In this document: in pieces, positions 1 to 64,000 of the stretch | Layout: each line of letters begins with the position of its first letter | How positions within the stretch are numbered: position 1 is the first letter of the stretch | NCBI GenBank assembly: GCA_964609085.1 | Contig: CAZSRZ010000006.1 | Location: forward strand, 12,668 to 76,667 | Length of the DNA: 64,000 nucleotides | Reading direction: 5' to 3' | Source of the DNA: an uncultured bacterium | GTDB taxonomy: Bacteria > Armatimonadota > SYMT01 | The notes under the pieces: model-generated | Databases searched by the model: none | Told to the model about the DNA's origin: nothing | What the model saw: the letters and a program-made list of their open reading frames with translations, nothing else | Program-made: the position numbers and the translations under genes

Positions 1-734
1 AGGTCGCCACAGCTATAGTAGCTATCCCATTTGGGGTTGATGATGGCGCGGTTGAATCGGACCTTTGAAGCGACCGTGCGCAGGATGTGGTCGGCCCGCT
101 GGGAGAGCTGGTACTCCACGGTGCGGTCGATCTCAACGGCGTAGATGTTGTGCACCCAGATGGTGTCCGCTTCGTGATGGCCGAGTTGCATCACGTTGTT
201 CCGGAAGTCGCTCCGGTTGAGCCGATGGCCACCGACGCGGCCGACTCCGGCGAAGATCTGGCGGGTGACCAGAAACGGGAGCAAGAAGGCGATGGCGTCG
301 TGGAAGAACTCCTCGGTGAGCCGCGCGAGGTAGTTCTCATGGCAGCCGAAGGTGTGGCCGCCGAAGTGATCCACGCTGTTGTTGTGGAAGGAGACGGCCT
401 CGGTCAGCCCGAGATCATCCAGGGCACCCTGCAGGATCCGCTGGCCCGCTTTATCCTGGGCGACCAGGTCCAGCACGTCGCTGCATTCGGCCGTCGCGTA
501 CTCCTCATGGTCGCCCACGGCGTCGATGTAAAGGCGACCACCATTGACCAGGAATCCGCCCGCGCGGGCCGGCTCAAACGTGTGGTCCCGGGCGTGGAGA
601 TCGATCAATCCTAGCCGCCGCTCGTTGAACACGTAGTCGCGGACGCGGCCGACGACCTGTTCCGGTTTCCCCACGGCCGGGTCGTGCACCAGGCAGCCAT
701 ACTCGGTCTCGATACCAAAAATCCGACGGTCCAT
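1..734 (-). CDS. pafA: Pup/UBact--protein ligase PafA (partial, runs off the left edge)
   Basis: Absent from the ORF track because there is no stop in the window. Manual translation from ATG 734 (GGAGG upstream) gives MDRRIFGIETEYGCLVHD...GGRLYIDAVGDHEEYATAEC...GCHENY...LPFLVTRQIFAG...YQLSQRAD. It follows prcA. Confidence 0.92.
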   Translation of the reverse strand, partial: MDRRIFGIETEYGCLVHDPAVGKPEQVVGRVRDYVFNERRLGLIDLHARDHTFEPARAGGFLVNGGRLYIDAVGDHEEYATAECSDVLDLVAQDKAGQRILQGALDDLGLTEAVSFHNNSVDHFGGHTFGCHENYLARLTEEFFHDAIAFLLPFLVTRQIFAGVGRVGGHRLNRSDFRNNVMQLGHHEADTIWVHNIYAVEIDRTVEYQLSQRADHILRTVASKVRFNRAIINPKWDSYYSCGD

Positions 735-785
735 GCGGCCGACCTCACTCTCCTCCGCGTCACACGGCTAGCGGAGCACCGCGAG

Positions 786-1562
786 CTACTCGGCGTAGGC
801 GGCGCGCGCCGGCGCGAGTTCCGCGTCGCCCAAGAGGCGGAAATGCCGGTCTCGCGGGGTCCGGCGCTCGAGGAAGGCAATCTCGAGCCGCGCCCCATCC
901 CGAGCGTCGGGCGCGAGTTCCGCAGCCAGCAGAGTTTCGGGCGACTTCGGCTCTTCGGCGTCTTTCGAACCCGGGCGAGCGCCGCTGCGCCCAACCGCCC
1001 ACGTTTCCAGGCACAGGCGGAGCAGGGACGCGCGGTCCTCGAGGAGCGGGATCCCGGCGTGCAGCCGGTCGATCATCGCGTTCTCGGCTTCGAGCGATCC
1101 GGCAATGACGCTGTAGCCGCGCTCTTCTCGATACTCTCCATCGAACCCTAGTACGAAGAACGCATCCTGCTCCGGCGTCTCGCCCAGCTCGGCGAACACC
1201 CCGCGGAAGACGAACGGCGCGGCGAAGGGATCCCCAAATGCCCGCTTCAGCGCGGGAGAAAGCACGGAGCCGACCAGGCGTTGTCCGGTGACGTCGTCGG
1301 GCGAACGCTGGAACCCTTCCCGGTGACAGAAGTCGATCGCGGCGGACCGCAGCGTCTCGATATCGCTCTGATTGCCGATCCCCGACATCGCCAGCCGGTC
1401 GTAGACCTCGAAGATCTTGCGCTGAGAGTGATGCAGACTGGCGAGGTAGAGCCCCTCGGGCCGGCTCACACAGACCACGGGGCTTCCTTCGCGGAGTCGT
1501 TCTTCGACGTACTCGGTCCGCGTCTGGATCGACTGGTTCCAGTCGTAGGGGGTGAAGCTCAT
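786..1562 (-). CDS. prcA: 20S proteasome subunit alpha
   Basis: MSFTPYDW...GSPVV...KIFEVYDRLAMSGIG..SDIETLR matches bacterial PrcA; it overlaps the prcB stop. Confidence 0.93.
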   Translation of the reverse strand: MSFTPYDWNQSIQTRTEYVEERLREGSPVVCVSRPEGLYLASLHHSQRKIFEVYDRLAMSGIGNQSDIETLRSAAIDFCHREGFQRSPDDVTGQRLVGSVLSPALKRAFGDPFAAPFVFRGVFAELGETPEQDAFFVLGFDGEYREERGYSVIAGSLEAENAMIDRLHAGIPLLEDRASLLRLCLETWAVGRSGARPGSKDAEEPKSPETLLAAELAPDARDGARLEIAFLERRTPRDRHFRLLGDAELAPARAAYAE

Positions 1563-2338
1563 CGCGGTCCCTGCCCCGCGAGGGACCCGATGGCCGCTCT
1601 AAGTTCGGTCTCGGGCACGTCGAAGACGCCCTCCGCCTCGATGCCTCGGGCGATTGGCAGGATCTTCTGCAGGCCGCCCGTGGCGCTGTCGAGGTCGGCG
1701 GCGATGTCCAGCAAGACTACGGCTTCCGAGAGCGCCTCGCTCCGTGTCATCTCGGTGAACGGCCGCTTGCGGCGACAGATGTACTCGAAGGCACCGCGGA
1801 TCCGCTCAGATCCCGAGCCGGCGGCACCAAACTCGGCGTTTTCGAAGCGGGCGCCCATCCCGTCATACATGAAGATCCGGCCCTCCCCGGTGCGGGCATC
1901 GAAGGCGCTGACCACGGGGATGAAGGCGCCGATCCCCTGCAGCGCCATGGCGAGGTTCCCGGCGATGGCTCGTGAGACTTCGCTGATCTTGCCGTCCAGG
2001 CTCATTTCTTGCAGTTCGCGGCGAGCGTAATAGCGGAAAGCGTGCCGCAGGTACCGCGTGATCTCCATGGCGCGGGCGAAAGAGCCGGAGATGGCCATCA
2101 GGGTGTGATCATCCAGCGGCAGGATCTTGTCCGCGCGATCGAACATCACCCCCGTGCCGGCCGTGGCCCGCCGGTCCCCCAGATTCAACACACCGTCCCG
2201 ATACTTCACCGCGATCACCGTGGTGCCGTGCGTGTCGAACTCCGCGGGCGGCGTCGCTGGCCGGTGCGCTCCCGCGTGGGGAGCCTCCTGGATGCCCCCA
2301 ATCAATTCGAGAAAGCTACCGTTGTGGATGTCGATCAT
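1559..2338 (-). CDS. prcB: 20S proteasome subunit beta
   Basis: A propeptide ending ..HG|TTVIAVKY exposes Thr1, followed by GDRRAT, ADKI and GAAGSGS. I chose ATG 2338 as the start because the ORF-track start (2530) overlaps ubact. Confidence 0.93.
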   Translation of the reverse strand: MIDIHNGSFLELIGGIQEAPHAGAHRPATPPAEFDTHGTTVIAVKYRDGVLNLGDRRATAGTGVMFDRADKILPLDDHTLMAISGSFARAMEITRYLRHAFRYYARRELQEMSLDGKISEVSRAIAGNLAMALQGIGAFIPVVSAFDARTGEGRIFMYDGMGARFENAEFGAAGSGSERIRGAFEYICRRKRPFTEMTRSEALSEAVVLLDIAADLDSATGGLQKILPIARGIEAEGVFDVPETELRAAIGSLAGQGPR

Positions 2339-2381
2339 TACGTGCGCAAGGCTCTGTGCTGCTTCGGGCGAACGACGGTGT

Positions 2382-2570
2382 CTACTGGCCGCTGCGCTGC
2401 CGGTATCGCCGCGCCTGTTCGGGGTCGACGCGGCGCATGCGCTTGAGGAGATCACTCGGGTCCGGCCGGCGCACGTCGGGGGTTTTGGGCCCGCTGTCGT
2501 CCCCCTGCCGTCGGAGCGGATCCGGTGCACTCGGCCGTTGGATGCGTTCTTCGCCCTTAAACATCTGCAT
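2382..2570 (-). CDS. ubact: Ubiquitin-like protein UBact (62 aa)
   Basis: MQMFKGEERIQRP...DLLKRMRRVDPEQARRYRQRSGQ. GGAGG lies 5 nt before ATG 2570. The gene sits between dop and prcB and ends in the C-terminal GQ conjugation motif. Confidence 0.9.
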   Translation of the reverse strand: MQMFKGEERIQRPSAPDPLRRQGDDSGPKTPDVRRPDPSDLLKRMRRVDPEQARRYRQRSGQ

Positions 2571-4107
2571 GGTTGCCTCCGCCGACCGCCGACAGCACCG
2601 CGAACCCTTCCTCTGGTGTTTTAGCGGCGGCGAGGGCTGCATACAACACCGCCAGCCGTTCCGGCTCAAGAATGACCGGCAGGGCAAGCCGCCGGCCGCC
2701 GCGAACCACGAGACTGCCCCAGGCAATCCTTTCGATCTCGGCGCCGAACCGTTCGATCATCAACCCCCGCAAGCCGGCGCGGGTGTCCATCGGCGGCCGG
2801 CGGAGTGCGGCTTCGACCTTGCTGTCGTCCACGACCGCCCGCATTGCGCCGGACGCTTCCAGGTAGCGATGCAGGCCTTCTTCCGGGTCGAGGTTGTGGT
2901 ACTCGAGATCCAGACTCTGCATCTGCGCGCGGTCCCAGCCGCCCTCCTCCGCCTCTGCGTAGGTGCGCAGGAGTTGCCACTTGGCGGTCCAGTCCAGCCG
3001 ATCCACCGTGAGGAAGGGGTCGCGGTCGAGATCTTCCAGCAGCTCTTCCCAGGCTGCAAGCAGGGCGTCCGTCTCGGCGTCGCGCCCGGCGAGTAGCGCC
3101 GCAGCGTCCCTTAGGTATAGCCGCTGGATGTCCGTGGCGCGCAACCGGCGACCGTCCTCGAGATCGATCAGCCACTCCCCGCCGGGATCGCGTGACAGCG
3201 ACCGCACGGCGCGGACGGGCTCGCGCACCCGGAAGAGGGGTTCCCAACCGGACTCGACCAGGTCCAGTACGGCCGCTGTAGCGCCGACCTTCAGCCATGT
3301 AGCAAATCCACTCATCAGAGCGTCGCCGCAAATCACGTGCAGGCGTCGCCAACGGGCCGCGGTCGCATGCGGCTCGTCGCGGGTGTTGAAGAGAGGCCTC
3401 CGGGCCAGGGTGTCCACGCTGGCCTCTGTCTCCACGAAGTCGGCCCGCTGCGACATCTGGTAGCGACACGCCGCAGCACCAGGTCCGCCGTTTTCGGCGC
3501 CAACCTTCCCGCTGCCGGCGTAGAGTTGCCGGGTCACGAGAAAGGGCACCAGCCCCTGGTAGAGCCGCTCGAACGGCACCTCTCGTCGGGTGAGGTAGCT
3601 TTCGTGGCAGCCGTAGCTGATGCCGTGGAAGTCGGTGTTGTTCTTGTAAACGCGGATGGGACGGCCGCTCGCATCCCCGCGGGAGCGGGCGCATTCGAGA
3701 ACAGTCCTCTCCCCGGCCCGATCGTGAGCCGCGAGGTCTGCCAGCGTGCGACACTCCGGCGTGGCGTATTCGGGGTGTCCGTGATCGTTGTAGAGACGGC
3801 CGCCGTTGGGGAGGGCGTGGTCGCTGCGTTGCTCGTCGCGACTCAACCGGTCAAATCCGCTCTCCCGGTCGTAGCGCAGGTCGGCTTCGTTGGCGCTCAG
3901 CCGACCGACCTCGAAGCCGCGCATGTCCGCGCGGGGGGACTCCGCGGCATGGTCCCAGGGTCCGACCCAGGTGCCCTGATGGCTGCGGACGACCTGCCTG
4001 GCTTCCTCCGCCAGGTCCCGGGCGTCACCACCCTCCACCCAAAACCCGTACTCCGTCTCGATTCCGGCCCAGCGCTCCACGCATCGCTCCTTCCGTCCTT
4101 CGTCCAC
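2557..4107 (-). CDS. dop: Dop/PafA2 deamidase-depupylase
   Basis: Motifs GIETEYG, NGGRLYNDHGHPEYATPEC, KNNTD, YGCHESY, RDEPHA and RRLHVICGD. UBact here ends in Gln, which requires a deamidase. Confidence 0.9.
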   Translation of the reverse strand: MDEGRKERCVERWAGIETEYGFWVEGGDARDLAEEARQVVRSHQGTWVGPWDHAAESPRADMRGFEVGRLSANEADLRYDRESGFDRLSRDEQRSDHALPNGGRLYNDHGHPEYATPECRTLADLAAHDRAGERTVLECARSRGDASGRPIRVYKNNTDFHGISYGCHESYLTRREVPFERLYQGLVPFLVTRQLYAGSGKVGAENGGPGAAACRYQMSQRADFVETEASVDTLARRPLFNTRDEPHATAARWRRLHVICGDALMSGFATWLKVGATAAVLDLVESGWEPLFRVREPVRAVRSLSRDPGGEWLIDLEDGRRLRATDIQRLYLRDAAALLAGRDAETDALLAAWEELLEDLDRDPFLTVDRLDWTAKWQLLRTYAEAEEGGWDRAQMQSLDLEYHNLDPEEGLHRYLEASGAMRAVVDDSKVEAALRRPPMDTRAGLRGLMIERFGAEIERIAWGSLVVRGGRRLALPVILEPERLAVLYAALAAAKTPEEGFAVLSAVGGGNHADV

Positions 4108-4291
4108 CCTTACCCGCTAAGCTTGAGTCATAGCTGGAGAAGCGTTTCCGCGGGGATTATCCCGTCAGAGAGCGCCGCTGGGATCGCCGAGTTCCAGATC
4201 GGCATGGCCGCGCCGTCGACCCCGCCCTGGGATCGCCGAACGCGACCCTCGATGAGAAGGGCAGGGCGGGGTCGTAGCCGGAAGGGGGGAC

Positions 4292-4333
4292 GAGCTCCGC
4301 GGGCTTACGCCCTGCGGTTCTGTAGCGGAGCCC
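4292..4333. repeat. REP-like hairpin at the left breakpoint of the duplication
   Basis: GCTCCGC (4294-4300) pairs with GCGGAGC (4325-4331), with an inner GGGC-TTAC-GCCC stem. Confidence 0.55.
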
Positions 4334-4374
4334 ACCGTCACGCGAGCGCGGAACCCCCGATCCCCAGAAAAGGT

Positions 4375-5712
4375 TCAGCGAGGCCCGCGCCGCAGACCAC
4401 CTGGCATCGGCGGACTCAGAATGACACTCTCGAGCGGACGCCCGTGCATCCGCCACTCCTCCGGTAAATACCAGCGAGAGTGGCGCAGGCAGACAACGCC
4501 TCTCCGGAAACTCCACTCGTACTCGAAGTCAGCGCACAATAGGTCGAGTGCCCGGGCCAGGGGCACCTCCCGGATCGCCTCCCCCAGCCACCATTGGTCT
4601 CGCAGCCATCCCCGGTCTAGCCGCGGGTTTGACTTGCCGCCCTTCACTTCCTCCGGGCGTGGTCGATAGTCACACTGAACCACCACCGGAACGTCGAGTT
4701 GCTTCGCAAGCTGTTCCACCAGTGGGAGCAGGGGAAGTGCGTCGGGGGGCCGCTCCCCGGATTGAGCCGACGCAGCGCCCTGCGGGTCTCGGAGGGAAAC
4801 TCGAGCCTTGAACAGGGGGTCGTTGGGGACGGCGCTGGGGTTCGCCAACGCTGCTGCTCGGCGAGATGCGGGAGATTGCCGGACCCATCCTTCCGCATAG
4901 CAGAGATTTGTGTCGCTTCCCCCGTTACCGAACTCGATCGACTGCCATACCGTCGGCCGCGACGGAGGTCCAGCAATCTGCAGCTTCATCGCGCCGGAGA
5001 GCGACTGCTCCCTCACTCCCGCTGCCTGGTAAGGTGCGGCCCAGGTCTGGACCTCCCCGTGCAGAGATTCGGGCAGCGCTCGCACAGTGAACCGGACCAC
5101 CCCCGATGCCCACAGTTTCTGCCAGACGCCCGCGGGCAGCCCCACCGCGAGCCGGAGCGCGGCCGCGCTCTTGGGATGGCGCAAACAAGAGGCCATCCCG
5201 GGCTCGACCTTCGCAAGCTGGTCCAGCCCGCGCTCATCAAGGTTCGCCCACTGGCGAACCTGATCCCAGCGGGCTCTGAGCCTGGCCAGACCCCGGGACT
5301 CGCTCCGCCTTCGGGCGTTGGCGGCTGCAGTTCGGTCTCGCTCGGTCAGCTCCAGTCGATAGTCCGAGGCGGAGCCGCGAGTTGTCCAGGTCGCCGCCGT
5401 CGACCACTGGAGTCCCCCCAGGACCGCCCGCAGTGTGGACGACTTGCCCAACACGGAGAGACGCACGTTCTGAAGCGAGGTGGACAGCGCAAGCGGAACA
5501 CCAGCTTCCTGCGCGAGGGACGGGGCGAGTGCGCTGCACGGACCGCTCCGGAACGTGAACGAAAGCGGCTCATCCAGACGAGGATCCGGGAGACTCACGA
5601 CGGCCTGTCCCGGGCCAGATCTGGCGACAGTGGGCTCGATCGCTTGCGCGCGCGGCCCCCCGCCTGTGCTCGCAATCACGGCTAACAGGACAAGCGACAG
5701 TAGCCGGATCAT
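4375..5712 (-). CDS. Secreted hypothetical protein with two STN/secretin-N-like segments (copy 1)
   Basis: Signal peptide MIRLLSLVLLAVIAS..AQA from ATG 5712. The N- and C-terminal segments have the L..LA.....P...LD.L.....W pattern of STN-like domains. Confidence 0.6.
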   Translation of the reverse strand: MIRLLSLVLLAVIASTGGGPRAQAIEPTVARSGPGQAVVSLPDPRLDEPLSFTFRSGPCSALAPSLAQEAGVPLALSTSLQNVRLSVLGKSSTLRAVLGGLQWSTAATWTTRGSASDYRLELTERDRTAAANARRRSESRGLARLRARWDQVRQWANLDERGLDQLAKVEPGMASCLRHPKSAAALRLAVGLPAGVWQKLWASGVVRFTVRALPESLHGEVQTWAAPYQAAGVREQSLSGAMKLQIAGPPSRPTVWQSIEFGNGGSDTNLCYAEGWVRQSPASRRAAALANPSAVPNDPLFKARVSLRDPQGAASAQSGERPPDALPLLPLVEQLAKQLDVPVVVQCDYRPRPEEVKGGKSNPRLDRGWLRDQWWLGEAIREVPLARALDLLCADFEYEWSFRRGVVCLRHSRWYLPEEWRMHGRPLESVILSPPMPGGLRRGPR

Positions 5713-5851
5713 ATGCTGGTCCCTTCTCTCGCTGGAGCTTCCCCCACAATCCTCGGCGATCACGTCGGCACGCCACCGAAGCCGCGTCCGGTCCGGGGAG
5801 CAACCGGGACCCCTGGGACTCCCTGGGGGACCCGGCCGACTCATCCGGCAC

Positions 5852-6340
5852 TCAGGCCGACTTGGCCAGAGTGAACTGCTTCGCCTCGATCTGGGTGTTC
5901 TGGGCGGGTGCCGTCTGCACCTTGTAGATCACATCAAGGCTGTCGCTTCCCTGCCAGTAGCCCGGAGTCGGTGTGCGGATCTCCTCCGAGTAAGGCGAGC
6001 CCAACTGGGCGAGTCTCTCCATGTTGTCCTGGGGGCTGCTCTGCCAAACCACCGTCGTTACATCGTAGACGATCGCCATCCGGTAGTAGACGTCGGCATC
6101 TTCATAGTGAACGTCAGGTGCCATAACCAGATGCGCTGCGTTCTGACCCCAAGCGTACTCGATGACCCCACCGCTCACATAGCCGGCCGAGTAGGTAAGT
6201 TCTCCCTGAAATGTCCACGTCTGCGCGTCACTGAAGTTGTCGCCCGTCCCGGTGTAAGTCGTTACTGACGCCATCACCGCCGCTGCCGCCAGGACGCTGA
6301 GTACGCCACCGGCCGCCACAAATCGTCCATATCTTGCCAT
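5852..6340 (-). CDS. Secreted beta-rich hypothetical protein, 162 aa (copy 1)
   Basis: GGAGG ribosome-binding site, a Sec-type signal peptide and a Thr/Tyr/Gly-rich mature region. Confidence 0.75.
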   Translation of the reverse strand: MARYGRFVAAGGVLSVLAAAAVMASVTTYTGTGDNFSDAQTWTFQGELTYSAGYVSGGVIEYAWGQNAAHLVMAPDVHYEDADVYYRMAIVYDVTTVVWQSSPQDNMERLAQLGSPYSEEIRTPTPGYWQGSDSLDVIYKVQTAPAQNTQIEAKQFTLAKSA

Positions 6341-6537
6341 TTACGCTTCCTCCAAACACTACTGCCCTTGCTCTAGATAGCTGATGCCATCAGCATACTA
6401 CGTCGAAATCTAGATTCTTACATACCTAGATTCAGGTATTTTCACCCGCCAGGACGTGATGCCCGTCGGCGGGGCTCGGAGACGGATCAGGACCCCACCG
6501 TCACGGGAGCGCGGAACCCCCGATCCCCAGAGAAGGT

Positions 6538-7875
6538 TCAGCGAGGCCCGCGCCGCAGACCACCTGGCATCGGCGGACTCAGAATGACACTCTCGAGCGG
6601 ACGCCCGTGCATCCGCCACTCCTCCGGTAAATACCAGCGAGAGTGGCGCAGGCAGACAACGCCTCTCCGGAAACTCCACTCGTACTCGAAGTCAGCGCAC
6701 AATAGGTCGAGTGCCCGGGCCAGGGGCACCTCCCGGATCGCCTCCCCCAGCCACCATTGGTCTCGCAGCCATCCCCGGTCTAGCCGCGGGTTTGACTTGC
6801 CGCCCTTCACTTCCTCCGGGCGTGGTCGATAGTCACACTGAACCACCACCGGAACGTCGAGTTGCTTCGCAAGCTGTTCCACCAGTGGGAGCAGGGGAAG
6901 TGCGTCGGGGGGCCGCTCCCCGGATTGAGCCGACGCAGCGCCCTGCGGGTCTCGGAGGGAAACTCGAGCCTTGAACAGGGGGTCGTTGGGGACGGCGCTG
7001 GGGTTCGCCAACGCTGCTGCTCGGCGAGATGCGGGAGATTGCCGGACCCATCCTTCCGCATAGCAGAGATTTGTGTCGCTTCCCCCGTTACCGAACTCGA
7101 TCGACTGCCATACCGTCGGCCGCGACGGAGGTCCAGCAATCTGCAGCTTCATCGCGCCGGAGAGCGACTGCTCCCTCACTCCCGCTGCCTGGTAAGGTGC
7201 GGCCCAGGTCTGGACCTCCCCGTGCAGAGATTCGGGCAGCGCTCGCACAGTGAACCGGACCACCCCCGATGCCCACAGTTTCTGCCAGACGCCCGCGGGC
7301 AGCCCCACCGCGAGCCGGAGCGCGGCCGCGCTCTTGGGATGGCGCAAACAAGAGGCCATCCCGGGCTCGACCTTCGCAAGCTGGTCCAGCCCGCGCTCAT
7401 CAAGGTTCGCCCACTGGCGAACCTGATCCCAGCGGGCTCTGAGCCTGGCCAGACCCCGGGACTCGCTCCGCCTTCGGGCGTTGGCGGCTGCAGTTCGGTC
7501 TCGCTCGGTCAGCTCCAGTCGATAGTCCGAGGCGGAGCCGCGAGTTGTCCAGGTCGCCGCCGTCGACCACTGGAGTCCCCCCAGGACCGCCCGCAGTGTG
7601 GACGACTTGCCCAACACGGAGAGACGCACGTTCTGAAGCGAGGTGGACAGCGCAAGCGGAACACCAGCTTCCTGCGCGAGGGACGGGGCGAGTGCGCTGC
7701 ACGGACCGCTCCGGAACGTGAACGAAAGCGGCTCATCCAGACGAGGATCCGGGAGACTCACGACGGCCTGTCCCGGGCCAGATCTGGCGACAGTGGGCTC
7801 GATCGCTTGCGCGCGCGGCCCCCCGCCTGTGCTCGCAATCACGGCTAACAGGACAAGCGACAGTAGCCGGATCAT
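6538..7875 (-). CDS. Secreted STN-like hypothetical protein (copy 2)
   Basis: Translation identical to 4375..5712. Confidence 0.6.
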   Translation of the reverse strand: MIRLLSLVLLAVIASTGGGPRAQAIEPTVARSGPGQAVVSLPDPRLDEPLSFTFRSGPCSALAPSLAQEAGVPLALSTSLQNVRLSVLGKSSTLRAVLGGLQWSTAATWTTRGSASDYRLELTERDRTAAANARRRSESRGLARLRARWDQVRQWANLDERGLDQLAKVEPGMASCLRHPKSAAALRLAVGLPAGVWQKLWASGVVRFTVRALPESLHGEVQTWAAPYQAAGVREQSLSGAMKLQIAGPPSRPTVWQSIEFGNGGSDTNLCYAEGWVRQSPASRRAAALANPSAVPNDPLFKARVSLRDPQGAASAQSGERPPDALPLLPLVEQLAKQLDVPVVVQCDYRPRPEEVKGGKSNPRLDRGWLRDQWWLGEAIREVPLARALDLLCADFEYEWSFRRGVVCLRHSRWYLPEEWRMHGRPLESVILSPPMPGGLRRGPR

Positions 7876-8014
7876 ATGCTGGTCCCTTCTCTCGCTGGAG
7901 CTTCCCCCACAATCCTCGGCGATCACGTCGGCACGCCACCGAAGCCGCGTCCGGTCCGGGGAGCAACCGGGACCCCTGGGACTCCCTGGGGGACCCGGCC
8001 GACTCATCCGGCAC

Positions 8015-8503
8015 TCAGGCCGACTTGGCCAGAGTGAACTGCTTCGCCTCGATCTGGGTGTTCTGGGCGGGTGCCGTCTGCACCTTGTAGATCACATCAA
8101 GGCTGTCGCTTCCCTGCCAGTAGCCCGGAGTCGGTGTGCGGATCTCCTCCGAGTAAGGCGAGCCCAACTGGGCGAGTCTCTCCATGTTGTCCTGGGGGCT
8201 GCTCTGCCAAACCACCGTCGTTACATCGTAGACGATCGCCATCCGGTAGTAGACGTCGGCATCTTCATAGTGAACGTCAGGTGCCATAACCAGATGCGCT
8301 GCGTTCTGACCCCAAGCGTACTCGATGACCCCACCGCTCACATAGCCGGCCGAGTAGGTAAGTTCTCCCTGAAATGTCCACGTCTGCGCGTCACTGAAGT
8401 TGTCGCCCGTCCCGGTGTAAGTCGTTACTGACGCCATCACCGCCGCTGCCGCCAGGACGCTGAGTACGCCACCGGCCGCCACAAATCGTCCATATCTTGC
8501 CAT
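8015..8503 (-). CDS. Secreted beta-rich hypothetical protein (copy 2)
   Basis: Translation identical to 5852..6340. Confidence 0.75.
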   Translation of the reverse strand: MARYGRFVAAGGVLSVLAAAAVMASVTTYTGTGDNFSDAQTWTFQGELTYSAGYVSGGVIEYAWGQNAAHLVMAPDVHYEDADVYYRMAIVYDVTTVVWQSSPQDNMERLAQLGSPYSEEIRTPTPGYWQGSDSLDVIYKVQTAPAQNTQIEAKQFTLAKSA

Positions 8504-8594
8504 TTACGCTTCCTCCAAACACTACTGCCCTTGCTCTAGATAGCTGATGCCATCAGCATACTACGTCGAAATCTAGATTCTTACATACCTAGAT

Positions 8595-9179
8595 TCAGGT
8601 ATTTTCACCTGCCAGGACGTGATGCCCGTCGGCGGGGCTCGGAGACAGATCAGAACACTGGTCGTCCACCCCAGCACTGCAGGGAGAAGCCGGGCTCTCA
8701 CTGAGCCGGAGACCTCCTGTGCCGACGCCCCAAGCGATGAGCTGAGGCAGGTGCCGGAATCCGGTCCTACACCGCAAGTTCCTTATCTCGGTTGCAACCG
8801 TCCAGCGGGATACCCCGAGAAGCTCGGCAGCCGCTTGAAGGGTACCGGCATCAAACAACGCCTGTAGCGCCCGCAGCTCCGCGGGAGTACAGTCGCCGGG
8901 TCCCGGCGCACCCGTGCGCCCGAGCCACAGAACGGACACCAGACCTCTTGTCAGCGTCCAGCGGAGCAACAGCGGGAGTGGATGGATACCGGTCTTTCGA
9001 CGAATCGAACGTAGATGCGCTCGCACGGTATGTATGGATATATAAAGCGCGTCAGCGACATCGGAAATGCTCCCGTGGTCGATGAAGCACTGCAAGACCC
9101 CAATCTCGCAGGGCGAGCATTTCGGTTCCGCCGCCTCCCGGCAAGCTGACCGAGTCGGGTCGCTGATGCTCATGACCAC
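8595..9179 (-). CDS. Transcriptional regulator with two tandem LuxR-type HTH domains
   Basis: CSPCEIGVL..GSISDVADALYISIHTVRAHLRSIRRKTG and CTPAELRAL..GTLQAAAELLGVSRWTVATEIRNLRCRTG. Confidence 0.75.
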   Translation of the reverse strand: MVMSISDPTRSACREAAEPKCSPCEIGVLQCFIDHGSISDVADALYISIHTVRAHLRSIRRKTGIHPLPLLLRWTLTRGLVSVLWLGRTGAPGPGDCTPAELRALQALFDAGTLQAAAELLGVSRWTVATEIRNLRCRTGFRHLPQLIAWGVGTGGLRLSESPASPCSAGVDDQCSDLSPSPADGHHVLAGENT

Positions 9180-9218
9180 GAGCTCTCAGCCAACCGCCGG
9201 GCAATCTCCGGCGGCGAC

Positions 9219-9230
9219 GGGGGGGGGGGG
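9219..9230. repeat. G12 homopolymer in the leader of the LuxR-type gene
   Basis: Twelve consecutive G (C12 on the coding strand). Confidence 0.9.
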
Positions 9231-9336
9231 CTTCGCCATGAGGTCCACGTCTCCCGTATTGAAGATCTCACGAGGGCACGCCCCTGGCCCCCGGGCACTG
9301 AAGGCGGTCAGGTCGCCCGTTCGATAACTGCTAGAA

Positions 9337-9368
9337 TTGTATGTACATCTGCGAGATGGAATTGTCAA
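9337..9368 (-). promoter_or_regulatory. Putative sigma70 promoter with an internal palindrome
   Basis: The minus strand has TTGACA (9368-9363), then TACATA after 17 nt or TACAAT after 21 nt. A CATCT-cgc-AGATG inverted repeat lies in the spacer. Confidence 0.5.
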
Positions 9369-9474
9369 CTCCCCTGGTCAGAGCTAAATCAGATCCGTGG
9401 ACCTCAGTTTAGGTCGCTGCCGGGGCCCGGCCGACTTGAGCCAACGCGAAGCGGGATGACCGGGCCGATTGGAG

Positions 9475-10521
9475 CTATGCTGCATCCACCCAGATGCGCT
9501 CCCCTTCCTGACGGAAGCGCTGTCCGTCGGCTGGGATACCGATCAGGGTGTGCCCGTCGAGATCCAGATAGTCGAAGGCACCCGTCCCGCATGCCAGGTG
9601 AACTGAGGCCCCGATGCCAGTGAGGCTCTCGAGCATGCAGCCGAGCATCAGCTTCAACCCGGCCGCCCGCGCGATGGCGATGATATCCAGCGCCCCGAAG
9701 AGCCCGGCCTTGGCGACCTTGATGTTGACCCCGTGCGCGGCGCCGAGCTCCGCCACCTTTATCGCGGCGGCGGCATCCACCACGCTTTCGTCGGCGATCA
9801 CGGGCACGGGTGACTCCCGCGTCATCGCGCGGAGTCCGTCCCAGTCGTCGCGCGGCACTGGCTGCTCCACTAGCTCGACCTCCACACCGGCATCGAGGCA
9901 TCGACGCAGGAAGCGGAGCGCCGTATCTGCGGTGAATGCCTGGTTCGCGTCCAGGCGGATCAGCGCCCCCGGGGCCGCCTCGACCACTGCGGCGACTCGA
10001 GCAAAGTCCGCGTCCGTATCCTGGCTGCCGACCTTCAGCTTCAACGAGCGGTACCCCATTTCATGGGCTCGAGTGGCGGTGGCGAGCGCCGTGTTGAGGT
10101 CGCTGATCGGCAGCGTAAGATCGGTCCGGATCGTATTGACGGCCCCCCCGAGATGCACCCACAGCGGCAGGCCCATGCCCCTGCAGTGGGCGTCGAGGAT
10201 CGCCATCTCGACGGCGCTCCTCGCCGTCGGGCCACGGGGGATGAGCGCCCGCAGCCGTGCGCTCCAGAGGCCTGATCGCGCCGGTTCCGTTCCGCGGAGG
10301 TCGGGGGCGGCGGCCTCGATCGCCGCCTTGACGCCGGCGGCTGTCTCACCCGTGACATAATCTGCCGGAGAGGCTTCGCCCTCGCCGACCGTGCCGTCCG
10401 CCAACGTCACCAGGACGCGCACATTTTCGGCGACCGTCGAGCGGCGCGCCGCCGTCTCGAAGGGGCTGAGCATGGCCAGGGGGGTCAGTTCCGCCGTGAC
10501 GCTCGCGATCAGGCTACGCAT
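9475..10521 (-). CDS. L-Ala-D/L-Glu dipeptide epimerase (enolase superfamily)
   Basis: GEGEA, KLKVG, RLDANQ, LVEQP, ADES, VNIKVAK, GCMLES and LDLD. Confidence 0.9.
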   Translation of the reverse strand: MRSLIASVTAELTPLAMLSPFETAARRSTVAENVRVLVTLADGTVGEGEASPADYVTGETAAGVKAAIEAAAPDLRGTEPARSGLWSARLRALIPRGPTARSAVEMAILDAHCRGMGLPLWVHLGGAVNTIRTDLTLPISDLNTALATATRAHEMGYRSLKLKVGSQDTDADFARVAAVVEAAPGALIRLDANQAFTADTALRFLRRCLDAGVEVELVEQPVPRDDWDGLRAMTRESPVPVIADESVVDAAAAIKVAELGAAHGVNIKVAKAGLFGALDIIAIARAAGLKLMLGCMLESLTGIGASVHLACGTGAFDYLDLDGHTLIGIPADGQRFRQEGERIWVDAA

Positions 10522-10537
10522 CGGTAACTCCGTGTCT

Positions 10538-11992
10538 GTGGATCGACTCCGCCGGTCCCACGCCCTCCGGCGGTGGGCGTCGTCCGCACTGTGCCTTCTG
10601 CTCGCCGCCGCGGCACCGGCCCAGGAATTCAGCCTGGGGGACCGAATTCGGGCAGAGTTGCTGCGCCTGGGTCCCTACGCATCCGCGGGGATTCGCCTCG
10701 TCGCTCTAAGCGATTCGGGTGATCCGAACGACGCTGTCCTCTTCGAGCACAACCCCGACTCATCCCTGAACCCCGCCTCCAACATGAAGCTTCTCACCTC
10801 CATCGCCGCGCTGGGCAAGTTGGGGCCGGAATATCGGTTTCGCACCCGCGTGCTGGCCCGCGGCGACATCCGGCACGGCACCCTGCGGGGAGATCTGGTG
10901 CTGCAGGGCGGAGGGGATCCCATCCTGGAAACACCGGGATTGGAGCGACTGGCGGAGACGCTGCTGGCGCACGGGCTGAAGCGCGTCGACGGCAACTTGA
11001 TCGCCGACGACTCGCGCTTTGATCAGGAACGACTGGGCAGCGGGTGGAACGCCGGCGATGAGCCGTTCTATTACAGCGCCCAGGTGAGCGCACTTTCCGT
11101 CAATCGAAACGTGCTGACGCTTGGAATATCGCCCGGCTCCGCTGTCGGGGCCTCGGCGCGAGTGACCGTCCTGCCCGTCGAGGGATATGTCCGGCTTCTC
11201 GAGGTGCCTCGCACCGGTCCCCCCGCCGTCCCAGGGCAAGAGCTCGACCTCCGGGTACGGCGAGATCGGGGACGCAATGACGTCCGGCTGGACGGTACCA
11301 TCCCCCAGGACGCCGCGCCAACGACGCGTGAGGTGACGGTCGAGGAACCGCAGCTCTACGCAGCGACGTTGTTCAAGCAACTGCTGGCGAGCAAGGGTAT
11401 TCGCGTCCGCGGCGCAGTGAGCGCCGGAACGGCGACCCCGGATGCTCGGGAATTGGCGGCCGAGGCATCCCCACCGCTGGCCGCAATTCTACCGCTGCTC
11501 AATAAGCCGAGCGACAACCTGGTTGCGGAGATTCTGCTCAAAGAGATTGGTCGCGCGTCGACGGGAGTCGGCAGCAGCGCTGCCGGCGCCACCGCTGCCC
11601 GCGCCTGGCTCCGTGAGCGGAACATCGACACAGGCGGAGTGCGGCAGGTGGACGGCAGCGGGCTCTCGCGCATGGATCTTCTCACGCCCCGGGCAGTCAC
11701 GGGCATGCTGGTCGCCGCATGGCGCCAGCCGTGGCGAGATGCCTTCCTGGCGTCTCTGCCGGTGATGGGCGTGGACGGAACGCTTCGCAATCGACTCCGC
11801 GGCAGTGCGGCGGAGCGCGTGGTGCAGGCGAAGACGGGGACGCTCAACGCCGTCAGCGCGCTCGGGGGTTACGCGCACACTCGCTCCGGCAAGACGCTCG
11901 TTTTCAGCATCTTGATCAACAACTATCTGGCGCAACCCAGCGCCAAGCGCATTGAGGACGCGATCGCCCTGGCGATCGTCGAGGCGGGCTGA
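10538..11992 (+). CDS. dacB: D-Ala-D-Ala carboxypeptidase/endopeptidase (PBP4, peptidase S13)
   Basis: PASNMK (SxxK), SDN (SxN), KTGTL, GGGDP and DGSGLSR. The start codon is approximate. Confidence 0.9.
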   Translation: MDRLRRSHALRRWASSALCLLLAAAAPAQEFSLGDRIRAELLRLGPYASAGIRLVALSDSGDPNDAVLFEHNPDSSLNPASNMKLLTSIAALGKLGPEYRFRTRVLARGDIRHGTLRGDLVLQGGGDPILETPGLERLAETLLAHGLKRVDGNLIADDSRFDQERLGSGWNAGDEPFYYSAQVSALSVNRNVLTLGISPGSAVGASARVTVLPVEGYVRLLEVPRTGPPAVPGQELDLRVRRDRGRNDVRLDGTIPQDAAPTTREVTVEEPQLYAATLFKQLLASKGIRVRGAVSAGTATPDARELAAEASPPLAAILPLLNKPSDNLVAEILLKEIGRASTGVGSSAAGATAARAWLRERNIDTGGVRQVDGSGLSRMDLLTPRAVTGMLVAAWRQPWRDAFLASLPVMGVDGTLRNRLRGSAAERVVQAKTGTLNAVSALGGYAHTRSGKTLVFSILINNYLAQPSAKRIEDAIALAIVEAG

Positions 11993-12014
11993 TGCGCCCT
12001 GCTCCGAGGAGACG

Positions 12015-12860
12015 ATGACGCTCCCCCGCACCCCGGACCTGGACGCCCTGCTGGATCTCGCCCTGGCCGAGGACATCGGCTACGGTGATGTAACCACACA
12101 GGCCACCGTGCCCCCAGATGCCTGGGGGAAAGCTCGCCTGGTGGCCCGCGCGCCCGGAGTACTTGCCGGCGGCGAGTTAGTGGCCCTCGTCTACGCTCGG
12201 GTCGACCCCCGCATCCATGTTCGTCAGCGATTGGGCGACGGGTCTGCGGTTGCGGCGGGCGAGTGCGTGGCCGAATTGGAAGGACCCGCCCGGGGTCTCT
12301 TGACGGGGGAGCGGACTGCTCTCAACTTTCTGCAGCACCTCTCCGGGATCGCCACGCGGACCGCGCGGATGGTCGAATTGGTGGCGGGCACAGGCGCCCG
12401 CGTGATCGACACCCGCAAGACCATCCCGGGGCTGCGGGCGCTCGCCAAGTATGCCGTCCGCGCGGGCGGCGGCACGAACCACCGGCACGGGCTGTCGGAT
12501 GGAGTGCTGATCAAGGACAATCACCTGATCGCCGCGGGCGGGGTGGGACCTGCCGTCGCGGCAGCGCGAGCGGCGTGCCACCACTTGCTGCGTATTGAGG
12601 TCGAGGTCGACACCCTGGAGCATCTCGAGGAAGCCCTCGCCGCCGGTGCCGATGTCGTGCTGCTGGACAACATGTCGCTCGCCCAACTCCGTGTGGCCGT
12701 CGCCCGGTGCCGCGGCCGGGCTGTTACCGAGGCCTCGGGCGGGGTGAATGAGGCAACCGTTCGCGACATTGCCGAGACTGGTGTGGACTACATCAGCGTC
12801 GGTGCCCTCACGCATAGCGTGACTGCCCTCGACCTCGGTCTCGATTGGGGGGAGGAGTGA
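12015..12860 (+). CDS. nadC: Nicotinate-nucleotide diphosphorylase (carboxylating)
   Basis: EDIGYGDVTT, ERTALNFLQHLSGIAT, DTRKTIPGLR, LIKDNH, LLDNM and EASGG. Confidence 0.95.
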   Translation: MTLPRTPDLDALLDLALAEDIGYGDVTTQATVPPDAWGKARLVARAPGVLAGGELVALVYARVDPRIHVRQRLGDGSAVAAGECVAELEGPARGLLTGERTALNFLQHLSGIATRTARMVELVAGTGARVIDTRKTIPGLRALAKYAVRAGGGTNHRHGLSDGVLIKDNHLIAAGGVGPAVAAARAACHHLLRIEVEVDTLEHLEEALAAGADVVLLDNMSLAQLRVAVARCRGRAVTEASGGVNEATVRDIAETGVDYISVGALTHSVTALDLGLDWGEE

Positions 12861-12994
12861 ACCCCGCCCCGGCAAGCAACGTCCCGGGCAAGGCGCGGTC
12901 GGCGGAGGTAGACTTGATGCTGACGCCGCGCAGTACGGCGACCCACGCTGCCCCCACCTGTCGGGGCCAACGAGCTTTCTAGGGACGGACTTCG

Positions 12995-14161
12995 ATGTCG
13001 CAGACTGGCCGATTTCGTGTAGGGATGGTGGGGGGCGGCGGCCCCGCGAACTTCTTCGGCGGCCCCCACCGCACCGCCATCCTCATGGACAACACCGCCG
13101 AACTTACGGCGGGGGCCCTGCGGTCCAACCCCAAGGCTTCCATCGAGTCCGCCCGGGCGCTTCACTTCACCCGGGGTTACCCTGACTACCAGACGATGAT
13201 CCAGGAGGAGGCCCGGCTCCCGATCGGGGAGCGGATCGACTACGTCACCATCGTCACGCCCAACCACGAGCACTACGGCCCGGCCCGCGCCGCCCTCGAA
13301 GCCGGGTTCGCCGTGCTGTGCGAGAAACCCCTCACCATCACCCTGGAGGAGTCGCTGGAGTTGGTCCGCATCCAGCGGGAGAAGGGCGTCCCCTTCATCG
13401 TCGCCTACACCTACACCGGCCTCCCCATGGTCATGCTCGCGCGGGAGATGGTGCAGAACGGGGAGATCGGCGAAGTGCGGAAGGTCGAGGCGTGGTACCC
13501 GCAGGGTTGGCTCGCCGGCCGCACAGAGGATGAGGGCGTGCAGCAGGCTCAGTGGCGCGTCGACCCGACCCGCAGCGGCGCTTCGGGCTGCGGCGGCGAC
13601 ATCGGGACTCACGCCTACGAGTTCGTGAGATTCGTCGCCGGCCTCTCTGCGGTGCAGGTGCAAGCCCGCCTGAAGACCTTTGTTGAGGGTCGGGCACTGG
13701 ACGATGACTTCACCGTGCTGGCGCGGTTGGATAACGGCGGCGTGGCTACCATCACCGCGAGTCAGGTGACCATCGGCAGTCAGAACGACAACGGCTTCCG
13801 AGTCATCGGCACCAAGGGAACGGTCGAGTGGAGCATGCTCGACCACACGGTTCTGAAGGTACTGAAGGGCGGCCAGCCGGTTTCCGTCTTCCGCCTGGGA
13901 GCCGAGTACGGTTACTTCCCCGAGTCCATCAAGCCGTACCTCCGCCTGCCCAGCGGCCATCCGGAAGGCTTCCACGAAGCGCTGGCCAACCTGCACAAGA
14001 CGCTGCAGTTCCAGATCAGCCGCTGCCGGGGCGCTGAAGTGCCTCGAGGGATCCGGCACCCGGATGCCGTCGACGGCGCTGCCGGGATGGCCTTCATCGA
14101 GGCGTCCGTGGCCAGCAGCGCCGCCGGTGGGGCCTGGACCGCCGTGCACCAGGTCGACTAG
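12995..14161 (+). CDS. Gfo/Idh/MocA family oxidoreductase
   Basis: RVGMVGGG, VTPNHEH, CEKPL and GDIGTH. Confidence 0.9.
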   Translation: MSQTGRFRVGMVGGGGPANFFGGPHRTAILMDNTAELTAGALRSNPKASIESARALHFTRGYPDYQTMIQEEARLPIGERIDYVTIVTPNHEHYGPARAALEAGFAVLCEKPLTITLEESLELVRIQREKGVPFIVAYTYTGLPMVMLAREMVQNGEIGEVRKVEAWYPQGWLAGRTEDEGVQQAQWRVDPTRSGASGCGGDIGTHAYEFVRFVAGLSAVQVQARLKTFVEGRALDDDFTVLARLDNGGVATITASQVTIGSQNDNGFRVIGTKGTVEWSMLDHTVLKVLKGGQPVSVFRLGAEYGYFPESIKPYLRLPSGHPEGFHEALANLHKTLQFQISRCRGAEVPRGIRHPDAVDGAAGMAFIEASVASSAAGGAWTAVHQVD

Positions 14162-14219
14162 CGACGATTGCGCGGGGATTCGCGGGCCGCGCCAGCAGCG
14201 GCCACTCCCCAACTCCTGC

Positions 14220-15071
14220 ATGGCACAGCTCCTTATCACCAACTCCAGCCGCAGCGCGGCGGGCGGCGTCTACCGGCTGGACACGGAAACCTCCGCCGTG
14301 CGTCGTATCTCGGACCTGGCACCGCGGGGGATCACCCGGGGTCCCGACGGCTGGTACGTGGTGGAGAACGGGGGAAATGTCCATCGCCTGGATCCGGAGA
14401 GCGGGGCAACCACCCTGGCCGCCGAGACCGGGTTAAAGGCCGCGCACGACATCCGCTTTCACAGGGGCAGCTTTTACATCGTGTCCAGCAAGCGGAACCG
14501 GGTGGTCCGCCTTAGTCCGAGCTTCCAAAAGGAAGCGCAGGTCGTCATAGCCCGAGCGGCGATCGACACCTGCCACGCGAACTGCCTGCTGCCGATGGCC
14601 ACGCAGATGCTGCTGAGCGTCTTCACCCTCTCCGAGGCGGGCCGGCTCGAGAAACGGCTCACCAGAGACTGGCGACACAGCGGCAAGATCCTCGCCCTGG
14701 ATTGGGACCGAGGCAGCTTCGACGTCGTTTACGAACCGCTGTCACAACCCCACAGTCTCGTGCAGCATCACGGCCAGATCTACGTCTGCCAGTCCTACAC
14801 GGGCGCGATCTGCCGGGTGGATCTGGAACGAGGCACCATCAAGACGGTGAAGAAGCCCCGGGGCTTTGTGCGTGGGATCGCCTTCTCAGGCGACCGCGCG
14901 TTCGTGGGCATCAGCGTGCTGCGGGCGCAAGGGAACCTCTTCCAGCAACTCTACCGCCGGATGTTCCGCTGGTGCGGTGTCCACGAATACCGCCTCCCCG
15001 ACTGGAAACTGATTCGACGCCACCCGGTCCCCGGCGCTCAGATCTACGAATTGGCATTGCTGGAGGAGTAG
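14220..15071 (+). CDS. Beta-propeller protein, DUF4915-like
   Basis: Repeated blades; DTCHANCL, LSQPHSL and RGFVRGI resemble DUF4915/TIGR03032 motifs. Confidence 0.55.
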   Translation: MAQLLITNSSRSAAGGVYRLDTETSAVRRISDLAPRGITRGPDGWYVVENGGNVHRLDPESGATTLAAETGLKAAHDIRFHRGSFYIVSSKRNRVVRLSPSFQKEAQVVIARAAIDTCHANCLLPMATQMLLSVFTLSEAGRLEKRLTRDWRHSGKILALDWDRGSFDVVYEPLSQPHSLVQHHGQIYVCQSYTGAICRVDLERGTIKTVKKPRGFVRGIAFSGDRAFVGISVLRAQGNLFQQLYRRMFRWCGVHEYRLPDWKLIRRHPVPGAQIYELALLEE

Positions 15072-15170
15072 CCCAGCCCGCCGGACACAGCGGACACGGG
15101 TGCCGTGCGCTAGAATTGGGGTGGGGATCCGGCCGAGCGATTCCATGCGACTGAGAGAGTGGGACCTCGT

Positions 15171-15869
15171 ATGTCAAACATGCGCAAAGCATTCACCTTG
15201 ATCGAGTTGTTGGTGGTCATTGCGATCATCGCGATCCTCGCGGCCATCTTGTTTCCGGTGCTGGCGCAGGCACGCGAGTCAGCTCGTGCGGCAAAGTGCG
15301 TGAGCAACCAGCGACAGATCGGGCTGGCGCTGATGCAGTACTGCCAGGATTTCGACGGATATCTACCCGATCCCGCCTGGGCGGACATGCAGTTCACGCC
15401 GTCTCCGCCCGCGCCGCCGACGCCCGGGCCATCCACGCTGCGCCCCTACTCGCGCATGGGGTGGCTGATGGCGGTCCTGGAGCCCTACACGAAGAACAAC
15501 GGCATCTGGGAGTGCCCGAGCATGCCGGCGTTTGCCGGGGACACCTTCTGGTCGGACGGCCTGCACTCCCCCTACCGTCTACCGGGACTCGACGTTCCGT
15601 CGAAGGGCTACACCAGCTACATCTCGGCCAAATTCGGCGAGCCGAACCCAGCCGCGGCTCGATGTGCCCGAGGAAAGCTGCCGGAGGATGTGGGCACCCT
15701 CGGCGTGAGTGGCGAGCACGTGCTCTACTGCGGATTCTTCTCGCGATCCTGGAATCCGGCACCCTGGGTACGCGGTTCGAGCCGGCCACCCCTCGGTGAC
15801 TGGCGGCCCCACCGCGATCGCCGGATCGAGCTGTTCCTGGACGGACACGTCAAGGCGCTGATGCCGTAG
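15171..15869 (+). CDS. Prepilin-type N-terminal cleavage/methylation protein (DUF1559/H-X9-DG type)
   Basis: [36 protein letters not shown] and a C-terminal LFLDGHVK. Confidence 0.9.
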
Positions 15870-16037
15870 CCCAGGCTCCGTCTCCCCGAGCCGCCGGGAC
15901 TCAGGGATGCAAAGAGACGCTGGGCAGTAATTCTGGCGTCTCTGGGTCTTCGCGTCATTGCGCCGTTGCGTTGAGTGCTCCATGGCGTGGGAGACGCGCA
16001 GCTCCCGCACGTTCTCCCTCATGTCGGTCTGACAGAC

Positions 16038-16103
16038 TCACCGCCAGGACGCAGAGGCGCAAAGGGACTCTGTCTTCCTTGCGCCTTCGCGTCCTGGCGG
16101 TGA
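16038..16103. repeat. Long imperfect hairpin (REP-like or bidirectional terminator) between convergent prepilin genes
   Basis: TCACCGCCAGGACGC pairs perfectly (15 bp) with GCGTCCTGGCGGTGA, plus an 8-bp inner stem. A related degenerate element lies at ~15905-15975. Confidence 0.75.
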
Positions 16104-16155
16104 ATGCCCCGGGGTCTGGGTGAGGGGTAGCCCCGGGGGCGACCGAGGATCGGGC

Positions 16156-17067
16156 CTACGGGCAGACTACCTGACCACCCGGACACCACATGTCCGTCTG
16201 TCCTGCTCCGGCTCGTGGATTTCGCGGTCGGGCGTTGACGTACAGCGGGTTGAATCGCACCACGGCGGCCTGGTGCGCCGCGTTCCAGGTCTGTGTCGGG
16301 TTCATGGTCTTTACGTGCCCGTCGCAGAAGAGGAAGGTCGACTTCTCTGCGTGGTACTCCTCCGGAGCACCGATCGGCAGCCCGGTCGAGCCGTAGCGGC
16401 TCGGCTGACCACCCAGGGTAGCGCTGCTGAAGAAGATCGAGCCGTTCCGGTTGTTGCCGCCGGTCGCGGATTGCACGCACTCATAGAGCAGAATCACCTG
16501 TGCCGGTCCGGGCTCGACGAGGTCCGGGTTGGCGCCTAGGTACCAGAACGGGAAGTAGCTGGCAGGCACATTTCCCGCCGCGGTGACCGCCTGGCCCGGA
16601 TGGACGGCGCGGAGGTAGTCGTTCATCACGAAGTTCTGACCGACGTCGAACTGACCGCTGCCTGCCCCGCCGATGGAATTGGGGCACGACCACACGTTGT
16701 TCTTCGAGTTGCCGCGCTGCTTGAGGTAGGGGAACACGCCCTGTCCGCTGTCCGTAACTGCGCCGGTGGTGGTGTCGCGTGTCGCGCTGTACCACGCGGC
16801 TCCGTTGAAGGTGTTGCCGACCACCCCACGGCCGCCCGGATTCGGGAAGAACCCGTCGAAGTCGGACGCGTACATGGCGAAGGCGATGCCGAACTGCTTC
16901 AGGTTGGACTGGCATGTCGCCTTTCGCGCCGCGTCGCGGGCTTGAGCGAAGACGGGGAAGAGGATCGCGGCGAGGATGGCGATGATGGCGATGACGACGA
17001 GCAACTCGATGAGGGTGAAGGCACGTCGCTGGAGGGATCCGGTTGGACGAGGGGAGGGGGCAATCAT
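16156..17067 (-). CDS. Prepilin-type N-terminal cleavage/methylation protein (DUF1559/H-X9-DG type)
   Basis: [30 protein letters not shown] and [17 protein letters not shown]. Confidence 0.9.
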
Positions 17068-17263
17068 GGGTGCACTCCGTGGGAAAGAGGGTACTCAGCC
17101 GGATCATTTTCCGCCGCGAACCCTAAATTGCGGTCAAGATTGGGCTAACTGTCGTCGGGGACTCGTTCATGTCCACTTGCTGTATTGCCGGGAGGGCGCT
17201 GAACCCGAGGAATCCGTGAAGATTCCTGCCCCGGAATCCGGTGGTGACCGGCAGAGCGACGTG

Positions 17264-18505
17264 TCATTGGGCGTCCGTCACCGTGATCGCGATCGTTTCG
17301 ATCGCCGCGTGGCCGGACTTGCGGAAGGGGCGCGGCATGGGCTGTGCCTGTCCCCGCTCGTCCACGGTCCGGCAGCGAAGCAGATACTCGCCGGGCGCCA
17401 ACCCCGGGATCAGGGCTGCCCAGTGAGCTTTTGCCAGTCGCAGCGGCCAACGGTCGGGTTCACCGCCGGGCCGAAAGCCCATCGTGACAGCCGGAATGAC
17501 TCCGCCCGGCAGGTTGCCGCCCCAGACGGCCGGCGGCGGGAGGATGCGGGCATCCGTCCAGGGGGCGGTGGAGAAGTTGGGATCAGCTTCGGAGACGCGG
17601 GCATCCGCCCGGGAGACCCATACCTGCACTCGCGCCAACCCCGAGATCCCCACCTGCGCATACCCCGTCACCGGGAAGGGAGTGTTGGGCTTTACTCGCC
17701 GGGGGAAGGGGAGCGTGGCGGCGAACGACTTGAGCGGACTGTCGATGTCATTGTTCTCGGCGGCGTAGGTGTCGTTCGCCCCATGAAGGTTGGAAAGGAA
17801 AAGGTGCGTGAGCCACTTCACGTTCTTGAAGCCGTAGGCCTCGGGCACCACGATCCGGACGGGGCCACCGCGCTGCGGGCTCAACCACTCGCCGTTCAGC
17901 TTGTAGCAGAGGATGACGGGCGGCAGGCCCATCGGATCCTCGAGCACCCTGCCGATGGGGAGTGAGCTCCGGAACAACTGCCGGGGGTCATCGTTGTGGT
18001 AGCCGTGGTAGAAGACGCGCCGCAAGTTCTCACGCGGCTGCGTCATCCACACGACCTCCCGAAGCGGGACACCCTCCCAGATGCCCATCCCCAACGGGCA
18101 ACCGATGTTGAGGCAGGTCATGACCTTCGGGAAGCGGACGGCATGTTTCTCCGCCAGCTTCATCAGCCCGGCGAAATCGAGGGCGGCCCCCATTGCGGCA
18201 GAGAGGGAGCGTCCGAGCGACGCGGGGCGTTCCGGGTCTGCGACAACGTCCAACCTCCAGGTTTCCCTGGTCAGCCCCACCTCCCGCCGCCGCGCCTCCG
18301 GGAGGGAGTGAGGCACGGGATTGCCCCGCGACACATCACCGAAGCGCTCCTGGGGGAAGAAATAGGGCTCGATCGCCCGCACGGCCGCCGCCAGTTCGGC
18401 AGGGAGGGGAGCGTCCGCGGAGACGGTGCGCCGAGAGTCCACGCTCGCGGCCAGGGCGGCGGCGGGCAGCAGGTGTCGTCGCGAGATCCGGATCTGGTCT
18501 GGCAT
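17264..18505 (-). CDS. Molybdopterin-dependent oxidoreductase (sulfite oxidase family), Tat-like signal
   Basis: SRRHLL twin-arginine motif; MTCL..WEGVPLREV; NGEWL...GGPVRIVVP..YGFKNVKWL. Confidence 0.85.
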   Translation of the reverse strand: MPDQIRISRRHLLPAAALAASVDSRRTVSADAPLPAELAAAVRAIEPYFFPQERFGDVSRGNPVPHSLPEARRREVGLTRETWRLDVVADPERPASLGRSLSAAMGAALDFAGLMKLAEKHAVRFPKVMTCLNIGCPLGMGIWEGVPLREVVWMTQPRENLRRVFYHGYHNDDPRQLFRSSLPIGRVLEDPMGLPPVILCYKLNGEWLSPQRGGPVRIVVPEAYGFKNVKWLTHLFLSNLHGANDTYAAENNDIDSPLKSFAATLPFPRRVKPNTPFPVTGYAQVGISGLARVQVWVSRADARVSEADPNFSTAPWTDARILPPPAVWGGNLPGGVIPAVTMGFRPGGEPDRWPLRLAKAHWAALIPGLAPGEYLLRCRTVDERGQAQPMPRPFRKSGHAAIETIAITVTDAQ

Positions 18506-18594
18506 ACCTGTTCCTTCCGGCGGTAGGAGCCCGATGATGCCCTATTGAGCCACCGCCGGGAGGTACTCCTGCGGGCAGCCCGATCGACCGCCTC

Positions 18595-20385
18595 TCACCG
18601 GCTTCGCCTCGCATCGTCCCGGACTCCCTTGATCGGCGGCGCCGCGTGGACGCGATGGCCGCCAACCCAGGTTTCCATCACCCGCGTCGCCCTGACCTGA
18701 TCCACCGGGCACCGCAGCAAATCGCGATCGAGCACCACCATATCCGCCCACTTGCCCGGTTCCAGGCTCCCCACGTCATCGCGGCACAGGATGCGAGCGC
18801 TATTTTGCGTGTAGAAGCGGATGGCCTGTTCCCGCGTGAGCGCCTCTTCCGGATGAAGTCGCCCGGCATACTCGCGGGCCCCGCGTGTGAGCGTGACCCA
18901 CATGCCGAGGAAGGGATCGTAGGGGTTGACGGCCCGCCGGGCACCGATCTTCTGCATGTGGTCCGACCCGCCACCCGCGACCACTCCGGCGGCGAACAGG
19001 CTGCGCAGCGGCTGGAACCAGCGGAGTCGCTCATAGCCGAACTGTCGGACCAGCGTCCGGGTGTCGAGGTAGAGCCATGCCGGCTGGATATCCACCCCCA
19101 CGCCGAGGCGGGACATCCGTGCGACGGACTCCGCGCTCTGGAAGTTCGCGTGCGTGATGGTGGGCCGCGTCGCTCGGATGGGCAACTCTCGATCCACTGC
19201 CTCGTAGGCATCAAGGAGCGCGGAGACGGCGCCATCGCCGACGGAGTGGGCTGTAAACTGCATTCCGTGGCTTGCTGTCCGCCGGACGAGCGCCTCCAGC
19301 CGGTCCTGCGGGATGAAGCGAATGCCTCGGTACTCCGGATCGGTGATCGCGTAGATCGAACTCAACCCCCAGGGCTTCATCATGTAAGCGCTGCCCGTCA
19401 GCATTCCTCCATCGAGATAGGTCTTCACGCCGATGATGCGCAGGAACGGGTCAGGCCGTCGGAGCGGATCGGAGGCGATGCCGTCAATGGCGGCCGCGAT
19501 CGGTTCCCACGGCCCCGTCGTGTCAACGTGCTGTGAGATCGCAACCCGCATCGGCAACCGACGCCCCGCATTCAGGCCGCGATACCGGTCGATCTCTGTG
19601 GCGTCCGCATCTCGGTCGCCGATGGTGGTGATGCCATTGGCCAGGTAGTCCCGGAGAAGCGCAAGCAGGCGTCGGACGCGGTCGGCCTCTGAAGGTGGCG
19701 CAGCGGACGTCTTCGGCTTGACGAACCGCGTCAGGTTGCGAAGGATCCCCGTCGGCATCCCCGAGGAGGGATCCAGCTCCACCTTTCCTGAACCGCCATC
19801 GGGGGGCCGGAACTCCGCGCCGATCCCGCTGTCGGCCAGCGCTCGGCTGTTCAGCGAAGCGTCCGGACCGGTAGCAAACAGCACCGGGTGATCCGGCGCC
19901 GCCTCGTCCAGCTCAGCTCTGGTCGGATAGCGCTGCTCCCGCAGCCGGGTGATGAACACCTGTCGAAGCTGGATCCACTCGCCTTTGGGGGTGACGGCAG
20001 TTCGACGGCGCAGGTAGGCGAGCACGTCCGCGATCCCGTGCATCTCCGGAATCACGTGGTCAAACTCCGTCATTGATGCATCCGAGGGGTGCGTGTGCGA
20101 GTCGATCAACCCCGGCAGCACCATCTTTCCGTGCAGGTCCCGCACAATGGTGGAGCGGCCGCGGGAAGCCAGAATCTCCCGATCAGACCCCGTGCGGAGC
20201 ACCCTCCCGTCGCGGACCGCAATCGCCGACGCACAGGTGAAGTGGCTGTCCACGGTGACCACTTTCCCGTTGTGCAGGATCAGGCTGGGGGCGTGCTCCG
20301 AGCCGGCAGCCAGCCCAACGGCGACCGGCAGCAGGCAGACAAGGGCGACGCAGCGATTCCAGCGGGCAGGGTGTAGGGCGGGCAT
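18595..20385 (-). CDS. Secreted amidohydrolase (Amidohydro_3, YtcJ-like)
   Basis: LPGLIDSHTH, KTYLDG, AHSVGD, HANF, GSDH and GSLEPGKWADMVVL. Confidence 0.88.
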   Translation of the reverse strand: MPALHPARWNRCVALVCLLPVAVGLAAGSEHAPSLILHNGKVVTVDSHFTCASAIAVRDGRVLRTGSDREILASRGRSTIVRDLHGKMVLPGLIDSHTHPSDASMTEFDHVIPEMHGIADVLAYLRRRTAVTPKGEWIQLRQVFITRLREQRYPTRAELDEAAPDHPVLFATGPDASLNSRALADSGIGAEFRPPDGGSGKVELDPSSGMPTGILRNLTRFVKPKTSAAPPSEADRVRRLLALLRDYLANGITTIGDRDADATEIDRYRGLNAGRRLPMRVAISQHVDTTGPWEPIAAAIDGIASDPLRRPDPFLRIIGVKTYLDGGMLTGSAYMMKPWGLSSIYAITDPEYRGIRFIPQDRLEALVRRTASHGMQFTAHSVGDGAVSALLDAYEAVDRELPIRATRPTITHANFQSAESVARMSRLGVGVDIQPAWLYLDTRTLVRQFGYERLRWFQPLRSLFAAGVVAGGGSDHMQKIGARRAVNPYDPFLGMWVTLTRGAREYAGRLHPEEALTREQAIRFYTQNSARILCRDDVGSLEPGKWADMVVLDRDLLRCPVDQVRATRVMETWVGGHRVHAAPPIKGVRDDARRSR

Positions 20386-20464
20386 GTCGAGGATTTCGTC
20401 ACACCCCGGGCGTTCCCTCCCTCCCCGGCAGTATTGTCATCAGCACGACCGACGGGCGGCCCCT

Positions 20465-20899
20465 GGGAACGCTGGCGTCCCGCCGTCATCAGCATCCCGC
20501 ATCGAAAGCACCCCCGGGAACGCTGGCGTCCCGCCGGCCTCAGCGGCCCCCGGGAACGCTGGCGTCCCGCCGGTATCAGCAAGCACTGCCCCTCAGCCAC
20601 CGCCCCCGTACAGAACCGAGCGCGTCAGCGCCGGGATGCAGCCTGTGCCGAGGCGCCCCGTCCCGCGAATACCGTCGCGGGTCGGTGACCCAGGGGTCCG
20701 CGCTACCAGCCACGTGTAATCGGACTCCGGGACGGCACCCGGCCCACGGAGGCGGGGATCCCGGCACTGACGTGCACGGTTCTGAGCCAGAGCGGGTCTG
20801 TCACCGGAGGCGGCGCCGGATGCCGGCGAGACGCCAGCGGTCCCGGAAACCCTTCCCCCGACTGTATCTGGATGGCGAAGGCGGGGATCCCGGCACTGA
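20465..20899. repeat. Cluster of REP-like elements
   Basis: GGGAACGCTGGCGTCCCGCCG occurs at 20465, 20516 and 20552, with an inverted copy (2 mismatches) at 20824-20844. The inverted copy is flanked by 21-bp direct repeats AGGCGGGGATCCCGGCACTGA at 20750 and 20879. Confidence 0.85.
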
Positions 20900-21198
20900 G
20901 GGCGTCCCGCCCGACTGGCTCTGCCCTTGCATCCGATCGGCGGCGACAGGGGCAGGTGCCGGATTGGCGAGCCTTCGACCCCTTGCCGGCGCTGTAAGCC
21001 TCAGGGCCGTGTGATAGACTGCAGGGGTTTCTGGGGAGCATCGGGCAAACCGCTCTCCATGACCGGTCCGCGCCCGCTGTTGGGGAACTAGCCCCGGCGA
21101 CGGCCACCGCGCACTGACGGACGGGATGGGCAGCTACATGCCCCGTCCGGACGCGCTCGCAACTCCCGCCCATCGATTTCCCCCACGGAGATACCTGA

Positions 21199-23868
21199 AT
21201 GAGTGATCAGAAGAAACGGGTCTACCTTTTCCGCGACGGCAATGCCGGGATGCGCGACCTGCTCGGCGGCAAGGGGGCCAACCTGGCGGAGATGACCAAC
21301 ATCGGCCTGCCCGTTCCACCTGGGTTCACCATCACCACGGAAACCTGCAACGAATACACCGCGCTGGGTGAGTTGCCCGCCGGCCTGATGGATGACGTGG
21401 CGGCGGCGCTTGCTGACGTCGAGCATGCGATGGGGCGGAAGTTCGGCAGCGCCACGGATCCGTTGCTCTTCTCCGTCCGCTCCGGTGCCCGCTTCTCCAT
21501 GCCGGGAATGATGGACACGATCCTCAACCTGGGCCTCAACACGCAGACGATGGCCGCCTTGATCGCCGCGACTGGCAACCCCCGATTCGCCTACGATTCC
21601 TACCGGCGCTTCATCATGATGTTCAGCGACGTGGTGCTCGCCGATGGCCGCGCGGAGTTGGAGAAAGAGGCCTACGAGCACATCCTGGAGGAAGTGAAGA
21701 CTCGGCATGGCGTCCACGTAGACAGCGATTTGAGTGCCGAGGGAATGCAGGATGTGAGCGACCGGTTCCTCGCCCACTTCAAAACCCACTACGGCACGCC
21801 GTTCCCCGAAGACCCGATGGAGCAGCTCCGCCTGGCGATCATCGCCGTCTTCCGCAGTTGGAACAACCCGCGCGCCACCATCTACCGCAACAAGGAAAAG
21901 ATCGCTCACGACCTCGGGACCGCCGTCAACGTACAGGCCATGGTCTTCGGCAACATGGGCGATGACTGCGGCACCGGGGTTGCCTTCACTCGCAACCCCG
22001 CCACGGGCGAAAACGTGGTCTTCGGCGAGTACCTCCGCAATGCCCAGGGCGAGGACGTGGTCGCCGGTGTGCGCACCCCCCAGAGCATCGATCAGCTTGC
22101 GAACGAGTTTCCGCTCATCTACCAGGAGTTCGAAAAGGTCTGCGCTACGCTGGAGTTGCACTACCGCGAGATGCAGGACATCGAGTTCACCATTCAGAAC
22201 GAGCGCCTCTTCATCCTGCAGTGCCGGTCCGGCAAACGCACGGGAGCGGCGGGAGTGAAGATCGCAGTGGACATGGCCAACGAGGGGCTGATTACGCGGG
22301 CCGAGGCGCTGGGCCGCGTGACCCCCGCCGCACTGGAGCAGCTTCTCCACCCGCGGTTGGTGAAGCCGGCCGGCCTGACCCCGATCGCCACCGGCCTGAA
22401 CGCCGGCCCCGGCGGCGCCGTCGGACATGTGGCGATGGATAGCCACTCGGCGATCCACATGGAGAGCCTGGGACGCGCGGTCATTCTCGTGCGCAAGATC
22501 ACCAACCCGGACGACCTCGGCGGGATGCTGGCGGCGAAGGGTGTGCTCACCTCCGAGGGCGGGCGAACCTCGCACGCCGCGCTCGTCGCCCGCCAGTACG
22601 GGATCCCGACCATCTGCGGCTGCAAGGACATGGTGGTCGACGAAGTGCACCGCTGCTTCCGCGTCGGTGATCTCACCGTGAAGGAGGGCGATGTCATCTC
22701 CATTGACGGCACCACCGGTGAGGTGTACCTGGAGAAGCTGACGACCGAGCCCGTTTCCGTAACCGGCGACTTCGCCACCTTCCTGTCCTGGGCGGACGAG
22801 GTCCGGAAGCTCGGCGTGCGCGCCAATGCCGACACCCCCGAGCAGGCGGCGGAGGCGGTGGCCCTGGGTGCGGAAGGGATCGGACTCTGCCGAACGGAGC
22901 ACATGTTCCTTGGCGAGGAGCGCGTCATCCCCGTTCGGCGCATGATCCTGGCGGACACCGAGGCGGAGACGGACGCCGCGCTGGCGGAGCTACTGCCCAT
23001 GCAGCGCGCCGACTTCGTGGGGATCTTCCGTGCCATGGGCGGGCGCCCGGTCACGGTTCGGCTGATCGACCCGCCGCTCCACGAGTTCCTCCCACCCCAC
23101 GACGAGGTGCGCGACGAGCTGGCGCGCCTCACCCGCGAGGGGAGCGAGGAAGCAATCTCCGCGCAGAAGCGCCTCGTCGAAAAAGTGGAAGAGCTGCACG
23201 AGTCCAACCCAATGCTTGGACTGCGTGGGTGCCGCCTCTCCATCGTAATGCCGGGGATCGTCAACATGCAGGTCGCCGCCATCATCGGCGCGGCGTGTGA
23301 TCTCGTGAAGGCGGGCGAATCCGTTCACCCGGAGATCATGATCCCGCTGGTCGGGCACGTGAACGAGTTGACCGCGCTCAAGACTCAACTGGAGCAGGTC
23401 GCCCGGGAGACGATGCGGGTAGAGGGCGCACAGGTGAACTACCAGTTCGGCACGATGATCGAGATCCCGCGCGCAGCCCTCACGGCGGCGGAGATCGCGG
23501 TGCACGCGTCGTTCTTCTCCTTCGGCACCAATGATCTGACGCAAATGACCTACGGCATCTCCCGTGACGACGCCGGGAAGTTCCTCCCGGAATATGTTGC
23601 CAAGGGGATCTTCAAGCAGGACCCCACCGAGAGTCTGGACACCATCGGGGTAGGGAGGCTGATGCGGATCTGCGTTGACGACGCGAAGGCGGTGAACCCG
23701 TCTCTCAAGGTCGGTATCTGCGGCGAGCACGGCGGCGACCCGCCCAGCATCCACTTCTGCCACGAGATCGGCCTCAATTACGTGAGCTGCAGCCCGCTCC
23801 GCGTGCCGGTCGCCCGGCTCGCCGCGGCCCACGCCGCTCTCGGGAGCGCAGGCCCGGCCGATCGCTAG
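21199..23868 (+). CDS. ppdK: Pyruvate, phosphate dikinase
   Basis: [52 protein letters not shown] and CGEHGG. Confidence 0.98.
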
Positions 23869-23942
23869 GACCGCACGGGGCCCCGGCGTGGCGGACGCCG
23901 GCCGGGGCCTGTGGTCACGGCGATCGGGGCTGGAGACCCAAT

Positions 23943-24608
23943 TTGCAGAAGCTCATCCAGGGCATACACCAGTTTCAGCGTGAGAGTTTTCGACCGCTCC
24001 AGAATCTCTTCGAGCAGCTTGCTCGCGGTCAGAATCCCGAGACGCTCTTCATCACCTGCTCCGATTCGAGAGTCGATCCGTGCCTGCTTACCCACTCTGA
24101 TCCGGGTGACCTGTTCATCTTGAGGAATGCCGGCAACATCATCCCTCCGCACGGTGCCGGTGGTGGAGAGGCAGCGACCATCGAATTCGCCGTGGCCGGA
24201 TTGGGCGTGCGTGACATCATCCTCTGCGGCCATTCGCACTGCGGGGCGATGGAAGCGCTCTTGGACCCGGATCTGGTGGGCGGGCTGCCCGCGATGTCGA
24301 GCTGGCTCAGCCACGCCGAACCCACGCGCCGGATCATCCAGGAGAACTATGCGCACCTCGCAGGGCCCGCGAGACTGACGGCGACCATCGAGGAGAATGT
24401 GCTGGTGCAGTTGGAACATCTCCGTACACTTTCGGCGGTGGGTCCCCGGCTTGCCAGCGGCGACCTTCACCTCCACGGCTGGGTATACAAGCTGGAGACC
24501 GGGGAGGTGTTCGCCTTCGACCCAAGTGTTGGTCAGTTTGTGCCCCTGGGCGAAGAGACGACCAGTCGTCGAGCAACGTCACTGCCGGGGGTCCGGCAGT
24601 CCATCTGA
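23943..24608 (+). CDS. Beta-class carbonic anhydrase
   Basis: TCSDSRV, RNAGN, CGHSHCG and LHGWVY; TTG start. Confidence 0.95.
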
Positions 24609-24700
24609 TCGTTGCTCCGAGGCGAGCGAGCAAGGACCCTCTGTCGGCGGCCAACCGGGCGGACCGACCATCTAAACGTGCAGCGAGAAGCGAGACGGAA

Positions 24701-26197
24701 TTGAACAGCGAGACACAAGCCCTCGAAGAACTGACCCGGGATCCGGTCCCGGAAACCACCCTGGAGGGGCTGCCCGAACTGCTCCGCGAGGCTGTCGGTC
24801 GCGCCGGGTGGAACACGCTGATGCCGGTTCAGGCTCAGGCGATCCCCTACCTCCTGGCGGGGCGGGACATGATCGTCCAGGCGCGGACCGGCAGCGGCAA
24901 GACGGGCGCATTCTTGCTCCCGATGCTGACCCGGCTGACCAAAGGTGCAGGGCACTGTCAGGCGCTGGTGTTGGTCCCCACCCGGGAGCTGGCGCGCCAG
25001 GTGGCCGAAGATGCTCAAACCCTTTGCGTCCCGGCGGGCATGCGGTGCGTGGTGGTCTACGGAGGCGTCGGCTATCGCGAACAGGTGGATGCCCTCCGCG
25101 CCGGGGCCGAGATTGTGGTCGGCACTCCCGGACGGGTTCTGGATCACCTGATCAAGCGGAATCTCTCCCTGGAAGATCTCCGACTGCTGATCTTCGACGA
25201 GGCAGACCGAATGCTCTCGATGGGTTTCTACCCGGACATGAAGCAGCTTCAGCGCCACCTTCCCGCCAAACCGCGGCAGGCCTGCATGTTCTCCGCGACC
25301 TTCCCCGGGCACGTGCTGCGGACGGCGCGCGAGTTCATCCCGCGCCCCAGCTTCCTGTCGCTCAGCCGCGGCCAGGTGCACGTCACCGACATCCAGCACC
25401 TCTATTACGAAGTGCCCGGGATGGAGAAAGACCGCGCTCTCGTGCGGCTGATCGAGACAGAGAATCCCGCCTCCGCGCTGATCTTCTGCAACACGAAGGC
25501 GCGCGTCCACTACATCACCGTGGTGCTGCAGCGTTTCGGCTACGACGCCGACGAGCTGAGCGCGGACCTCACCCAGGCCGACCGTGAACGCGTGCTGGGG
25601 CGGATCCGCAAGGGGACCCTCCGATTCCTGGTCGCTACGGATGTAGCGGCACGCGGACTGGACCTCCCCGAGCTTTCCCATGTCTTCCAGTACGAGCCCC
25701 CGGAAGACCCGGAAGCCTACATCCACCGCGCCGGACGCACGGGTCGAGCCGGTGCGACGGGCATCGCTATCACCCTGGTGGCTGGAATCGAAGGGCTGGC
25801 CGTCAAGCGGATCGCATCGCGCTACGGCGTCGATATGCAGGAGCGGACGCTGCCGACGGACGCCGACGTGGAAGAAGTGGTTACGCAGCGCCTGACTGCG
25901 CTGCTCGAAGCCCGGCTGCGGGACCGAGATCGGCTCCGCACGGAGCGGAGCCAACGCTTCGTCGCGCTGGCGAGAAGCCTGGCGGAGAGTGAGGATGAGG
26001 TCGCCGTCATCGCGATGCTCCTCGACGAGTACTACCAGGAGTCGCTCCACTCGCCGCCGGTCAGTCCGGACGAGACATCCGCAAAGGTGCGACCGCCGTC
26101 CGGAGCTACGCCATCAGGCGGTCAGGCCACCCCGACGGGTGGGGGCTCGGGTCGCCCGCGGCGACGACGTCCCGGTCGCTCCAAGGAAGGCGCGTAA
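24701..26197 (+). CDS. DEAD-box RNA helicase
   Basis: ARTGSGKT, PTRELA, TPGR, DEAD, SAT, ARGLD and HRAGRTGR. Confidence 0.96.
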   Translation: MNSETQALEELTRDPVPETTLEGLPELLREAVGRAGWNTLMPVQAQAIPYLLAGRDMIVQARTGSGKTGAFLLPMLTRLTKGAGHCQALVLVPTRELARQVAEDAQTLCVPAGMRCVVVYGGVGYREQVDALRAGAEIVVGTPGRVLDHLIKRNLSLEDLRLLIFDEADRMLSMGFYPDMKQLQRHLPAKPRQACMFSATFPGHVLRTAREFIPRPSFLSLSRGQVHVTDIQHLYYEVPGMEKDRALVRLIETENPASALIFCNTKARVHYITVVLQRFGYDADELSADLTQADRERVLGRIRKGTLRFLVATDVAARGLDLPELSHVFQYEPPEDPEAYIHRAGRTGRAGATGIAITLVAGIEGLAVKRIASRYGVDMQERTLPTDADVEEVVTQRLTALLEARLRDRDRLRTERSQRFVALARSLAESEDEVAVIAMLLDEYYQESLHSPPVSPDETSAKVRPPSGATPSGGQATPTGGGSGRPRRRRPGRSKEGA

Positions 26198-26269
26198 CCG
26201 GATCGGAGCCGGCGTGTCTCACTCGGCACTCGTCCTGGGCCATCTCTCATCCCACGGAGGCACGACGGC

Positions 26270-27649
26270 GTGCTCAAACTGACGCTCGGCAACTACGGTC
26301 GACTCTGCTCGGGCTACTCCCGCCGGGACATCCTGCGAGTCGGTGGCCTCGGGTCACTCGGCCTGACGCTTGCGGACGCCTACCAGCCGCAGGCCGCGCA
26401 GGCGGGACGGGAGAAGAACTGCATCCTCCTGATGCTCATCGGTGCCCCGTCCCAGTTGGACACATGGGATCCCAAGCCGGACCAGCCCGAGAACATCCGC
26501 GGACCCTACCGGCCGATTGAGACGAATGTCTCCGGAATCCGCATCGCTGAAACCCTGCCGCTAACGGCGCGCCACGCCGACAAGTACGCCATCCTCCGCA
26601 GCCTTGGTCACTCGCAGGCCGCCGATCACGAGACCGGCCATCAGGTCATGCATACGGGTCACTTTTTCCCTGCCGGCCTCGATCACCCCCATCTCGGTAC
26701 CGTCGTGAGCCACTTCCGCGGCGATCGGAATGGTCTGCCGGCCAACGTGACCCTCCCCAACCTGATCAACAACACCGGCACGAGCAAGCCTAAGGGGCAG
26801 GACAGCGGGTACCTGGGGCGGCAGTTCAACCCGTTTGTCCTGAACGCCGACCCGAACAAGCCGGGGTTCCGGCCTCCCGATCTCGAGCCCGACGCTGCCA
26901 CCCGCCTCACCACGGTTCGGGTTGACCGGCGGCGCACGCTGCGCTCCGCGGTTGATCGCCAGATCGGGCTGATCGAGTCGAGTCGCGAGATCGCCGCGAT
27001 GGACGCCGCCTATCAAAAGGCGTTCGGCCTCATCGGGTCGACGAAGCTCCGCGAGGCCTTTGACATCGATTCGGAGCCGGCGAAGCTGCGCGATCGGTAT
27101 GGGCGGACGACCTTCGGCCAGAGTTGCCTGCTTGCTCGGCGCCTCATCGAGCGAGGCGTGCGGTTCGTTGATGTGAACATGTACGATACCGTCTTCGGCA
27201 TCCTGTGTTGGGACTGCCACGCCGACGGAGGCAGCCTGTTCACCAAGGTTTCCGAACTGAAGGACAAGGTGGCCCCCATCTTTGACCAGGCGTACACGGC
27301 GCTGTTGGAGGACCTGGTCCAGCGGGGGCTCTATGACGACACTGTCGTCTGCGCCTTTGGCGAGTTCGGTCGCACGCCGCAGATGAATGCCAACGGCGGC
27401 CGCGACCACTGGCCCCAGTGCTGGAGTGTGGCTCTGGGCGGGGGCGGCATCCGCGGTGGGCAGGTCGTCGGTTCCTCGGACGCGATGGGGGCTTACCCGA
27501 ACGAGCGGCCGATCGATCCACCCATGGTCGCCGCCACGGTCTACAAGGCGTTGGGTATTGATCCCCACGTACGGGTGCTGCCCGGTCCGAATGACCGCCC
27601 GATGCCCGTTGCCGAGCGAACCACGCCCATTCTGGACGAGCTGTTCTGA
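26270..27649 (+). CDS. DUF1501 domain-containing protein
   Basis: SRRDILRVG, PSQLDTWDPKP, FGQSCLLARRL, WDCH, GEFGRTP and GGRDHWP. Confidence 0.9.
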   Translation: MLKLTLGNYGRLCSGYSRRDILRVGGLGSLGLTLADAYQPQAAQAGREKNCILLMLIGAPSQLDTWDPKPDQPENIRGPYRPIETNVSGIRIAETLPLTARHADKYAILRSLGHSQAADHETGHQVMHTGHFFPAGLDHPHLGTVVSHFRGDRNGLPANVTLPNLINNTGTSKPKGQDSGYLGRQFNPFVLNADPNKPGFRPPDLEPDAATRLTTVRVDRRRTLRSAVDRQIGLIESSREIAAMDAAYQKAFGLIGSTKLREAFDIDSEPAKLRDRYGRTTFGQSCLLARRLIERGVRFVDVNMYDTVFGILCWDCHADGGSLFTKVSELKDKVAPIFDQAYTALLEDLVQRGLYDDTVVCAFGEFGRTPQMNANGGRDHWPQCWSVALGGGGIRGGQVVGSSDAMGAYPNERPIDPPMVAATVYKALGIDPHVRVLPGPNDRPMPVAERTTPILDELF

Positions 27650-27655
27650 GGGAAT

Positions 27656-29212
27656 CTATCTCGCGCTGGGGGCCGGGGAAGGAACTGCTGCTCGCGTCCC
27701 TGGGACCGCGCCCACGGCTCGCGCCAACTGATCCCTCGCAACGTTGTATTCGAAGAGCGCCCGGACCTCGTTGCTCTGCGCGCGGACCTGGGCAGAGAGG
27801 GCGTCCAACGCTTCAACGATGATGCTCAAGCCGGAGGTGTAACGCAGGAGGGCGATCCGGTAGTCCTCCTCGGCCGCGGTGACGGCCGCGCGTGCCGTCC
27901 CCACGTTGCGTTCGGCGGCGCGTAGGGTCGTCAACGCAATGGCCGTCTCCTGCTGCACCTGAAGCGCGGCCAACTGGCGTTCCTCATCCAATCTTCGTGT
28001 CTCTGCTCGGGCCGTACCCAACCGGGCTCGGCGCAGCCCACCATCCAGGATTGGCAGGGAAGCAGTGAAGCCGAAGGTGGCACCACCGAAGAGTGGCTCA
28101 CCCTTCATCTTCATCAAGTCGCCCATCACACCGATGCCGACCTGGGGTCGATAGGCGCTGCGAGCCGCCTCCACATCCGCCTGGCCCGCCTCGCGGCGGA
28201 AACCGGCCGCGGTGAGTTCTGATCGGTTCTTCTGGGCTGTCTCCAGCAGCCGACGCAGTTGCGGGTCGGGAGCACCGCCGCCGGCGCTGCCCGCCGGCCT
28301 CCCCGGCTCGCCGGCTCCCAATGCCGCCAACAACGCTGCACTCGACTCGAAGCCGAGGGAATCGATCAGCTCCAGTTCCGACTCCAGGTGTACACCCATG
28401 AGGGTCTTTAGCTGGATCAGGCCGATCTCCACATCCCGATCCGCGTTCGTCAGCATCTGCTCGGCATTGGCGACCTCGGCGGCATCGCGCAACACGTAGA
28501 ACCGGGGAATGCGCTGCTGCTCGAACGCGATCTGGTCAATCCGTTGTCTCTCGCGATTCTGATCAAGCGCCGCGCGGGCCACCGTCACGAGGCTTCGCCG
28601 CGCCTGAACCTCCCGGTATGCGATGCGAACCATGAGGGCCACATCCTGCCGCGTCGTCTCCAGTTCCGCCTGCGACGCTCCCCTCAGTGCGCGGGCCTGA
28701 ACCACCATCGCGCGGAGACGGCCCCCCGTGAAGAGCGGGAACATCAGGCTGATGTTCTGGTCGAAAAACGCCTGGCCGGGCACCCCCATGGAGATCTTGG
28801 GCTGGACAGCCGCCGGGCTGTCGAGGATGTTGGGCGCGCTCCCTCCCGAGACAAATGTATTCAACGAGGCCCAGGGTCGGCGCTCTGCCCTCGCCGCCTC
28901 TACTCGACCCACGGCAGCTTCCACTTCGAGCACCGCACCCCGCACCGCCGGACTCTCCCTGAGCGCGATCTCGACTGCCTTGTTCAAGCTCAATCCGCCG
29001 CCGATGCGGGGACGGACGGAGAGTACGGGCGGAAGCTCGCGGCTACCCCCGGCGGTGCGCGTGCTGGTCGGTTTCGTCGGCAGGGCTGCTGGCGGCGTTC
29101 CAGCGGGCCCGGCCGGAACGCCGCTTGGTTCAGCTCCGGCGATGCCGCAGACGGTGGCGGCGGTGAGCATCGCCAGGAGGGCGGGTAGGGCGTAGCGGGA
29201 AGGCGACCTCAT
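27656..29212 (-). CDS. TolC-family outer membrane efflux protein
   Basis: LSLNKAVEIAL..SP, two Pfam OEP-like repeats and PILDGG; the ATGA overlaps the upstream stop. Confidence 0.9.
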   Translation of the reverse strand: MRSPSRYALPALLAMLTAATVCGIAGAEPSGVPAGPAGTPPAALPTKPTSTRTAGGSRELPPVLSVRPRIGGGLSLNKAVEIALRESPAVRGAVLEVEAAVGRVEAARAERRPWASLNTFVSGGSAPNILDSPAAVQPKISMGVPGQAFFDQNISLMFPLFTGGRLRAMVVQARALRGASQAELETTRQDVALMVRIAYREVQARRSLVTVARAALDQNRERQRIDQIAFEQQRIPRFYVLRDAAEVANAEQMLTNADRDVEIGLIQLKTLMGVHLESELELIDSLGFESSAALLAALGAGEPGRPAGSAGGGAPDPQLRRLLETAQKNRSELTAAGFRREAGQADVEAARSAYRPQVGIGVMGDLMKMKGEPLFGGATFGFTASLPILDGGLRRARLGTARAETRRLDEERQLAALQVQQETAIALTTLRAAERNVGTARAAVTAAEEDYRIALLRYTSGLSIIVEALDALSAQVRAQSNEVRALFEYNVARDQLARAVGAVPGTRAAVPSPAPSAR

Positions 29213-29748
29213 CGGGGTTTCTCCTGCACTGCGTGGCTGAACCGGGCTCTCCACCTCCGCTCAACTTCCTGCGCCTGCCCGTCGTTCAGCGTCTTCGCGG
29301 CTTCGCGCCACCAGGTGCGGCGGACGGCCAGTAGCTGTCCGGTGAGCTGACTTACTGGTGCCGCGCGCTGGCGGAGCACCAACGGTGAGGCTGCCCGATC
29401 CGCCTCGCGCCGCATGGAGGACTCGAAGTTGGTGGTGGCCTGCTGCAGTGCCTCGCGGATGGGAGCGGTGTCTCGATCCCAACGGGTCTTGAGCGCGGTC
29501 AGCCGGGTGACCTGATGGGGACTCATCTTTAGCGCCTGATGCTGTGAGAGTAGCCAGGCGGGATCGGGTGGCGTCAGCTCGGTCGCGACGGGGATCTCGA
29601 CGTGGGTTCGGGAACTGGGCGGGCCTGCAGGCGTTGGAGTGGGGAGCATCCCTCTCCTCGCGAGCACGACCCCGGCAACAACGGCAAGCGCCATTCCCGG
29701 TCCGATGATGACCCGTGGGCGGCCGAGTGGGAACAGAGAGGGCCTCAA
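29209..29748 (-). CDS. Membrane-anchored helical protein, Spy/CpxP/ZraP-like
   Basis: An N-terminal transmembrane segment, then LKMSPHQVTRL and TLNDGQ (LTxxQ-like) helices; translationally coupled to both neighbours. Confidence 0.5.
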   Translation of the reverse strand: MRPSLFPLGRPRVIIGPGMALAVVAGVVLARRGMLPTPTPAGPPSSRTHVEIPVATELTPPDPAWLLSQHQALKMSPHQVTRLTALKTRWDRDTAPIREALQQATTNFESSMRREADRAASPLVLRQRAAPVSQLTGQLLAVRRTWWREAAKTLNDGQAQEVERRWRARFSHAVQEKPR

Positions 29749-32700
29749 TGCGAGCCCCCGCCAGCCGGCGCGTCGACGGGTGGTGCCGGCGAGGCGGCCC
29801 CGACCGCCCCCTCAGCGGCCTGGACCGGCCACTTCCAGTCACGGTTCAGAAAGATCTTGTTGAGCCACCGAACCAGATCGTCCGTGAACGTGTGCATGAT
29901 CGGCACATCGAACAGCGACAGGAAGGTGCCCGTCAGCAACCCGCCGATGGTGACCACCGCCAGCGAGCGGTAGGCATCCTGGCCCGTGGATGGAAAAAAG
30001 GCCGCTGGGACGATGGCGATAGCTGTGATGGTGGCACTCATCACGATGGGCCGCAGCCTCGCCGGGCAAGCGAGAGCCACGGCTTCGTCGCGAGGAACCC
30101 CTTCATCCCGGTACTGGACGATGAGGTCCAGCATCAGAATCGCGGTAGTGATGTCCATTCCGGCCACGACGATGAGCGCCATGATCGAAACGGACGAGAA
30201 TGCCTGCCCGGTGATGAACAACAGGAAGAAGATCCCGGCTAGCTGGTCGGGCAGTGAGGCAATCATCTGCAGAGGCTGGATGAACCCTCTGAACTGCGCC
30301 ACCAGGATCAGGTACATCATCACCAGCGACAGACCCAGCCCGATGAAGAGTCGTCTGAAGCTGTCCATCATCTGCGTCATGTCGCCGCGCATCTCAAGCC
30401 CATACCCGGGCGGGAAATTGATCGGCAGGATCCCGGCCTGCCGATTGCCCGCGTAGGCATTGCTGACCAGGTTCATCGCCAGGTCCATCGATGGCAGGTC
30501 GCCGATGCGGTAGTAGGCGGTCAACCCCATCACCCGTCGGAGGCCGTCGTGCTCGATGACGGTCGGCGCCTCCCGCCGCTCCACGGTGGCCACAGATTTC
30601 AGGGGGAGTTGCCGGCCGCTCGGGGTGGTCACGTAGAGGTTCTGTAGGTCGCCCTCGTTCCGGCGATCCTTGTCCTCATACCGAACGAGGATCGTGTTCT
30701 GGCGAAGATTCGGGAGGCGGTAAAACTCGTTGGTGAGGCCCCCGCGAAGGCTGTAGTACGCCTGCTGACTGATGCTCTCCGGCGAGAGCCCTGCCTCCTG
30801 GGCACGGACCGGATCCACCTGGATTTCGAAGTCCGGCACCCCCAGAGTCCAGGTCGTGGCCGGTTGGTACACGCCGGTCGTTTTCTTCGCCACACCCTCG
30901 AGCTGACGCCCGATGAGATCGAGCACCTTCAGATCGGTACCGTAGGCGATGAGGTGCACCGGAGCGGCGGCAGTCGCCATCACGTCGGAGCCCATCTCCT
31001 TGATTTGGAGGCGCCGGATGCCGGGGATGGTGGCAAACGCCTCCTTGTGGATGGTGTCCATCACCTGCCATATGGTCCGTTTTCGGTCGTCCTTGTCGCT
31101 GAAGGTGAGCATGAAAGCCGCGCCGTTCGCCTGTGGCATGGCATAGCCGGTGAAGAACGGACTCCAGCTCTCGAACATCGTCTCGGCACCGATCTCGATG
31201 CTGCCCTTCTCCAACTCCGGGTGCTTGAGCATGAGCAGCTCGATCTGCTTGACGGCCTTCTCCGTTTCCTCGAAAGAGGTTCCCGGCGCCATCTCCAGGA
31301 TGCCGTTTGCCTGACCGACGTCGGCAAGCGGCATCATTTCACTGCCGATCAGTGGATAGAAGGTGAAACCGCCGATGATCACGGCCAGGATGGCGCTGCC
31401 GACGAGCAGCCGATGGCGGAGGGTCCAGCGCACCGCCCTCTCATACGCCCGCTCTGTCCGCTCAAGGAATCGCTGGAAGGGGTCGATCACGGCGTACAGC
31501 AACCGCCCCACCGGGTGACGGCGATCCCCGGCGCGGTCCTCTTCCTTGCGGAGCAGGTGGGCACAGAGCAGGGTGGTAAGGGTGAAGCCCACGATCATGG
31601 AGCTGAGCTGGCAGAAGATCACCGGCCACACGAGTTCGCGGAACATGATCTCGACGATGCCGCCGCAGAAGAGCAGCGGAGAGAGCCCGACGAAGGTGGT
31701 GAAGGTCCCGGCGAGCACAGCGAGGCGAATCTCGCCGATTCCGTCGGCCGTGGCCGTACGCACATCCTTGCCCATCCGCAGGTGTCGCTCCACCGCGTGG
31801 ACATCCACGATCGAGTCGTCGACGAGGCGCCCGATTGAGATGAGGAGCCCTATGAGGGTGCCCGAGTTGAAGCTCATCCCCATGGGCACCATGAAGAGGA
31901 TGGCGAGCAACAGCGAGGCCGGCAGCGCGATCAGGGCAATCAACGCGCTCCGCCAGTCGCCCAGGAAGAACAGCAGCGCCACGCCCGTCATCACGATGGC
32001 GAGCAGCAGTTCCTCCCAGATGTTCGCGAACAGCACATCTGTAAAGCGGGCGTTGTCGTAGGCGGTCTCGAACCGAATGCCGGGGAAGTCGCGCTCCATC
32101 TGCTGGACCGCCTGCATGACGGTGGGCACCACCTGGGCCGAACTGCTCCCGGGATCCTGGATGACGGAGACCTCGATGGCCGGGTTCACCTCGCCCGCTG
32201 AGCCCGGCTCGTGCTTCAGATAGCGATAGGCGCTCCGGCGTTCCCAATGCGTGTCCACCACGCGGGCGACGTCTCGCACGAAAACCGTGCGTGGCGAGCG
32301 GCCTGCTCCCGACGTCCCGCCGCCCGAGCCGCCGATCGTGGATGGGAGAGGATCTTCGGCTCCCGAGCCCATCGCACCCATGCCGCCGCCGCCGAGCCCC
32401 GATCCAGCTTGACCCGACGGTCCGGCCCCAGCATTCGTCGCGGATGAGATGCTGGTGATCGGATACGCCAGCACGTCATCCGCCCCGGTTGCTCGGGTGT
32501 CCACGCGGACAATCCCCTCATCTGTCCCGTGAGTCAGGGTCCCGGCCGGGCGGCTGACGTTGAACCGATCAATCGCGTTCCGCACGTCGAGGATCGAGAG
32601 ACGGTATGCGGCCAGGCGCTCCCTGTCTACCACCACCTGGAGTTGACGCCGGTACCCGCCGAAGGGGACGACTGAATAAACTCGCTGCAGCCGCTTGAGG

Positions 32701-33392
32701 CGGTTGATCACCTCGTTGTCGGCGAATTCACGCAGTCGGGAGGGGGTCCAGCCCTTCTCTTCGTCGCCGGTCAAGGCGAGGGACAGGATCGGCAGGTTCA
32801 GGGGATCGATGGGGACGACCCACGAAGGCTTCAGGTTGGCACCCGTGCCTGGTAGGTTGGCCTGGATCACGTTCATCAGGGCCTGGGCATCGAAGAGAGC
32901 CTTCTTCATGTCCACCCCGTAATTGAACTCCAGGGTGACAAGGGAGAAGCCTTCTTGGGAGCTGGACCGCACGTAGTGGAGGTCCCTGACGTTGACCATC
33001 TGTTCTTCGATTGGCTTGCTGACGTACAGCTCCATCTCTTCGGCAGAGAGTCCGGGCATCATGGTGACGACACCGACCATCGGACTCTGCACGTACGGAG
33101 CGAAGCGGCGGGGCAGGGCGAAGCCGACCGCCATCGCGCCGAGCAAGAAGACCGCGAAGAAGAAGGCGATGATGAGGTAGGGATGCTCGATCGTCCAGCG
33201 TGGGAGGGCCCCGGCCGCGGTCGCCGCCCGGGACAGCAGCGCGGAGGTCGAACCAGGTCTTCGGCTGCCGTCGCCTTCCGCACTCACTTTAGTTGGTCGC
33301 TTTCCCGTGCCCGGAGTGCTCGTGACGCCCATCCGTCCCCGAGGGTTGAGCTCCGGTCGCCCGTCGCGCTCCCGGCAGCACTCCCGGCCCAC
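29745..33392 (-). CDS. RND efflux permease (AcrB/CusA superfamily)
   Basis: PGLSAEEME..VSKPIE, GRLVDDSIV, FRELVW, YLILVAQF and RLRPIVMS. The true start is probably ATG 33332. Confidence 0.93.
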   Translation of the reverse strand: MGRECCRERDGRPELNPRGRMGVTSTPGTGKRPTKVSAEGDGSRRPGSTSALLSRAATAAGALPRWTIEHPYLIIAFFFAVFLLGAMAVGFALPRRFAPYVQSPMVGVVTMMPGLSAEEMELYVSKPIEEQMVNVRDLHYVRSSSQEGFSLVTLEFNYGVDMKKALFDAQALMNVIQANLPGTGANLKPSWVVPIDPLNLPILSLALTGDEEKGWTPSRLREFADNEVINRLKRLQRVYSVVPFGGYRRQLQVVVDRERLAAYRLSILDVRNAIDRFNVSRPAGTLTHGTDEGIVRVDTRATGADDVLAYPITSISSATNAGAGPSGQAGSGLGGGGMGAMGSGAEDPLPSTIGGSGGGTSGAGRSPRTVFVRDVARVVDTHWERRSAYRYLKHEPGSAGEVNPAIEVSVIQDPGSSSAQVVPTVMQAVQQMERDFPGIRFETAYDNARFTDVLFANIWEELLLAIVMTGVALLFFLGDWRSALIALIALPASLLLAILFMVPMGMSFNSGTLIGLLISIGRLVDDSIVDVHAVERHLRMGKDVRTATADGIGEIRLAVLAGTFTTFVGLSPLLFCGGIVEIMFRELVWPVIFCQLSSMIVGFTLTTLLCAHLLRKEEDRAGDRRHPVGRLLYAVIDPFQRFLERTERAYERAVRWTLRHRLLVGSAILAVIIGGFTFYPLIGSEMMPLADVGQANGILEMAPGTSFEETEKAVKQIELLMLKHPELEKGSIEIGAETMFESWSPFFTGYAMPQANGAAFMLTFSDKDDRKRTIWQVMDTIHKEAFATIPGIRRLQIKEMGSDVMATAAAPVHLIAYGTDLKVLDLIGRQLEGVAKKTTGVYQPATTWTLGVPDFEIQVDPVRAQEAGLSPESISQQAYYSLRGGLTNEFYRLPNLRQNTILVRYEDKDRRNEGDLQNLYVTTPSGRQLPLKSVATVERREAPTVIEHDGLRRVMGLTAYYRIGDLPSMDLAMNLVSNAYAGNRQAGILPINFPPGYGLEMRGDMTQMMDSFRRLFIGLGLSLVMMYLILVAQFRGFIQPLQMIASLPDQLAGIFFLLFITGQAFSSVSIMALIVVAGMDITTAILMLDLIVQYRDEGVPRDEAVALACPARLRPIVMSATITAIAIVPAAFFPSTGQDAYRSLAVVTIGGLLTGTFLSLFDVPIMHTFTDDLVRWLNKIFLNRDWKWPVQAAEGAVGAASPAPPVDAPAGGGSH

Positions 33393-35712
33393 CCTGGCCC
33401 CAGGGCACAGCGGTCACGGAATCGCCTGGCCGGAGGGAGTCATGGCCGCGGATAACCACCCGCTGCCCTGCCTTCAGGCCGGCGAGAACCTCGGTGTGAT
33501 CGCCGTCGCTGGTGCCCACGCGCACGTCGACTCGCTGCACGGTATACCGACCGGTGCTGCCGTCCGGTTCGGCCAGCCACACGAATGCGGTCTGGTTTCC
33601 AGAGAGGATGCTGCTGGACGGCGCGCTTTGCCAGCGAATGGCGGCTGCCGGAACCCGCAACGCGCCGCCGCGCGTCCCCGCCCCGGAGGGGATTCGGATC
33701 TCCATGCGGAGGTACTGCCCCGGCAGAAAGCGCCGCGGCAGGTTGGGGAACAGGGCTTCCACAGTTCCGGTGCGAGTTGCGGGATCCATGGCGGGAGCGA
33801 TCGAGCTGATCCGTGCTTCGAGCGGGCCCCCCACCCCGTCCTGGGTTCGGATGAGGACGCGTGCCCCGAGCCGGATCCGGGCCAGATCGCTTTCCGCCAC
33901 GTTGGCCTGGAGGCGGATGGGCTGAATCTGGGCGACCCTTAGGATGGCTTGTCCCGGACTGACGAGCACGCCGGGGCTGATCAGCCGTTGAGTGACGACC
34001 CCATCGACGAGGGAGCGGATCTCGGAATAGCCGCGAACGATCCCCGCGGTGGTCAACGCTGCCTGCGCACTGCGAACCCCCGCCTGCGACTGCCGAATCT
34101 TTCCCGCGCCCGCCTCTGCCATCGCCTGCATCGCCCGGGCGTTTTCTTGTGCGGCCTCCAACTCGCCTTCGACCATTCGGATCCGTCCCGCGGCGGCGGC
34201 GATCTCTGATCTCGCCTGCTCCACTTTCGCTTCCATCCCCTCGACCCGAGCCTGCGTCTGGCTGATCTTGGCCTGCGCACCGTCCACCATCGCCTCCGCC
34301 CTTGCCAGCCGGGACTCGGCCGCGCGGATGTCGCTGCGGACGGCGCTCAGCCTCGCCTCAGCCTGCCGCACCTTCGCGTCCACTCCCTTCGCAACGGCCT
34401 CTTCACGCTGGAACTCTTCGCCCGAGATCGCTCCCTTCTCGAGTAGCGCCCGTAACCGCGGAAGCTGCAGTCGCCAGTACGCCTGGTCCGCCTTCATGGC
34501 CGAAAGCATGGCCGCTGCCTCCGGCAGCCCTTCGCGGGCCGACTGCAGCATCGAGTCCATTGCGGCCCGCTCATGCCGGGCGGCCGTCAGATCCGCCCGC
34601 ATGCCGAGCAACTCGCCCCGCGCCTCCGAGACCCCGGCCAGGGTCTCCTGCAGCATCGCCCGGGTGCGGGCTTCCATCCGGCGGGACTCTTCGACGGCAC
34701 CCTCACGGCCGCGCACCTCGGCCTTCGCCTGCGCTGCCGCTGCCAGGGCCTGCCGGTACTCAAACCCGGCGATGCTGGCCATCTGTTCCGCCATGGTGCG
34801 GTTCGCGGCTCTCTCCTGAACTCGTGACTGTGCCTCACGAGTATCCAGCTTCGCCAGCAACTGATCTTTGCGGACCGTGTCCCCTGCGTAAAGCGGCATC
34901 CAGGTGATCCAGCCGGTGACGCGGGGATAAACGTCCTGCTCGACGTAACCCACCGCTGATCCGGTGTAGCGGACAGAGGCCTCCACGGGAGCCTCGTCCA
35001 CTGTCGCTAGCGCTACCGGCGCCTCCCCCGGCGGCGCGGGCATCTTGGACATGTCCGAGGCCAGAGCGTCAACCAGGCTCATGGACCCGGGTCGTTTCCA
35101 GGCACGGACCGCCCAGCCGGAAATCGCGAACGCCGCCACGATCAGGATCATCGCCACCAGTAGCGACGGGTGAAAGAGGTCCTTCCACGAGATCCGGGCT
35201 CCGATCCGCCGCAGCCGGAACAACACGAACGCCACGCCGGCGACCAGGATGATCCAGGGGAGGGCAGTCCATAGCGTGTCGAACCCGCCGGCTTGCCGCC
35301 CGGTAGTCGCCCCGCCGGTGTCCTGACCGGTTCGGACCGTCAGGCGTGCGGTGGCCTCGCCAGCCGCGGCCGAGATGCTCACCGTGACCTCGTAACCGCC
35401 CTCCATTGCGAAGCGCGCCGGCGCACTATACACGCCGGGCCTGCCGGCCTCAGGACTCGCCGCCTCCTCCTGCTCCCCCATGTCCATGTCCGGCATCTTG
35501 GCGAGAACGCGGACTTTTGCTCCGGCGACCGGTCCGGATTCCTCGTCTCGGAGAGCGATGAAGATCCGGGCATTGCCTGTGGGGATGACGGCGGGATCCG
35601 TCCACACATCCGCCCGGTACGCGCCGGCAGAGAGCGGTAGTGCGGCGGCTGCCGGCGATGCGACAACCCCCACGCCCAGGACGGCCAGGGAAATGCCGAT
35701 GACCCATCGCAT
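33289..35712 (-). CDS. RND periplasmic adaptor with an N-terminal YtkA/FixH-like domain and a very long coiled coil
   Basis: Signal peptide, AKMPDMDMG..GVY..F.MEGGY, two transmembrane segments, VYPRVTGWI..GDTV, a ~270-aa heptad region, IRSLVDGVV, and a His-rich tail. Confidence 0.88.
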   Translation of the reverse strand: MRWVIGISLAVLGVGVVASPAAAALPLSAGAYRADVWTDPAVIPTGNARIFIALRDEESGPVAGAKVRVLAKMPDMDMGEQEEAASPEAGRPGVYSAPARFAMEGGYEVTVSISAAAGEATARLTVRTGQDTGGATTGRQAGGFDTLWTALPWIILVAGVAFVLFRLRRIGARISWKDLFHPSLLVAMILIVAAFAISGWAVRAWKRPGSMSLVDALASDMSKMPAPPGEAPVALATVDEAPVEASVRYTGSAVGYVEQDVYPRVTGWITWMPLYAGDTVRKDQLLAKLDTREAQSRVQERAANRTMAEQMASIAGFEYRQALAAAAQAKAEVRGREGAVEESRRMEARTRAMLQETLAGVSEARGELLGMRADLTAARHERAAMDSMLQSAREGLPEAAAMLSAMKADQAYWRLQLPRLRALLEKGAISGEEFQREEAVAKGVDAKVRQAEARLSAVRSDIRAAESRLARAEAMVDGAQAKISQTQARVEGMEAKVEQARSEIAAAAGRIRMVEGELEAAQENARAMQAMAEAGAGKIRQSQAGVRSAQAALTTAGIVRGYSEIRSLVDGVVTQRLISPGVLVSPGQAILRVAQIQPIRLQANVAESDLARIRLGARVLIRTQDGVGGPLEARISSIAPAMDPATRTGTVEALFPNLPRRFLPGQYLRMEIRIPSGAGTRGGALRVPAAAIRWQSAPSSSILSGNQTAFVWLAEPDGSTGRYTVQRVDVRVGTSDGDHTEVLAGLKAGQRVVIRGHDSLRPGDSVTAVPWGQGGPGVLPGARRATGAQPSGTDGRHEHSGHGKATN

Positions 35713-35794
35713 TGATCCGCCCCGCGTTGCTCCTGGTCTCACGTCGTCCTCCGGTTACTCCGCCGGTCATGCTCGACTTCGCCCCGGAATTGAG

Positions 35795-36994
35795 CTAATG
35801 CAGCACGACGAACCCGCCATCCGGACGGGGGAAAGCCGTTGCCAGTCCCCAGGTCGGGATGCCGCCCTCGATCCGTCCCCGCTCCGTCAACGGGCTGCCG
35901 GTTCGATCGTAGAGCTGCCAGGCCAGCGAGCCGCCGCGCTGCCAGCCGGTCCCCTCGTCCCAGATCAGCAGCAGTTCTCCCGCCCGGTTCACCGTGACGA
36001 ACGGGTGCTTGCGCCCCGCCGGCGGACCCGGTGCTGTGATCTGTCGAGCCAGCCTCCGCGTGCCGGGGTCAACCCGGGCAAACCGGATCTGCCCCGCCGT
36101 TTCCCACGTCCCCCATACACCATCAGGGCCCTCCGCGAGCGACTCGCTGCTCATGGGACAGGCATTGATCACCCACGGGTCGATCCGCCCTCCCTGGAAG
36201 GCCGCTCGCGGGCCGGCGGCAACCAGGAACACCATGTCCCGGTTCACCTTTTCCGTGGCCGCCCGATAGAGGAGATAGATTGCCCCCTTCTGATCCGCAA
36301 AGATCTTGAGGCTGCAACAGGCGCAAGCGCCGGTCGGGTCCTGGTAGATACTCGCCTCCGGACCAAACGTGCGACCGTCGTCGGAGGAGCGGGCCAGCCA
36401 GACGCGCCGGGCACCTTCCCCGGCGCCTCGCGAAGGGGATGCATGCCACGCCACGTAGACGTTGCCCTGGGGATCGGCGGCGACCGACGCGCCCCCGTCC
36501 AGGTCTGCCGTGTTGCCCAGCAGGTCTCGCTGCGGCGCAAACTTACCCCCGCTCTCCAGGCGGGTGTAGTAGAGGGGCGCCCCCTTGGGCGAGCCATGCC
36601 CTCCCGCGCCATTCCAGACGACGTGGACGGTATTGGCCCTGCCCAGCGCCAGTTGTCCCCCGCGGATCGTGCCCGCCGCTACGGCAGTCCCGGCATCGCT
36701 ATTCACTCGCAGCGGTTCCGACCAAGCGCTGCCGCCAGGCGATCGACGCTGGTAGTAGAGATCCCCCCCGCGCGGATCGCCCTTGAAGTAGACGAGATGG
36801 GCGGCTCCGGCGGCGTCGACCACCGCCTGGGGCTGGATCCCGCTATTGGGGGTCTTGATCACTTCCACCCGGGCCGCCGCGCCCGCGGGCGCGGCGGCTG
36901 GGCCGGTGGGGAGTAGCCCGCTTGAAGTCAGCAAGCCGAAGAGCGCCGCACGATGGAACCATCGGCGACCCGGTCGAGAGGATTTCAGGTGCAT
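35795..36994 (-). CDS. Exported BNR/sialidase-like beta-propeller protein
   Basis: Asp-box SSDDGRTF, repeated VHVVW/VYVAW blades, and ACACCSL. Confidence 0.65.
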   Translation of the reverse strand: MHLKSSRPGRRWFHRAALFGLLTSSGLLPTGPAAAPAGAAARVEVIKTPNSGIQPQAVVDAAGAAHLVYFKGDPRGGDLYYQRRSPGGSAWSEPLRVNSDAGTAVAAGTIRGGQLALGRANTVHVVWNGAGGHGSPKGAPLYYTRLESGGKFAPQRDLLGNTADLDGGASVAADPQGNVYVAWHASPSRGAGEGARRVWLARSSDDGRTFGPEASIYQDPTGACACCSLKIFADQKGAIYLLYRAATEKVNRDMVFLVAAGPRAAFQGGRIDPWVINACPMSSESLAEGPDGVWGTWETAGQIRFARVDPGTRRLARQITAPGPPAGRKHPFVTVNRAGELLLIWDEGTGWQRGGSLAWQLYDRTGSPLTERGRIEGGIPTWGLATAFPRPDGGFVVLH

Positions 36995-37020
36995 GGGCTT
37001 ACTCCTGGAGAGCGCGTCTC

Positions 37021-37434
37021 CTAGTGGTGGTGACCGTGGTCAGGGGCCTTCAGCGGCTTCGCATACTTGCCGGGGTGGGAGTGGAAGGTCTGATGTGACT
37101 TCGCATCGGCGAACAGGAAGATGCCACCGCCATGCGCCATCTTCATGGTTTTGGAGGTGACGGCGAAGGACTTGCCGGTCACCGGGTCCTTCGTCTGTTT
37201 CACGTATTTGGCCGGGTCCTTCTTGATCTCCCCGATGCAACTGGGGCAGCAGACGGACACGAACTCGTTGTTCACCCGAACGTAGGGTGCGTGCGCCCGA
37301 TCCTTGATGGGACCCTTCATCACCGGACAGGTGAGGGGCTTGGCAGCAGTGGGAGCCTTCTCGGCCCTGCCGACGCCGCCGATCGCCGTCACCAGCACCG
37401 CGGCGGCGAGGAGCCAGGTCGATCTCTTGAGCAT
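37021..37434 (-). CDS. Exported YHS/TRASH-domain protein
   Basis: CPVM..CCPSC..DP.KY, a second DPVTG unit, and a C-terminal DHGHHH. Confidence 0.8.
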   Translation of the reverse strand: MLKRSTWLLAAAVLVTAIGGVGRAEKAPTAAKPLTCPVMKGPIKDRAHAPYVRVNNEFVSVCCPSCIGEIKKDPAKYVKQTKDPVTGKSFAVTSKTMKMAHGGGIFLFADAKSHQTFHSHPGKYAKPLKAPDHGHHH

Positions 37435-37506
37435 TACCGGTTCATCCTTTCGGTTGTGGGCTTCCGCCGGAGGACCCGGCAGAAGCTTCTGCGTGCGGAG
37501 GACGCA

Positions 37507-38310
37507 CTATTGCGCCTTCTTTACAAACTCTTCCGGGGGCTTGATGGCTCTAGGATCCTTCTTGACTAGCGCCAGGTATTCCTCAAGGCAGGGCGGGCAA
37601 CAGAAGACGTACTCCTTGCCGGCGATGACCCAGCTCAGTCCAGGGTTTGCCTTGGTCAGGGTGATGGGGCAGATCCTGTCTCCAACAGCGGGACGAAGGT
37701 CGTGGCTGACCTTCACCGATCGGAATTTGACGGCCGGCAGCTGGTTGCCGTTGGCGGCAATGTCCGCCTCCGTGTAGGCGCCGCCGGGTGTGAGATAGAG
37801 GAGCCGATCCTTGGACGTGGCCGGCGCCGCCGCGATGCTGAGCGCTCCGGTGGGGAAGAGGGCCTTGATCGTGCCCAGCGCGGAGAGCATTGCTTTGTGC
37901 TGACGAACCGTCTCCGGGTACTTGCCCGCATCGGCATACCGGTCTAGCTGCTCTGCCAGCCGATCAATGATCCGGATATGCGACTCCAGTTTCTTACGTG
38001 CCACGGCGGAGAGCGACCTGCTCTTGTCCGGCAGGGTGCGGACGAGGTCGCGAATCTCGAAGGCCACGGGGTGAACCTCATCCAGGCGTCTTTCCCGGAC
38101 GAGTACGGCCAGGTCCTTCACCTGAAGCTCAACATCGGCCCACACCGAGGCCGCCTCTCCGTACGCCACGCGGAGGGCGTGGGTGGCCGTTGGGCTCGCC
38201 GGCGGCTTGACCGGAGTCCGAGTGGCACCACGGGCGAATGCCGGCATGGCAGTCAACAACAGGCCGAGCAACGTGAGGCTGAAGATGGGTTGCATGCGGG
38301 TTCCTTTCAT
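37507..38310 (-). CDS. Exported protein with a helical bundle and a C-terminal YHS-like domain
   Basis: Signal peptide, an all-alpha His-containing region, and CPIT..EYVFCCPPC. Confidence 0.7.
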   Translation of the reverse strand: MKGTRMQPIFSLTLLGLLLTAMPAFARGATRTPVKPPASPTATHALRVAYGEAASVWADVELQVKDLAVLVRERRLDEVHPVAFEIRDLVRTLPDKSRSLSAVARKKLESHIRIIDRLAEQLDRYADAGKYPETVRQHKAMLSALGTIKALFPTGALSIAAAPATSKDRLLYLTPGGAYTEADIAANGNQLPAVKFRSVKVSHDLRPAVGDRICPITLTKANPGLSWVIAGKEYVFCCPPCLEEYLALVKKDPRAIKPPEEFVKKAQ

Positions 38311-38313
38311 CGG

Positions 38314-39111
38314 TTAGAAGCTGTAGGAGTAGCCGGCGACGAGGCGGACTCGATCTCTCGCCGCGCCCTTCCAGCCTGCAAGGTCGGATTGGATCCCCAG
38401 ATCCATCACCGATCGGACGCCGACCTGTCGGCGGAGTCCGATGCCGACGCCGAGTACGCCGCCGCTGTCGAATCTCTCGCCGGCACGGATCGAGATCTCC
38501 GCCAACCCGGTCGTGCTGAAGGACGTGGGGTATCCCAGCGGCCGGCTGTAGCCGAGGACGACACCCGGCCGGAACTCGCGATCTCCGGGCGGGGCACCCG
38601 GGTTGCCCTCCAGGTCGAGGTTCAGGTGAACGCGGCCGTACTGGTCCGCCTGCCGACTGGCAATACCGCGAAGCCGGAACGCCACCCCACGCGAGCCGTC
38701 ACCGGTGGGCGCGGCGAGGTCGGCTCGCAGCGCCAGGGCAGGAGTTCGTCCGTGCTCACGGTTGAAGTTGTGGAACAACCCGACCGACACGTCGCCCGGA
38801 TCGACGCCAGACCAGCTGCCGCGCTCCTGACCGCCGATCGCGGGCGCGAAGCCGATGCTGAGGTGGCTATTCAGGCTGAATCCGTAGAGGTATTCGGCGG
38901 ACAGTCCAAGCTTTGTGGAGCGCCCCCTCGCCCAGCCGAGGGCGAGTCCAATTTCAAGGGCCTGTTCCCGAAAAGCTATGGCTCCCGCATCGTCAAAGGT
39001 CAACGGACGGTTGGCGTCCAGGTTATTGTGGTCCACAGCCTGCGCGGGTCCGGCGGTCAGCAGGGCGATGGTGACGAGGGCAAGGAGGGTGTTGTTTCGT
39101 CTCAAGGGCAT
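38314..39111 (-). CDS. Outer-membrane beta-barrel (putative transporter)
   Basis: Signal peptide, alternating amphipathic strands, and a C-terminal GYSYSF. Confidence 0.75.
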   Translation of the reverse strand: MPLRRNNTLLALVTIALLTAGPAQAVDHNNLDANRPLTFDDAGAIAFREQALEIGLALGWARGRSTKLGLSAEYLYGFSLNSHLSIGFAPAIGGQERGSWSGVDPGDVSVGLFHNFNREHGRTPALALRADLAAPTGDGSRGVAFRLRGIASRQADQYGRVHLNLDLEGNPGAPPGDREFRPGVVLGYSRPLGYPTSFSTTGLAEISIRAGERFDSGGVLGVGIGLRRQVGVRSVMDLGIQSDLAGWKGAARDRVRLVAGYSYSF

Positions 39112-40715
39112 CGTGCCGCCCCCTTCCCATCAGCGGCATGGGGCTGGTAGGGATTCTCGACCGGGCCACGCGGCTTGACGTAGGTGTCCGGCTTCTGGCC
39201 CTCGCGTTCGGCCCACGCGACGAACGTGAGCGCCTTGGCGCCGGACAGGTCCGGGTTTGCCCTCACGTAGGCATCGAAGGCGGCGCGGGTGGTGAACGCC
39301 CGTGACCACATATCGCAGCCCGCGTGGCTGGCCTCGCTTTCCAGGAAGACCACGCCGGGTGTTGTGGTCTTCAGGTTCCCCTGCTCATCTGAGGTCACCA
39401 CCACGGTGCGGTACGGGTCCTCGGTGGGGATCCGCAGGAGGGCGCGGCCCTTCGTTTCGGCGGCCATGTCGCGCGCGCAGAGCGGGCACCGCACTCGCAT
39501 CGACCAACCATCGGCGGTCACGGTGGGGTTGCGCCACCAGTCGCCCCCGTCCCAGAGGGGCATCGAGCAGTGGTGGCAGTCCGCCATGCTCATCCAACCC
39601 ATGGACGGCATCCACATCAGATCCGGGGTCATCCCTTTCATCATCCCCATCCCCGGCATGCCGACGAAGTGCCGATGGTCGTGAACTCCGGGGGCGCCCG
39701 CGGGTTGTGCGGACTCGCCCGGTTTCTCACCGCGGTGGGCTGCGGCGGAAACCTCCCAGATTGCCAGCCGGATCTGCTCTTCCTTCCGGGGATCGGACAG
39801 CTCCGGGGAAGCCAGGATGTCGTTCACCATGTCGTGCAGCATGTGCAGGTTGTCGAAGGCGTTGGCGATGTGCGGGAAGCGTGCCGCGAAGATAGGGCTG
39901 ACCTCGGCGAACATCGGCATGAAGGGTCGATCGGTCCGGTACAGCTCCACCCGCCGGTACTGGTCGCCGACCAGGGCATAGGCAGCCTTCTGGTCCTCGG
40001 AGGAGGTCCGGAAGAGCACGTCGTACATCGCGCCCTGCAGCCAGTGGTAGCCCCAGAACAGCCCGTTGACCTTCGGATAGGTTCGTCGAAACTTCCCGCT
40101 GTACGGCCGGCTGTCCAGGTGTTCCATGTTCATGGGAAGCGGCGTGATGGCGTACGGCACGCTTTCAAAGTAGTACTTCCAGAGCCGCTCGATCTCCCGG
40201 TCCTTCTCGGCGTGGGTGAGCCGGCGCGACGCCAGCACGTCCACGGTCTGCGCGTGCAGAACATGGGTCCAGTCGAATACCTGCTCCAGCACGCCGTACT
40301 TGCGGCCGAATGTGGGGGCGATGGCCGCCTCGTCCGGCATGAATCGGGGCGGATTCTTCAGCACGCGGTCAATTCGGCCGAAGGTCGTCGTTTCCAGCCG
40401 AGCGGCTTTCCCGGTCACAAGGTCCTCGTAGGCCATAGCGTGCCCCACCGCCACGGCGTTCAAGTCCCGCGCCAGGGGCTCGTTGTTGTAGACGGCGAAG
40501 TTGTAGGCACCCCGCCGGTAGAAGAGATGATTCTGCTGGGTATTGGTCAGCCAGCCCGGGAGCCCACCGGGGTCGCGAGGTAGTTCCCCAGAAGGCATGC
40601 GGGGCGCGTCGCCATGACCAGAATGGCCGTCCGGCCGGGGCTGGGCCCCGGTCGGACGGGCTGCTGGTGGCAGGCTGATCAACAGCAGCGCGGACACGAT
40701 CCAGGCCTTGTTCAT
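39102..40715 (-). CDS. Exported His-repeat helical protein with a Met-rich linker and a C-terminal NosL-like domain
   Basis: FDWTHVLH / FDNLHMLH repeats, GMPGMGMMKGM, then CHHC..RCPLCA..HAGC..TTRAAF. Start taken at ATG 40715 (signal peptide MNKAWIV). Confidence 0.7.
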   Translation of the reverse strand: MNKAWIVSALLLISLPPAARPTGAQPRPDGHSGHGDAPRMPSGELPRDPGGLPGWLTNTQQNHLFYRRGAYNFAVYNNEPLARDLNAVAVGHAMAYEDLVTGKAARLETTTFGRIDRVLKNPPRFMPDEAAIAPTFGRKYGVLEQVFDWTHVLHAQTVDVLASRRLTHAEKDREIERLWKYYFESVPYAITPLPMNMEHLDSRPYSGKFRRTYPKVNGLFWGYHWLQGAMYDVLFRTSSEDQKAAYALVGDQYRRVELYRTDRPFMPMFAEVSPIFAARFPHIANAFDNLHMLHDMVNDILASPELSDPRKEEQIRLAIWEVSAAAHRGEKPGESAQPAGAPGVHDHRHFVGMPGMGMMKGMTPDLMWMPSMGWMSMADCHHCSMPLWDGGDWWRNPTVTADGWSMRVRCPLCARDMAAETKGRALLRIPTEDPYRTVVVTSDEQGNLKTTTPGVVFLESEASHAGCDMWSRAFTTRAAFDAYVRANPDLSGAKALTFVAWAEREGQKPDTYVKPRGPVENPYQPHAADGKGAARCP

Positions 40716-40729
40716 GGGTGCCACGTCGA

Positions 40730-41227
40730 TCAGCGAGCGGGAGTGGCCAGAGCCACCATCTCGGCCAGAGTGAGCGGCTTCGCGTCGGCAAGCAACTCGT
40801 GATTCGCGTGGATCCACTTCTCGAAAGCAGACCGGGTGGTCAACGCTCGGTAGCCGAGCTGGCAGCTTCGGTGGTTCACTTTTTGCCCCACGAAGACGGC
40901 GCCCTCGGGTGAGGCGGTCCACTTGCCGTCCTTGCGCGCAAGGGTCACGGGCTTTCCCTTCAGCTCGGAGGGCGCGAGGATCGTGATGTCGCCCGTGTAG
41001 CTCTTCGAGTCCTGGAGCGCACAGAAAACACAGCGGTACTCGATCCGCTTCCGGCCACTCTTGAGGGCGACCTCATTGTCGAGCCGATCCGTGTCCTGCA
41101 CCACATCCAACTTGCAGACAGGGCACTTCGCCTCGTGAGCCCTGGCCGTATCGAGCCTCGGTCCGGCGACCGCGATCGCCGCCAGTATGCCGGCGATGAT
41201 CCATCGCCGCGAGATTATGGCATGCAT
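40730..41227 (-). CDS. Exported Cys/His metal-binding protein, NosL-like
   Basis: Signal peptide, CPVC..RCVFCA..HRSC..TTRSAF; AGAGGAG ribosome-binding site. Confidence 0.7.
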   Translation of the reverse strand: MHAIISRRWIIAGILAAIAVAGPRLDTARAHEAKCPVCKLDVVQDTDRLDNEVALKSGRKRIEYRCVFCALQDSKSYTGDITILAPSELKGKPVTLARKDGKWTASPEGAVFVGQKVNHRSCQLGYRALTTRSAFEKWIHANHELLADAKPLTLAEMVALATPAR

Positions 41228-41395
41228 TGCAAACTCCTCTGGGCGCCCTTGCGGGGGCGGGGATTGAGTGTCGCCGTCGGCGTCCCGGTTGGGGGACGCA
41301 CGGCATTCATCCGGGTGCCGTTGGGGGACGGGCGGCCGACCGTCACGGACGGATCGACCAGGGCGATCCGCCGGAGGCGGGGTAACTCCGTCCCG

Positions 41396-41872
41396 TTAGT
41401 GGGTGACGGCGGTCGGAGGGGCGCGCGACCGATCAGCGCCGCGCTGGGGCGGTCGCAGAGGCCCGGAAGCCGGCTGAGGCAACCGCAAGCCGCCCGTAGG
41501 CAGGATCAGGAGACGATCCGCGGTAGGCAGCAGGGCCGGGCTTGCCGCGAGGGGCCTCGCCGCCGGTTTGGGCTCCGTGGCCACCGGGGCAGAAGGCGTC
41601 TCGACCGTGCACGTGCACGAGGCCGAGGCCAGTGACCGGCCGGTGTGATGGGTCGGCGAGACGGCCTCGGAGCCGGATCGGCAACAACAGGTCGCTTCGC
41701 CGGACATCCCGCAGGCCCTGGGCGCCTGAGGCTGGGCAGAACTCGCCGCCGTTGCCGTCGGTGCAGTGGAGCTCCCGCAGGCGACCGCCATCCCGGGAAG
41801 GCCAGTGGCGAACGCCACCGCCAGGGCCGTGGGAAGGGCCATCCAGATTCTGTTGCGCCGCAGGAGTTTCAT
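41396..41872 (-). CDS. Cys-rich leader ORF with a C-terminal RAPP motif (DUF2946/CruR-like)
   Basis: An N-terminal hydrophobic helix, ACG..CCC..CTC, and a Pro-rich tail ending SRAPPTAVTH. It is the first gene after the CsoR-boxed promoter. Confidence 0.75.
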   Translation of the reverse strand: MKLLRRNRIWMALPTALAVAFATGLPGMAVACGSSTAPTATAASSAQPQAPRACGMSGEATCCCRSGSEAVSPTHHTGRSLASASCTCTVETPSAPVATEPKPAARPLAASPALLPTADRLLILPTGGLRLPQPASGPLRPPQRGADRSRAPPTAVTH

Positions 41873-41910
41873 GAAGGTTGCGCCTGTCCGTGAACAGGTC
41901 GTTGTCGAGG

Positions 41911-41939
41911 AGTATATACCCCTAGGGGGTAGAGATCAA
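41911..41939 (-). promoter_or_regulatory. Sigma70 promoter with a CsoR-type operator in the spacer
   Basis: Minus strand TTGATC-N17-TATACT; TACCCC-TAG-GGGGTA palindrome at 41917-41931. Confidence 0.8.
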
Positions 41940-41958
41940 CCACCGGCTGATCCCGATT

Positions 41959-44577
41959 TCACATGGACAAGGACCCGGTGGATGCACTGACGTTCCGGTT
42001 GTCGGCGTGGGTTTGTTGGGCAGGGACGTCGCCCGTTCGCGCGGACTGGGACCGAAACCCTCGCAGTCGCAGGCTGTTGGTCACCACCGAGATGCTGGAG
42101 AGAGCCATGGCCGCACTGGCGATGATCGGGGACAGAGTGATGCCGAAGACCGGGTAAAGCGCCCCTGCCGCTATCGGGATGCCCAGGACGTTGTAGAGGA
42201 AGGCGAAGAAGAGATTCTGGCGGATCGTGCGCATCGTGGCCCGTGAGAGCCGGATCGCCGCGACCACGCCCGTCAGTTCGCCGCTCACCAGGGTGATATC
42301 CGACGCTTCCATGGCGACATCGGTGCCTGTTCCGATGGCGATCCCGACATCAGCCTGCGCCAGGGCCGGGGCGTCGTTGATGCCGTCGCCGACCATGCCC
42401 ACCACGTGGCCTGCCTCCTGGAGCATCCGAACCTGTGCCACCTTCTGCTCCGGCAGCACCTCGGCGACGACGCGGTCGACGCCTACCTGCCGGCCGACCG
42501 CCTCAGCGGTGCGCAGATTGTCTCCGGTGACCATAACCACCAGCAGTCCGGCTTCGCGGAGAGCGGCCACCGCCGCGGCTGACCGGGCCTTCACCCGATC
42601 CGCAACGGCGATCACCCCGGCCGCCCGACCGTCCACGGCAGCCAGCATCGGTGTCTTCCCATCTTCGGAGAGCCGGTCCATGCTCTCCAGCAGCGGCGTC
42701 GGGTCGATGCCGCGCTCATCCAACAATCGCCGATTGCCGACGAGCACGGTGCGGCCGTCGACGGTCGCTTCCAGCCCGCGCCCGGTCAGCGAGTTGAAGG
42801 AGGATGCCTGGCTGGGGCTGAGGCCCCGAACCTCGGCGGCCCTGACGATCGCCTCCCCGAGCGGATGCTCCGAGGACTTCTCGGCACCAGCAATCAACCC
42901 CAGGAGTTCCGCCTCGTCCCATCCGTCAGTAGGTATGACATCGGTCAGTTCCGGTCGCCCTTCGGTGATCGTGCCGGTCTTGTCCAGGATCAGGGCGGTG
43001 ATCTTGTGCGCTGTCTCCAGGCTTTCACCCCCACGGATCAAGATGCCGTTTTCGGCACCGCGGCCGGTGCCGACCATCACCGCGGTCGGCGTCGCCAGGC
43101 CCAGAGCGCAGGGGCACGCGATGATGAGCACCGAGACGAAGGCGATCAGAGCCTGCTGAAGCCGCGTTTCCACCGGGGCCAGCGTCATCCAGAGGAAGAA
43201 CGCGACGACGGCGATCCCCAGCACCCCCGGCACAAAGACACCGCTGATGACGTCCGCCAATCTCTGGATCGGAGCCTTGCTGCCCTGAGCCTCCTGCACC
43301 AGCTTGATGATCTGCTGCAGAGCAGTCTCCTTGCCCACCTTCGTCGCTTCGAGCCGGAAGGCGCCGGTTCGGTTAATGGTGGCACCGAAGACCTCATCCC
43401 CCGGGGCCTTCTCCACCGGTAGGCTCTCGCCGGTCAACATCGACTCATCCACCGCGCTCCCGCCGAACCGGACGACCCCGTCCACGGGGATCTTCTCGCC
43501 TGGTCGGACCAGCACCAGATCTCCGGCGGCCACATCCTCGACGGGGATCTCGAGCTCCGCCCCATCACGCAGCACATGGGCGGTCCGCGGTTGGAGCCCG
43601 ATCAGGCGACGAATCGCGTCGCCCGCTCGAGCCTTTGCACCGGCCTCCAGCATCCTGCCGACCAGGATCAAGGCGATGATCACGGCTGCTGCCTCAAAGT
43701 AGACGGGTGCCATTACCGGGCCGTGGCCGCCGCCGTGAGCGTGGGTGGGAACGACGAGCCCGGGAAAGAGGGTCGCGATGACGCTGAAAACGAATGCGGC
43801 CCCGGTGCCCATGGCGATCAGGGTGTTCATGTCCGCCGAGCGGTGCCAGAGGGCACTCCAGGCACCACGGAAAAACGGTGCTCCTGCATAGGCGAGGACG
43901 GGCGTCGTGAGCAACATCTGGACCCAGTGGTTGCCGGGGAAATCCAGGTGCAGCATGGCGAGGACCGTCACAGGCAACCCGAAGACCAGAGCGACCCAGA
44001 AGCGGCGGCGGAGGTCCGCGTACTCTCGCTCACGGGCAACCCGTTCCCAATCCTCATCGCCAACGCCCGCCGCCTCCGCCTCGATGGGCGTGGGCGGTTC
44101 CAGCGCGTGTCCCTCGCTGACGAGGGCCTGCCGTACCGCGTCCGGCTCCGTGAGGCCGGGGAAATACTCGACCACCAGAACCTGGTTGGCCTCGTCAAGG
44201 GCGGCACTCACCACGCCGCGCAGTCGAGCAGCCGTCTCGACAACCCCCGTAGCCTGCTCCGCGCCTGCCGGGGTCAACCGAATCCGAGCCTCAGCCGTAC
44301 CGGCCGTACCATAGCCCGCCCGCCGGATGGCACCGACCAGCAGCCCGGTGTTCGTCTCCGTCGGCTGATAGGCGATCGTCGCCTGGTGGGCAGCGAAGTT
44401 CACCCCGGCCTCGGTCACGCCGGGAGTGCGGCGGAGCACCTTCTCGATACGGGCAGCGCACGCCGCACAACTCATCCCCGTCACTGGAACCGTGATCTGC
44501 TCGTCCGCCGTCCCCTCGGGGCCAGCCGTCGGACCGGATTGGCCCTCGCGGACCACTGACCCCATTGAGCCTGCCAT
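41959..44577 (-). CDS. copA: Cu(I)-translocating P1B-1 ATPase
   Basis: [38 protein letters not shown] and AMALSS; GAGGTG ribosome-binding site before ATG 44577. Confidence 0.95.
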
Positions 44578-44624
44578 CGCACTCACCTCGTCTCCCCTCC
44601 GAGCGCCTGTCGGCCGGATGTCCA

Positions 44625-44686
44625 ATACCCTATGGGGGTATACCAGCGCCAACACTTTTATACCCCCTACGGGTATGACCTGTCAA
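44625..44686 (-). promoter_or_regulatory. copA promoter with two CsoR-type operators
   Basis: Minus strand TTGACA (44686-44681)-N18-TATAAA (44662-44657); ATACCC-N5-GGGTAT at 44625-44641 and 44660-44676. Confidence 0.85.
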
Positions 44687-44720
44687 CCTGGACGGTCCAC
44701 GGTTCCGCTGCCCAGCCGCC

Positions 44721-44960
44721 GCGCCCAACCCCCGACAAACGGGAGCCTCCCCGGGAGCCATCCTGGGTGCGAGGGCGACCCGCCCGCATGGGCCGCGGTG
44801 ACCGCGCCCAACCCCCGACAAACGGGAGCCTCCCCGGGAGCCATCCTGGGTGCGCGGGCGTCCCGCCCGCATGGGCCGCCGTGGCCGAACCCGACCACCG
44901 ACAAACGGGCACATCCCTGGGAGCCATCCTGGGTGCGCGATCATCCCGCCCACATGGGCC
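44721..44960. repeat. Three tandem 83-bp repeats containing a REP-like palindrome
   Basis: CGACAAACGGG at 44733, 44816 and 44899. Each unit contains GGGAGCCATCCTGGGTGCG..CCCGCCC.CATGGGCC. Confidence 0.9.
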
Positions 44961-45005
44961 CGCCCCGTCCGCTGCCGCAACTGCCGTCGCGTACCGGCTG
45001 TGGCT

Positions 45006-47486
45006 CTAGCCCAGGTTCCGCTTCGGGGAGTCGTCCGGCCCGTAGCCGGGAATCGGCACCGGAGGATGTTCGAGATCGAACACCCGTGGCGTGCCCATCT
45101 CAACCATCCGCCTGGCGGCGGCCTCGAGGAGCGACTTGCCGTTGGCGCCGTCCGCAGGGTAGGCAGCCAGGCCGTAAACCACCTGCGACTGCGTCCCCGC
45201 GTGGGAGCGCGTGCGACAGTGGGCCACGATACGATCCGAGATCACCGCCGCGTCGATCTGGTTGCAGCGAGGGAGGACCACCGCAAAGTCGCCGTCAGCG
45301 GTGTGCGCCACAAAATCTCCCTCGCGGAGGGCGTCCCGTAGGTGGGCGGCGAGGCCCGTGCGGCTTCGCCGGAGCGACTCCTCCGTGTGCCGCGAGGTCG
45401 CCGATTCCCCGATCACCAACACGGCGAACTCTTCTTCCCGCGTCTGGGCGATGGTGACCTGCGAGTGAAGGAACTGGAGCAGGTTCACGCAGCTCGGGAG
45501 GCCCGTGACCGGATCGTTGACGAAGGCCCGAGACTGCGCCTCCAGGACGAGGGCATACGGGTCGGACTGCGATAGGAACTGGGCCAGGAGCTGCAATCGG
45601 TCACCGTGTAGCTCCCGGTAGACACTGTAGCTGCTGTGGTAGGCCGCAAGCACGCCGAGGGTCTTGCCCCCGACAACAATGGGCGCGGCGAGCGCGCTGC
45701 TGAGCTCCAGGTTCTCGCCCGGCCGGACGCGGCGGGAGAGGTCCATCCCCGCAGCGACATTGATGACGGACCTGCCGGTGGTCGCTACATACCCGCTCAT
45801 GCCTTCCCCGAGGTGAATCTCCAGCCCGTCGAAGAGCTCACGCCAGTCGCCTTCCACGCTGATCGGGGTGAGCGTCCGCCGCTCCTGGTTCACAACATAG
45901 AGCACGAGCGTCGAGAAGGGAATGTGCGGCTTGATGGCGTCCACCAGATCAGCGGACAGCATCGGGGCGCCTCGGGATGCGATGGGGAGGGCATTCAATT
46001 CCTGAAGGAATTCCTCCTCGGACAGGGGTTGGTCCAGTTGGGCCACTTGCAGACTCGCAACCCGCTGGGCGAGGATTTCCACCACCGAGGGCTTCTCCGC
46101 CGGCGCATCCTGGGCGAGTTGCTCGATGGCGGCATCCATCTCCGGCAGGGACTTGATGAAGATCTTGGTCAGCTCCGGGTCGAATTGTGTGCCGGCGTTG
46201 GCGCGGATCATGTCTAGCGCTTGTTCCTGCCTGACGGCCCGTCGGTACGGCCGGTCCGAGGTAAGGGCGTCGTACATGTCGACCAGCGACAGGATGCGGG
46301 CCCCGAGCGGAATCTGCTCCCCGCACAGGCCGTCCGGATACCCGAGCCCGTCCCAGCGCTCGTGATGTCCCCGGACGATTGGCACCACGGGCCAGGGGAA
46401 GTCGACCTGCTCGAGGATCGCCACCCCCATGGCCACGTGTGACTTGATGATCTCGAACTCCGACGCCGACAGCTTGCCGCGCTTCAATAGGATCTGCTCG
46501 GGGATGCCGATCTTCCCGATGTCGTGTAGGAGCGCCGCCGCCCGGATCGCTTCCAGGTCTCCACCGGTGATGCCCAGGCGCGTGGCAACTCCCACCGCGT
46601 ACTCGCGCACGCGGTTCACGTGCTTGTGCGTGTGGGGGTCCTTCGTCTCGATGGCCATCGCCAGGCTGGCGATCATCGCCTCGTTGAGGCGATTGACCGT
46701 GCCCATGTGCTCCATGTCGGCCTTCAGCTTCTGGCTGCGGACGTTGAATGAGTAGTAGATGATGTAGCTGAGCGGCGCCAGGATTAGGATGGCGATGCCG
46801 GGTAGTTGAAAGGGGAGCCAGCTCGTCACACAGACGACCACGGCACCGATAGAGGCGCTGGCGGCAAACCCCGGCCAGGCCCAGGCGAAGTATTCGCGGA
46901 AGGTGGCCCAGGCCTGGCGCTCTTGCGACCACGCCATGGCCACGGACATGCCGATGGCGTTCACCACGTAGAATGCCATCGGCGGTGCCGCCAGGGCTCC
47001 CCAGTTCAGGTTCTGCACCTGCAGCGGAAACTCGCCACGGAGGAGGTGGTGCACCGCGGCCATCGCCCCGATGCCCAGGATCAGGTTGGAGAGGTTGTAG
47101 AGTGCCTGGTAAGTGAGAGACTTACGAATCTGGATGTGCCAGCCTTGCTCCCCATGTCGGAGCGAAACGCCGCCGATCACACCGAAGAGGCTCACCAGCA
47201 CCGCAGCCGAAGGGCCGAGGATGAGGAACGTGTAGTAGGTGACCGTGAAGGTGAGGGTGATACAAGCCTTGCCGGCGCTCGGGTCGACGCGTGCGGCACC
47301 AGCCACCAGCCCGGCGAAGCAGAGCAACCCCAGCATTCCCCAGTCGGCAACGGGGAACGTGCTCTCCAGCCAGAAGGTCACCCCGATGGCACAGCATGCC
47401 TGGATAAGGATCCAGGCGCGAAGCTTCCTCGCCAGACGGTCAAACCGCATGGCGCCTGGGTTCCGTATGCTGCCGAGAAACTTCAT
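45006..47486 (-). CDS. Membrane-bound HD-GYP phosphodiesterase with GAF and degenerate GGDEF domains
   Basis: About 6-7 N-terminal transmembrane helices; KDPHT, LLHDIGK, HHERWDGLGYP and DMYDAL..RPY; a GAF domain (GEGMSGYVA); GGDEF replaced by ADGDF. Confidence 0.9.
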   Translation of the reverse strand: MKFLGSIRNPGAMRFDRLARKLRAWILIQACCAIGVTFWLESTFPVADWGMLGLLCFAGLVAGAARVDPSAGKACITLTFTVTYYTFLILGPSAAVLVSLFGVIGGVSLRHGEQGWHIQIRKSLTYQALYNLSNLILGIGAMAAVHHLLRGEFPLQVQNLNWGALAAPPMAFYVVNAIGMSVAMAWSQERQAWATFREYFAWAWPGFAASASIGAVVVCVTSWLPFQLPGIAILILAPLSYIIYYSFNVRSQKLKADMEHMGTVNRLNEAMIASLAMAIETKDPHTHKHVNRVREYAVGVATRLGITGGDLEAIRAAALLHDIGKIGIPEQILLKRGKLSASEFEIIKSHVAMGVAILEQVDFPWPVVPIVRGHHERWDGLGYPDGLCGEQIPLGARILSLVDMYDALTSDRPYRRAVRQEQALDMIRANAGTQFDPELTKIFIKSLPEMDAAIEQLAQDAPAEKPSVVEILAQRVASLQVAQLDQPLSEEEFLQELNALPIASRGAPMLSADLVDAIKPHIPFSTLVLYVVNQERRTLTPISVEGDWRELFDGLEIHLGEGMSGYVATTGRSVINVAAGMDLSRRVRPGENLELSSALAAPIVVGGKTLGVLAAYHSSYSVYRELHGDRLQLLAQFLSQSDPYALVLEAQSRAFVNDPVTGLPSCVNLLQFLHSQVTIAQTREEEFAVLVIGESATSRHTEESLRRSRTGLAAHLRDALREGDFVAHTADGDFAVVLPRCNQIDAAVISDRIVAHCRTRSHAGTQSQVVYGLAAYPADGANGKSLLEAAARRMVEMGTPRVFDLEHPPVPIPGYGPDDSPKRNLG

Positions 47487-47814
47487 GGGGCGATCGGCTC
47501 CCCGGACTAACGGGAGCCGTGAGAGAGAGCGTAGGACGCTTGCCTGTGCGTCCGTTGTTCCCCTGCTTTAGCCCGCGATTCCTGCGTCCGGGTCCCATCG
47601 CATCCCCCACACACCTGGCCAGCAAGGCATCGGATGGAAGTGTCGCAAGAAAAACCCAACATCCAAGGGGCTGCGCGGGGAGGAGCGCCACGGTATTTGG
47701 GAGTAGTCTCACTTACTGCTTCACGTGGCCCGTTTGCAGACGGCTCCACGTGGGAACAGAGAGTCAGGGCTGGAGAGGTCGGGGCGCCCCAACTCCCGTA
47801 CAGGAGGGCACCCC

Positions 47815-47910
47815 ATGGAATACGATCTGGTCCTCGAGATCGAAGAGCTCGAGGAGCGAACTGCCCCCGCCTTCATCTGGCTTCCCCCGGATGAGGGTGT
47901 CGGCCCCTAA
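47815..47910 (+). CDS. 31-aa putative precursor peptide MEYDLVLEIEELEERTAPAFIWLPPDEGVGP
   Basis: AGGAGG 7 nt before ATG 47815 and a TAA ending at 47910. The acidic leader ends EELEERTAP. It lies directly upstream of an RRE-peptidase fusion. Confidence 0.8.
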   Translation: MEYDLVLEIEELEERTAPAFIWLPPDEGVGP

Positions 47911-48162
47911 GTCAACCAAGTCAGCGATCAACACCCATCTCGCGAGATAGCTCCTGTTGCAGCAGTTGCTCCCCCGCGGACGACAACGGGAAGGCCGTGA
48001 GGTAGAGGCCGGCACATGCCGGCCGCAAGCCCCACGGTTAACCCCCGAAACCAACAGACATTCTGGCGCCCAAAGTCGACCTCTCCAGTCCCTTTTTTCC
48101 CTGCACCGTTGATGATCCGTTGTCTCCCGATTGGCTGAACCAGCCGCTTTCGGCAGACATGA

Positions 48163-50961
48163 TTGGGGTCTGCAAGAACCGTGCCAATCGCCACGCTGCG
48201 GGCGGCCGGCCAGGACCGCGTGCCCACGATGCCGTTCACGGAAGCTGACGCTCCCCAGCGACGCGCCCAGGTCGTGTTGCGTCCCTTTCTGGAGCCCGGA
48301 CGGGTGCAGGTGCTGGATCATGCCTCGGGTCGCCGATTCGGCGTGGGCGAAATCGAGGCCCACATCCTGAAGTCCCTGGACGGCATGACGACGCTCGGCC
48401 AGATCGCGGCCTCGATTCCGCGTGAGTTCCCCGGCGTGCGCGGATCGGTGGAAACCGTCGTGCGGTTTGCCGACCGACTTGAGGCTCTCGGTCTTCTCGA
48501 AGGATCCACCGCGCAGCGGGGATCCCGACGGCGGATCCCGCTGTTCCGACGCCTCGCAAAAGTGATGTCGCCTCCCATTCCCGCGGAGGGGCTCTACCGG
48601 TTGCTTCTGCCGCTCGTGCGTCTGGCTTATCGGCCCTGGGTGCTGGTGGTCTTGCTGATCGCGGTCGTGTGGGCCGGCTACGAATCGTTCTTCGACCGCG
48701 TCGCCTTGCTGGACTACGCTCACCTGTTCCAGCGAGGGACCGGCCTCCTCGCCGTCGTCGCCGGGATTGCCCTCATCGGCCTGATTCACGAACTCGGCCA
48801 CGGGCTGACGTGCCGTTACTTCGGGGCACCCAGCCGCGGGATCGGCTGCTTTTTCATCTACGGCATTCCGCTGTTTTACTGCGACGTGAGTGGCGCCTAC
48901 GATCTGAGCTCGCGCAGCCAGCGCATCGCCATCGACGCGGCGGGGCTCGGCTGGCAGCTCACCGCCGGCGCCGTTGCCTATCTCGGCTGGCGGGCCCTGG
49001 AGCCCGGTTCGTTCCCTGCGCTCATCTGCCAGGTGATGCTAGGGACCTGCGGCGCGATGTCGCTGATGAACCTGAACCCATTCATCCGGATGGACGGCTA
49101 CTATCTGTTGAGTGACTTCTGGAGCATCGCGAACCTGCGGGAGAAGTCGATCGGCTTTTTCCAATGGAAGATGGCTGCGATCCTCTGCGGGTCGCCCTCG
49201 CCGCGGGCTCGGTCGAGCCGCGAAGCGCGCATCTTCTTCTGGTTTGGGCTCCTGTCATCCCTCTACACCACTCTGCTGGTGTCGCTCTTGCTCTACTTCG
49301 TTTCTCGGTGGATGCTGTCACACTGGCACGGCACCGGGGCGGTTGTGTTGGGGTTCATGCTGATGAGCATCGCTGTCTCCTGGGCCAGGTCCACCGTGGC
49401 GCGCAGCCTCGCGCAGAGCAGCTCCGCGGGAGCGTCACCCACACCGCCGACTCCGCCCGAGGCCGGGACGGCGCCGCGGTCCTCTGCCGGGCCACGGCCG
49501 CAGGCGGCCGTGTCACCCGAGGGGCCGCCGCCATGGAAGCTGCCGCGCGCCCGCTTCACGCTGCTCTTCGTGATCCTCGCCATAGTCTGGTTCTGGAATG
49601 CGAAGTGGCACTTTTTCATCGCCAGCCCCTGCACGCTGGAGGCCTGGGAGCGAGTACCGGTCCGCCCGGCCGTGGAAGGCGTGCTGCGGAGCGTTCCCTT
49701 CAGCGAGGGGGACGTGGTGCGCCGGGGGGAGCTTCTCGGCGTCCTGGAATCGGCGGATCTCTCCAGCGCGCGGACCCAGGCCCGACAGAAGGCGCAAGCC
49801 GTCCAGGCCGTGGGGGACGCGATGGAGTTGGAAGCCCCCGTCACCCGATTGGAGAAGGAGCAGGCGATCATGTCCGCTCGGCAAGAGGTGCGGGCAGCGA
49901 GGGCGGATCTCGACAACATGCTGAGCGAGTTCCCGGCTCGTCTCGCCGAGGCCGATCGGCAGTTGAGCGAGGCCGGCAAGGCGGTCGATGCCGCGGAGTT
50001 GGTCGCGAAACGTCTCCGGGTGGATGAACGCGCCATGGCCGACGGCAACCTGCCACCGAACATGCAGGCCATCGCCGAGCGCATCCAACGTGTGGACGCT
50101 CAGCGGCGGCTGGCCGCGACGGATCTCCGGCGTACCGAAATCCTCGTGGGCGAGGGTGCGCTGCAGCGCCAGAAGTTGGACTCCGCGCAGGCGGATCTAG
50201 AGCAGTTGAGCCGTGATCGCGCCGCGCTGGAGAGTGAGCTGCGACAGGAGATGAAGGCCCTCCGAGAACGGCGGGAGGATGCGGAGGCCGAGGTGGAAGC
50301 GCGGCTGGCGGCCCGGCGAACCGCGGAAGAGACGCTGGAGCGGGTGCGACGGGAGACGCGCAACCAGAAGCTGGACGCCCAACGCGACGAAGTGCGAGCC
50401 CGCGAAGACCTTCTCGCCGCATCCATCAGCCTCCGGGCCGCGGCGGACATCAAGCGGGCCCAGGCACAGGCGAAGCGGCTGGAAGCTCGCCCTCTCGTGA
50501 CGGAGATCGGTCGGTTGGATCGGAAAATCCGAGAGACTCGGGTGTTGGCGCCCGCGTCCGGGATCATCAGCACACCCCGCCTCCGGGAGCGCGAAGGCAA
50601 GAAGTTCAACACCGGCGAGACGATTGCCTGGATTGACGAGGTGGATCGCCTGCGGGCTCGCGTCTTCGTGGACGAGAAGGAGATCGGCTTCGTGCACCTG
50701 GGGCAGGTGGTCCAGGTGAAGGTCGGGGCCTTCCCGGACCGGCTGTTTGAGGGCACGGTGCTGGAACAGGCCACGCGCGCTTCGGACAGGGGCGGGAAAC
50801 CCAGCTACGAGGTGATTCTGCGGATCCAGAACTCCGACCGCACGCTCCGCCCGGGGATCACCGGCTACGCCAAGGTGATCGTCGGCGATCGCCCGCTGCG
50901 CGAGGTCGTCTTCCGCAAGCTCATTCGCTACTTCCGGACCGAGGTCTGGACTTGGTTCTGA
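48163..50961 (+). CDS. Fusion of a PqqD/RRE-like domain, a site-2 (M50) intramembrane metalloprotease and a HlyD-family adaptor
   Basis: ILKSLDGMTTLGQIA...RLEALGLLEG (winged-helix RRE-like); IHELGHG (HExxH) and NLNPFIRMDGYY; VRPAVEGVL..EGDVV, a coiled coil, VLAPASGII and VDEKEI. Confidence 0.88.
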   Translation: MGSARTVPIATLRAAGQDRVPTMPFTEADAPQRRAQVVLRPFLEPGRVQVLDHASGRRFGVGEIEAHILKSLDGMTTLGQIAASIPREFPGVRGSVETVVRFADRLEALGLLEGSTAQRGSRRRIPLFRRLAKVMSPPIPAEGLYRLLLPLVRLAYRPWVLVVLLIAVVWAGYESFFDRVALLDYAHLFQRGTGLLAVVAGIALIGLIHELGHGLTCRYFGAPSRGIGCFFIYGIPLFYCDVSGAYDLSSRSQRIAIDAAGLGWQLTAGAVAYLGWRALEPGSFPALICQVMLGTCGAMSLMNLNPFIRMDGYYLLSDFWSIANLREKSIGFFQWKMAAILCGSPSPRARSSREARIFFWFGLLSSLYTTLLVSLLLYFVSRWMLSHWHGTGAVVLGFMLMSIAVSWARSTVARSLAQSSSAGASPTPPTPPEAGTAPRSSAGPRPQAAVSPEGPPPWKLPRARFTLLFVILAIVWFWNAKWHFFIASPCTLEAWERVPVRPAVEGVLRSVPFSEGDVVRRGELLGVLESADLSSARTQARQKAQAVQAVGDAMELEAPVTRLEKEQAIMSARQEVRAARADLDNMLSEFPARLAEADRQLSEAGKAVDAAELVAKRLRVDERAMADGNLPPNMQAIAERIQRVDAQRRLAATDLRRTEILVGEGALQRQKLDSAQADLEQLSRDRAALESELRQEMKALRERREDAEAEVEARLAARRTAEETLERVRRETRNQKLDAQRDEVRAREDLLAASISLRAAADIKRAQAQAKRLEARPLVTEIGRLDRKIRETRVLAPASGIISTPRLREREGKKFNTGETIAWIDEVDRLRARVFVDEKEIGFVHLGQVVQVKVGAFPDRLFEGTVLEQATRASDRGGKPSYEVILRIQNSDRTLRPGITGYAKVIVGDRPLREVVFRKLIRYFRTEVWTWF

Positions 50962-51587
50962 ATCGGGCCCCATTCGTCATCGGCATCGCGGGCGGTACCG
51001 GATCGGGAAAGACGACCGTCGTTACGGCTCTCATCGAGGCTGTCGGGGAGCAGCGGGTCGTCCGGCTGGAGCAGGACTCTTACTACCGCCATCGTGCCGA
51101 GCTGACCCCGGCCGCTCGCGCGGCCCTGAACTACGATCACCCGGATGCCCTGGATCTCGACCTCCTCGCCCACCATCTCCGCGAGTTGCGATCGGGACGC
51201 CCGGTGGAGACCCCCACTTACGACTTCCGCACACACCTGCGGAAAGCAACGGGCCGGAGGCTGGAGCCGCGGGCCTGCGTCGTGGTCGAGGGGATCCTGG
51301 TGCTCGGCAGCGCGGAACTCCGTGCGCAGATGGACCTGCGGCTCTACGTCGAGACCGACGCCGACATCCGCTTCATCCGGCGCCTTCGCCGAGACACCAT
51401 CGAGCGCGGCCGGACCGTAGAGAGCGTGATTGAGCAGTGGGAGCGGGCTGTCCGCCCCATGCACCTCGAATACGTCGAACCGAGCCGGCGGCACGCCCAC
51501 CTTATTGTCCCGGAAAGCGGAGGCCCAGAGGCGTTGGAGGTTCTGCTTAGTCGCGTCCGCGCCGTGCTGGGGTTGAAAGCCGGCTAG
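50952..51587 (+). CDS. udk: Uridine kinase
   Basis: GIAGGTGSGKTT, QDSYY, NYDHPDA, EGIL and RRLRRD..ERGR. Confidence 0.95.
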   Translation: MVLNRAPFVIGIAGGTGSGKTTVVTALIEAVGEQRVVRLEQDSYYRHRAELTPAARAALNYDHPDALDLDLLAHHLRELRSGRPVETPTYDFRTHLRKATGRRLEPRACVVVEGILVLGSAELRAQMDLRLYVETDADIRFIRRLRRDTIERGRTVESVIEQWERAVRPMHLEYVEPSRRHAHLIVPESGGPEALEVLLSRVRAVLGLKAG

Positions 51588-53707
51588 CCTAGACCTACCG
51601 ACCGGGCTACCCAGAAGGCCAGGGTGGCGCCGCCCCACGCCAGCCCGGTCATGTAAACCCACGCGAAGGCCGGCCATTTCCAGCTACCCGTCTCACGTCG
51701 CATGACGGCCAGGGTCGAGACGCACTGCATGGCGAGGACGTAGAACACCATCAAGCCGATCGCCGAGGCGGTTGAGAAGAGCGGCTGGCCCGTCCGCGGA
51801 TCGACCTCCGCCCGCATCCGTTGTCGCACGCTGACAGCCTGCCGGTCGTCGTCGTCCTCCACGCTATAGACGATGGCCATGGTGCCGACGAAAACCTCGC
51901 GTGCCGCGAACGACCCAAGGATGCCGATTCCCACCTTCCAGTCCATGCCGAAGGTGCTGAGCGCCGGCTCGAGGGCCTTCCCCGCGATTCCGGCGATGCT
52001 CTGCTCCAGTCGCTCGTGTGAGGGCATGGAGGGAGATCCGGGGTAGCGCATCGCCGCCCATAGCAGCACACTGATGCACAGAATCACGGTGCCCGCGCGG
52101 CTCACGAACTCGGACGCTCGCTCATAGGTCTGGGTCAGGACGGTGCGGATACCCGGCACCTTGTATGGCGGCAGCTCCATCAGGAAGAGCTGGGCGTCCC
52201 CCTTGAAAAGGGTGCGCTTCAGCACCGACGCCACGAGCAGGGCCGTGGTCAGCCCGAGCAGGTAGAGCCCCACCAGAACCAGCGCCGGCAGCGAGACCAC
52301 CATCCACAGGCGTCTGTCCGGGATGAATCCCGCGATGAGCAAGGTGTAGACTGGCAAGCGAGCGCTGCAGCTCATCAGCGGCGCCACCAGGATTGTCACC
52401 ATCCGGTCGCGCCGGTCTTCGATGGTGCGGGTAGAGAGGATGCCCGGGATGGCGCAGGCGAAGGAGCTGAGCAGTGGGATGAAGCTCTTGCCGTGCAGAC
52501 CCACTCTCGACATTACCCGGTCCATCACGAAGGCGGCGCGAGCCATGTAGCCCGAGTCCTCGAGCAGTCCGATGAAGAGGAAGAGAAAGGTGATTTGCGG
52601 CAGGAAGATGATCACACCGCCGACGCCGCCGATGACGCCATCGACAATCAGGCTCCGAAGGTCCCCCGGCGGCAGGAGGCCGCCCACCCACCCGCCGAGG
52701 GCACCCTGGGCGGACTCAATCCAGCTCATCGGCGTGCTGGACCAGGTGAACACGCCCTGCAGCATCAGGAGCATGAGGGCCAGGAAGAGGATGATGCCGC
52801 CGACTCGGTGAGTCGCGATGCGGTCGATGCGTTCCGACCAGGTGACTCTTGGCGGAGCATGCTCCACCACCTCCATCAGCATCTGGCGTATCCAGTCGTA
52901 GCGGGCTTCCACCGGCGCAGCCAATGGATCGAGACCCTCTGATCGCAGTCGCGCCTCCGCTGATTCCACGAGGAACAGCACGCTCGGCTGGTCCGCCAGG
53001 AGGGCGAGGCGAGCTTCCGGGGAGAGCGTGATGAGCTGGAGCGCGTGAAACAGCGCCAGAGGCGCCGAGGCGTAGCCGACGTTCCGCAAGCCTTCGGCCA
53101 GCTCCGTCAGTGTCGACCGGAGTGGTCCTTCCGCGAGCCAATCCGGCGGCTGGACGGGCAGCGGTGGCTTCGCGAGCAACTCGCGTAACGCGGGGATCCC
53201 CTCGCCACGAGTGGCGACCATTGGCACAACCGGAATTCCGAGTCGCTGCGAAAGCCGATCGGCGTCGACGCGAATCCCCATCCGGGCTGCCACGTCAACC
53301 ATGTTCAGGCAGAGGATCACCGGCAGTCCCAGATCAAGGATCTGGCCGGCCAAATAGAGGTTTCGGTCCAGGTTGCTGGCGTCGACGACGACCAGCACCA
53401 CCTCCGGCCGCGGTGGGAAACCACCCAGCAGCACGTCCCGCGCAATCCGCTCATCGGGAGAGCGCACAGAGAGCGAGTAGCATCCCGGCAGGTCGATGAC
53501 CATCGCGCCGGTTTCGGCGAGTCGGCCCTCACGACGCTCGACGGTGACGCCGGCGTAGTTGCCCACCCGGTGACGCAATCCCGTGAGCGCGTTGAACAGC
53601 GTTGTTTTGCCGCAGTTTGGGTTGCCCCCGAGGGCAATCACCCCTGGCGCTGCGGCCGCCGGCCGCGTCGCCTCGGAGGTGGCTCCGACTTCCTGAGGCG
53701 CGGACAC
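51584..53707 (-). CDS. feoB: Ferrous iron transporter B
   Basis: GNPNCGKTT, GNYAGVT, DLPG, LNMVD, EDSGYMAR, FACAIPG and MSCSARLP. Confidence 0.97.
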   Translation of the reverse strand: MSAPQEVGATSEATRPAAAAPGVIALGGNPNCGKTTLFNALTGLRHRVGNYAGVTVERREGRLAETGAMVIDLPGCYSLSVRSPDERIARDVLLGGFPPRPEVVLVVVDASNLDRNLYLAGQILDLGLPVILCLNMVDVAARMGIRVDADRLSQRLGIPVVPMVATRGEGIPALRELLAKPPLPVQPPDWLAEGPLRSTLTELAEGLRNVGYASAPLALFHALQLITLSPEARLALLADQPSVLFLVESAEARLRSEGLDPLAAPVEARYDWIRQMLMEVVEHAPPRVTWSERIDRIATHRVGGIILFLALMLLMLQGVFTWSSTPMSWIESAQGALGGWVGGLLPPGDLRSLIVDGVIGGVGGVIIFLPQITFLFLFIGLLEDSGYMARAAFVMDRVMSRVGLHGKSFIPLLSSFACAIPGILSTRTIEDRRDRMVTILVAPLMSCSARLPVYTLLIAGFIPDRRLWMVVSLPALVLVGLYLLGLTTALLVASVLKRTLFKGDAQLFLMELPPYKVPGIRTVLTQTYERASEFVSRAGTVILCISVLLWAAMRYPGSPSMPSHERLEQSIAGIAGKALEPALSTFGMDWKVGIGILGSFAAREVFVGTMAIVYSVEDDDDRQAVSVRQRMRAEVDPRTGQPLFSTASAIGLMVFYVLAMQCVSTLAVMRRETGSWKWPAFAWVYMTGLAWGGATLAFWVARSVGLG

Positions 53708-53709
53708 CG

Positions 53710-53946
53710 TCAGATCAGCGCGTCGAGGATCACCCCGGCGGCATCCCCGCGGCGCAAGGTCAGGCTGTGTCCGCGCACGCGAATCTCAATCGGGTCACCC
53801 AGCGGGGCGGCACGGATGAACCGGACGGGCGCGCCGCGGATTAGACCCATCTCCTGGAGCCGCACACGGATGTCCACGGCTCCGTCCACGCGCAGGATTC
53901 GGCCCTCTTCACCGGGGGTCAACGAACAGAGGCTTCGTTCGGACAT
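53710..53946 (-). CDS. feoA: FeoA family protein
   Basis: RLQEMGL..G..APLGDPI.I.VRG..L.LRR. Confidence 0.93.
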   Translation of the reverse strand: MSERSLCSLTPGEEGRILRVDGAVDIRVRLQEMGLIRGAPVRFIRAAPLGDPIEIRVRGHSLTLRRGDAAGVILDALI

Positions 53947-53977
53947 GGGGTGTGCGGCGACGGGACAATCGGGCAGG

Positions 53978-54235
53978 CTAGACAGGCTCGACAACGATCT
54001 GTTGTGCCAGGTGGCCGCTCAGGCCGATGCGGCTCTGGTGCACCAGACAGACGCAGGACGGGCCGCCCTGCAGGCAGCGGATGACGGCATTCTCGCAAAA
54101 GCCAAGCTCACGTAGGCGGTGGCACACGTCTGGCTGGCCTTCCAGCCGCCTCACGCGCACCGCGCTTCCGGGTCGCACCGCATTCAACGTCGTCATTCGC
54201 TTGCTCTGCCCTCGCCGATCCGATGGGTCGGCCAT
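53978..54235 (-). CDS. feoA: Second FeoA family protein
   Basis: LNAVRPG..RLRELGFCENA..SRIGLS..LA; the start is ATG 54235 or 54196. Confidence 0.85.
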   Translation of the reverse strand: MADPSDRRGQSKRMTTLNAVRPGSAVRVRRLEGQPDVCHRLRELGFCENAVIRCLQGGPSCVCLVHQSRIGLSGHLAQQIVVEPV

Positions 54236-54242
54236 CTGCCTA

Positions 54243-54271
54243 ACTATAGCGTGCCCGAAAGAACGGGGCAA
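54243..54271 (-). promoter_or_regulatory. Putative sigma70 promoter for the feo operon, possibly leaderless
   Basis: Minus strand TTGCCC-N17-TATAGT; ATG 54235 begins 7 nt after the -10 hexamer. Confidence 0.55.
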
Positions 54272-54289
54272 CCACAGCGGGCATTGAGA

Positions 54290-54305
54290 TTTAGTCGAGG
54301 CTAAA
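54290..54305. promoter_or_regulatory. DtxR/MntR-family operator-like palindrome
   Basis: TTTAG-TCGAGG-CTAAA between the divergent feoA and ppk1 genes. Confidence 0.6.
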
Positions 54306-54465
54306 CGCCCGGCGCGGACGCCGCTTCCCGCGTTGGAAGTGTTGGCGTCGGACGGAGACCGGCTTTCGGGGCGGCAGACCTCCGGGCCCGTCGTCCGGAC
54401 GCTCCCCCGGGGACGGGCCCCATCCGCCTCAATCGAAGCTGACACGAAACAGTGCCGTCCCTATC

Positions 54466-56883
54466 ATGATCCTCAAGCCCCTCCCGCGCGAGACATCAGT
54501 TATGCTCCTCGGCACCCCCGACGCCCCGGCCGACCCGCCCGGTAGTTCCAGTTCCGAACTGGCCGACCCGGCTCTCTACATCAACCGTGAACTCTCCTGG
54601 TTGGAGTTCAATCAGCGTGTGCTGGAGGAGGCCCTGGAAAAGGGTGCGCCTCCGCTCGAGCGACTGAAGTTCCTCGCCATCGTCTCGTCGAACCTGGACG
54701 AGTTCTTCATGGTGCGAGTCGCGGGGCTTCGGCGACAGATCCGCCTGGACGCAGTGACGCTTGCCGCCGACCTGATGGCCCCCGCCGACCAGTTGAAGGC
54801 CATCATGACCCGCTGCCACCAGATGGTGCAGGACCTGTACCGGTGTCTCCGGCGATCGGTCCTGCCGGCCCTGGCGGAACACGGCATCCGCATCCTTCCC
54901 GTGGAGGAGCTGAATAAGGAAGATGCCCGCTGGGCAAACGACTACTTCCACCGCCAGGTGTTCCCGGTCTTGACCCCACTGGCGCTCGACCCTGCACACC
55001 CCTTCCCGCACCTCCGCAATCGGAGCATCAATCTGATGGTGACACTCCGAAAGGGGAGGGGGCACCGCACCCCGCTCTATTTCGCGGTGGTGCAAGTGCC
55101 GGGAGTGTTGCCGAGGATCCTCCGGTTGCCGGGTGAGGGCGCCCGCTTCGTCTTGCTGGAAGATCTGATCAACCACCACATCTCGGAGCTGTTCCAGGGC
55201 CTGTCGGTGGTCGACTGCTACGCGTTCCGCATCACCCGGGATAGCGATCTCGACTTCGATGAGGATGAGGCGGAGGACCTGCTCGAGGCTATCCAGGAGG
55301 AGGTTCGTCGCCGTGACTGGGGGGTCACCGTCCGCCTGGAGGTATCGGGAACCGTGGGCGAACGTGCACAGCAGGAGTTGCTGGGAGCGCTGGGGATCAC
55401 CGCGGCGGAAGTCTACTGCGTCGACGGGCCGCTGAACTTGCCGGACTTCTTTGCCATCCAGCGCCTGCCGGAGTATCCGCACCTGCGCGACGAGCCCTAC
55501 GTCCCGCCTGTCCCCCGCCGACTTCAGGGCAAGAAGGACCTCTTCGCTGAGATTCGCGCCGGGGACATACTCCTGCATCACCCCTACGAGTCCTTTTCGC
55601 CCGTGGTTGAGTTCTTGCGGCAGGCGGCGGAAGACCCGGATGTGTTGGCGATTAAGATGACGCTCTACCGCACGAGCGGCAACTCTCCGCTGGTGGCAGC
55701 GTTGGCGCGGGCTGCCCAGAACCGGAAGCAGGTGACCGCAGTCATCGAGCTCAAGGCCCGCTTCGACGAGGAGAACAACATCGTGTGGGCGCGCTCTCTG
55801 GAGCGGGCCGGTGTGCACGTGGTCTACGGGCTGGTCGGCCTGAAGACCCATTGCAAGCTACTCATGGTCGTCCGGCGGGAGCATGGCGAAGACCGGCTGC
55901 GTCGCTATGTCCACCTGGGCACCGGGAACTACAACGCCGACACCGCCCGGCTTTACACGGATCTCGGCATCCTCACCTCTTCCCTTAAAGTGGGGCAGGA
56001 TGTTTCCCGGCTGTTCAATGTCCTGACGGGATTCTCGGAGTTTCCAGTCTGGCGGCGGCTGGCAGTGGCGCCGGTGGGCTTGCGGGCGCGCTTCCTCGAG
56101 TTAATCAAGCGGGAAGCCGACCATGCGCGGGCGGGGCGGCCGGCGCAGATCATTGCGCAGATGAACAGCCTGACGGACCCTGAGATTCTCCGCGCACTGT
56201 ATCAGGCCTCGCAGGCAGGAGTGAACATCCTGCTGATCATCCGCGGCATCTGCTGCCTGCGGCCGGGGATCCCCGGCGTCAGTGAGCGGATAGAGGTGCT
56301 GAGCATCGTCGGGCGATTCCTTGAGCACTGCCGCATTTTCTATTTCCGCAACGGGGACAAGGAGCTCTGCGGACCCGAGGCAGAGGTCTACCTTGCCAGT
56401 GCGGACTGGATGAATCGAAATCTCTCGCGCCGGGTGGAGATTGTGTTTCCCGTCGAGGATCCCGAGCTGCGCCGCCGCGTGGTGGAGGAGATACTGCTGG
56501 TCCGGGCGAGGGACACCAGCGCTGCGCGGCGGCTGAACCGGGACGGCAGCTACACCCGCGTCCGCGCCAAGCGCGGAGAGCGGCAGGACAGCCAGGCATG
56601 GTTTATGGCACGGGCCCTGGGCGAAAACGCTCCGGACGCGGAGAGGCCCTACGGTGCCGACCTGCTGCTGCACGACCCCGGCAACGCTCGACCGCCGCGC
56701 CCCCTCGAGGAGGACATGCTCGACGAGCAGTTCAGTTCGAAATCTGGCCTGGCCGGCGACGGCGAGCCAGGGCAGTACACTCCGCCCTACGCTGACGAGA
56801 CCGTGAGTCTTGCCGACGACTCCTGGGACGATGTGGGTTTCGCGTCGCCCCCGGCCGAACTGCCGTCCCGAACCAAGCCGTAA
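54466..56883 (+). CDS. ppk1: Polyphosphate kinase 1
   Basis: NRELSWLEFNQRVL, LDEFFMVRVAGL, LLHHPYESF, LKARFDE, KTHCK and GRFLEH. Confidence 0.97.
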   Translation: MILKPLPRETSVMLLGTPDAPADPPGSSSSELADPALYINRELSWLEFNQRVLEEALEKGAPPLERLKFLAIVSSNLDEFFMVRVAGLRRQIRLDAVTLAADLMAPADQLKAIMTRCHQMVQDLYRCLRRSVLPALAEHGIRILPVEELNKEDARWANDYFHRQVFPVLTPLALDPAHPFPHLRNRSINLMVTLRKGRGHRTPLYFAVVQVPGVLPRILRLPGEGARFVLLEDLINHHISELFQGLSVVDCYAFRITRDSDLDFDEDEAEDLLEAIQEEVRRRDWGVTVRLEVSGTVGERAQQELLGALGITAAEVYCVDGPLNLPDFFAIQRLPEYPHLRDEPYVPPVPRRLQGKKDLFAEIRAGDILLHHPYESFSPVVEFLRQAAEDPDVLAIKMTLYRTSGNSPLVAALARAAQNRKQVTAVIELKARFDEENNIVWARSLERAGVHVVYGLVGLKTHCKLLMVVRREHGEDRLRRYVHLGTGNYNADTARLYTDLGILTSSLKVGQDVSRLFNVLTGFSEFPVWRRLAVAPVGLRARFLELIKREADHARAGRPAQIIAQMNSLTDPEILRALYQASQAGVNILLIIRGICCLRPGIPGVSERIEVLSIVGRFLEHCRIFYFRNGDKELCGPEAEVYLASADWMNRNLSRRVEIVFPVEDPELRRRVVEEILLVRARDTSAARRLNRDGSYTRVRAKRGERQDSQAWFMARALGENAPDAERPYGADLLLHDPGNARPPRPLEEDMLDEQFSSKSGLAGDGEPGQYTPPYADETVSLADDSWDDVGFASPPAELPSRTKP

Positions 56884-56915
56884 CCGGCGAAGCCGACCGG
56901 GGAAAGGAGCGGGAG

Positions 56916-57536
56916 TTACCCCGGCTGGCCCCCGCGTCCGACGAGCCGGACGGCCTGCTCATATTTGCTGAGAGCCACGGGCTCCATCTCCGCCATACTG
57001 CGCAGCTCCGCGACAGCTCGGTCGAGTAACTCCTCTGCCCCGCGGATGAGTTCGAGTTCAAGTTCGCCCCCGGTGGCGGTCCCGGCAGGCCCGGAGAAGG
57101 TCACCTGATCCAGAGCGAGTTCCAGCTCCCCCTCCTCACCTGCAAAGTGGAGCAACCTCCTCCGGTTGTGAATCTGCAGCGCCTGTTCCAGCAGGCGGGG
57201 TTCGAAGGCGAGCGCGAGGGTTCTTTCCGCGGCAATCTTGATCAGCCACGCTCGGGGATCCGACCCATCCGCCGGTTCCTCGATCTCCACCCGGCGGGAG
57301 ACGCCGGCCGAGACGCCCCCCAGCTTGAGGGTGAAGAGGCTGCGCGCCCGTAGGGTGCGCACCCGGACGGACCCACGCGACTCTGCCACCTCGCTGTCGG
57401 GTGTGTCCCAGTAGACGTCCGTCTGATCCCGCTCCTCTGTCGCGACCAGTGGCAGGGTGCCGAGGCGGGTGAGGCCGGAGATCGGCTCCGCGTCCGCGGC
57501 ATTCGCCAGCCGAAACTTTGCTTCGGTTTCGATCAC
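56916..57536 (-). CDS. CYTH domain protein (triphosphate tunnel metalloenzyme)
   Basis: ETEAKF (ExExK), DVYWDT, VRVR, TLK, ELELE and SKY. Confidence 0.88.
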   Translation of the reverse strand: MIETEAKFRLANAADAEPISGLTRLGTLPLVATEERDQTDVYWDTPDSEVAESRGSVRVRTLRARSLFTLKLGGVSAGVSRRVEIEEPADGSDPRAWLIKIAAERTLALAFEPRLLEQALQIHNRRRLLHFAGEEGELELALDQVTFSGPAGTATGGELELELIRGAEELLDRAVAELRSMAEMEPVALSKYEQAVRLVGRGGQPG

Positions 57537-58846
57537 GGTGCCGCTCCAGATGCGCTGAGGGCAGCCGTATTGGCCGCCTGTCGGCCGCGGATGTCGAAGC
57601 AGTCGTACTGGTTGTCGCGCATCACCCGCCGGGCGATGGCGATCGCGTCCCCTTCACGCAGATCCCCGTCGGCGACCTCGGCAGCGAGGGCCCGCTCCAG
57701 CCGTCGGCGTGACTGTCGAGCATAGGCAAGGGCGCTCGTCGGCCAGCGGGTGTCCCCACCGAAAGCGAACAGCTTATTGATGGGGGCGGTGTGAATGAAG
57801 CTCCGGACAAACTGGGTCATCGTGTGTGGGTCCACCGACCACGCCCAGCAAAGATCCGCCCAGGCGTTGGGGTAGTGTTTTACGACCGCGATCAGTTCCG
57901 CGGAGTAGGGGTAGGCGGCATGCATCAGCACGAAGCGGCACTCGGGGTATCGCCGCAGGAGCGGCGTGAGGTGGCCCGCCCGAATGCGCTCGACCGGCAT
58001 CGTGCCGGTGCCGGCGTAGTAGCCCGTGTGGATCTTGAACGGCAGGTTGTGCTCAATGGCGTGCTCGACACCGCGGGCCCAGCACCAGTCACCCAGGCAC
58101 AGGCGGGAGGCTTCATCGCGGCCCGTTGGGTCGCGCAGGGCTGCGTCCAGCGCCCGGGCGGCATCGGCGTCCGAGCGCTCCTCCCATATCAGCGTGCGCT
58201 GGTAGGCGTGCTGCGCCTTCACGGCGATGGCGAGTGGGCCGTGACGGGCGAAGAGGGTATGCATCGCCAACCGCAGGCTCTCCAGAGAGTTGACGGACAC
58301 GCTCGTCTCAGCATGGATCGAGGCGGCGTCGATCTCGCCCCGGCAAAACGACGCCCAGGACAGGTCGTAGAGAAAGAAGGCCGGATCCGACGCGTCAGGA
58401 TCGCACATCCAGCGGAAGTCGTCGGTCTGGGTGTGGTCGAGCCCGGCAACTTCGCCCAGCAGGCGGCGCCGTTCGCCTGGCTGGCGCAGCCGCGCCAGGA
58501 TGGGGGAGGCGGCCACCGCGCTCTCCGCGCCGATCTCCTCGATCCCGTACACCTCTCTTGCCAGCAACTGCACCGCCTCGCCGTACCCCGTGTGACGGAT
58601 CGCCGACCAGGCGCGACTCACCCCTCGCCATCGGACCTCCTCCGCGCCCTCGCCTTCGACGAGGGCGCGAACGGCGGCGGGCGACGCTCCGGCCGAGATC
58701 AGATCCGCCGGCACGTAGTTGGTGAACAGATCCTGCAGCACGTCGCGCGGGCCGTCATGAACCCAGGCCTCTTCCCGCTGCAGGTGCTCATGGGTGTCAA
58801 CGAGACGCATTTCGGCTATGGCCAGGGAAAGATCGCTGGTGCTCAT
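57533..58846 (-). CDS. Amidohydrolase family protein (Amidohydro_2/uronate isomerase-like)
   Basis: VDTHEH, KIHTG, VLMH, ADLCW and FGGD. Confidence 0.85.
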   Translation of the reverse strand: MSTSDLSLAIAEMRLVDTHEHLQREEAWVHDGPRDVLQDLFTNYVPADLISAGASPAAVRALVEGEGAEEVRWRGVSRAWSAIRHTGYGEAVQLLAREVYGIEEIGAESAVAASPILARLRQPGERRRLLGEVAGLDHTQTDDFRWMCDPDASDPAFFLYDLSWASFCRGEIDAASIHAETSVSVNSLESLRLAMHTLFARHGPLAIAVKAQHAYQRTLIWEERSDADAARALDAALRDPTGRDEASRLCLGDWCWARGVEHAIEHNLPFKIHTGYYAGTGTMPVERIRAGHLTPLLRRYPECRFVLMHAAYPYSAELIAVVKHYPNAWADLCWAWSVDPHTMTQFVRSFIHTAPINKLFAFGGDTRWPTSALAYARQSRRRLERALAAEVADGDLREGDAIAIARRVMRDNQYDCFDIRGRQAANTAALSASGAAP

Positions 58847-58997
58847 CTGCCCTCCGTACCGGTGCAGCCGTGTTCCGCGAGTGGAGCATCGGCGCTGCTG
58901 CTCCCAAGTCCGGCCTGTCCACGGCCAATCCCTTCGCCAAGATCCTGCCGAGGCGGGAGGACGGCGCTAAAACAGCGTGAGACCCTGGGAGGCGCCG

Positions 58998-60755
58998 GTG
59001 TTTGGTAACGGAATGAAGTGGCTGGTATGGGGGTGGGCGGTTGCTGTCTCGGCTGCAGCGGCGCACGCGGCGCTGGCGCCTGGGCACCAGGAGCTGGAGC
59101 ACCGGCTAGCCGAAGTGGCGGCCATCCCCGGAGAGCCGGGCCGGCTGGACACCGTCGGGATCACCCGGGGCGATGTCCCGATCCGGAGTCTCGAAGCCGC
59201 ATCGGAAGTTGGGCCGGGGCAGCGCCGACTGATCGTGCTGGCGGGTCTGGATGGGGATGACCGCGGCGTCGATGCCGCGCTTGCCGCACTCCGCTGGTTC
59301 AAAATGCAGGCTCCTGCCGAGCTCCGGCGGACGTGGTCGATCACCGCCATCCCGTGCGGCAATCCCGAGGGCTGGGTGCGCCTCAAGCCTACCAACGACT
59401 ACTTCGGGAAGCCGACCGTCAACTACCCTCCCGCGGACGGCTACTACAACGATGTTCGGTCTGTCGAGAATCGCTATCTCTGGCGGTGGATCACGTTCCA
59501 GGGTCCGGATCTCGTCCTCGACTTCCGCGGCGGCAACCGCACCGCCTGGACGGCCCCCGCGACGGCATCGGCGTTGCTTCCGACCCTGGTTGCCCGGCCG
59601 CTCCTCGCCGTCGACTCCCTGGCGATGGCGCTTGGAAAGCCAGGGCCCGCCGGATTCGGGACGGTGCCAGCGGTTGTCGTCGAGACGCGCGCGGCGGAGG
59701 GACCACGTGCCCTCGAGCAATGCCTGGTAGCGGCCCGCGGGCTGCCGAGATCGCCGCTCCGGCTGGCGTTGGAGTCGCGCCTCGCTCGCAAGCCAATGGA
59801 CGTCGCGGTGGTGTTGGCGAAGCGCTACCCCCAAAAGCCGGCGATCACCTACATCTCCGCCACGGCGCTGCGGGGAGCGCTCCGTCTCGGTCAGCTCACT
59901 CGCGATCCGTCGTGGCGAGAGCGGGTGGTGAAGTCCCTGGACCCATGGTTGTCCGGCGCGCAGGAATCGCTGGACGATAAGCCGGATGGAGTGAAGCTGG
60001 CCGGGCACGCGGCGTTCGCCGCACTGGCCCTGGACGACGTCGGCAGTGAGCGGGGGAGGGCGCTCGCGCTGACGGCAGCGGACCGGTTCAGGCCGGAAGC
60101 CGCCGCCGGCACGGCCCGGTTTTCCGGAAGTGCGGTGGAAGACATCTTTATGCTGGGCAGCCTCTTGCCGCTGACGGATCGGCTCGACCCAGCCCGGGAA
60201 GATCGTGTCCTGTTGCATCGGACGCTCTCCGAGTTGACCATCGCGCTGCAGACCGAGGACGGCCTGTTCCGTCACTCCCGCCAGACCGAAGTACGCTGGG
60301 GGCGGGGGAACGGCTTCGCGGCGCTGGGGATGGCGGAGGCCCTGGCGGGGCTGCCGGATGGAGCCGCCCGCACCTCGTTGCTTCGCAACTTCCGTCGGCA
60401 GATGGCCGCGTTGAAGCTGGCACAGGCCCCGGATGGCACCTGGCGCCAGATCATCGACAAACCGGAAAGCTACCGCGAGTACACGGCCACCGCCATGATC
60501 CTGGCGGCGATGGCCAGGGGCGTCCGGCTGAAGTGGCTGCCTGCGGACTACCGCGCGACGGTCAGCCGCGCCTGGAACGCCGTGTCCGCCCGCACCAACC
60601 TGAGCGGTGAGCTGATCGACGTGTGCGAGGGCACGGGACCCGGTCCGAGCGTCCGCTATTACCTCGACCGGCGTGCCCTCGAAGGCGGCGATGACCGAGG
60701 CGGAGCTATGGGCCTGACTGCGGCGCTCGAGATGGCCGAGTTGACGGCGGGCTGA
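58998..60755 (+). CDS. Secreted fusion of a degenerate M14 carboxypeptidase-like domain and a GH105/GH88-like glycoside hydrolase
   Basis: LAGLDGDD, IPCGNPEG, ENRYL..DLVLDFRG (M14-like); EDIFM, WGRGNGF, G.WRQII and EYTATAM (GH105-like). GGGAGG precedes GTG 58998. Confidence 0.75.
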   Translation: MFGNGMKWLVWGWAVAVSAAAAHAALAPGHQELEHRLAEVAAIPGEPGRLDTVGITRGDVPIRSLEAASEVGPGQRRLIVLAGLDGDDRGVDAALAALRWFKMQAPAELRRTWSITAIPCGNPEGWVRLKPTNDYFGKPTVNYPPADGYYNDVRSVENRYLWRWITFQGPDLVLDFRGGNRTAWTAPATASALLPTLVARPLLAVDSLAMALGKPGPAGFGTVPAVVVETRAAEGPRALEQCLVAARGLPRSPLRLALESRLARKPMDVAVVLAKRYPQKPAITYISATALRGALRLGQLTRDPSWRERVVKSLDPWLSGAQESLDDKPDGVKLAGHAAFAALALDDVGSERGRALALTAADRFRPEAAAGTARFSGSAVEDIFMLGSLLPLTDRLDPAREDRVLLHRTLSELTIALQTEDGLFRHSRQTEVRWGRGNGFAALGMAEALAGLPDGAARTSLLRNFRRQMAALKLAQAPDGTWRQIIDKPESYREYTATAMILAAMARGVRLKWLPADYRATVSRAWNAVSARTNLSGELIDVCEGTGPGPSVRYYLDRRALEGGDDRGGAMGLTAALEMAELTAG

Positions 60756-60761
60756 GCGGCG

Positions 60762-61520
60762 GTGCAGGTGATCCGCGAGTTGTGGGCCGGTTGGCGGCAC
60801 CCGGACCGGCGCCGGGAGTGCCCGATCTGCGGCACGGTCTCAGCCCTCTTCGGTCCGGTCGGCCAGTCGAACCCTCTGCTCACCGAGCTGCAGGTGGTCG
60901 GTGGCGGGCGCCGCCTGCATGTGGTCTGCCCGCGCTGCTGCTCCACGGACCGCGAGCGGCTGGTCTACCTCTACCTGCGCGATCAGGGTTGGTTCCAGCC
61001 CCGCCGCGAGCGAATCCTGCACGTCGGTCCGGAGAGATCGCTCGGGGCCGTCCTCACCAGGACGGCGGGGTTGAGGTATGTGTCGGCGGATCTGAAGTTG
61101 CGACGGGCACGGCTGCGGGCGGACCTCACCTCCCTGCCTTTCGCCGACCGCGCCTTCGGCCTGGTGATCTGTAACCACGTGCTCGAGCACATCCCCGACG
61201 AGGGAAAGGCGTTGGCCGAGATCCGCCGCGTCCTGGAACCGGGTGGCCAGGCGGTCCTCCAGGTGCCGATCAGCTCGGCTCTCACCCACACTCGCGAGGA
61301 CCCCTCGATCACCGATGCCGAAGGACGCCATCGCACGTTTGGCCAGGCGGACCATGTACGCCTCCACGCCCGCGACTATCCTGATCGTCTGGCAGCGGCT
61401 GGATTCTCCGTCACCGTTCTGGATCCCGAGGAAACCTGGGGCCGGGAAACGATGCGCCGCTACGGGCTCATTCGGGGTGAGCGCCTCCACACGGTCCGCA
61501 TCCCGCCCGGGCAGGACTGA
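60762..61520 (+). CDS. Class I SAM-dependent methyltransferase with N-terminal Cys pairs
   Basis: CPICG..CPRC, ILHVGPE, ADLTSLPF and CNHVLEH..LEPGG. Confidence 0.85.
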   Translation: MQVIRELWAGWRHPDRRRECPICGTVSALFGPVGQSNPLLTELQVVGGGRRLHVVCPRCCSTDRERLVYLYLRDQGWFQPRRERILHVGPERSLGAVLTRTAGLRYVSADLKLRRARLRADLTSLPFADRAFGLVICNHVLEHIPDEGKALAEIRRVLEPGGQAVLQVPISSALTHTREDPSITDAEGRHRTFGQADHVRLHARDYPDRLAAAGFSVTVLDPEETWGRETMRRYGLIRGERLHTVRIPPGQD

Positions 61521-61573
61521 GGAGCGCCCCGTCCCAATCTTTAAGCATTCGGACCGGGTTGGAGGAGTACGCC

Positions 61574-62062
61574 GTGAAGTGCCCTGCCTGCGAGGCGGAC
61601 CTGAGAGAGTTGTGCACGGGGCCGACAGTTGTCGACCTCTGCCATGCCTGTGGCGGTGCCTGGTTCGACCACAGAGAGTTGGAGCAGTTCGATCAGTCGC
61701 ACGAGCCGGCCGCCGGACTGACCGCCGTATCCCCGCAGCGCGCGGTGGACCCCGCCCCGCGTCGCGGATGCCCACGCTGCGCAGAGAGCGGCGAGCGCGT
61801 GGTGATGATGCGCCACTTCTACAGCACCCAGCGGGTGGTCGAGGTGGACCAATGCCCCGCCTGCGGCGGATTCTGGCTCGATCACGGGGAGTTGGAGAAA
61901 GTGCGGGCCGAATCGACGTCGGCCAAGTCGGGCGACGAGGGCGGGCGCAAGACTCCCATCCCGGAGGAGCTCCTCGTTGAGCACTGCCGCGCCGTCGCCG
62001 GCTCGGGCTTCTTCACGCGCCTCGCGCGTACGCTTTCCGCTTCCTGGCGCACCGGCGGCTGA
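61574..62062 (+). CDS. Protein with two zf-TFIIB zinc ribbons
   Basis: CPAC..DLCHACGGAWFDHREL and CPRC..DQCPACGGFWLDHGEL; GGAGGAG precedes the GTG start. Confidence 0.85.
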   Translation: MKCPACEADLRELCTGPTVVDLCHACGGAWFDHRELEQFDQSHEPAAGLTAVSPQRAVDPAPRRGCPRCAESGERVVMMRHFYSTQRVVEVDQCPACGGFWLDHGELEKVRAESTSAKSGDEGGRKTPIPEELLVEHCRAVAGSGFFTRLARTLSASWRTGG

Positions 62063-62073
62063 GCCGCCGGCAC

Positions 62074-62859
62074 TCACTCCAACTCCAGCCCGGGGAAGGC
62101 TTCGGCGACCGCCTGCCAGGTGGTGTAGCCCAGAAAGTGGGTCCATAGCTCTGCAGCGGATGCGGCGTCCAGATGCGGCCAGGAGCGGCGGGCGTACTGC
62201 AGATCACGGGCCATGGAGTGGGCTTCGACCGCACACGGGCTCTCGGCCTCCACGATCAGGAGCAGATAGTACTGGTCCGTCCGGCCGGGGAGCACGCGGA
62301 GACAGTCCAGGCTCCGGTAGAGCTGGATGCGGCGATCGTACCAGGGCAGCGGTGCCTTCAGGGACTTCTCGTCCTTCCGTGCCTCAATGAAGATAGTGGC
62401 CTGATCGGTGCGCAGAACGGCATCCGGCTTCGCCTGTCCCTCAAGCGCCCACCAGCTTCGAGGTTGGTTCACAATTCCTTCGGCGAGTTGCCGCGCATAG
62501 GCATCCACACCACGCAGGGCCTCGGCGAGCGCATGGGGATTGCCCTGCATAAACGCCCGCCGCGCATTCTGCGTCATGGGGCGGTAGACGCGCTGGACGC
62601 CGTCTGCATCCACCGGCCAGACCAGGCGATGCCGATGGTTGAGCAGGTAGGCCAGGAACTCCGGCGGGGCCGGGGAGCGGAAGTCCAGTGTCGGCGGTTC
62701 GATCAGGGTACCCGGCCATCCTTCGTCATCCGGCAGCTCCAGCTCGGCGGCGCGGCTGCCAAGTCGTAGGAAGGGGGCCAGCCAGGCGGTGCCGCTCTGG
62801 TCGAGGCGGGTCAGGTGTTCGAGGGCGGGTTGGGTACGTGATAGCGTGGTAGGGTTCAC
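62074..62859 (-). CDS. Hypothetical protein, possible PD-(D/E)XK nuclease-fold
   Basis: KPDAVL..TIFIEARKDE resembles the PD..ExK core. Confidence 0.45.
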   Translation of the reverse strand: MNPTTLSRTQPALEHLTRLDQSGTAWLAPFLRLGSRAAELELPDDEGWPGTLIEPPTLDFRSPAPPEFLAYLLNHRHRLVWPVDADGVQRVYRPMTQNARRAFMQGNPHALAEALRGVDAYARQLAEGIVNQPRSWWALEGQAKPDAVLRTDQATIFIEARKDEKSLKAPLPWYDRRIQLYRSLDCLRVLPGRTDQYYLLLIVEAESPCAVEAHSMARDLQYARRSWPHLDAASAAELWTHFLGYTTWQAVAEAFPGLELE

Positions 62860-62965
62860 AAGTCAGTCTCAGTCGTTCGCTCGTAAGCCTACCACGTCCG
62901 ACCTTCGGCGGAGGGAGGGCTTGACTACCCGGGGGGACAAGTGTGAGATGGGGCTTCCGCACAGC

Positions 62966-64000
62966 ATGAAACGGCTCCGTCTACTCTTCTCCCTGTTGTT
63001 GGCCGGGATGCTCCCGGCGGTGCTTTCGCCTGCTCCTGGGCACGCACAGGCGGTCGGGTGGGATGGGGTTGCCGGACGGCTTCAGCCGGAGTTTCAGCCA
63101 GGACATTGGGGGTCAATCTACGCAGCCGCTGGCCTGGCGAGCCTGACGCAAAAGCCGCCGGACCAATCCGAGGCCGCATGGCGAGCGGTGACAGGCGTGC
63201 GCCTGGCGCAGTGGGGCTTTCCGCGTTACGCGTTTCTCCAGGCTGGCACGCGGCTTGACCTGGATCCACAGGGGTTCGTGGCCAGTAATGATCGGCTGGT
63301 GGTGCTCGGTTTCAGAGGGACTGAGCCAACCAAACCGCAGGACCTGGTGACGGATGTGCGGATTGAGCAGCTTCCCGCCCCGGAGTTGGGTCTGCCGGGC
63401 GGGGCGAGGGTGCACGCGGGATTCTTGCGCGCGGCTCGGGCCGTGGCGTCCAGCATGCTCCGTGAGGTGGCGGCTCACTCCGTCGACCCAGACGGCCTGC
63501 GCAAACCGGTCTGGCTTGTCGGGCACAGCATGGGCGGGGCGATCTCAATCTTGAGCGCCTTGCGGCTAAGCCTCCTGACCGACGGATCCGGCCAGCCCCT
63601 CCTGCCCCGGTTGGCGCTCTTCACCTTCGGCATGCCGCGCGTCGGCAACCCTGCTTTCTGCGCTGCCTTCGCCCAACGTGTGCCGGCCAGCACCCGAGTG
63701 GTCTACGGCAAGGACTGGGTCCCCTGTGTCCCGCCCTCGATGATCCCGCTGACGCCGATTCGCTATCAACACGTTGCAAACGGCATCTACTTCGGACCCG
63801 ACAACCGGCTCCGATCTTCCCCTACGGATTGTCCGTTTACCCTGCATGCCGGGTTCTTCGATCGACTCACCCTACCCTCGCTCGGCGGGGTGATGGAGCG
63901 GGGGGTTGACTTTGGTGCGCTGGGTCGTCGCTTCACCAACGGAGTGGGAACGCTCGCCCGATCCGTGACGCGGGAACCGGACGAATTGGCGCACCATCAC
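62966..64000 (+). CDS. Secreted class 3 lipase (partial, runs off the right edge)
   Basis: Absent from the ORF track. Manual translation from ATG 62966 gives a signal peptide, VLGFRGT, VHAGF, GHSMGG, TFGMPRVG and DWVPCVP. Confidence 0.88.
   Translation, partial: MKRLRLLFSLLLAGMLPAVLSPAPGHAQAVGWDGVAGRLQPEFQPGHWGSIYAAAGLASLTQKPPDQSEAAWRAVTGVRLAQWGFPRYAFLQAGTRLDLDPQGFVASNDRLVVLGFRGTEPTKPQDLVTDVRIEQLPAPELGLPGGARVHAGFLRAARAVASSMLREVAAHSVDPDGLRKPVWLVGHSMGGAISILSALRLSLLTDGSGQPLLPRLALFTFGMPRVGNPAFCAAFAQRVPASTRVVYGKDWVPCVPPSMIPLTPIRYQHVANGIYFGPDNRLRSSPTDCPFTLHAGFFDRLTLPSLGGVMERGVDFGALGRRFTNGVGTLARSVTREPDELAHHH

Follow-up and report, generated by a model that had tools for sequence, protein, structure and literature searches.

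Within the 64,000-nucleotide stretch of an uncultured Armatimonadota genome that we analysed (the window), 12 co-directional minus-strand genes running from copA to a TolC-like gene appear, judging from their sequence, to be a genuine copper-controlled gene island. We read this island, with a probability of about 0.6, as a two-promoter, CsoR-repressed copper-defence system. It is a mosaic of four parts: a CsoR-controlled copA, a RAPP leader (g2), a three-gene cassette (g3-g4-g5) accompanied by TRASH/YHS-like proteins, and an RND pump. Conservation does not extend to all 12 genes as a unit: the only invariant part is g3-g4-g5, present in 80/80 related loci, and these three uncharacterised genes, predicted to encode an outer-membrane channel and two exported proteins that would bind metal, form the probable core of the island. 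The original prediction had described 12 co-directional genes here, and all of the ORFs are present where it placed them. They overlap or are separated by gaps of at most about 80 nt, with the exception of a 168-nt spacer after the leader, and a search for terminators between the island genes found none. All features of the island given with coordinates below lie on the minus strand.

The control regions are marked by CsoR boxes, which we searched for as exact matches to TACCC-N5-GGGTA. Three occur in the window against 0.62 expected, and they are the only ones in the whole genome (5.15 Mb). As had been predicted, they are found at both promoters. Two belong to the copA promoter (44626..44686; -35 TTGACA at 44686-44681, -10 TATAAA at 44662-44657), where operator 1 (44675-44661) overlaps the -10 element and operator 2 (44640-44626) lies downstream of both. 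The third, TACCCCCTAGGGGTA (41931-41917), sits between the -35 TTGATC and the -10 TATACT of the second promoter (41911..41939), which heads the g2 operon. High Cu(I) relieves repression by CsoR, and an operator within the second promoter therefore implies induction at high Cu(I). This operator and the genome-wide uniqueness of the three boxes support the original view that the copper regulon includes the downstream genes. CsoR boxes also precede the leader and cassette in seven other loci (L006, L008, L009, L027, L040, G021, G035).

The first gene, copA (41959..44586), encodes a P1B-type Cu(I) ATPase with HMA, E1-E2_ATPase and Hydrolase domains, a TIGR01511 score of 613.9 bits (cut-off 397) and the motifs CAAC, CPC and DKTGT; its start is likely the GTG at 44586, after GGAGGGGAG, within an ORF listed as extending to 44655. 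The arrangement resembles the CsoR-CopA(Z) operons (B. subtilis copZA, M. tuberculosis cso) in its G/C-tract pseudo-palindromic operators overlapping the promoter, in its P1B-1 ATPase with an HMA domain and CPC motif, and in the C-H-C ligand spacing of CsoR (C...H-x3-C). It differs in that csoR (contig C141) and copZ-like genes are not linked to copA but lie on other contigs, and in that a second operator governs a 10-kb operon of exported proteins, which the known systems do not have. The absence of csoR and copZ noted in the original prediction is thus a property of the window, whereas that of CusF and multicopper oxidase, discussed below, holds genome-wide.

The copper neighbourhood of the cassette recurs in other genomes. 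When the count is restricted to related loci that span 15 kb or more, 50 of 53 have copper-linked neighbours (copA in 27, CsoR in 19, cupredoxin in 29, DUF305 in 12). The complete genome CP021423 carries, in this order, YHS-YtkA, DUF2231, cupredoxin, g3-g4-g5, CopA and DUF305, and L002 adds CsoR, CopA, cupredoxin and Csp around the cassette. This linkage, together with conserved Cys/His/Met motifs, supports the earlier description of the island as having several uncharacterised periplasmic metal proteins. Three large loci (L014, L017, L029) have no copper neighbour, which counts against the defence reading.

The distal part of the island is a TolC/YtkA-adaptor/RND block. The adaptor g9 (33289..35742) consists of an N-terminal periplasmic YtkA domain (PF13115, 45 bits), two TM helices and an HlyD-type adaptor (HlyD_D23 83.7 bits; TIGR01730 169.5, cut-off 94.9). 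The permease g10 (29745..33392, start codon uncertain) is of AcrB-like sequence type, with VDD in TM4 and a Gly/Ser-rich insert (ACR_tran 583 bits). It is followed by g11 (29209..29748), a 179-aa membrane-anchored helical protein, and by the TolC-type outer-membrane factor g12 (27656..29254; OEP PF02321 150.6 bits, TIGR01844 87.7 bits, sub-threshold). Among the profile matches of the island, those of copA to TIGR01511, of g9 to YtkA, HlyD_D23 and TIGR01730, of g10 to ACR_tran and of g12 to OEP exceed their curated cut-offs. The label "Spy-like" once given to g11 is unsupported: it has no match in Pfam, NCBIfam or PDB and no homologue among the 80 related loci at E 1e-5. Like CusCFBA, the HME-RND copper/silver efflux system, the block follows copper-controlled genes and encodes a tripartite pump (RND permease, adaptor, outer-membrane factor), and its Met-rich periplasmic module could take the role of CusF or of the CusB N-terminus. 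In contrast to CusCFBA, it lacks CusF, its Met site is in a YtkA domain fused via two TM helices to the adaptor, and its permease scores higher with the multidrug-type RND_permease_2 model (467.6 bits) than with CusA/CzcA (292.6 bits, cut-off 701). Because g10 ranks with multidrug permeases, its copper role is drawn from context, and this ranking counts against the defence reading.

A copper role could be limited to copA, g2, g3-g4-g5 and the two TRASH/YHS proteins, with g9-g12 serving general efflux. The permease scores and the AcrB-type VDD fit this possibility, as do the lack of a g11 homologue in related loci and the closest relatives (G021, G005, G035), which carry the cassette without a g9-g12-type pump. 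We nevertheless consider an unrelated pump unlikely, as the genes share a strand with short gaps and no terminator between g8 and g9, and the same pump set adjoins the cassette in three other genomes (L027, L033, L041), with g10 orthologues of 64-72% identity. The Met motif MPxMxMG of the YtkA domain is moreover conserved in g9 orthologues and in a YHS-YtkA fusion protein of another copper island (L060).

The leader g2 (41396..41872) is a 158-aa exported Cys-rich protein ending in ...SRAPPTAVTH, with RAPP at residues 150-153. By analogy with CutF and CruR, we read it as a candidate copper-sensing ribosome-arrest peptide. An ORF with RAPP/RGPP placed 1-7 residues ahead of the stop lies directly upstream of g3 in 23/74 related loci. 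In g2-type leaders CCC, CxC and RAPP are invariant at an overall identity of 24-34%, and all four RAPP codons show synonymous variation. Between g2 and g3 lies the structured 168-nt spacer (41228..41395), which contains more C (70) than G (52) and has a minimum free energy of -77.7 kcal/mol; in relatives the leader-g3 spacers measure 88-425 nt. Stalling of CutF induced by periplasmic Cu turns on cutO (PMC9973294; 10.1101/2025.02.05.636593), copper control of the operon downstream of CruR requires the RAPP motif (PMC9426467), and RAPP uORFs are found upstream of copper genes across phyla (PMC12992588). With CutF (R. capsulatus cutFOG) and CruR of B. pertussis, g2 shares its place as first gene of a copper operon, a signal for export at the N-terminus, a conserved Cys motif, a RAPP/proline-rich stalling motif at the C-terminus and a spacer that is long and structured (PMC9973294, PMC9426467). 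It differs from them in its Cys motifs (CCC and CxC, against CxxC or CxxxC), in the greater length of its family (140-236 aa), in its combination with a CsoR operator and in the downstream cassette, which is absent from their described targets. The profile of the CutF/CruR Pfam family, DUF2946, matches 0/12 leader members; this, and the recognisable leader in only 23/74 loci, count against the defence reading.

The cassette begins with g3 (40730..41227), whose exported product of 165 aa is a Cys/His protein bearing a MerB-like domain; the gene is found in every related locus whose contig extends to the position upstream of g4. Its residues H31, CPxC35-38, CxxC66-69 and H119xxC122 include four Cys and an HxxC motif conserved among 64 sequences. 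The domain is homologous to the g4 C-terminus (E 2e-11) and matches MerB PF03243 below threshold (23 bits against 27, E 8e-5). The fold is of a type that serves in a copper chaperone, NosL, and the earlier name "NosL-like" holds at this level only, as there is no NosL profile match. The 537-aa exported g4 (39102..40715) comprises a duplicated His-helix domain (approximately residues 55-325; internal duplication E 2e-9; H92, H151/H154, H224, H291/H294), a segment rich in Met and, at the C-terminus, a Cys/His domain of MerB fold. Its invariant features are a set of His and Cys residues, an HDHR motif and the Met-rich GMPGMGMM segment. At least 504 homologues (52-78% identity), every one annotated as hypothetical, occur in 277 species genomes. 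With the AlphaFold2 model of g4 (pLDDT 84, pTM 0.85), the sole Foldseek match was MerB, to the C-terminal domain (prob 1.0, about 125 columns, E 8e-3), and the helical domain had no Foldseek, Pfam or PDB match. The g3/g4 family differs from MerB and NosL in its own signature (CxxC, CxxC, HxxC) and in having no nos or mer genes nearby, and the E-values of the likeness are marginal both for the fold (8e-3) and for the HMM (8e-5). In these exported proteins the CxxC pairs could bind Zn structurally or form disulfides instead of being Cu(I) sites, which counts against the defence reading.

The third member, g5 (38314..39111), is modelled by AlphaFold2 as a 12-stranded outer-membrane barrel (pLDDT 89) with conserved N-terminal DHNNxDxxRPLxFDDA and C-terminal GYSxxF motifs; its Phenol_MetA_deg match is sub-threshold (18.8 bits against 22). 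The top Foldseek match is the COG4313 channel 4RL8 (E 2.4e-8, TM 0.66), with which, as with FapF (E 6e-7), it shares a 12-stranded barrel of approximately 240 residues and an N-terminal extension. It differs in its own invariant DH-N...RPL-FDDA head and in its constant pairing, in some cases as a fusion, with the His-helix domain at copper loci. In remote homologues the barrel and a g4-type helical domain are paired genes (G084, G131), whose barrels pass the Phenol_MetA_deg cut-off, or are fused (P0135; P0151, E 3e-8), and we counted this pairing and fusion towards a physical coupling of the two. A passive barrel would be an odd exit route under high external copper, and COG4313 channels are not known to export metals; both points count against the defence reading.

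The cassette might alternatively serve copper acquisition, as also suggested in the original prediction, or cuproprotein maturation, the barrel importing copper and g3 and g4 acting as NosL-like chaperones that supply periplasmic or membrane cuproenzymes. The chaperone use of the fold, the frequent cupredoxin genes beside the cassette and the passive nature of COG4313-type channels are consistent with this, as is the occurrence of CruR-type RAPP leaders ahead of copper-uptake operons (PMC9426467); in such a system the leader would, as in CruR, close it at copper sufficiency. That copper turns the operon off in the CruR paradigm would oppose CsoR induction and counts against the defence reading. 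We nonetheless regard acquisition as distinctly unlikely, because CsoR repression is lifted at high Cu(I) and the genes that recur beside the cassette serve efflux, storage or detoxification (CopA, CsoR, cupredoxin, DUF305, Csp). The cassette is distributed as a patchy accessory element (26/205 genera), conjugation genes adjoin the island in one complete genome, and the inspected loci showed none of sco, PCuAC, nos or cox. CsoR control and these neighbours point to copper defence over uptake. In a further reading, which we consider very improbable, g5 would be a translocator similar to FapF or an inverse autotransporter, and g4, or only its helical part, would be exported to bind or transform copper outside the cell. 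In favour are Foldseek matches to FapF, which transports polypeptides, and to several autotransporter barrels of 12 strands, and the domain order of the fusions, with the barrel N-terminal and the helical domain C-terminal as in inverse autotransporters. Against it, the top match is a channel for small molecules; g5 has conserved polar or His residues and an N-terminal segment modelled with confidence, which suit a specific site in the lumen; there is no linker or passenger-type repeat; and g3, which shares the g4 domain, has no obvious need for surface export.

Three further exported proteins follow the cassette. The 267-aa g6 (37507..38310), directly after g5 in about 20 loci, has an N-domain that is helical and, towards its C-terminus, the TRASH/YHS-like motif CPx...CCPPC with conserved C214, C237, C238 and C241 (TRASH E 4e-3, YHS E 0.03, both sub-threshold). 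The 137-aa g7 (37021..37434) shares its CCPxC motif and ends in an HGHHH tail (YHS E 1.4e-3, sub-threshold). The earlier designation of both as YHS-type thus corresponds to sub-threshold matches only (E 1.4e-3 to 4e-3). The 399-aa g8 (35795..36994) is a BNR/sialidase-like beta-propeller candidate with a twin-arginine-like signal (BNR_4 E 9e-4; PDB sialidase E 0.023), and has orthologues near the cassette in five loci (L005, L008, L037, L038, G035).

For the defence reading, we infer the following mechanism, including copper binding, transport direction, stalling and pump substrate. A rise in cytoplasmic Cu(I) would release CsoR from its three operators, so that promoter 1 would drive the Cu(I)-exporting CopA and promoter 2 the long operon headed by the leader. 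The leader would act as a CutF-like sensor: during translocation of its CCC/CxC motifs, their metal or redox state would modulate ribosome stalling at RAPP, and the stalling would decide transcription and translation of the downstream genes across the spacer. The periplasmic g3 and g4, with their common MerB-fold Cys/His domain and the Cu(I)-type Met-rich segment of g4, would capture Cu(I) delivered by CopA; with the His-helix domain working physically with the g5 barrel, the cassette would hand it on to the outer membrane or across it, or else retain or oxidise it in place. The proteins g6 and g7 may be accessory periplasmic Cu binders, and the RND-TolC pump with its Met-rich adaptor domain an energised exit route.

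The presumed task of the cassette, handling Cu(I) exported by CopA, is that of CueO and CopI-type cupredoxins. Cupredoxins adjoin the cassette in 29/53 loci; the window contains neither CueO nor a CopI-type cupredoxin, and g4 has no fold or sequence likeness to them. In the host genome (95.7% complete) we detected no Cu-oxidase_3 domain and nothing above cut-off for CusF; two small HMA-only ORFs lie outside the island, on contigs C83 and C53. Among 401 Armatimonadota genomes, 49 have a cassette protein and 80 an oxidase, with 6 having both against 9.8 expected (Fisher p=0.10). Replacement of the oxidase by the cassette is not a rule across the phylum and, as they occur together in 6 genomes, the two are not simple substitutes. 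The original suggestion of a different relay used instead of CueO and CusF, unsupported at this level, agrees with the window's own family, in which 6/6 genomes carry the cassette and 0/6 the oxidase.

The twelve open reading frames that the original prediction placed at 27656-44686 are all present on the minus strand, with short gaps or overlaps between them, and are flanked by a DUF1501 gene and a HD-GYP/GAF/GGDEF gene. Four of their labels stand with scores above curated thresholds: copA, the YtkA-bearing RND adaptor (g9), the RND permease (g10) and the OEP/TolC protein (g12). CopA reaches 613.9 bits with the family HMM TIGR01511 (cut-off 397), and its translation carries the HMA motif MSCAAC, the transmembrane CPC motif ACPCALG and DKTGT, which identify it as a P1B-1 Cu(I) ATPase. 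The remaining labels correspond to sub-threshold or fold-only matches. The TRASH domain of g6 (17.6 bits, gathering score 27) and the YHS domain of g7 (19 bits, gathering score 30.3) both lie below cut-off with E values of about 1e-3, and the two proteins keep a CPx...CCPxC motif; g8, a candidate BNR propeller, matches BNR_4 with an E value of 9e-4. We could not retain the name "NosL-like" for g3, which gives no NosL family match at E <= 10 and stays below the MerB threshold (23 bits, cut-off 27); no nos genes occur in the window or in the related loci inspected. The "Spy-like" g11 likewise has no match in Pfam, NCBIfam or PDB, and no meaningful sequence relatives of g4, g6, g8 or g11 were found in PDB. 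The N-terminus of g8 (36940-36994) begins ...SRPGRRWFHRAALFGLL, a twin-arginine-like signal suggesting that the putative propeller may be exported folded or with a cofactor, and the protein contains a conserved-looking Cys cluster, GACACCSLK. Base composition gave no sign of recent transfer of the island, the GC profile being flat at 63-69%.

CsoR-type boxes had been proposed at both promoters, and a pattern search for TACCC-N5-GGGTA recovered three exact sites in the window (0.62 expected), all inside the island and with no other in the 5.15-Mb genome (completeness 95.7%). At the copA promoter, one box overlaps the -10 and another lies just downstream; the third sits exactly between the -35 TTGATC and the -10 TATACT of the second promoter, in the 86-nt gap after copA. 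A CsoR gene is encoded on contig C141 of the same genome (PF02583, 89.4 bits), and its translation shows the Cys-His-Cys ligands as C...(25 aa)...H-x3-C. Because the boxes are unique in a genome that encodes this regulator, the whole island is the sole predicted CsoR regulon. Going by the established behaviour of CsoR, a surplus of cytoplasmic Cu(I) is expected to induce the genes 3' of copA. An 83-bp tandem repeat (44719-44960, 2.9 copies, 89% matches) lies directly upstream of the copA -35, and the genome has no further copy beyond these three. Two small HMA-only ORFs on other contigs of this genome (G000:C83:15020-15202 and C53:11546-11728, open frames of 111 and 122 aa) likely encode CopZ-type chaperones; neither is linked to copA or lies near a CsoR box.

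The first gene after the second promoter, g2, encodes 158 residues comprising an export signal (hydrophobic N-terminus), CCC and CxC motifs and a C-terminal ...SRAPPTAVTH, with RAPP at residues 150-153. It is separated from g3 by a C-rich, strongly folding spacer of 168 nt (88-425 nt in relatives). In 23 of the 74 related loci having enough upstream sequence for a leader search, g3 is directly preceded by an ORF with RAPP or RGPP 1-7 residues before its stop, and in relatives of the same genus and family as the window CsoR boxes stand in front of the leader. Twelve leaders that we compared are only 24-34% identical overall, with CCC, CxC and RAPP invariant. All four RAPP codons vary synonymously among relatives, and therefore selection acts on the peptide.

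This arrangement recalls CruR and CutF, copper-sensing leader peptides of the DUF2946 family, in its C-terminal RAPP-type motif, export signal, Cys motif, operon-first position and long spacer. It differs in that the Pfam model of DUF2946 hits 0 of the twelve leaders, even at E <= 10; we therefore rejected membership of g2 in DUF2946 and class it as a candidate sensor working like CruR/CutF from outside their family. In CruR, the RAPP motif is needed for copper control of the downstream operon via Rho-dependent termination (PMC9426467); CutF stalls with periplasmic copper, which exposes the ribosome-binding site of a gene for a detoxifying oxidase (PMC9973294; 10.1101/2025.02.05.636593); RAPP uORFs ahead of copper genes are widespread (PMC12992588). 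For g2, we infer that the CutF polarity, where copper switches the operon on, would be the coherent one, since the operon is also CsoR-induced and the CruR polarity would cancel this induction. The minimum-free-energy fold of 41205-41460 has the g3 Shine-Dalgarno (AGAGG) base-paired to CCUC in the Pro-Pro codons of RAPP, ~180 nt upstream, and stalling of a ribosome on RAPP would release the Shine-Dalgarno. As a general RNA switch, pairing of the g3 Shine-Dalgarno with CCUCC of the Pro-Pro codons was rejected: these codons are not conserved in the 23 relatives, so the pairing may be specific to the window. Three Abditibacteria loci (L037-L039) have leaders ahead of the cassette that end in RGPP-x-FSS, not GRAPP-xx, a lineage-specific variant of the putative arrest motif.

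The model of g4 (pLDDT 84, pTM 0.85) consists of a helical domain of ~270 residues, a short beta segment rich in Met (HDHR...GMPGMGMM) and an alpha/beta C-terminal domain. Two halves related by internal duplication (E 2e-9) make up the helical domain, and each has a helix with a single His (GH92; YH224) and a helix with an HxxH motif (FDWTHxLH; FDNLHMLHD). Every member of the family keeps the six His on these four helices, as do 343 remote clusters with few exceptions, and the helical domain has no relative in Pfam or PDB, whether by Foldseek or by profile search of PDB sequences. A relationship to DUF305/CopM was considered and dismissed (hhalign probability 0.1). For the C-terminal domain, Foldseek against PDB returned only MerB (prob 1.0, E 8e-3, TM 0.42 on target). 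This same domain is homologous to g3 (E 2e-11), with which it has a CxxC...CxxC...HxxC signature in common.

For g5, the third member of the g3-g4-g5 cassette, the model is a barrel of 12 strands (pLDDT 89), with the COG4313 channel 4RL8 (E 2.4e-8, TM 0.66 by Foldseek) and FapF as best matches. It scores 18.8 bits for Phenol_MetA_deg against a cut-off of 22; the partner barrels of genomes G084 and G131 reach 28.2 and 23.2 bits. Its most conserved part is the confidently modelled N-terminal DHNNxDxxRPLxFDDA. Such a barrel again follows remote homologues of the helical domain; in G084 the pair lies between a multicopper oxidase and CopA, and in some proteins the helical domain is fused behind the barrel, as in P0151 (E 3e-8 to g5). 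Gene pairing and fusion together are good evidence that barrel and helical domain act together physically. In other proteins its fusion partner is a PQQ propeller or the membrane domain DUF2231. The G084 locus (L085 3954-11215, G084:C3) encodes a 594-aa His-helix protein and a Phenol_MetA_deg barrel, and the flanking multicopper oxidase is a two-domain one. We found nothing relevant in the literature linking DUF2231 or COG4313 with copper.

Homologues of g4 number at least 504; all are annotated "hypothetical", have no current Pfam match and are 52-78% identical across Armatimonadota, Elusimicrobiota, Holophagales, Zixibacteria and Ignavibacteriales. The protein, and with it the cassette, occurs in 277 species-level genomes, from Armatimonadota, Elusimicrobiota, Acidobacteriota, Zixibacteria and others. 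When the twelve island proteins were compared by tblastn with 80 fetched loci, g3-g4-g5 was present in all 80, followed by g6 in ~20, and copA lay within 10 kb in 29. A copper-linked neighbour occurs in 50 of the 53 loci of at least 15 kb; neighbours in this set include copA (27), CsoR (19), cupredoxin (29), DUF305 (12), DUF2231 (15) and YHS proteins (44-48). The complete genome CP021423 (L060) has the order YHS-YtkA, DUF2231, cupredoxin, g3-g4-g5, CopA, DUF305, and on a contig of 3.6 Mb YHS-cupredoxin, CsoR, CopA, cupredoxin and Csp come after the cassette. Members of the genus and family of the window carry csoR, cupredoxin, copA, DUF305 or Csp beside it. The CP021423 island also adjoins a T4SS coupling protein and a relaxase (L060 3715-5762), suggesting that it is carried on an integrative conjugative element. 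Three related loci (L006, L007, L009) come from MAG records labelled Actinomycetota or Actinomycetes, but belong to the same GTDB family or genus as the window, which is Armatimonadota; these labels are probably wrong.

The absence of multicopper oxidase and CusF, which the original prediction noted for the window, holds genome-wide, with no Cu-oxidase domain and no PF11604 match above cut-off. Its proposal that the lineage relies on a relay other than CueO/CusF fits the window's own family, where the cassette is present in 6/6 genomes and oxidase in 0/6, and does not extend systematically across the phylum. Among 401 Armatimonadota genomes, g4 occurs in 49, an oxidase in 80 and the two together in 6, where 9.8 would be expected (p=0.10, without correction for phylogeny); a smaller sample of 151 genomes had given an overlap of 0 (p=0.04). 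In genome G277 cassette and oxidase genes are 10 kb apart, and the cassette is patchy, occurring in 26/205 genera. We thus rejected it as a general replacement for multicopper oxidase: it is an accessory copper module, not a systematic substitute for CueO.

The RND permease g10 matches ACR_tran with 583 bits. It scores 467.6 bits with the multidrug RND model against 292.6 with the CusA/CzcA model TIGR00914 (cut-off 701.45) and carries an AcrB-type VDD motif in TM4, so by sequence it is not a Cus-type pump. The system departs from CusCBA-type HME-RND pumps both in a permease outside the CusA/CzcA family and in the lack of a CusF above cut-off. The YtkA domain of the adaptor g9 is N-terminal and has a conserved MPxMxMG motif, found also in a YHS-YtkA protein of another copper island, which suggests that it might capture Cu(I) like CusF or the CusB N-terminus. 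The RND block is absent from the closest relatives, in the window's genus and family; a TolC/YtkA-adaptor/RND set (40-72% identity) adjoins the cassette in three other loci (L027, L033, L041). Within g10, at ~32250-32420, is a Gly/Ser-rich insert of ~55 residues (...GAGPSGQAGSGLGGGGMGAMGSG...GGSGGGTSGAG) in the periplasmic part.

Taken together, we read the island as a copper-defence system, with a probability of about 0.6. Most likely, g3 and g4 would capture the Cu(I) that CopA exports and deliver it to or through g5; the TRASH/YHS proteins would assist, and the RND pump would serve as the energised exit. The individual relay steps are considerably less certain than the whole, and copper binding, the direction of transport, stalling and the pump substrate are predictions. 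This supports the earlier interpretation in part: it keeps a copper-linked set of uncharacterised proteins, read here as serving defence, and sets aside a substitution for oxidase across the phylum, as well as the alternative of copper acquisition. A bolder combination, which we consider improbable, would have a new binuclear metal centre in the His-helix domain of g4, docked on the barrel, oxidise periplasmic Cu(I) or gate its exit, with a new non-DUF2946 class of RAPP leaders switching the machine on. On this improbable reading, the presence of cupredoxin and DUF2231 among neighbours and fusion partners would point to a link with electron carriers in some lineages. If true, it would be a machine of the outer membrane that detoxifies copper in a way unlike either multicopper oxidases or Cus pumps.

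What is new here is the g3-g4-g5 cassette, the g4 helical domain without relatives in the libraries searched, and the non-DUF2946 RAPP leader. To our knowledge, how Cu(I) is cleared from the periplasm of diderm bacteria without CueO or Cus is poorly understood outside the Proteobacteria. The cassette, which is nearly always hosted by copper loci and whose helical domain is linked through gene fusions to an outer-membrane barrel of its own, offers a testable candidate for this function. With its candidate arrest peptide, the island would add a leader family beyond DUF2946 to those that control copper genes through RAPP, and the coupling of such a leader to a classical CsoR operator makes it a clean system in which to compare the sensing of cytoplasmic copper at transcription with that of periplasmic copper at translation.

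What the first reader, a model, noticed from the sequence alone, without database searches (positions are those of the whole stretch)
41228..41939. RAPP-motif leader peptide plus a CsoR box: possible two-tier copper control of a ten-gene operon
Seen: the first ORF after the CsoR-boxed promoter is a 158-aa exported-type peptide with 7 Cys, an HH pair and RAPP five residues before the stop. It is followed by a 168-nt spacer whose mRNA is C-rich (CGTCCCCCAAC twice, 41288-41298 and 41320-41330) with small hairpins before the next RBS. Known: RAPP is a ribosome-arrest motif (ApdA/ApdP), and the Bordetella DUF2946 uORF CruR uses CXXC and RAPP for Cu-responsive, Rho-linked control of a TonB-dependent receptor gene. 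Inference: a CruR-like sensor stacked on CsoR repression, upstream of an efflux-type operon in a distant phylum. If Cu relieves CsoR but also relieves stalling, the two layers could define a Cu concentration window.
Basis: partly seen in the sequence, partly recalled or inferred. Interest (0 to 1): 0.75.

Follow-up and report, generated by a model that had tools for sequence, protein, structure and literature searches.

The report
Copper-sensing ribosome-stalling leader peptide, new family
A small, previously unrecognised gene at the head of a copper-efflux operon in an Armatimonadota bacterium encodes an exported, cysteine-rich peptide ending in the ribosome-stalling motif RAPP. It probably senses copper while it is being made, adding a second control layer to a classical CsoR copper repressor site.

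Summary
ORF 41396-41872 (-) encodes 158 aa with an export signal, 7 Cys, HH, and RAPP five residues before the stop. A 168-nt spacer follows it. A sigma-70 promoter precedes it, and the promoter spacer holds TACCCCCTAGGGGTA, identical to the core of validated Streptomyces lividans CsoR operators.

The ORF belongs to a real family. I found 44 relatives, mainly in Armatimonadota MAGs, at about 29% mean column identity. They keep only an export signal, CC(C), CxC and a C-terminal [GS]R[AS]PP. Codons at RAPP vary synonymously. The CxC-to-RAPP distance is 62.0 +/- 1.6 residues although the linker sequence is unconserved. The stop usually lies two codons after RAPP. The downstream spacer is always long (66-393 nt), lacks intrinsic terminators and usually carries a C>G patch. 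The CsoR box sits in the promoter spacer in 15 of 18 relatives.

The best reading is a CruR/CutF-like nascent-chain copper sensor stacked on CsoR. It is not a detectable Pfam DUF2946 member, it lacks CXXC, and its ruler is 62 rather than 40-45 residues. The polarity (copper induces or relieves stalling) and the output (Rho or RBS unmasking) remain inferred. I favour copper-induced stalling that blocks Rho. New variant of a known kind.

The parts
41934..41939 (-). -35 hexamer TTGATC of the leader/operon promoter
   Evidence: The same architecture (TTGAC-like, box, TATACT-like) is seen in relatives.
41917..41931 (.). CsoR-type operator TACCCCCTAGGGGTA (TAC-N9-GTA with G/C tracts), filling the -35/-10 spacer
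   Evidence: The core is identical to the S. lividans copZA1/copZA2 CsoR operators (PMC3902906 Table 1). It is conserved at the same place in 15 of 18 related promoters.
41911..41916 (-). -10 hexamer TATACT
41396..41872 (-). Leader ORF of 158 aa: an exported, disordered, Cys-rich peptide ending in RAPP-TAVTH-stop
   Evidence: One search gives the translation. 18 homologues were found by full HMMER search. Alignments are A2 and A3. AF2 predicts only the N-terminal helix 5-23, with pTM 0.19. The product is not in the 5.8-bn protein set, so it was apparently not called as a gene on the source contig.
41777..41872 (-). Export signal (residues 1-31, MKLLRRNRIW...GMAVA) followed by the nearly invariant Cys32
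   Evidence: The -1 residue before the Cys varies in relatives (A, G, D, M, V, L), so SPase I cleavage at AxA|C is at least as likely as a lipobox.
41681..41689 (-). CCC motif (Cys62-64); CC is nearly invariant in the family
41609..41617 (-). CxC motif (Cys86-Thr-Cys88), invariant in the family. It is the upstream end of the 62-residue ruler.
   Evidence: The CxC-to-R gap is 62.0 +/- 1.6 in 44 sequences.
41414..41425 (-). RAPP codons CGC GCC CCT CCG (residues 150-153), the predicted ribosome arrest site
   Evidence: R, P and P are invariant and A nearly so. Third codon positions vary freely across 27 loci. Stalling with the third residue in the P site has been shown for RAPP-type peptides (PMC10987492).
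41426..41467 (-). Semi-conserved tunnel segment upstream of RAPP (GPLRPPQRGADRS; family consensus [GS]PPR-x8-[PA][SG])
   Evidence: PP lies at -12/-11 in 19 of 34 sequences, and -1 is S or G in 30 of 34.
41228..41395 (-). 168-nt untranslated spacer between the leader stop and the next gene. The C>G patch at 41300..41241 has C30/G16. CGTCCCCCAAC repeats lie at 41320-41330 and 41288-41298. A hairpin spans the stop codon and another lies just 5' of the SD.
   Evidence: No intrinsic terminator. No Rfam family.
41234..41240 (-). Shine-Dalgarno AGAGGAG of the first structural gene
   Evidence: It is not sequestered in folding models.
40730..41227 (-). First regulated gene (165 aa): an exported protein with CPxC...CxxC and a MerB-like fold
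27656..40922 (-). Rest of the operon: a 606-aa unknown protein, a 265-aa OM-barrel-like protein, TRASH-like and YHS-like proteins, a 399-aa protein, a YtkA-HlyD adaptor, an RND pump, a small ORF and an outer-membrane factor
   Evidence: Synteny of g165-p606-p265 holds in nearly all of the 58 related loci.
41959..44586 (-). Upstream copA (Cu P-type ATPase). It has its own promoter carrying two CsoR-type boxes at 44661-44675 and 44626-44640.

Best explanation
ORF 41396-41872 (-) is a cis-acting regulatory leader: a nascent-chain copper sensor of the CruR/CutF kind.

Proposed sequence of events:

1. Transcription starts at a promoter whose spacer is a CsoR operator, so cytoplasmic Cu(I) must first release CsoR.
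2. The leader is then translated and exported co-translationally through Sec.
3. When the ribosome reaches R150-A-P-P153 it pauses, with the first Pro codon in the P site. That is two to five codons before the stop.
4. At that moment the invariant CxC, always about 62 residues from the arrest site, has passed through the roughly 30-40-residue exit tunnel and the translocon. The CC(C) and N-terminal Cys have passed too. The thiols therefore face the periplasm.
5. Without Cu, I infer that folding, disulfide formation and translocation pull the chain out. The ribosome terminates, and the long untranslated spacer with its C>G patch is left naked for Rho, or for decay. Little of the operon is then made.
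6. With periplasmic Cu bound to the thiolates the pull is lost and the stall persists. The stalled ribosome sits over the stop codon and the start of the spacer and keeps Rho off, so RNA polymerase reads into the MerB-fold/TRASH/YHS proteins and the CusCBA-like pump.

The operon would thus need both cytoplasmic Cu (through CsoR) and periplasmic Cu (through the leader).

Shown here:
- the gene is real;
- the conserved motifs, the ruler, the stop proximity and the long spacer;
- the CsoR operator and its co-occurrence with the leader.

Inferred:
- that stalling occurs;
- that Cu is the ligand;
- the polarity;
- the Rho output.
For: - Real, translated gene. Full HMMER search finds 18 homologues that align end to end through RAPP. 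A further 26 were recovered from DNA upstream of orthologues of the next gene.
- Selection on the peptide. R, P and P are invariant and A is nearly so, while third codon positions are free: Ala GCC8/GCG8/GCT10, Pro CCT10/CCC6/CCA2/CCG9.
- Only the functional pieces are conserved. At 29% mean column identity the conserved elements are the export signal, Cys32, CC(C), CxC and [GS]R[AS]PP. The rest is predicted disordered (pTM 0.19), as reported for CruR (PMC9426467).
- Molecular ruler. The CxC-to-R gap is 62.0 +/- 1.6 (n=44). The CC-to-CxC gap is 26 +/- 13 and first-Cys-to-CxC is 59 +/- 11. This mirrors the conserved CXXC-RAPP spacing that is functionally required in CruR.
- Stop proximity. The stop lies 2 codons after R[AS]PP in 35 of 44 sequences.
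- RAPP-type motifs stall ribosomes of diverse bacteria with the third residue in the P site. RSPP, which is seen in a subclade here, is a known variant (PMC10987492).
- Spacer. It is always long, 66-393 nt. It has no intrinsic terminator in 20 of 22 loci and a C>G patch in 20 of 22. In equal-length coding controls, a median of 0.13 of the stretches reach the same value. The CruR intergenic region is 162 bp and Rho-dependent.
- CsoR tier. The operator core is identical to validated S. lividans operators. It lies in the -35/-10 spacer here and in 15 of 18 relatives. There are two more boxes at the copA promoter. A relative carries csoR (PF02583) in the same cluster.
- Context is copper. The neighbourhood includes CopA, YHS/TRASH-like proteins, a MerB-fold Cys protein and a CusB/CusA/OMF-type pump.
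Against: - No experiment. Stalling, Cu binding and any effect on downstream expression are all unobserved, and no RNA data exist for this sequence.
- Most RAPP motifs in ordinary proteins do not stall (PMC10987492).
- No homology to DUF2946 is detectable.
- The C>G enrichment of the spacer is moderate. The leader ORF itself is C-rich, and 2 of 22 loci lack the patch.
- The presence of Rho in this organism was not checked.
- No csoR gene lies in the window.
- The polarity rests only on the logic that an efflux operon should be induced by Cu, and on analogy with CutF.
- The claim that 62 residues reach the periplasm is a geometric inference.
Confidence: 0.6

Rival explanations
1. Same leader, CruR polarity. 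The ribosome stalls constitutively at RAPP and Cu binding to the nascent Cys motifs releases it. Rho then terminates in the spacer. Combined with CsoR derepression, the operon would be expressed only in a window of Cu concentrations.
For: RAPP, rather than PPP, is the CruR motif. The spacer length of 168 nt resembles CruR's 162 bp and has a C>G patch. RAPP arrest is intrinsically strong in many peptides.
Against: The regulated genes are efflux/detoxification-type, and shutting them off at high Cu is counter-intuitive. CruR controls an uptake receptor. The 62-residue ruler and the obligatory export signal fit periplasmic sensing as in CutF better than CruR's cytoplasmic sensing with a 45-residue ruler.
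Confidence: 0.15
2. Same leader, SecM/CutF output. [quoted passage not shown]
For: This is the demonstrated output for CutF and SecM. Hairpins exist over the stop codon and just 5' of the SD. A stop-codon hairpin recurs in the closest relatives. Several spacers contain SD-like/anti-SD hairpins.
Against: The SD is 155 nt beyond the stall site. The fold of the spacer is no more stable than shuffles (z -1.38). Across 22 loci the SD region is about half unpaired, and modelling a stalled ribosome barely changes this: 0.45 free, 0.49 stalled, 0.46 at the stop. The spacers are not alignable, so no conserved long-range pairing could be shown.
Confidence: 0.15
3. The ORF encodes a stable periplasmic (lipo)peptide that binds or buffers Cu(I) through its thiolates. 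In this reading the C-terminal RAPP has a non-regulatory role such as sorting, protease recognition or partner binding.
For: It has seven Cys plus His and an export signal with a Cys directly after the AxA site. It is co-transcribed with other periplasmic metal-binding proteins.
Against: - It is predicted disordered, and nothing is conserved beyond the Cys residues and the last ~20 residues.
- A fixed 62-residue distance across an unconserved linker is hard to explain for a folded or binding protein.
- RAPP lies exactly two codons from the stop, and the gene is always followed by a long untranslated spacer.
- Orthologous cassettes in other phyla function without it.
Confidence: 0.08
4. It is a secretion monitor like SecM/ApdA/ApdP that reports Sec or lipoprotein-export capacity rather than copper.
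For: It shares the signal-peptide plus C-terminal RAPP architecture of monitoring substrates.
Against: No sec or yidC gene lies downstream. The invariant Cys motifs, the CsoR operator and the Cu gene context point to metal.
Confidence: 0.02

Closest known systems
CruR (Bp2923, Pfam DUF2946) of Bordetella pertussis, a Cu-responsive upstream ORF (PMC9426467)
   Same: Both have an export signal and Cys-based metal motifs at a conserved distance from a C-terminal RAPP that lies 2-5 residues from the stop. Both are poorly structured. Each is the first gene of a Cu-homeostasis operon, followed by a ~165-nt intergenic region.
   Different: - No PF11162 hit.
- CCC and CxC instead of CXXC.
- A ruler of 62 rather than 45 residues.
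- Phylum Armatimonadota rather than Proteobacteria.
- It heads an efflux-type rather than an uptake operon, so the opposite polarity is likely.
- It is combined with a CsoR operator.
CutF of Rhodobacter capsulatus (PMC9973294; bioRxiv 10.1101/2025.02.05.636593)
   Same: Both are exported nascent sensors with several Cys, including two upstream of the main motif. Each controls a Cu-detoxification gene that should be induced by Cu. Periplasmic sensing is plausible in both.
   Different: - CutF stalls at PPP rather than RAPP.
- Its CxxxC lies 40 residues from PPP.
- Its output is a stem-loop masking the SD, for which there is no support here.
- CutF is 118 aa, and the published CutF-like filter was <150 aa.
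SilD/CusD of Cupriavidus metallidurans, CutF-like ORFs before silCBA/cusCBA
   Same: A small exported Cys/His peptide with a C-terminal Pro-rich motif directly upstream of an HME-RND efflux operon. The N-terminal region is similar (YRRHWIAAFLL...AAYAC).
   Different: SilD has CxxxC and PRPPPRP rather than CxC and RAPP, and a 72-nt spacer. hhalign probability against A3 is only 18%, confined to the signal region.
ApdA/ApdP and the RQH family of RAPP-type arrest peptides; SecM (PMC10987492)
   Same: A C-terminal R-A-P-P (or R-S-P-P) motif, an N-terminal localisation signal, little other conservation and a patchy phylogenetic distribution.
   Different: Those peptides lie upstream of secA, secDF or yidC and monitor export. 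This one has invariant Cys motifs and a Cu context.
CsoR operators of Streptomyces lividans copZA1/copZA2 (PMC3902906)
   Same: The 15-bp core TACCCCCTAGGGGTA is identical, including the TAC-N9-GTA inverted repeat with G/C tracts, and it sits at a Cu-efflux promoter.
   Different: The phylum differs. The cognate csoR is not in the window, though it is present in the cluster of a relative, L060.

Membership tests
DUF2946 / CruR (Pfam PF11162) | Match to the PF11162 profile | tested here: not met
   0 hits for ORF158 at E<=10 and 0 of 19 family members. Precomputed Pfam is '-' for P0139-P0142 and for the leader in L060. No positive control with a bona fide DUF2946 protein could be run. SilD, a CutF-like protein, also gave no hit.
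DUF2946 / CruR (Pfam PF11162) | Conserved CXXC motif | tested here: not met
   The invariant motifs are CC(C) and CxC; no CXXC is present.
DUF2946 / CruR (Pfam PF11162) | Conserved C-terminal RAPP a few residues from the stop | tested here: met
   R[AS]PP occurs in 44 of 44 sequences, with a tail of 2 aa in 35 of 44.
DUF2946 / CruR (Pfam PF11162) | Spacing between the metal motif and RAPP conserved to within 1-2 residues (45 in CruR) | tested here: inconclusive
   The principle is met (62.0 +/- 1.6), but the value differs from 45.
DUF2946 / CruR (Pfam PF11162) | N-terminal export signal | tested here: met
   A basic n-region and a hydrophobic helix 5-23 followed by AxA-C.
DUF2946 / CruR (Pfam PF11162) | Cu-dependent change of ribosome stalling, coupled to Rho termination | not testable with these tools
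   Only indirect evidence is available: a long spacer, a C>G patch and no intrinsic terminator.
CutF-like proteins (criteria of PMC9973294) | <150 aa, PP within the last 15 residues, signal peptide, same-strand downstream gene within 1000 nt | tested here: inconclusive
   The PP, signal-peptide and downstream-gene criteria are met. The length criterion is not met for ORF158 (158 aa) or most relatives (138-198, mean 161). jackhmmer connectivity to the CutF list was not tested.
CutF-like proteins (criteria of PMC9973294) | Stem-loop shielding the SD of the downstream gene, opened by the stalled ribosome | tested here: not met
   SD unpaired probability is 0.45 free and 0.49 with a stalled ribosome over 22 loci. 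Spacer fold z-score is -1.38. These are thermodynamic models only.
RAPP-type arrest peptides (ApdA/ApdP/RQH) | Conserved C-terminal (R/Q/H)-(A/G)-P-P in a short uORF with a localisation signal | tested here: met
RAPP-type arrest peptides (ApdA/ApdP/RQH) | Located upstream of secA, secDF or yidC | tested here: not met
   The downstream genes are metal-binding and efflux genes.
RAPP-type arrest peptides (ApdA/ApdP/RQH) | Demonstrated ribosome stalling | not testable with these tools
   This needs toeprinting or peptidyl-tRNA detection.
CsoR-regulated promoter | TAC-N9-GTA pseudopalindrome with G/C tracts overlapping the promoter | tested here: met
   The box at 41917-41931 is identical to the S. 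lividans operator core, lies between -35 and -10, and is conserved in relatives.
CsoR-regulated promoter | A csoR gene (PF02583) in the genome | tested here: inconclusive
   None was found in the 64-kb window, either with a memory-based probe plus motif scans or with Pfam on ORFs near copA. A csoR gene is present in the homologous cluster of L060. The rest of this genome is not available.

The most novel reading that the evidence does not exclude
This is an independently evolved family of metal-sensing arrest peptides, unrelated in sequence to DUF2946. Its longer 62-residue ruler places a multi-thiolate site (CC(C)/CxC) on the periplasmic side of the translocon at the moment of RAPP arrest. 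Together with CsoR it forms a two-compartment AND gate: cytoplasmic Cu(I) opens the promoter and periplasmic Cu keeps Rho off. The gate controls a periplasm-clearing RND system. The ruler length would then report which compartment a nascent-chain sensor reads: about 45 residues for the cytoplasm (CruR) and about 62 for the periplasm.
Probability: 0.3. Interest if true: 0.8.

Novelty: new variant of a known kind. Interest (0 to 1): 0.62.

Why it matters
Nascent-chain metal sensing (CruR 2022, CutF 2023-25) is a very recent regulatory principle, known almost only from Proteobacteria and the DUF2946 family.

- **Breadth of the principle.** This locus shows the same three-part logic (export signal, thiol motif, ruler to a C-terminal arrest motif) in a sequence-unrelated family from a poorly studied phylum. 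That argues the principle is general and probably convergent.
- **A natural ruler experiment.** The family offers a comparison of ruler lengths (62 against 40-45 residues) that could reveal where the metal is sensed.
- **Two regulatory layers.** This is the first case I could find in the literature I searched where such a leader is systematically stacked on a classical metalloregulator operator.
- **Annotation gap.** The gene was apparently not called on the source contig, so such leaders are likely under-annotated in GC-rich MAGs.

Tried and rejected
- **Word-indexed protein search.** With ORF158 alone it found nothing, not even a self hit. With the 31-sequence profile it found only 4 proteins. 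The low-complexity composition defeats the index; the index-free HMMER search was needed.
- **Family libraries.** Pfam and NCBIfam gave nothing for the leader.
- **Pfam positive control.** I fetched SilD from pMOL30 for this purpose, but SilD itself has no Pfam hit, so the negative DUF2946 result has no positive control.
- **Known RNA elements.** Rfam finds no known RNA element in 41000-42100.
- **RBS-unmasking model.** Tested by partition-function folding with and without a modelled stalled ribosome in 22 loci; no effect.
- **Intrinsic-terminator attenuation.** Absent in 20 of 22 spacers.
- **Spacer alignment for covariation.** The spacers are too divergent. Only a stop-codon hairpin and a small hairpin 5' of the SD recur in the closest relatives, so I did not build a covariance model.
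- **Transcript evidence.** The sequence is found in one bioreactor metagenome DNA run and in no RNA run.
- **csoR in the window.** A probe written from memory plus motif scans found nothing. This is a weak negative.
- **Chance ORF in GC-rich DNA.** Rejected on conservation with synonymous variation. GC3 frame analysis alone was ambiguous in the Pro/Ala/Arg-rich C-terminal third.
- **Strict lipoprotein reading of Cys32.** Not adopted, because the -1 residue varies beyond lipobox rules.
Full report
**1. What is in the sequence**

On the minus strand, copA (a P-type Cu ATPase) ends at 41959. Twenty bases later lies the only sigma-70-like promoter in the region: TTGATC, 17 nt, TATACT (41939-41911). 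Its spacer is filled by the perfect palindrome TACCCCCTAGGGGTA (41917-41931).

An ATG at 41872 opens a 158-codon ORF ending in TAA at 41396. The product has:
- a basic and hydrophobic N-terminus;
- Cys at 32, 54, 62-64, 86 and 88;
- HH at 75-76;
- RAPP at 150-153, followed by TAVTH.

A 168-nt untranslated spacer (41395-41228) follows. It ends in AGAGGAG-N6-ATG for a 165-aa gene.

Nine or ten further tightly packed same-strand genes run down to 27656. They include YHS-like and TRASH-like proteins, a YtkA-HlyD adaptor, an RND pump and an outer-membrane factor.

**2. Is the ORF a gene?**

Composition alone is ambiguous in this 66% GC DNA, because the Pro/Ala/Arg-rich C-terminal third blurs the GC3 signal. 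The product is also absent from a 5.8-billion-protein collection that does contain the neighbouring 165-aa protein. It was apparently never called on the source contig.

An index-free HMMER search found 18 proteins of 150-198 aa that align end to end, right through RAPP.

I then fetched 58 loci encoding relatives of the 165-aa gene from genomes and metagenomes, plus one locus around a leader homologue. Wherever the cassette is the first in its operon, an ORF of 138-200 aa lies immediately upstream and ends in ...[GS]R[AS]PPxx-stop. These loci are mostly from Armatimonadota MAGs, plus a few MAGs labelled otherwise. That gives 44 sequences in all.

Mean column identity is 29% (A3). Only C86, C88, R150, P152 and P153 are invariant. 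C32, C63, C64 and A151 are conserved at >=90%.

At the RAPP codons the third positions vary freely across 27 loci: Ala GCC/GCG/GCT 8/8/10; first Pro CCT/CCC/CCA/CCG 10/6/2/9. Selection therefore acts on the peptide, in this frame. In the window itself, only 1 of 198 six-frame ORFs of >=100 aa has RAPP near its end.

**3. Anatomy of the family**

AlphaFold with the family alignment predicts only the N-terminal helix (residues 5-23). The rest is coil, with pTM 0.19.

The most telling feature is a ruler.
- The distance from the last Cys of CxC to the Arg of R[AS]PP is 62.0 +/- 1.6 residues (range 58-67, n=44).
- The CC-to-CxC distance is 26 +/- 13.
- The first-Cys-to-CxC distance is 59 +/- 11.
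- The sequence of the ruler itself is not conserved.

The last ~20 residues are semi-conserved, as [GS]PPR-x8-[PA][SG]-RAPP. The stop codon lies exactly two codons after the motif in 35 of 44 sequences.

The spacer that follows is long in every locus, 66-393 nt and typically 150-280. It has no intrinsic terminator in 20 of 22 loci and no Rfam element. In 20 of 22 loci it contains a 60-nt patch with about twice as many C as G. Equal-length stretches of the downstream coding strand reach that value in a median of 13% of trials.

**4. The CsoR tier**

The 15-bp core is identical to the copZA1 and copZA2 operators to which S. lividans CsoR binds in vitro. It has the TAC-N9-GTA inverted repeat shown there to be required (PMC3902906).

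Two more boxes lie in the copA promoter, at 44661-44675 and 44626-44640. That is three sites against 0.58 expected.

In 15 of 18 relatives a TAC-N9-GTA box sits between a TTGAC-like -35 and a TATACT-like -10, directly upstream of the leader.

No csoR gene is in the window. In the related locus L060 the cluster reads leader, 173-aa, 555-aa, 261-aa, cupredoxin, CsoR (PF02583), CopA.

**5. How it most likely works**

Three literatures bear on this.
- **CruR** (DUF2946, B. pertussis). It has an export signal and CXXC 45 residues from a C-terminal RAPP, with the spacing conserved and required. Its intergenic region is 162 bp. Cu relieves the stall and Rho terminates (PMC9426467).
- **CutF** (R. capsulatus). 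It is exported. Cu binding to a periplasmic CxxxC prolongs a stall at PPP, which opens a stem-loop over the cutO SD (PMC9973294 and the 2025 preprint).
- **RAPP-type arrest peptides.** They stall diverse ribosomes with the third residue in the P site. RSPP is a known variant, these peptides share nothing but the motif, and they probably arose repeatedly. Most RAPP motifs in ordinary proteins do not stall (PMC10987492).

The present family has the same three-part logic, so I read it as a nascent-chain Cu sensor.

For the output I tested the RBS-unmasking model. The spacer is no more stable than shuffles (z -1.38). Across 22 loci the SD is about half unpaired whether or not a stalled ribosome is modelled (0.45 against 0.49). 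The long spacer with a C>G patch and no terminator therefore favours control of Rho access, or of mRNA decay, as in CruR.

For the polarity, the regulated genes are detoxification and efflux genes. Cu should therefore prolong the stall, as in CutF. A 62-residue ruler exceeds the roughly 30-40 residues held by the exit tunnel by about a translocon's length. This is established geometry applied by inference, and it would place the CxC thiols in the periplasm at the moment of arrest.

Combined with CsoR, this gives a two-compartment AND gate.

Confidence by step:

| Claim | Confidence |
|---|---|
| The gene is real and the motif is under selection | ~0.95 |
| It is an arrest-based cis-regulator | ~0.6 |
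| Cu-induced stalling acting through Rho specifically | ~0.35 |

**6. Comparison and membership**

The leader works like CruR/CutF, but it is not a demonstrable member of DUF2946.
- No PF11162 hit for any of 19 members, even at E<=10.
- No CXXC motif.
- A different ruler length.

SilD of pMOL30 is a CutF-like ORF in front of silCBA, which shows that such leaders before RND pumps are already known. It shares only a similar signal region (hhalign probability 18%) and also lacks a Pfam hit. It therefore could not serve as a positive control.

Most members exceed the <150-aa filter of the published CutF-like census. [quoted passage not shown] This family was probably missed there.

**7. Verdict**

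The finding is real and well supported by comparative evidence. The DUF2946 label and the 'window' polarity do not, or not yet. I rate it a new variant of a known kind, with moderately high interest. The mechanism steps beyond conservation are inferred, and direct tests are listed under the decisive next steps.

Noticed in passing
window 44719-44960: A tandem array of 2.9 copies of an 83-nt GC-rich unit (89% matches) lies immediately upstream of the copA promoter, between copA and the HD-GYP/GAF/GGDEF gene (45006-47486). Its function is unknown.
   Followed up: partly
window 44626-44675: The copA promoter (TTGACA ... TATAAA) carries two CsoR-type boxes, TACCCGTAGGGGGTA in the spacer and TACCCCCATAGGGTA about 20 nt downstream. 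The listed GTG start of copA at 44655 lies inside this promoter. The real start is probably GTG 44586 or ATG 44577, behind GGAGGGGAG.
   Followed up: partly
window 40730-41227 (-): The first regulated gene encodes an exported 165-aa protein with invariant CPxC and CxxC pairs. Its C-terminal domain has a MerB-like predicted fold: the top 11 Foldseek PDB hits are all MerB, with TM about 0.47. It has 259 homologues, nearly all unnamed. It could be a NosL/MerB-fold periplasmic Cu(I) handler.
   Followed up: partly
window 38314-41227 (-) and loci L001-L058: The trio of 165-aa, ~500-600-aa unknown (no Pfam or PDB hit) and ~265-aa OM-barrel-like genes is a conserved cassette. It occurs across MAGs labelled Armatimonadota, Elusimicrobiota, Acidobacteriota/Holophagae and Zixibacteria, often near copA. 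Only a subset carries the RAPP leader. In many Fimbriimonadales loci the cassette instead follows a ~560-aa protein whose C-terminal sequence (...FPKPGLYKVYAQFDWRG...) is conserved across those loci, and sometimes also a ~150-aa protein ending FTCGMGMYDGKVVVK.
   Followed up: partly
L060 11209-11499 (+): In a relative with an RSPP-type leader, a 96-aa CsoR-family gene (PF02583) and copA lie at the 3' end of the same cluster, downstream of the leader-regulated cassette. The repressor would then itself be under leader control.
   Followed up: no
L016, L060; proteins P0140-P0142: A subclade of the leader family has R-S-P-P instead of R-A-P-P. Its first Cys cluster (CCC) comes directly after the signal peptide, yet the CxC-to-R spacing stays at about 59.
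   Followed up: partly
L041-L048 just after the leader stop; window 41380-41415: A hairpin that includes the last leader codons and the stop codon recurs in the closest relatives, with G-U and compensatory changes. Examples are the GCUAGC/GCUGGC arms, and in the window CCGUC...GACGG with TAA in the loop. A second small GC hairpin lies just 5' of the SD: GGCUC/GAGCC in L041, GGCCC/GGGCC in L043 and CGCCC/GGGCG in the window. Neither masks the SD and their role is unknown.
   Followed up: partly
L010, L022, L023, L046 upstream of the leader ATG: In several relatives the leader ATG lies only 14-22 nt after the -10 hexamer, so the leader mRNA would be leaderless or nearly so. No clear SD precedes the leader in the window either.
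   Followed up: no
L059 30023-30418 (-) (pMOL30 silD): SilD is annotated as a copper/silver resistance protein and is cited as CutF-like. It has no Pfam hit at E<=10, so part of the CutF-like superfamily lies outside PF11162.
   Followed up: partly
window 41396-41872 (-): The leader ORF is absent from the large protein collection although its neighbour is present, so it was apparently not called on the source contig. The source is a bioreactor metagenome, with one DNA run holding 97% of the sampled words.
   Followed up: partly

Follow-up and report, generated by a model that had tools for sequence, protein, structure and literature searches.

A precursor peptide, a putative RRE-M50-HlyD fusion protein and a predicted c-di-GMP phosphodiesterase encoded together in an uncultured bacterium: a candidate peptide-signalling locus

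Double-glycine exporters such as CvaAB-TolC (colicin V) and RaxABC (RaxX) consist of a peptidase-containing ABC transporter, an HlyD-type adaptor and TolC. The site-2 protease Eep of enterococcal and streptococcal pheromone systems is an M50 enzyme that yields a short, unmodified hydrophobic signal peptide; it acts on lipoprotein signal peptides or SHP precursors, the ABC transporter PptAB exports the product, the receptors are cytoplasmic RNPP/PrgX proteins and the hosts are monoderm. Polytopic peptide sensors of the AgrC/ComD type have a histidine kinase as output, and in the DSF system of Xanthomonas (RpfC-RpfG) the signal is a fatty acid and a hybrid histidine kinase phosphorylates a soluble REC-HD-GYP protein. 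To our knowledge, outer-membrane-bearing bacteria offer few well-documented cases of linear unmodified peptides as signals or of HD-GYP enzymes under direct ligand control, and all characterised HlyD-type adaptors work with an energised partner of the ABC, MFS or RND type. Daptides are matured by an RRE-fused site-2 protease (DapP/MpaP), and their leader motif ELExMEAP ends with proline at position -1 (doi 10.1101/2023.03.08.531785).

Organisation of the locus and comparison with described systems

Analysis of a 64-kb stretch of DNA (64,000 nucleotides; hereafter the window) confirmed the compact divergent module of three genes proposed in a sequence-only reading of the same DNA: an HD-GYP gene on the minus strand and a 31-aa micro-ORF and a fusion gene on the plus strand. 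The features of the locus, with the evidence for each, are as follows.

45006-47486, minus strand: HD-GYP/GAF/degenerate-GGDEF gene, 826 aa (Pfam)
45087-45539, minus strand: degenerate GGDEF domain, approx. aa 650-800 (alignment)
45570-45908, minus strand: GAF domain, aa 527-639 (Pfam GAF_2 7.9e-10, GAF)
46170-46664, minus strand: HD-GYP catalytic domain, aa 275-439, with HDIGK and HHERWDGLGYP (Pfam HD_5)
46737-47486, minus strand: N-terminal polytopic membrane domain, aa 1-250, candidate input domain (hydropathy and positive-inside rule)
47487-47814, strand not applicable: divergent intergenic region (sequence and alignment of seven loci)
47815-47910, plus strand: precursor peptide gene, 31 aa (Shine-Dalgarno site, homologous micro-ORFs, codon-position differences)
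47815-47868, plus strand: leader MEYDLVLEIEELEERTAP (motif common to daptide precursors)
47869-47907, plus strand: predicted core AFIWLPPDEGVGP (daptide-like cut after Ala-Pro)
47988-48044, plus strand: stem-loop between precursor and fusion gene (RNA fold)
48163-50961, plus strand: RRE + M50/S2P + HlyD/EmrA-type fusion gene, longest ORF (Pfam, NCBIfam, alignment, AlphaFold model, Foldseek)
48271-48489, plus strand: putative PqqD-like RRE domain (AlphaFold secondary structure, sub-threshold PqqD match)
48586-49419, plus strand: M50 intramembrane metalloprotease core (NCBIfam, motifs)
49540-50958, plus strand: TM anchor (49540-49599) and periplasmic membrane-fusion-protein domain (Pfam, NCBIfam, PDB, Foldseek)
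50952-51587, plus strand: udk, uridine kinase (Pfam PRK 1.1e-39)

The flanking genes are copA (41959-44655), udk and feoAB. The start of udk overlaps the end of the fusion gene by 10 nt, and the two genes are probably co-transcribed. Among about 45 ORFs across the 64-kb window that were scanned with Pfam there was no tailoring gene of the radical-SAM, YcaO, lanthipeptide, Fe-ADH or aminotransferase type, no ABC transporter, no histidine kinase (HisKA and HATPase are absent from both the module and the window) and no TPR-RNPP gene, in agreement with the earlier statement that tailoring enzyme, ABC transporter and histidine kinase are missing. A lone methyltransferase gene is located at 60762-61520, 10 kb from the module. 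A TolC was invoked by the sequence-only reading, and a TolC-family gene lies at 27656-29254; the sole RND pump and OEP of the 64 kb are part of a Cus/Czc-like operon apart from the module (27656-35742). No energised inner-membrane transporter (ABC, MFS or RND) was found in or beside the module, and no conserved partner was found in related loci; a tripartite type-1-like exporter was rejected for lack of such a partner to the adaptor. Gram-positive-type peptide quorum sensing (Agr, ComCDE, RNPP) was likewise rejected, since the module and the window contain neither a histidine kinase nor an RNPP receptor.

As in daptides, the window protein has a predicted N-terminal RRE fused to an intramembrane M50 protease. 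Its N-terminal half matches NCBIfam daptide_HExxH (NF041824; 1.1e-47, 163 bits) over almost the whole length of the profile (positions 4-370 of 379), and the window leader, E L E E R T A P, is in the same register as the daptide leader, E(-8)L(-7)D/E(-6)..A(-2)P(-1). This score falls short of the equivalog threshold (163 vs 300 bits; relatives score 198-238 bits), which marks the window protease as a homologue and not an equivalog. The locus further differs from daptide clusters in that DapB (DUF-RRE), DapC (Fe-ADH-type), DapD (aminotransferase), DapM (methyltransferase) and ABC transporters are absent from the 64 kb, the core has no terminal Thr, and the protease is extended at its C-terminus by an HlyD-type adaptor of about 480 aa, whereas DapP (about 380 aa) has none. 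Judged by sequence, the maturation half of the locus belongs to a known kind, the DapP/MpaP logic of daptides, and to a large cassette family; the earlier claim of a design matching no described system was too strong for this half.

Double-glycine exporters resemble the locus in that the leader peptidase forms one physical unit with an envelope-spanning apparatus including a membrane fusion protein, and in serving a small ribosomal peptide with a leader in a diderm. However, their peptidase is a C39 cysteine protease on the ABC transporter, whereas the present module has an M50 metalloprotease on the adaptor, a leader without Gly-Gly and no ATPase. The YydH/LiaK epipeptide maturation protease (NCBIfam NF058609; matches weak, 2.9e-05 to 3.8e-13) is likewise an M50 enzyme serving one small ribosomal peptide, but the window lacks a radical-SAM epimerase and an ABC exporter, and YydH lacks RRE and HlyD domains. 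Eep is similar as an M50 protease making a short unmodified hydrophobic peptide and differs in having no RRE or adaptor. The DSF/RpfC-RpfG system offers a precedent for what is proposed here, a cell-cell signal that lowers c-di-GMP via an HD-GYP phosphodiesterase; the present module, in contrast, has no kinase or receiver domain, and its HD-GYP protein carries its own membrane domain. Like AgrC/ComD-type sensors, this protein crosses the membrane many times with very short loops outside and is encoded beside a peptide and its processing protein, but its membrane domain has no sequence similarity to theirs.

Precursor peptide and fusion protein

The translation of the 31-aa ORF is MEYDLVLEIEELEERTAPAFIWLPPDEGVGP, and a Shine-Dalgarno sequence (AGGAGG, 47802-47807) lies 7 nt ahead of its ATG. 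Homologous micro-ORFs were found at the equivalent position in eight distinct related loci, all with SD-like sites, and across these eight loci the differences in the 14 leader codons number 52, 31 and 184 at codon positions 1, 2 and 3, respectively. Because of this shared position, the SD-like sites and the third-position-rich differences, the micro-ORF is almost certainly a real precursor gene; the acidic leader is conserved and the tail variable, which bears out the earlier identification. The leader consensus L(-12)E I/V E E L E E R I/T A P(-1) is near-invariant among 119 profile matches. Resemblance of ELEERTAP to the daptide motif with P at -1 leads to the predicted core AFIWLPPDEGVGP, exactly the 13-mer named earlier for a cut near ERTAP; by daptide precedent, cleavage after AP is probable.

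Comparison of related cores revealed that only the first four residues (x-hydrophobic-I/V-W) are conserved, the N-termini being AFIW, AFIW, MAVW, NAIW, NAIW, FSIW, HIIW and QIII, and that the tails range from 2 to 18 residues (MAVWDD, NAIWGD, FSIWDE and HIIWEP among them). The active peptide may therefore be much shorter than 13 residues. Whereas cores elsewhere in the wider family are hypervariable, the core N-terminus here is conserved, which fits a dedicated partner; conservation of the first core residues could alternatively reflect P' preferences of the protease. The window peptide ends in EGVGP, a C-terminal Thr occurs in none of the eight related cores, and the cores lack the Cys/Ser/Thr patterns typical of tailoring. 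A leaderless heptapeptide (MHVIWDD-like) is also encoded in five related loci and could not follow the leader-dependent route.

Alignment with homologues indicates that the fusion protein probably starts at the ATG at 48229 and not at 48163. In the AlphaFold2 model, residues 31-103 form three strands followed by three helices (E31-35, E41-46, E51-56, H57-65, H72-82 and H90-103; pLDDT mostly 62-88); this RRE region falls within the daptide_HExxH alignment. PqqD (PF05402) is sub-threshold in the window protein (E 0.0042, 17.8 vs 23.4 bits) and gives weak or faint matches on homologues including P0003, P0007, P0008, P0009 and P0012. The M50/site-2 protease motifs HExxH and NxxPxxxxDG are present as HELGH (48787-48801) and NLNPFIRMDG (49069-49098), both invariant in 12 homologues; the window protein stays below the threshold of Pfam M50 (PF02163; 20.1 vs 27.2), a match recorded for many homologues. 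The adaptor half passes the cut-offs of HlyD_D23 (51.1 vs 30), HlyD_3 (39.9 vs 22.2) and RND_mfp (TIGR01730; 102.8 vs 94.9), matches EmrA (3.8e-14) and MacA among PDB sequences, and has EmrA (7e-17), MacA and AcrA as best Foldseek matches. It shows the features of an HlyD-type membrane fusion protein, namely a TM anchor (helix 454-473 in the model), a lipoyl/barrel-sandwich domain, long helical hairpins (helices 525-784) and a beta-barrel, and it ends in an invariant C-terminus, RTEVWTWF. The three-part architecture described by the sequence-only reading, a putative RRE, M50 and HlyD, is supported by the daptide_HExxH match, the RRE-like fold of the model and the HlyD models. The fusion protein is very probably the leader peptidase of the 31-aa precursor, while the chances that the peptide is exported via the fused adaptor appear about even.

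HD-GYP protein and the proposed circuit

The HD-GYP protein is predicted to be a c-di-GMP phosphodiesterase, since it contains an HD_5 domain (3.2e-42, 144.6 bits, aa 275-439) with the HD and HHExxDGxGYP motifs; LLHDIGK and HHERWDGLGYP are intact and invariant in an alignment of seven orthologues. The orthologues are 40-50% identical and are divergent from the peptide gene in six other loci. Of the HD-GYP sensor described earlier, the catalytic and TM domains were found as stated, and our analysis adds a GAF domain and a partial GGDEF domain. All six orthologues that extend this far have the GAF domain; the L020 copy is truncated by a contig end. The GGDEF match is partial (Pfam 1.3e-08, aa 712-796), with a degenerate A-site (ADGDF) and a retained RxxD I-site (REGD) five residues upstream. 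The same combination of degenerate A-site and conserved RxxD is found in L001, L003 and L019; other A-sites are HGSQF, SSTEF and STAGF, and the domain is missing from the L002 and L008 orthologues. Identity as a diguanylate cyclase was rejected, as ADGDF stands in place of the GG(D/E)EF active site.

Hydropathy and the positive-inside rule, applied to the alignment, predict about eight TM helices in the membrane domain, with N-in and C-in topology and periplasmic loops of at most 12 aa. Invariant polar and aromatic residues include N131, Y173, N176, W186 and W223; apart from such conserved intramembrane residues, no other recognisable sensor was seen in this domain. It matched no Pfam family, PDB entry or AI-2E transporter, and a homologue search with the domain as query found nothing.

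The region common to the HD-GYP and precursor genes (about 330 bp) holds a conserved G4-N-C4 palindrome at 47781-47790 in the alignment of seven loci. The stem-loop at 47988-48044 (-36.9 kcal/mol, z = -5.6, with none of 200 shuffles equally stable) has no U-tract terminator, and hairpins occur at the equivalent place in related loci; it is possibly an attenuator or a transcript stabiliser.

We favour, with a probability of roughly 40%, the reading that the locus is a cassette for leader-dependent maturation and release of a peptide and that this cassette has become linked genetically to a c-di-GMP phosphodiesterase. In the proposed mechanism, the cytoplasmic RRE would bind the leader of the precursor and the intramembrane protease would cut after Ala-Pro, as in daptides. 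In the freed core AFIWLPPDEGVGP, function would reside in the x-hydrophobic-(I/V)-W at the N-terminus, ahead of a tail that is acidic or rich in Pro. The fused adaptor, presumably oligomeric and docked on a TolC-family channel, would pass the unmodified peptide out, and the membrane domain of the HD-GYP protein would respond to it by altering c-di-GMP hydrolysis, while further input would come through the GAF domain and the I-site of the degenerate GGDEF. Gene neighbourhood by itself makes it likely that the HD-GYP protein is functionally coupled to the peptide cassette; that it is the peptide receptor is, on the same evidence, a tentative proposal. The most far-reaching version, in which RRE-S2P-HlyD fusions are self-contained ABC-free maturation and export machines that in this clade release a short, linear, unmodified autoinducer read directly by the HD-GYP membrane domain, is unlikely.

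A divergent gene pair sharing a 330-bp control region is typical of a regulator and its target, and the HD-GYP protein has cytoplasmic inputs of its own (GAF, and the degenerate GGDEF with its RxxD I-site). It could accordingly be a regulator and not a receptor, with local c-di-GMP setting the expression or activity of the cassette and with an antimicrobial, surface-active, adhesive or matrix peptide as product. Other secretion and biofilm outputs are under c-di-GMP control, the majority of the wider family's cassettes do without an HD-GYP gene, and the MFP halves weakly resemble bacteriocin/RiPP exporter adaptors (DarC, NHLM_micro_HlyD and bacteriocin_acc). However, no c-di-GMP riboswitch or other Rfam element was found in the locus and no c-di-GMP effector domain (PilZ or similar) was found in the fusion protein by Pfam and NCBIfam; a short, conserved, unmodified x-hydrophobic-I/V-W core would be unlikely as an antimicrobial or structural peptide, and the phosphodiesterase would have a large orphan membrane domain with no ligand. 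This explanation has about one chance in four.

Signalling might also act in cis, without export, the core or leader freed by the M50 protease inside the membrane or at its cytoplasmic face acting there on the HD-GYP protein of the same cell (at its membrane or GAF domain). The HlyD-like domain would then be no conduit but a sensor or scaffold spanning the envelope and gating proteolysis, in the manner of regulated intramembrane proteolysis. SpoIVFB and RseP are classic signal-transducing M50 proteases, the transporter or energy source is absent, the GAF domain is cytoplasmic, and the leaderless MHVIWDD-type mini-ORFs would put the same motif straight into the cytoplasm. The C-terminal half is nevertheless a complete adaptor (lipoyl, barrel and long hairpin) whose nearest solved relatives all bridge to TolC-type channels, and the Gly-rich repeat cores of the wider family resemble secreted products. 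In L020, moreover, a 141-aa protein exported by Tat/Sec is predicted to begin with HIIWEP in its mature form, which points to an extracytoplasmic site of action. Action in cis is improbable.

Related loci, the wider family and significance

The divergent triad is kept in seven distinct loci (the window, L001, L002, L003, L008, L019 and L020), with proteins 40-53% identical and differing outer flanks. In an eighth locus (P0012; fusion 34% identical) an HD-GYP/GAF/GGDEF gene lies downstream on the same strand. L005 has no HD-GYP gene upstream and its contig stops just past the fusion, L007 has neither an adjacent HD-GYP gene nor a micro-ORF, and outgroup cassettes lack the HD-GYP gene; the linkage is specific to one clade. 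Synteny of the HD-GYP gene, on which the earlier proposal depended, thus holds in seven loci and persists as linkage in a different arrangement in the eighth, within a sample of roughly ten related metagenomic loci of common ancestry. This near-constant pairing in related genomes suggests a new peptide-signalling circuit.

Although the triad loci all come from one group of related metagenome-assembled genomes, 2 of 185,579 species genomes matched (in a scan with only two exact peptide patterns, FYCDVSGA and RTEVWTWF), udk is also often kept downstream (four of seven loci: the window, L001, L002 and L019, not L003, L008 or L020), a modified RiPP class has a homologous protease, and L008 has Fe-ADH and methyltransferase genes a few genes downstream, it is very unlikely that this is an ordinary RiPP or bacteriocin locus with tailoring and transport genes elsewhere and an HD-GYP adjacency that is meaningless inherited synteny, since the triad persists while the outer flanks differ at every locus, the 34%-identical relative keeps the HD-GYP gene in another order and orientation, the cores have neither the daptide C-terminal Thr nor tailoring-type patterns, no tailoring gene occurs in the 64 kb and the L008 pair is not conserved elsewhere.

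Searches with the peptide profile gave 1,504 small-protein matches, and 5,813 protease clusters were found at E<=1e-10, most of the best 150 being of fusion length. The same leader with other cores (Gly/Ser/His-rich, GYEGQPGNQG-repeat or Cys-rich) is encoded directly upstream of RRE-M50-HlyD fusions in L006, L013, L015 and L017/18. By these similarities, the window cassette represents a small branch within the very large precursor + RRE-M50-HlyD family, on which our literature search found no paper. The family, defined by its LE(I/V)EELEER(I/T)AP leader, is abundant in metagenomes, and the leader is an easy handle for mining a large set of small secreted peptides, for example those with cores of these three kinds.

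A compact three-gene unit that joins peptide signalling to an HD-GYP enzyme would be a simple test system, requiring a single peptide, a single processing protein and a single enzyme whose output can be measured. If the fusion does export its peptide without an ATPase, this would change the view of type-1-like secretion, and RRE-S2P-HlyD fusions would constitute a new type-1-like secretion branch serving thousands of two-gene cassettes. If, in addition, the released autoinducer is read directly by the HD-GYP membrane domain in this clade, this would be the first described peptide-to-c-di-GMP quorum circuit of a diderm bacterium.

Three-gene unit and its precursor peptide

The sequence-only reading had described a compact divergent unit of three genes, and our analysis confirmed this unit in the window, flanked by copA and feoAB and by udk. 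The features are as follows.

45006-47486 (-), gene for an 826-aa HD-GYP membrane protein
47815-47910 (+), precursor micro-ORF encoding MEYDLVLEIEELEERTAPAFIWLPPDEGVGP, with AGGAGG 7 nt 5' of the ATG
47988-48044, stem-loop in the precursor-to-fusion spacer (-36.9 kcal/mol, z -5.6)
48163-50961 (+), gene for the RRE-M50-HlyD fusion (longest ORF; likely start ATG at 48229)
50952, start of udk, which overlaps the fusion end by 10 nt (50952-50961)

Homologues of the micro-ORF were found directly upstream of fusion homologues in eight distinct related loci, with a Shine-Dalgarno-like site at every one. Comparison of the 14 leader codons across the eight loci revealed 52, 31 and 184 differences at codon positions 1, 2 and 3, a bias that indicates purifying selection on a protein; the precursor small ORF is a real gene. 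In daptides, a RiPP class whose leader peptidase joins an RRE to a site-2 protease, the precursor leader reads ELExMEAP and proline is residue -1 (Ren et al. 2023, doi 10.1101/2023.03.08.531785). The window leader ELEERTAP lies in the same register, so cleavage after Pro18 is the best prediction by analogy and would leave the core AFIWLPPDEGVGP. Among the cores of the HD-GYP-linked clade, conservation is limited to the first four residues (AFIW, AFIW, MAVW, NAIW, NAIW, FSIW, HIIW and QIII), followed by an acidic or proline-rich tail of 2 to 18 residues. Since only these four residues are conserved, the active peptide probably amounts to a short motif at the N-terminus rather than the entire 13-mer.

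A second, leaderless mini-ORF of seven codons occurs just after the precursor, or overlapping its stop, in five related loci, each with a Shine-Dalgarno-like site or a stop-start overlap. The encoded peptides (MLVVWDD, MHVIWDD twice, MFLIWDE and MHVIWDE) each repeat the core motif. This mini-ORF is absent from the related loci L001 and L005 and from the window, where only degenerate traces are left at about 47931-47951. Locus L020 encodes a 141-aa protein (2328-2753, +) that has a Tat/Sec-like signal (MSLTRRSFAALAVSAVAAVALATAAAA) and no Pfam family; its predicted mature N-terminus is HIIWEPGESY, and HIIWEP is the core of the L020 precursor.

Analysis of the related loci also revealed one to three plus-strand hairpins whose UUGCCG hexaloop is invariant and whose stems of 5-11 bp covary, restricted to the peptide-fusion transcript region and mostly located between peptide and fusion. 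Of the cells, 90% were paired compared with 50% in shuffles, none of the 500 shuffles being as good, and the hairpin has no Rfam family. The mini-ORFs, the L020 HIIWEP protein and these hairpins are side observations that would fit a short N-terminal motif as the functional unit.

Table. Leaderless mini-ORFs and plus-strand UUGCCG hairpins by locus
L001: hairpins with loop 7439-7444 (hairpin about 7428-7455, an extra one just 5' of the micro-ORF), 7714-7735 and 7846-7867
L002: mini-ORF 7612-7635; hairpin 7650-7671
L003: mini-ORF 7609-7632; hairpin 7719-7740
L008: mini-ORF 7422-7445; hairpins 7489-7510 and 7540-7561
L019: mini-ORF 3624-3647; hairpins 3662-3683 and 3747-3768
L020: mini-ORF 2045-2068; hairpins 2088-2109 and 2164-2185
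Window: hairpins at equivalent places, 47949-47970 and 48007-48024, degenerate, with diverged loops

A G4-N(1-4)-C4 palindrome or mini-hairpin (window 47781-47790), preceded by an AAGA(A/G) stretch, lies about 25 nt 5' of the precursor start and is conserved at matching positions in L001, L002, L008, L019 and L020; it may serve as an operator or as an element of the 5'-UTR. An intrinsic terminator after the precursor was rejected, as there was no consensus match and the strong hairpin present has no U-tract. Rfam search of the window, L004 and L012 at E<=1 gave no c-di-GMP riboswitch and nothing else relevant.

Daptide-like protease fusion and the wider cassette family

The fusion follows the precursor after a spacer of 318 bp. 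In its N-terminal part, three strands and three helices make up a PqqD-like domain; the M50 metalloprotease core in the middle contains HELGH and NLNPFIRMDG; and the C-terminal part consists of a disordered proline-rich linker, one transmembrane helix and a complete HlyD/EmrA-type periplasmic adaptor. The N-terminal half matched the NCBI daptide intramembrane metalloprotease model over nearly its full length (1.1e-47), at a score of 163 bits that falls under the 300-bit equivalog cut-off; relatives scored 198-238 bits. Apart from the protease motifs, the most conserved stretch of the protein is its C-terminus, R-Y-x-R-T-E-V-W-T-W-F (50935-50958), which shows little or no variation among 12 homologues with identities as low as 34% and is modelled, at low confidence, as a terminal helix.

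The cassette resembles daptide loci in its leader motif and in its predicted RRE and site-2 protease architecture. Unlike in daptides, its core lacks a C-terminal threonine, no daptide tailoring enzymes or ABC transporters occur in the 64 kb, and an additional adaptor of about 480 aa is fused to the protease; the locus is therefore not a daptide system. The earlier view that the design matches no described system fails for the protease-leader pair, whose RRE-S2P logic was already described for daptides. Two related loci carry further genes near the cassette: Fe-ADH and methyltransferase genes reminiscent of daptide enzymes downstream in L008 (11072-13116), not conserved elsewhere, and a MacB-like ABC/FtsX pair about 3 kb downstream in L001 (14001-18085), not conserved in the other loci.

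Micro-ORFs with the same leader and very different cores also precede more distant RRE-M50-HlyD fusions (26-42% identical), as the following peptides illustrate.

L006: MRHLNLELEKLEQRIAP-GGVASCGGGGSKGSNGS...
L013: ...NIERLEERIAP-DGGGNGQLGYEGQPGNQG...
L015: ...LQLEALEERLAP-CGCDCCGCGP...
L017/18: ...LDVEQLEERIAP-SVPPGQLGYEGQPGNQGG...

A peptide profile, with 8,000 candidates scored, retrieved 1,504 small proteins at E<=10. Among the best matches the leader L-E-(I/V)-E-E-L-E-E-R-I-A-P is nearly invariant, and GYEGQPGNQG repeats occur in 108 of the best 120 of the 1,504. Peptides of 50-90 aa with the LE(I/V)EELEERIAP leader and a core of two GYEGQPGNQG repeats form a very abundant class, and in other classes the core is Gly/Ser/His/Lys-rich or Cys-rich (P0046-P0165, L013, L017 and L018). 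Exhaustive search with the RRE and M50 domains as query identified 9,921 clusters (50% identity) at E<=1e-3 and 5,813 at E<=1e-10, and most of the best 150 matches have the length of the fusion (700-870 aa). Judged from these matches, the window cassette is one branch of a very large precursor and RRE-M50-HlyD family. NCBIfam holds no model for the leader-bearing peptides, and neither the fusion nor the peptides turned up in the papers covered by a literature search on domain combinations and peptide motifs. The GYEGQPGNQG precursor and M50-HlyD cassettes of L017 and L018 each have an AI-2E family transporter gene (PF01594) immediately upstream (7629-8723 and 3824-4918, respectively), whose product might serve as an inner-membrane partner in that branch.

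HD-GYP membrane protein and its linkage to the cassette

About eight membrane helices joined by very short loops make up the N-terminal 250 or so residues of the HD-GYP protein; within this domain intramembrane asparagine and tryptophan residues are conserved, and no other sensor was recognisable. The HD-GYP domain is intact (HD_5, 3.2e-42; HDIGK and HHERWDGLGYP present) and is followed by a GAF domain and a partial GGDEF domain with a degenerate active site (ADGDF) and an RxxD inhibitory site kept five residues upstream. The membrane domain matched nothing in Pfam or PDB, and as sole query it gave zero homologues at E<=0.01. Its single-sequence structure model (pLDDT 41) was set aside.

Close full-length homologues of the fusion number about a dozen among 5.8 billion protein clusters; a scan of GTDB species genomes returned only two MAGs, both already found, and a metagenome scan added six short contigs. 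An orthologous HD-GYP/GAF protein is encoded divergently from the micro-ORF in seven loci (window, L001, L002, L003, L008, L019 and L020). At the locus of P0012 (contig JGI 3300056388), a fusion 34% identical, an HD-GYP/GAF/GGDEF gene lies downstream on the same strand with two small ORFs of 66 and 71 aa between, a rearrangement that argues against merely inherited gene order. L005, whose contig ends just past the fusion, has no HD-GYP gene upstream, L007 has neither peptide nor HD-GYP gene, and the outgroup cassettes are without the HD-GYP gene. Genes outside the triad vary across the seven divergent loci (copA, a DNA-processing gene, STAS, PLDc_N or SLT). The HD-GYP coupling is therefore clade-specific and exceeds local synteny, within a set of few, related, metagenomic loci, and it withstood the refuting condition set by the sequence-only reading, a lack of synteny in homologous loci. 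The window and L001, which share the AFIW core, also have the closest membrane domains (41%), a match among seven loci only that phylogeny could explain.

A pyrimidine-metabolism neighbourhood recurs around the cassette: udk overlaps the fusion stop in L019 too (6694-6703) and follows the fusion in L001 and L002, and the divergent neighbour in L005 (1-7110) is a pyrimidine operon (pyrR-like, pyrB, pyrC, carA). In the window, a Cus/Czc-like tripartite efflux operon (27656-35742, -; OEP, RND pump and adaptor with a YtkA domain) forms a metal-resistance neighbourhood with copA (41959-44655, -) a few kb away. Five consecutive ORFs (35795-40922, -; 399, 137, 267, 265 and 606 aa) have coding-like GC3 and no Pfam match; PADLOC scans of four of them (399, 267, 265 and 606 aa) and of the unannotated neighbours gave no match. 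A perfect tandem duplication (4327-6489 and 6490-8652; period 2,163 bp; at most 8 mismatches, all at the edges), each copy holding a 489-aa and a 162-aa ORF without Pfam or PADLOC match, may be genuine or may have arisen in assembly. The window also has genes for a Pup ligase and a proteasome subunit alongside DUF1559/N-methyl pseudopilin-like and DUF1501 genes (1559-4107, -; 15159-17067; 26270-27649), a mix that partly accounts for the differing labels of two related MAGs, one Actinomycetes and the other Armatimonadota.

Proposed circuit and its alternatives

The observed gene content, intact catalytic motifs, leader/core architecture and conserved linkage fit a circuit in which the RRE would bind the precursor leader, the M50 site would cut after Ala-Pro, the fused adaptor would dock on a TolC-family channel to release the peptide, and the eight-helix domain of the HD-GYP protein would respond to it, with further input from the GAF domain and from the degenerate GGDEF domain that has kept its I-site. 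The Cus/Czc-like operon indicates a diderm with TolC-family channels, and the genome's TolC-family gene (27656-29254) lies within that separate operon.

Export and reception are the weakest steps of this circuit. To our knowledge, every characterised HlyD-type adaptor needs an energised transporter, and the module has none. The HD-GYP membrane domain was rejected as the missing transporter, since hhalign against the outgroup-flanking AI-2E transporter gave a probability of 0.2%. The same data also fit three alternatives: an HD-GYP protein that controls the cassette without being the sensor of its product, cis-acting intramembrane signalling with no export, and a conventional RiPP whose tailoring genes are remote.

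The interpretation first proposed was supported in part, and the signalling circuit itself would still stand on guilt by association only. The maturation half follows the RRE-S2P leader peptidase scheme of daptides, with an export adaptor fused on and the tailoring enzymes gone. Coupling of such a unit to a membrane HD-GYP phosphodiesterase seems not to have been described before and merits experimental work.
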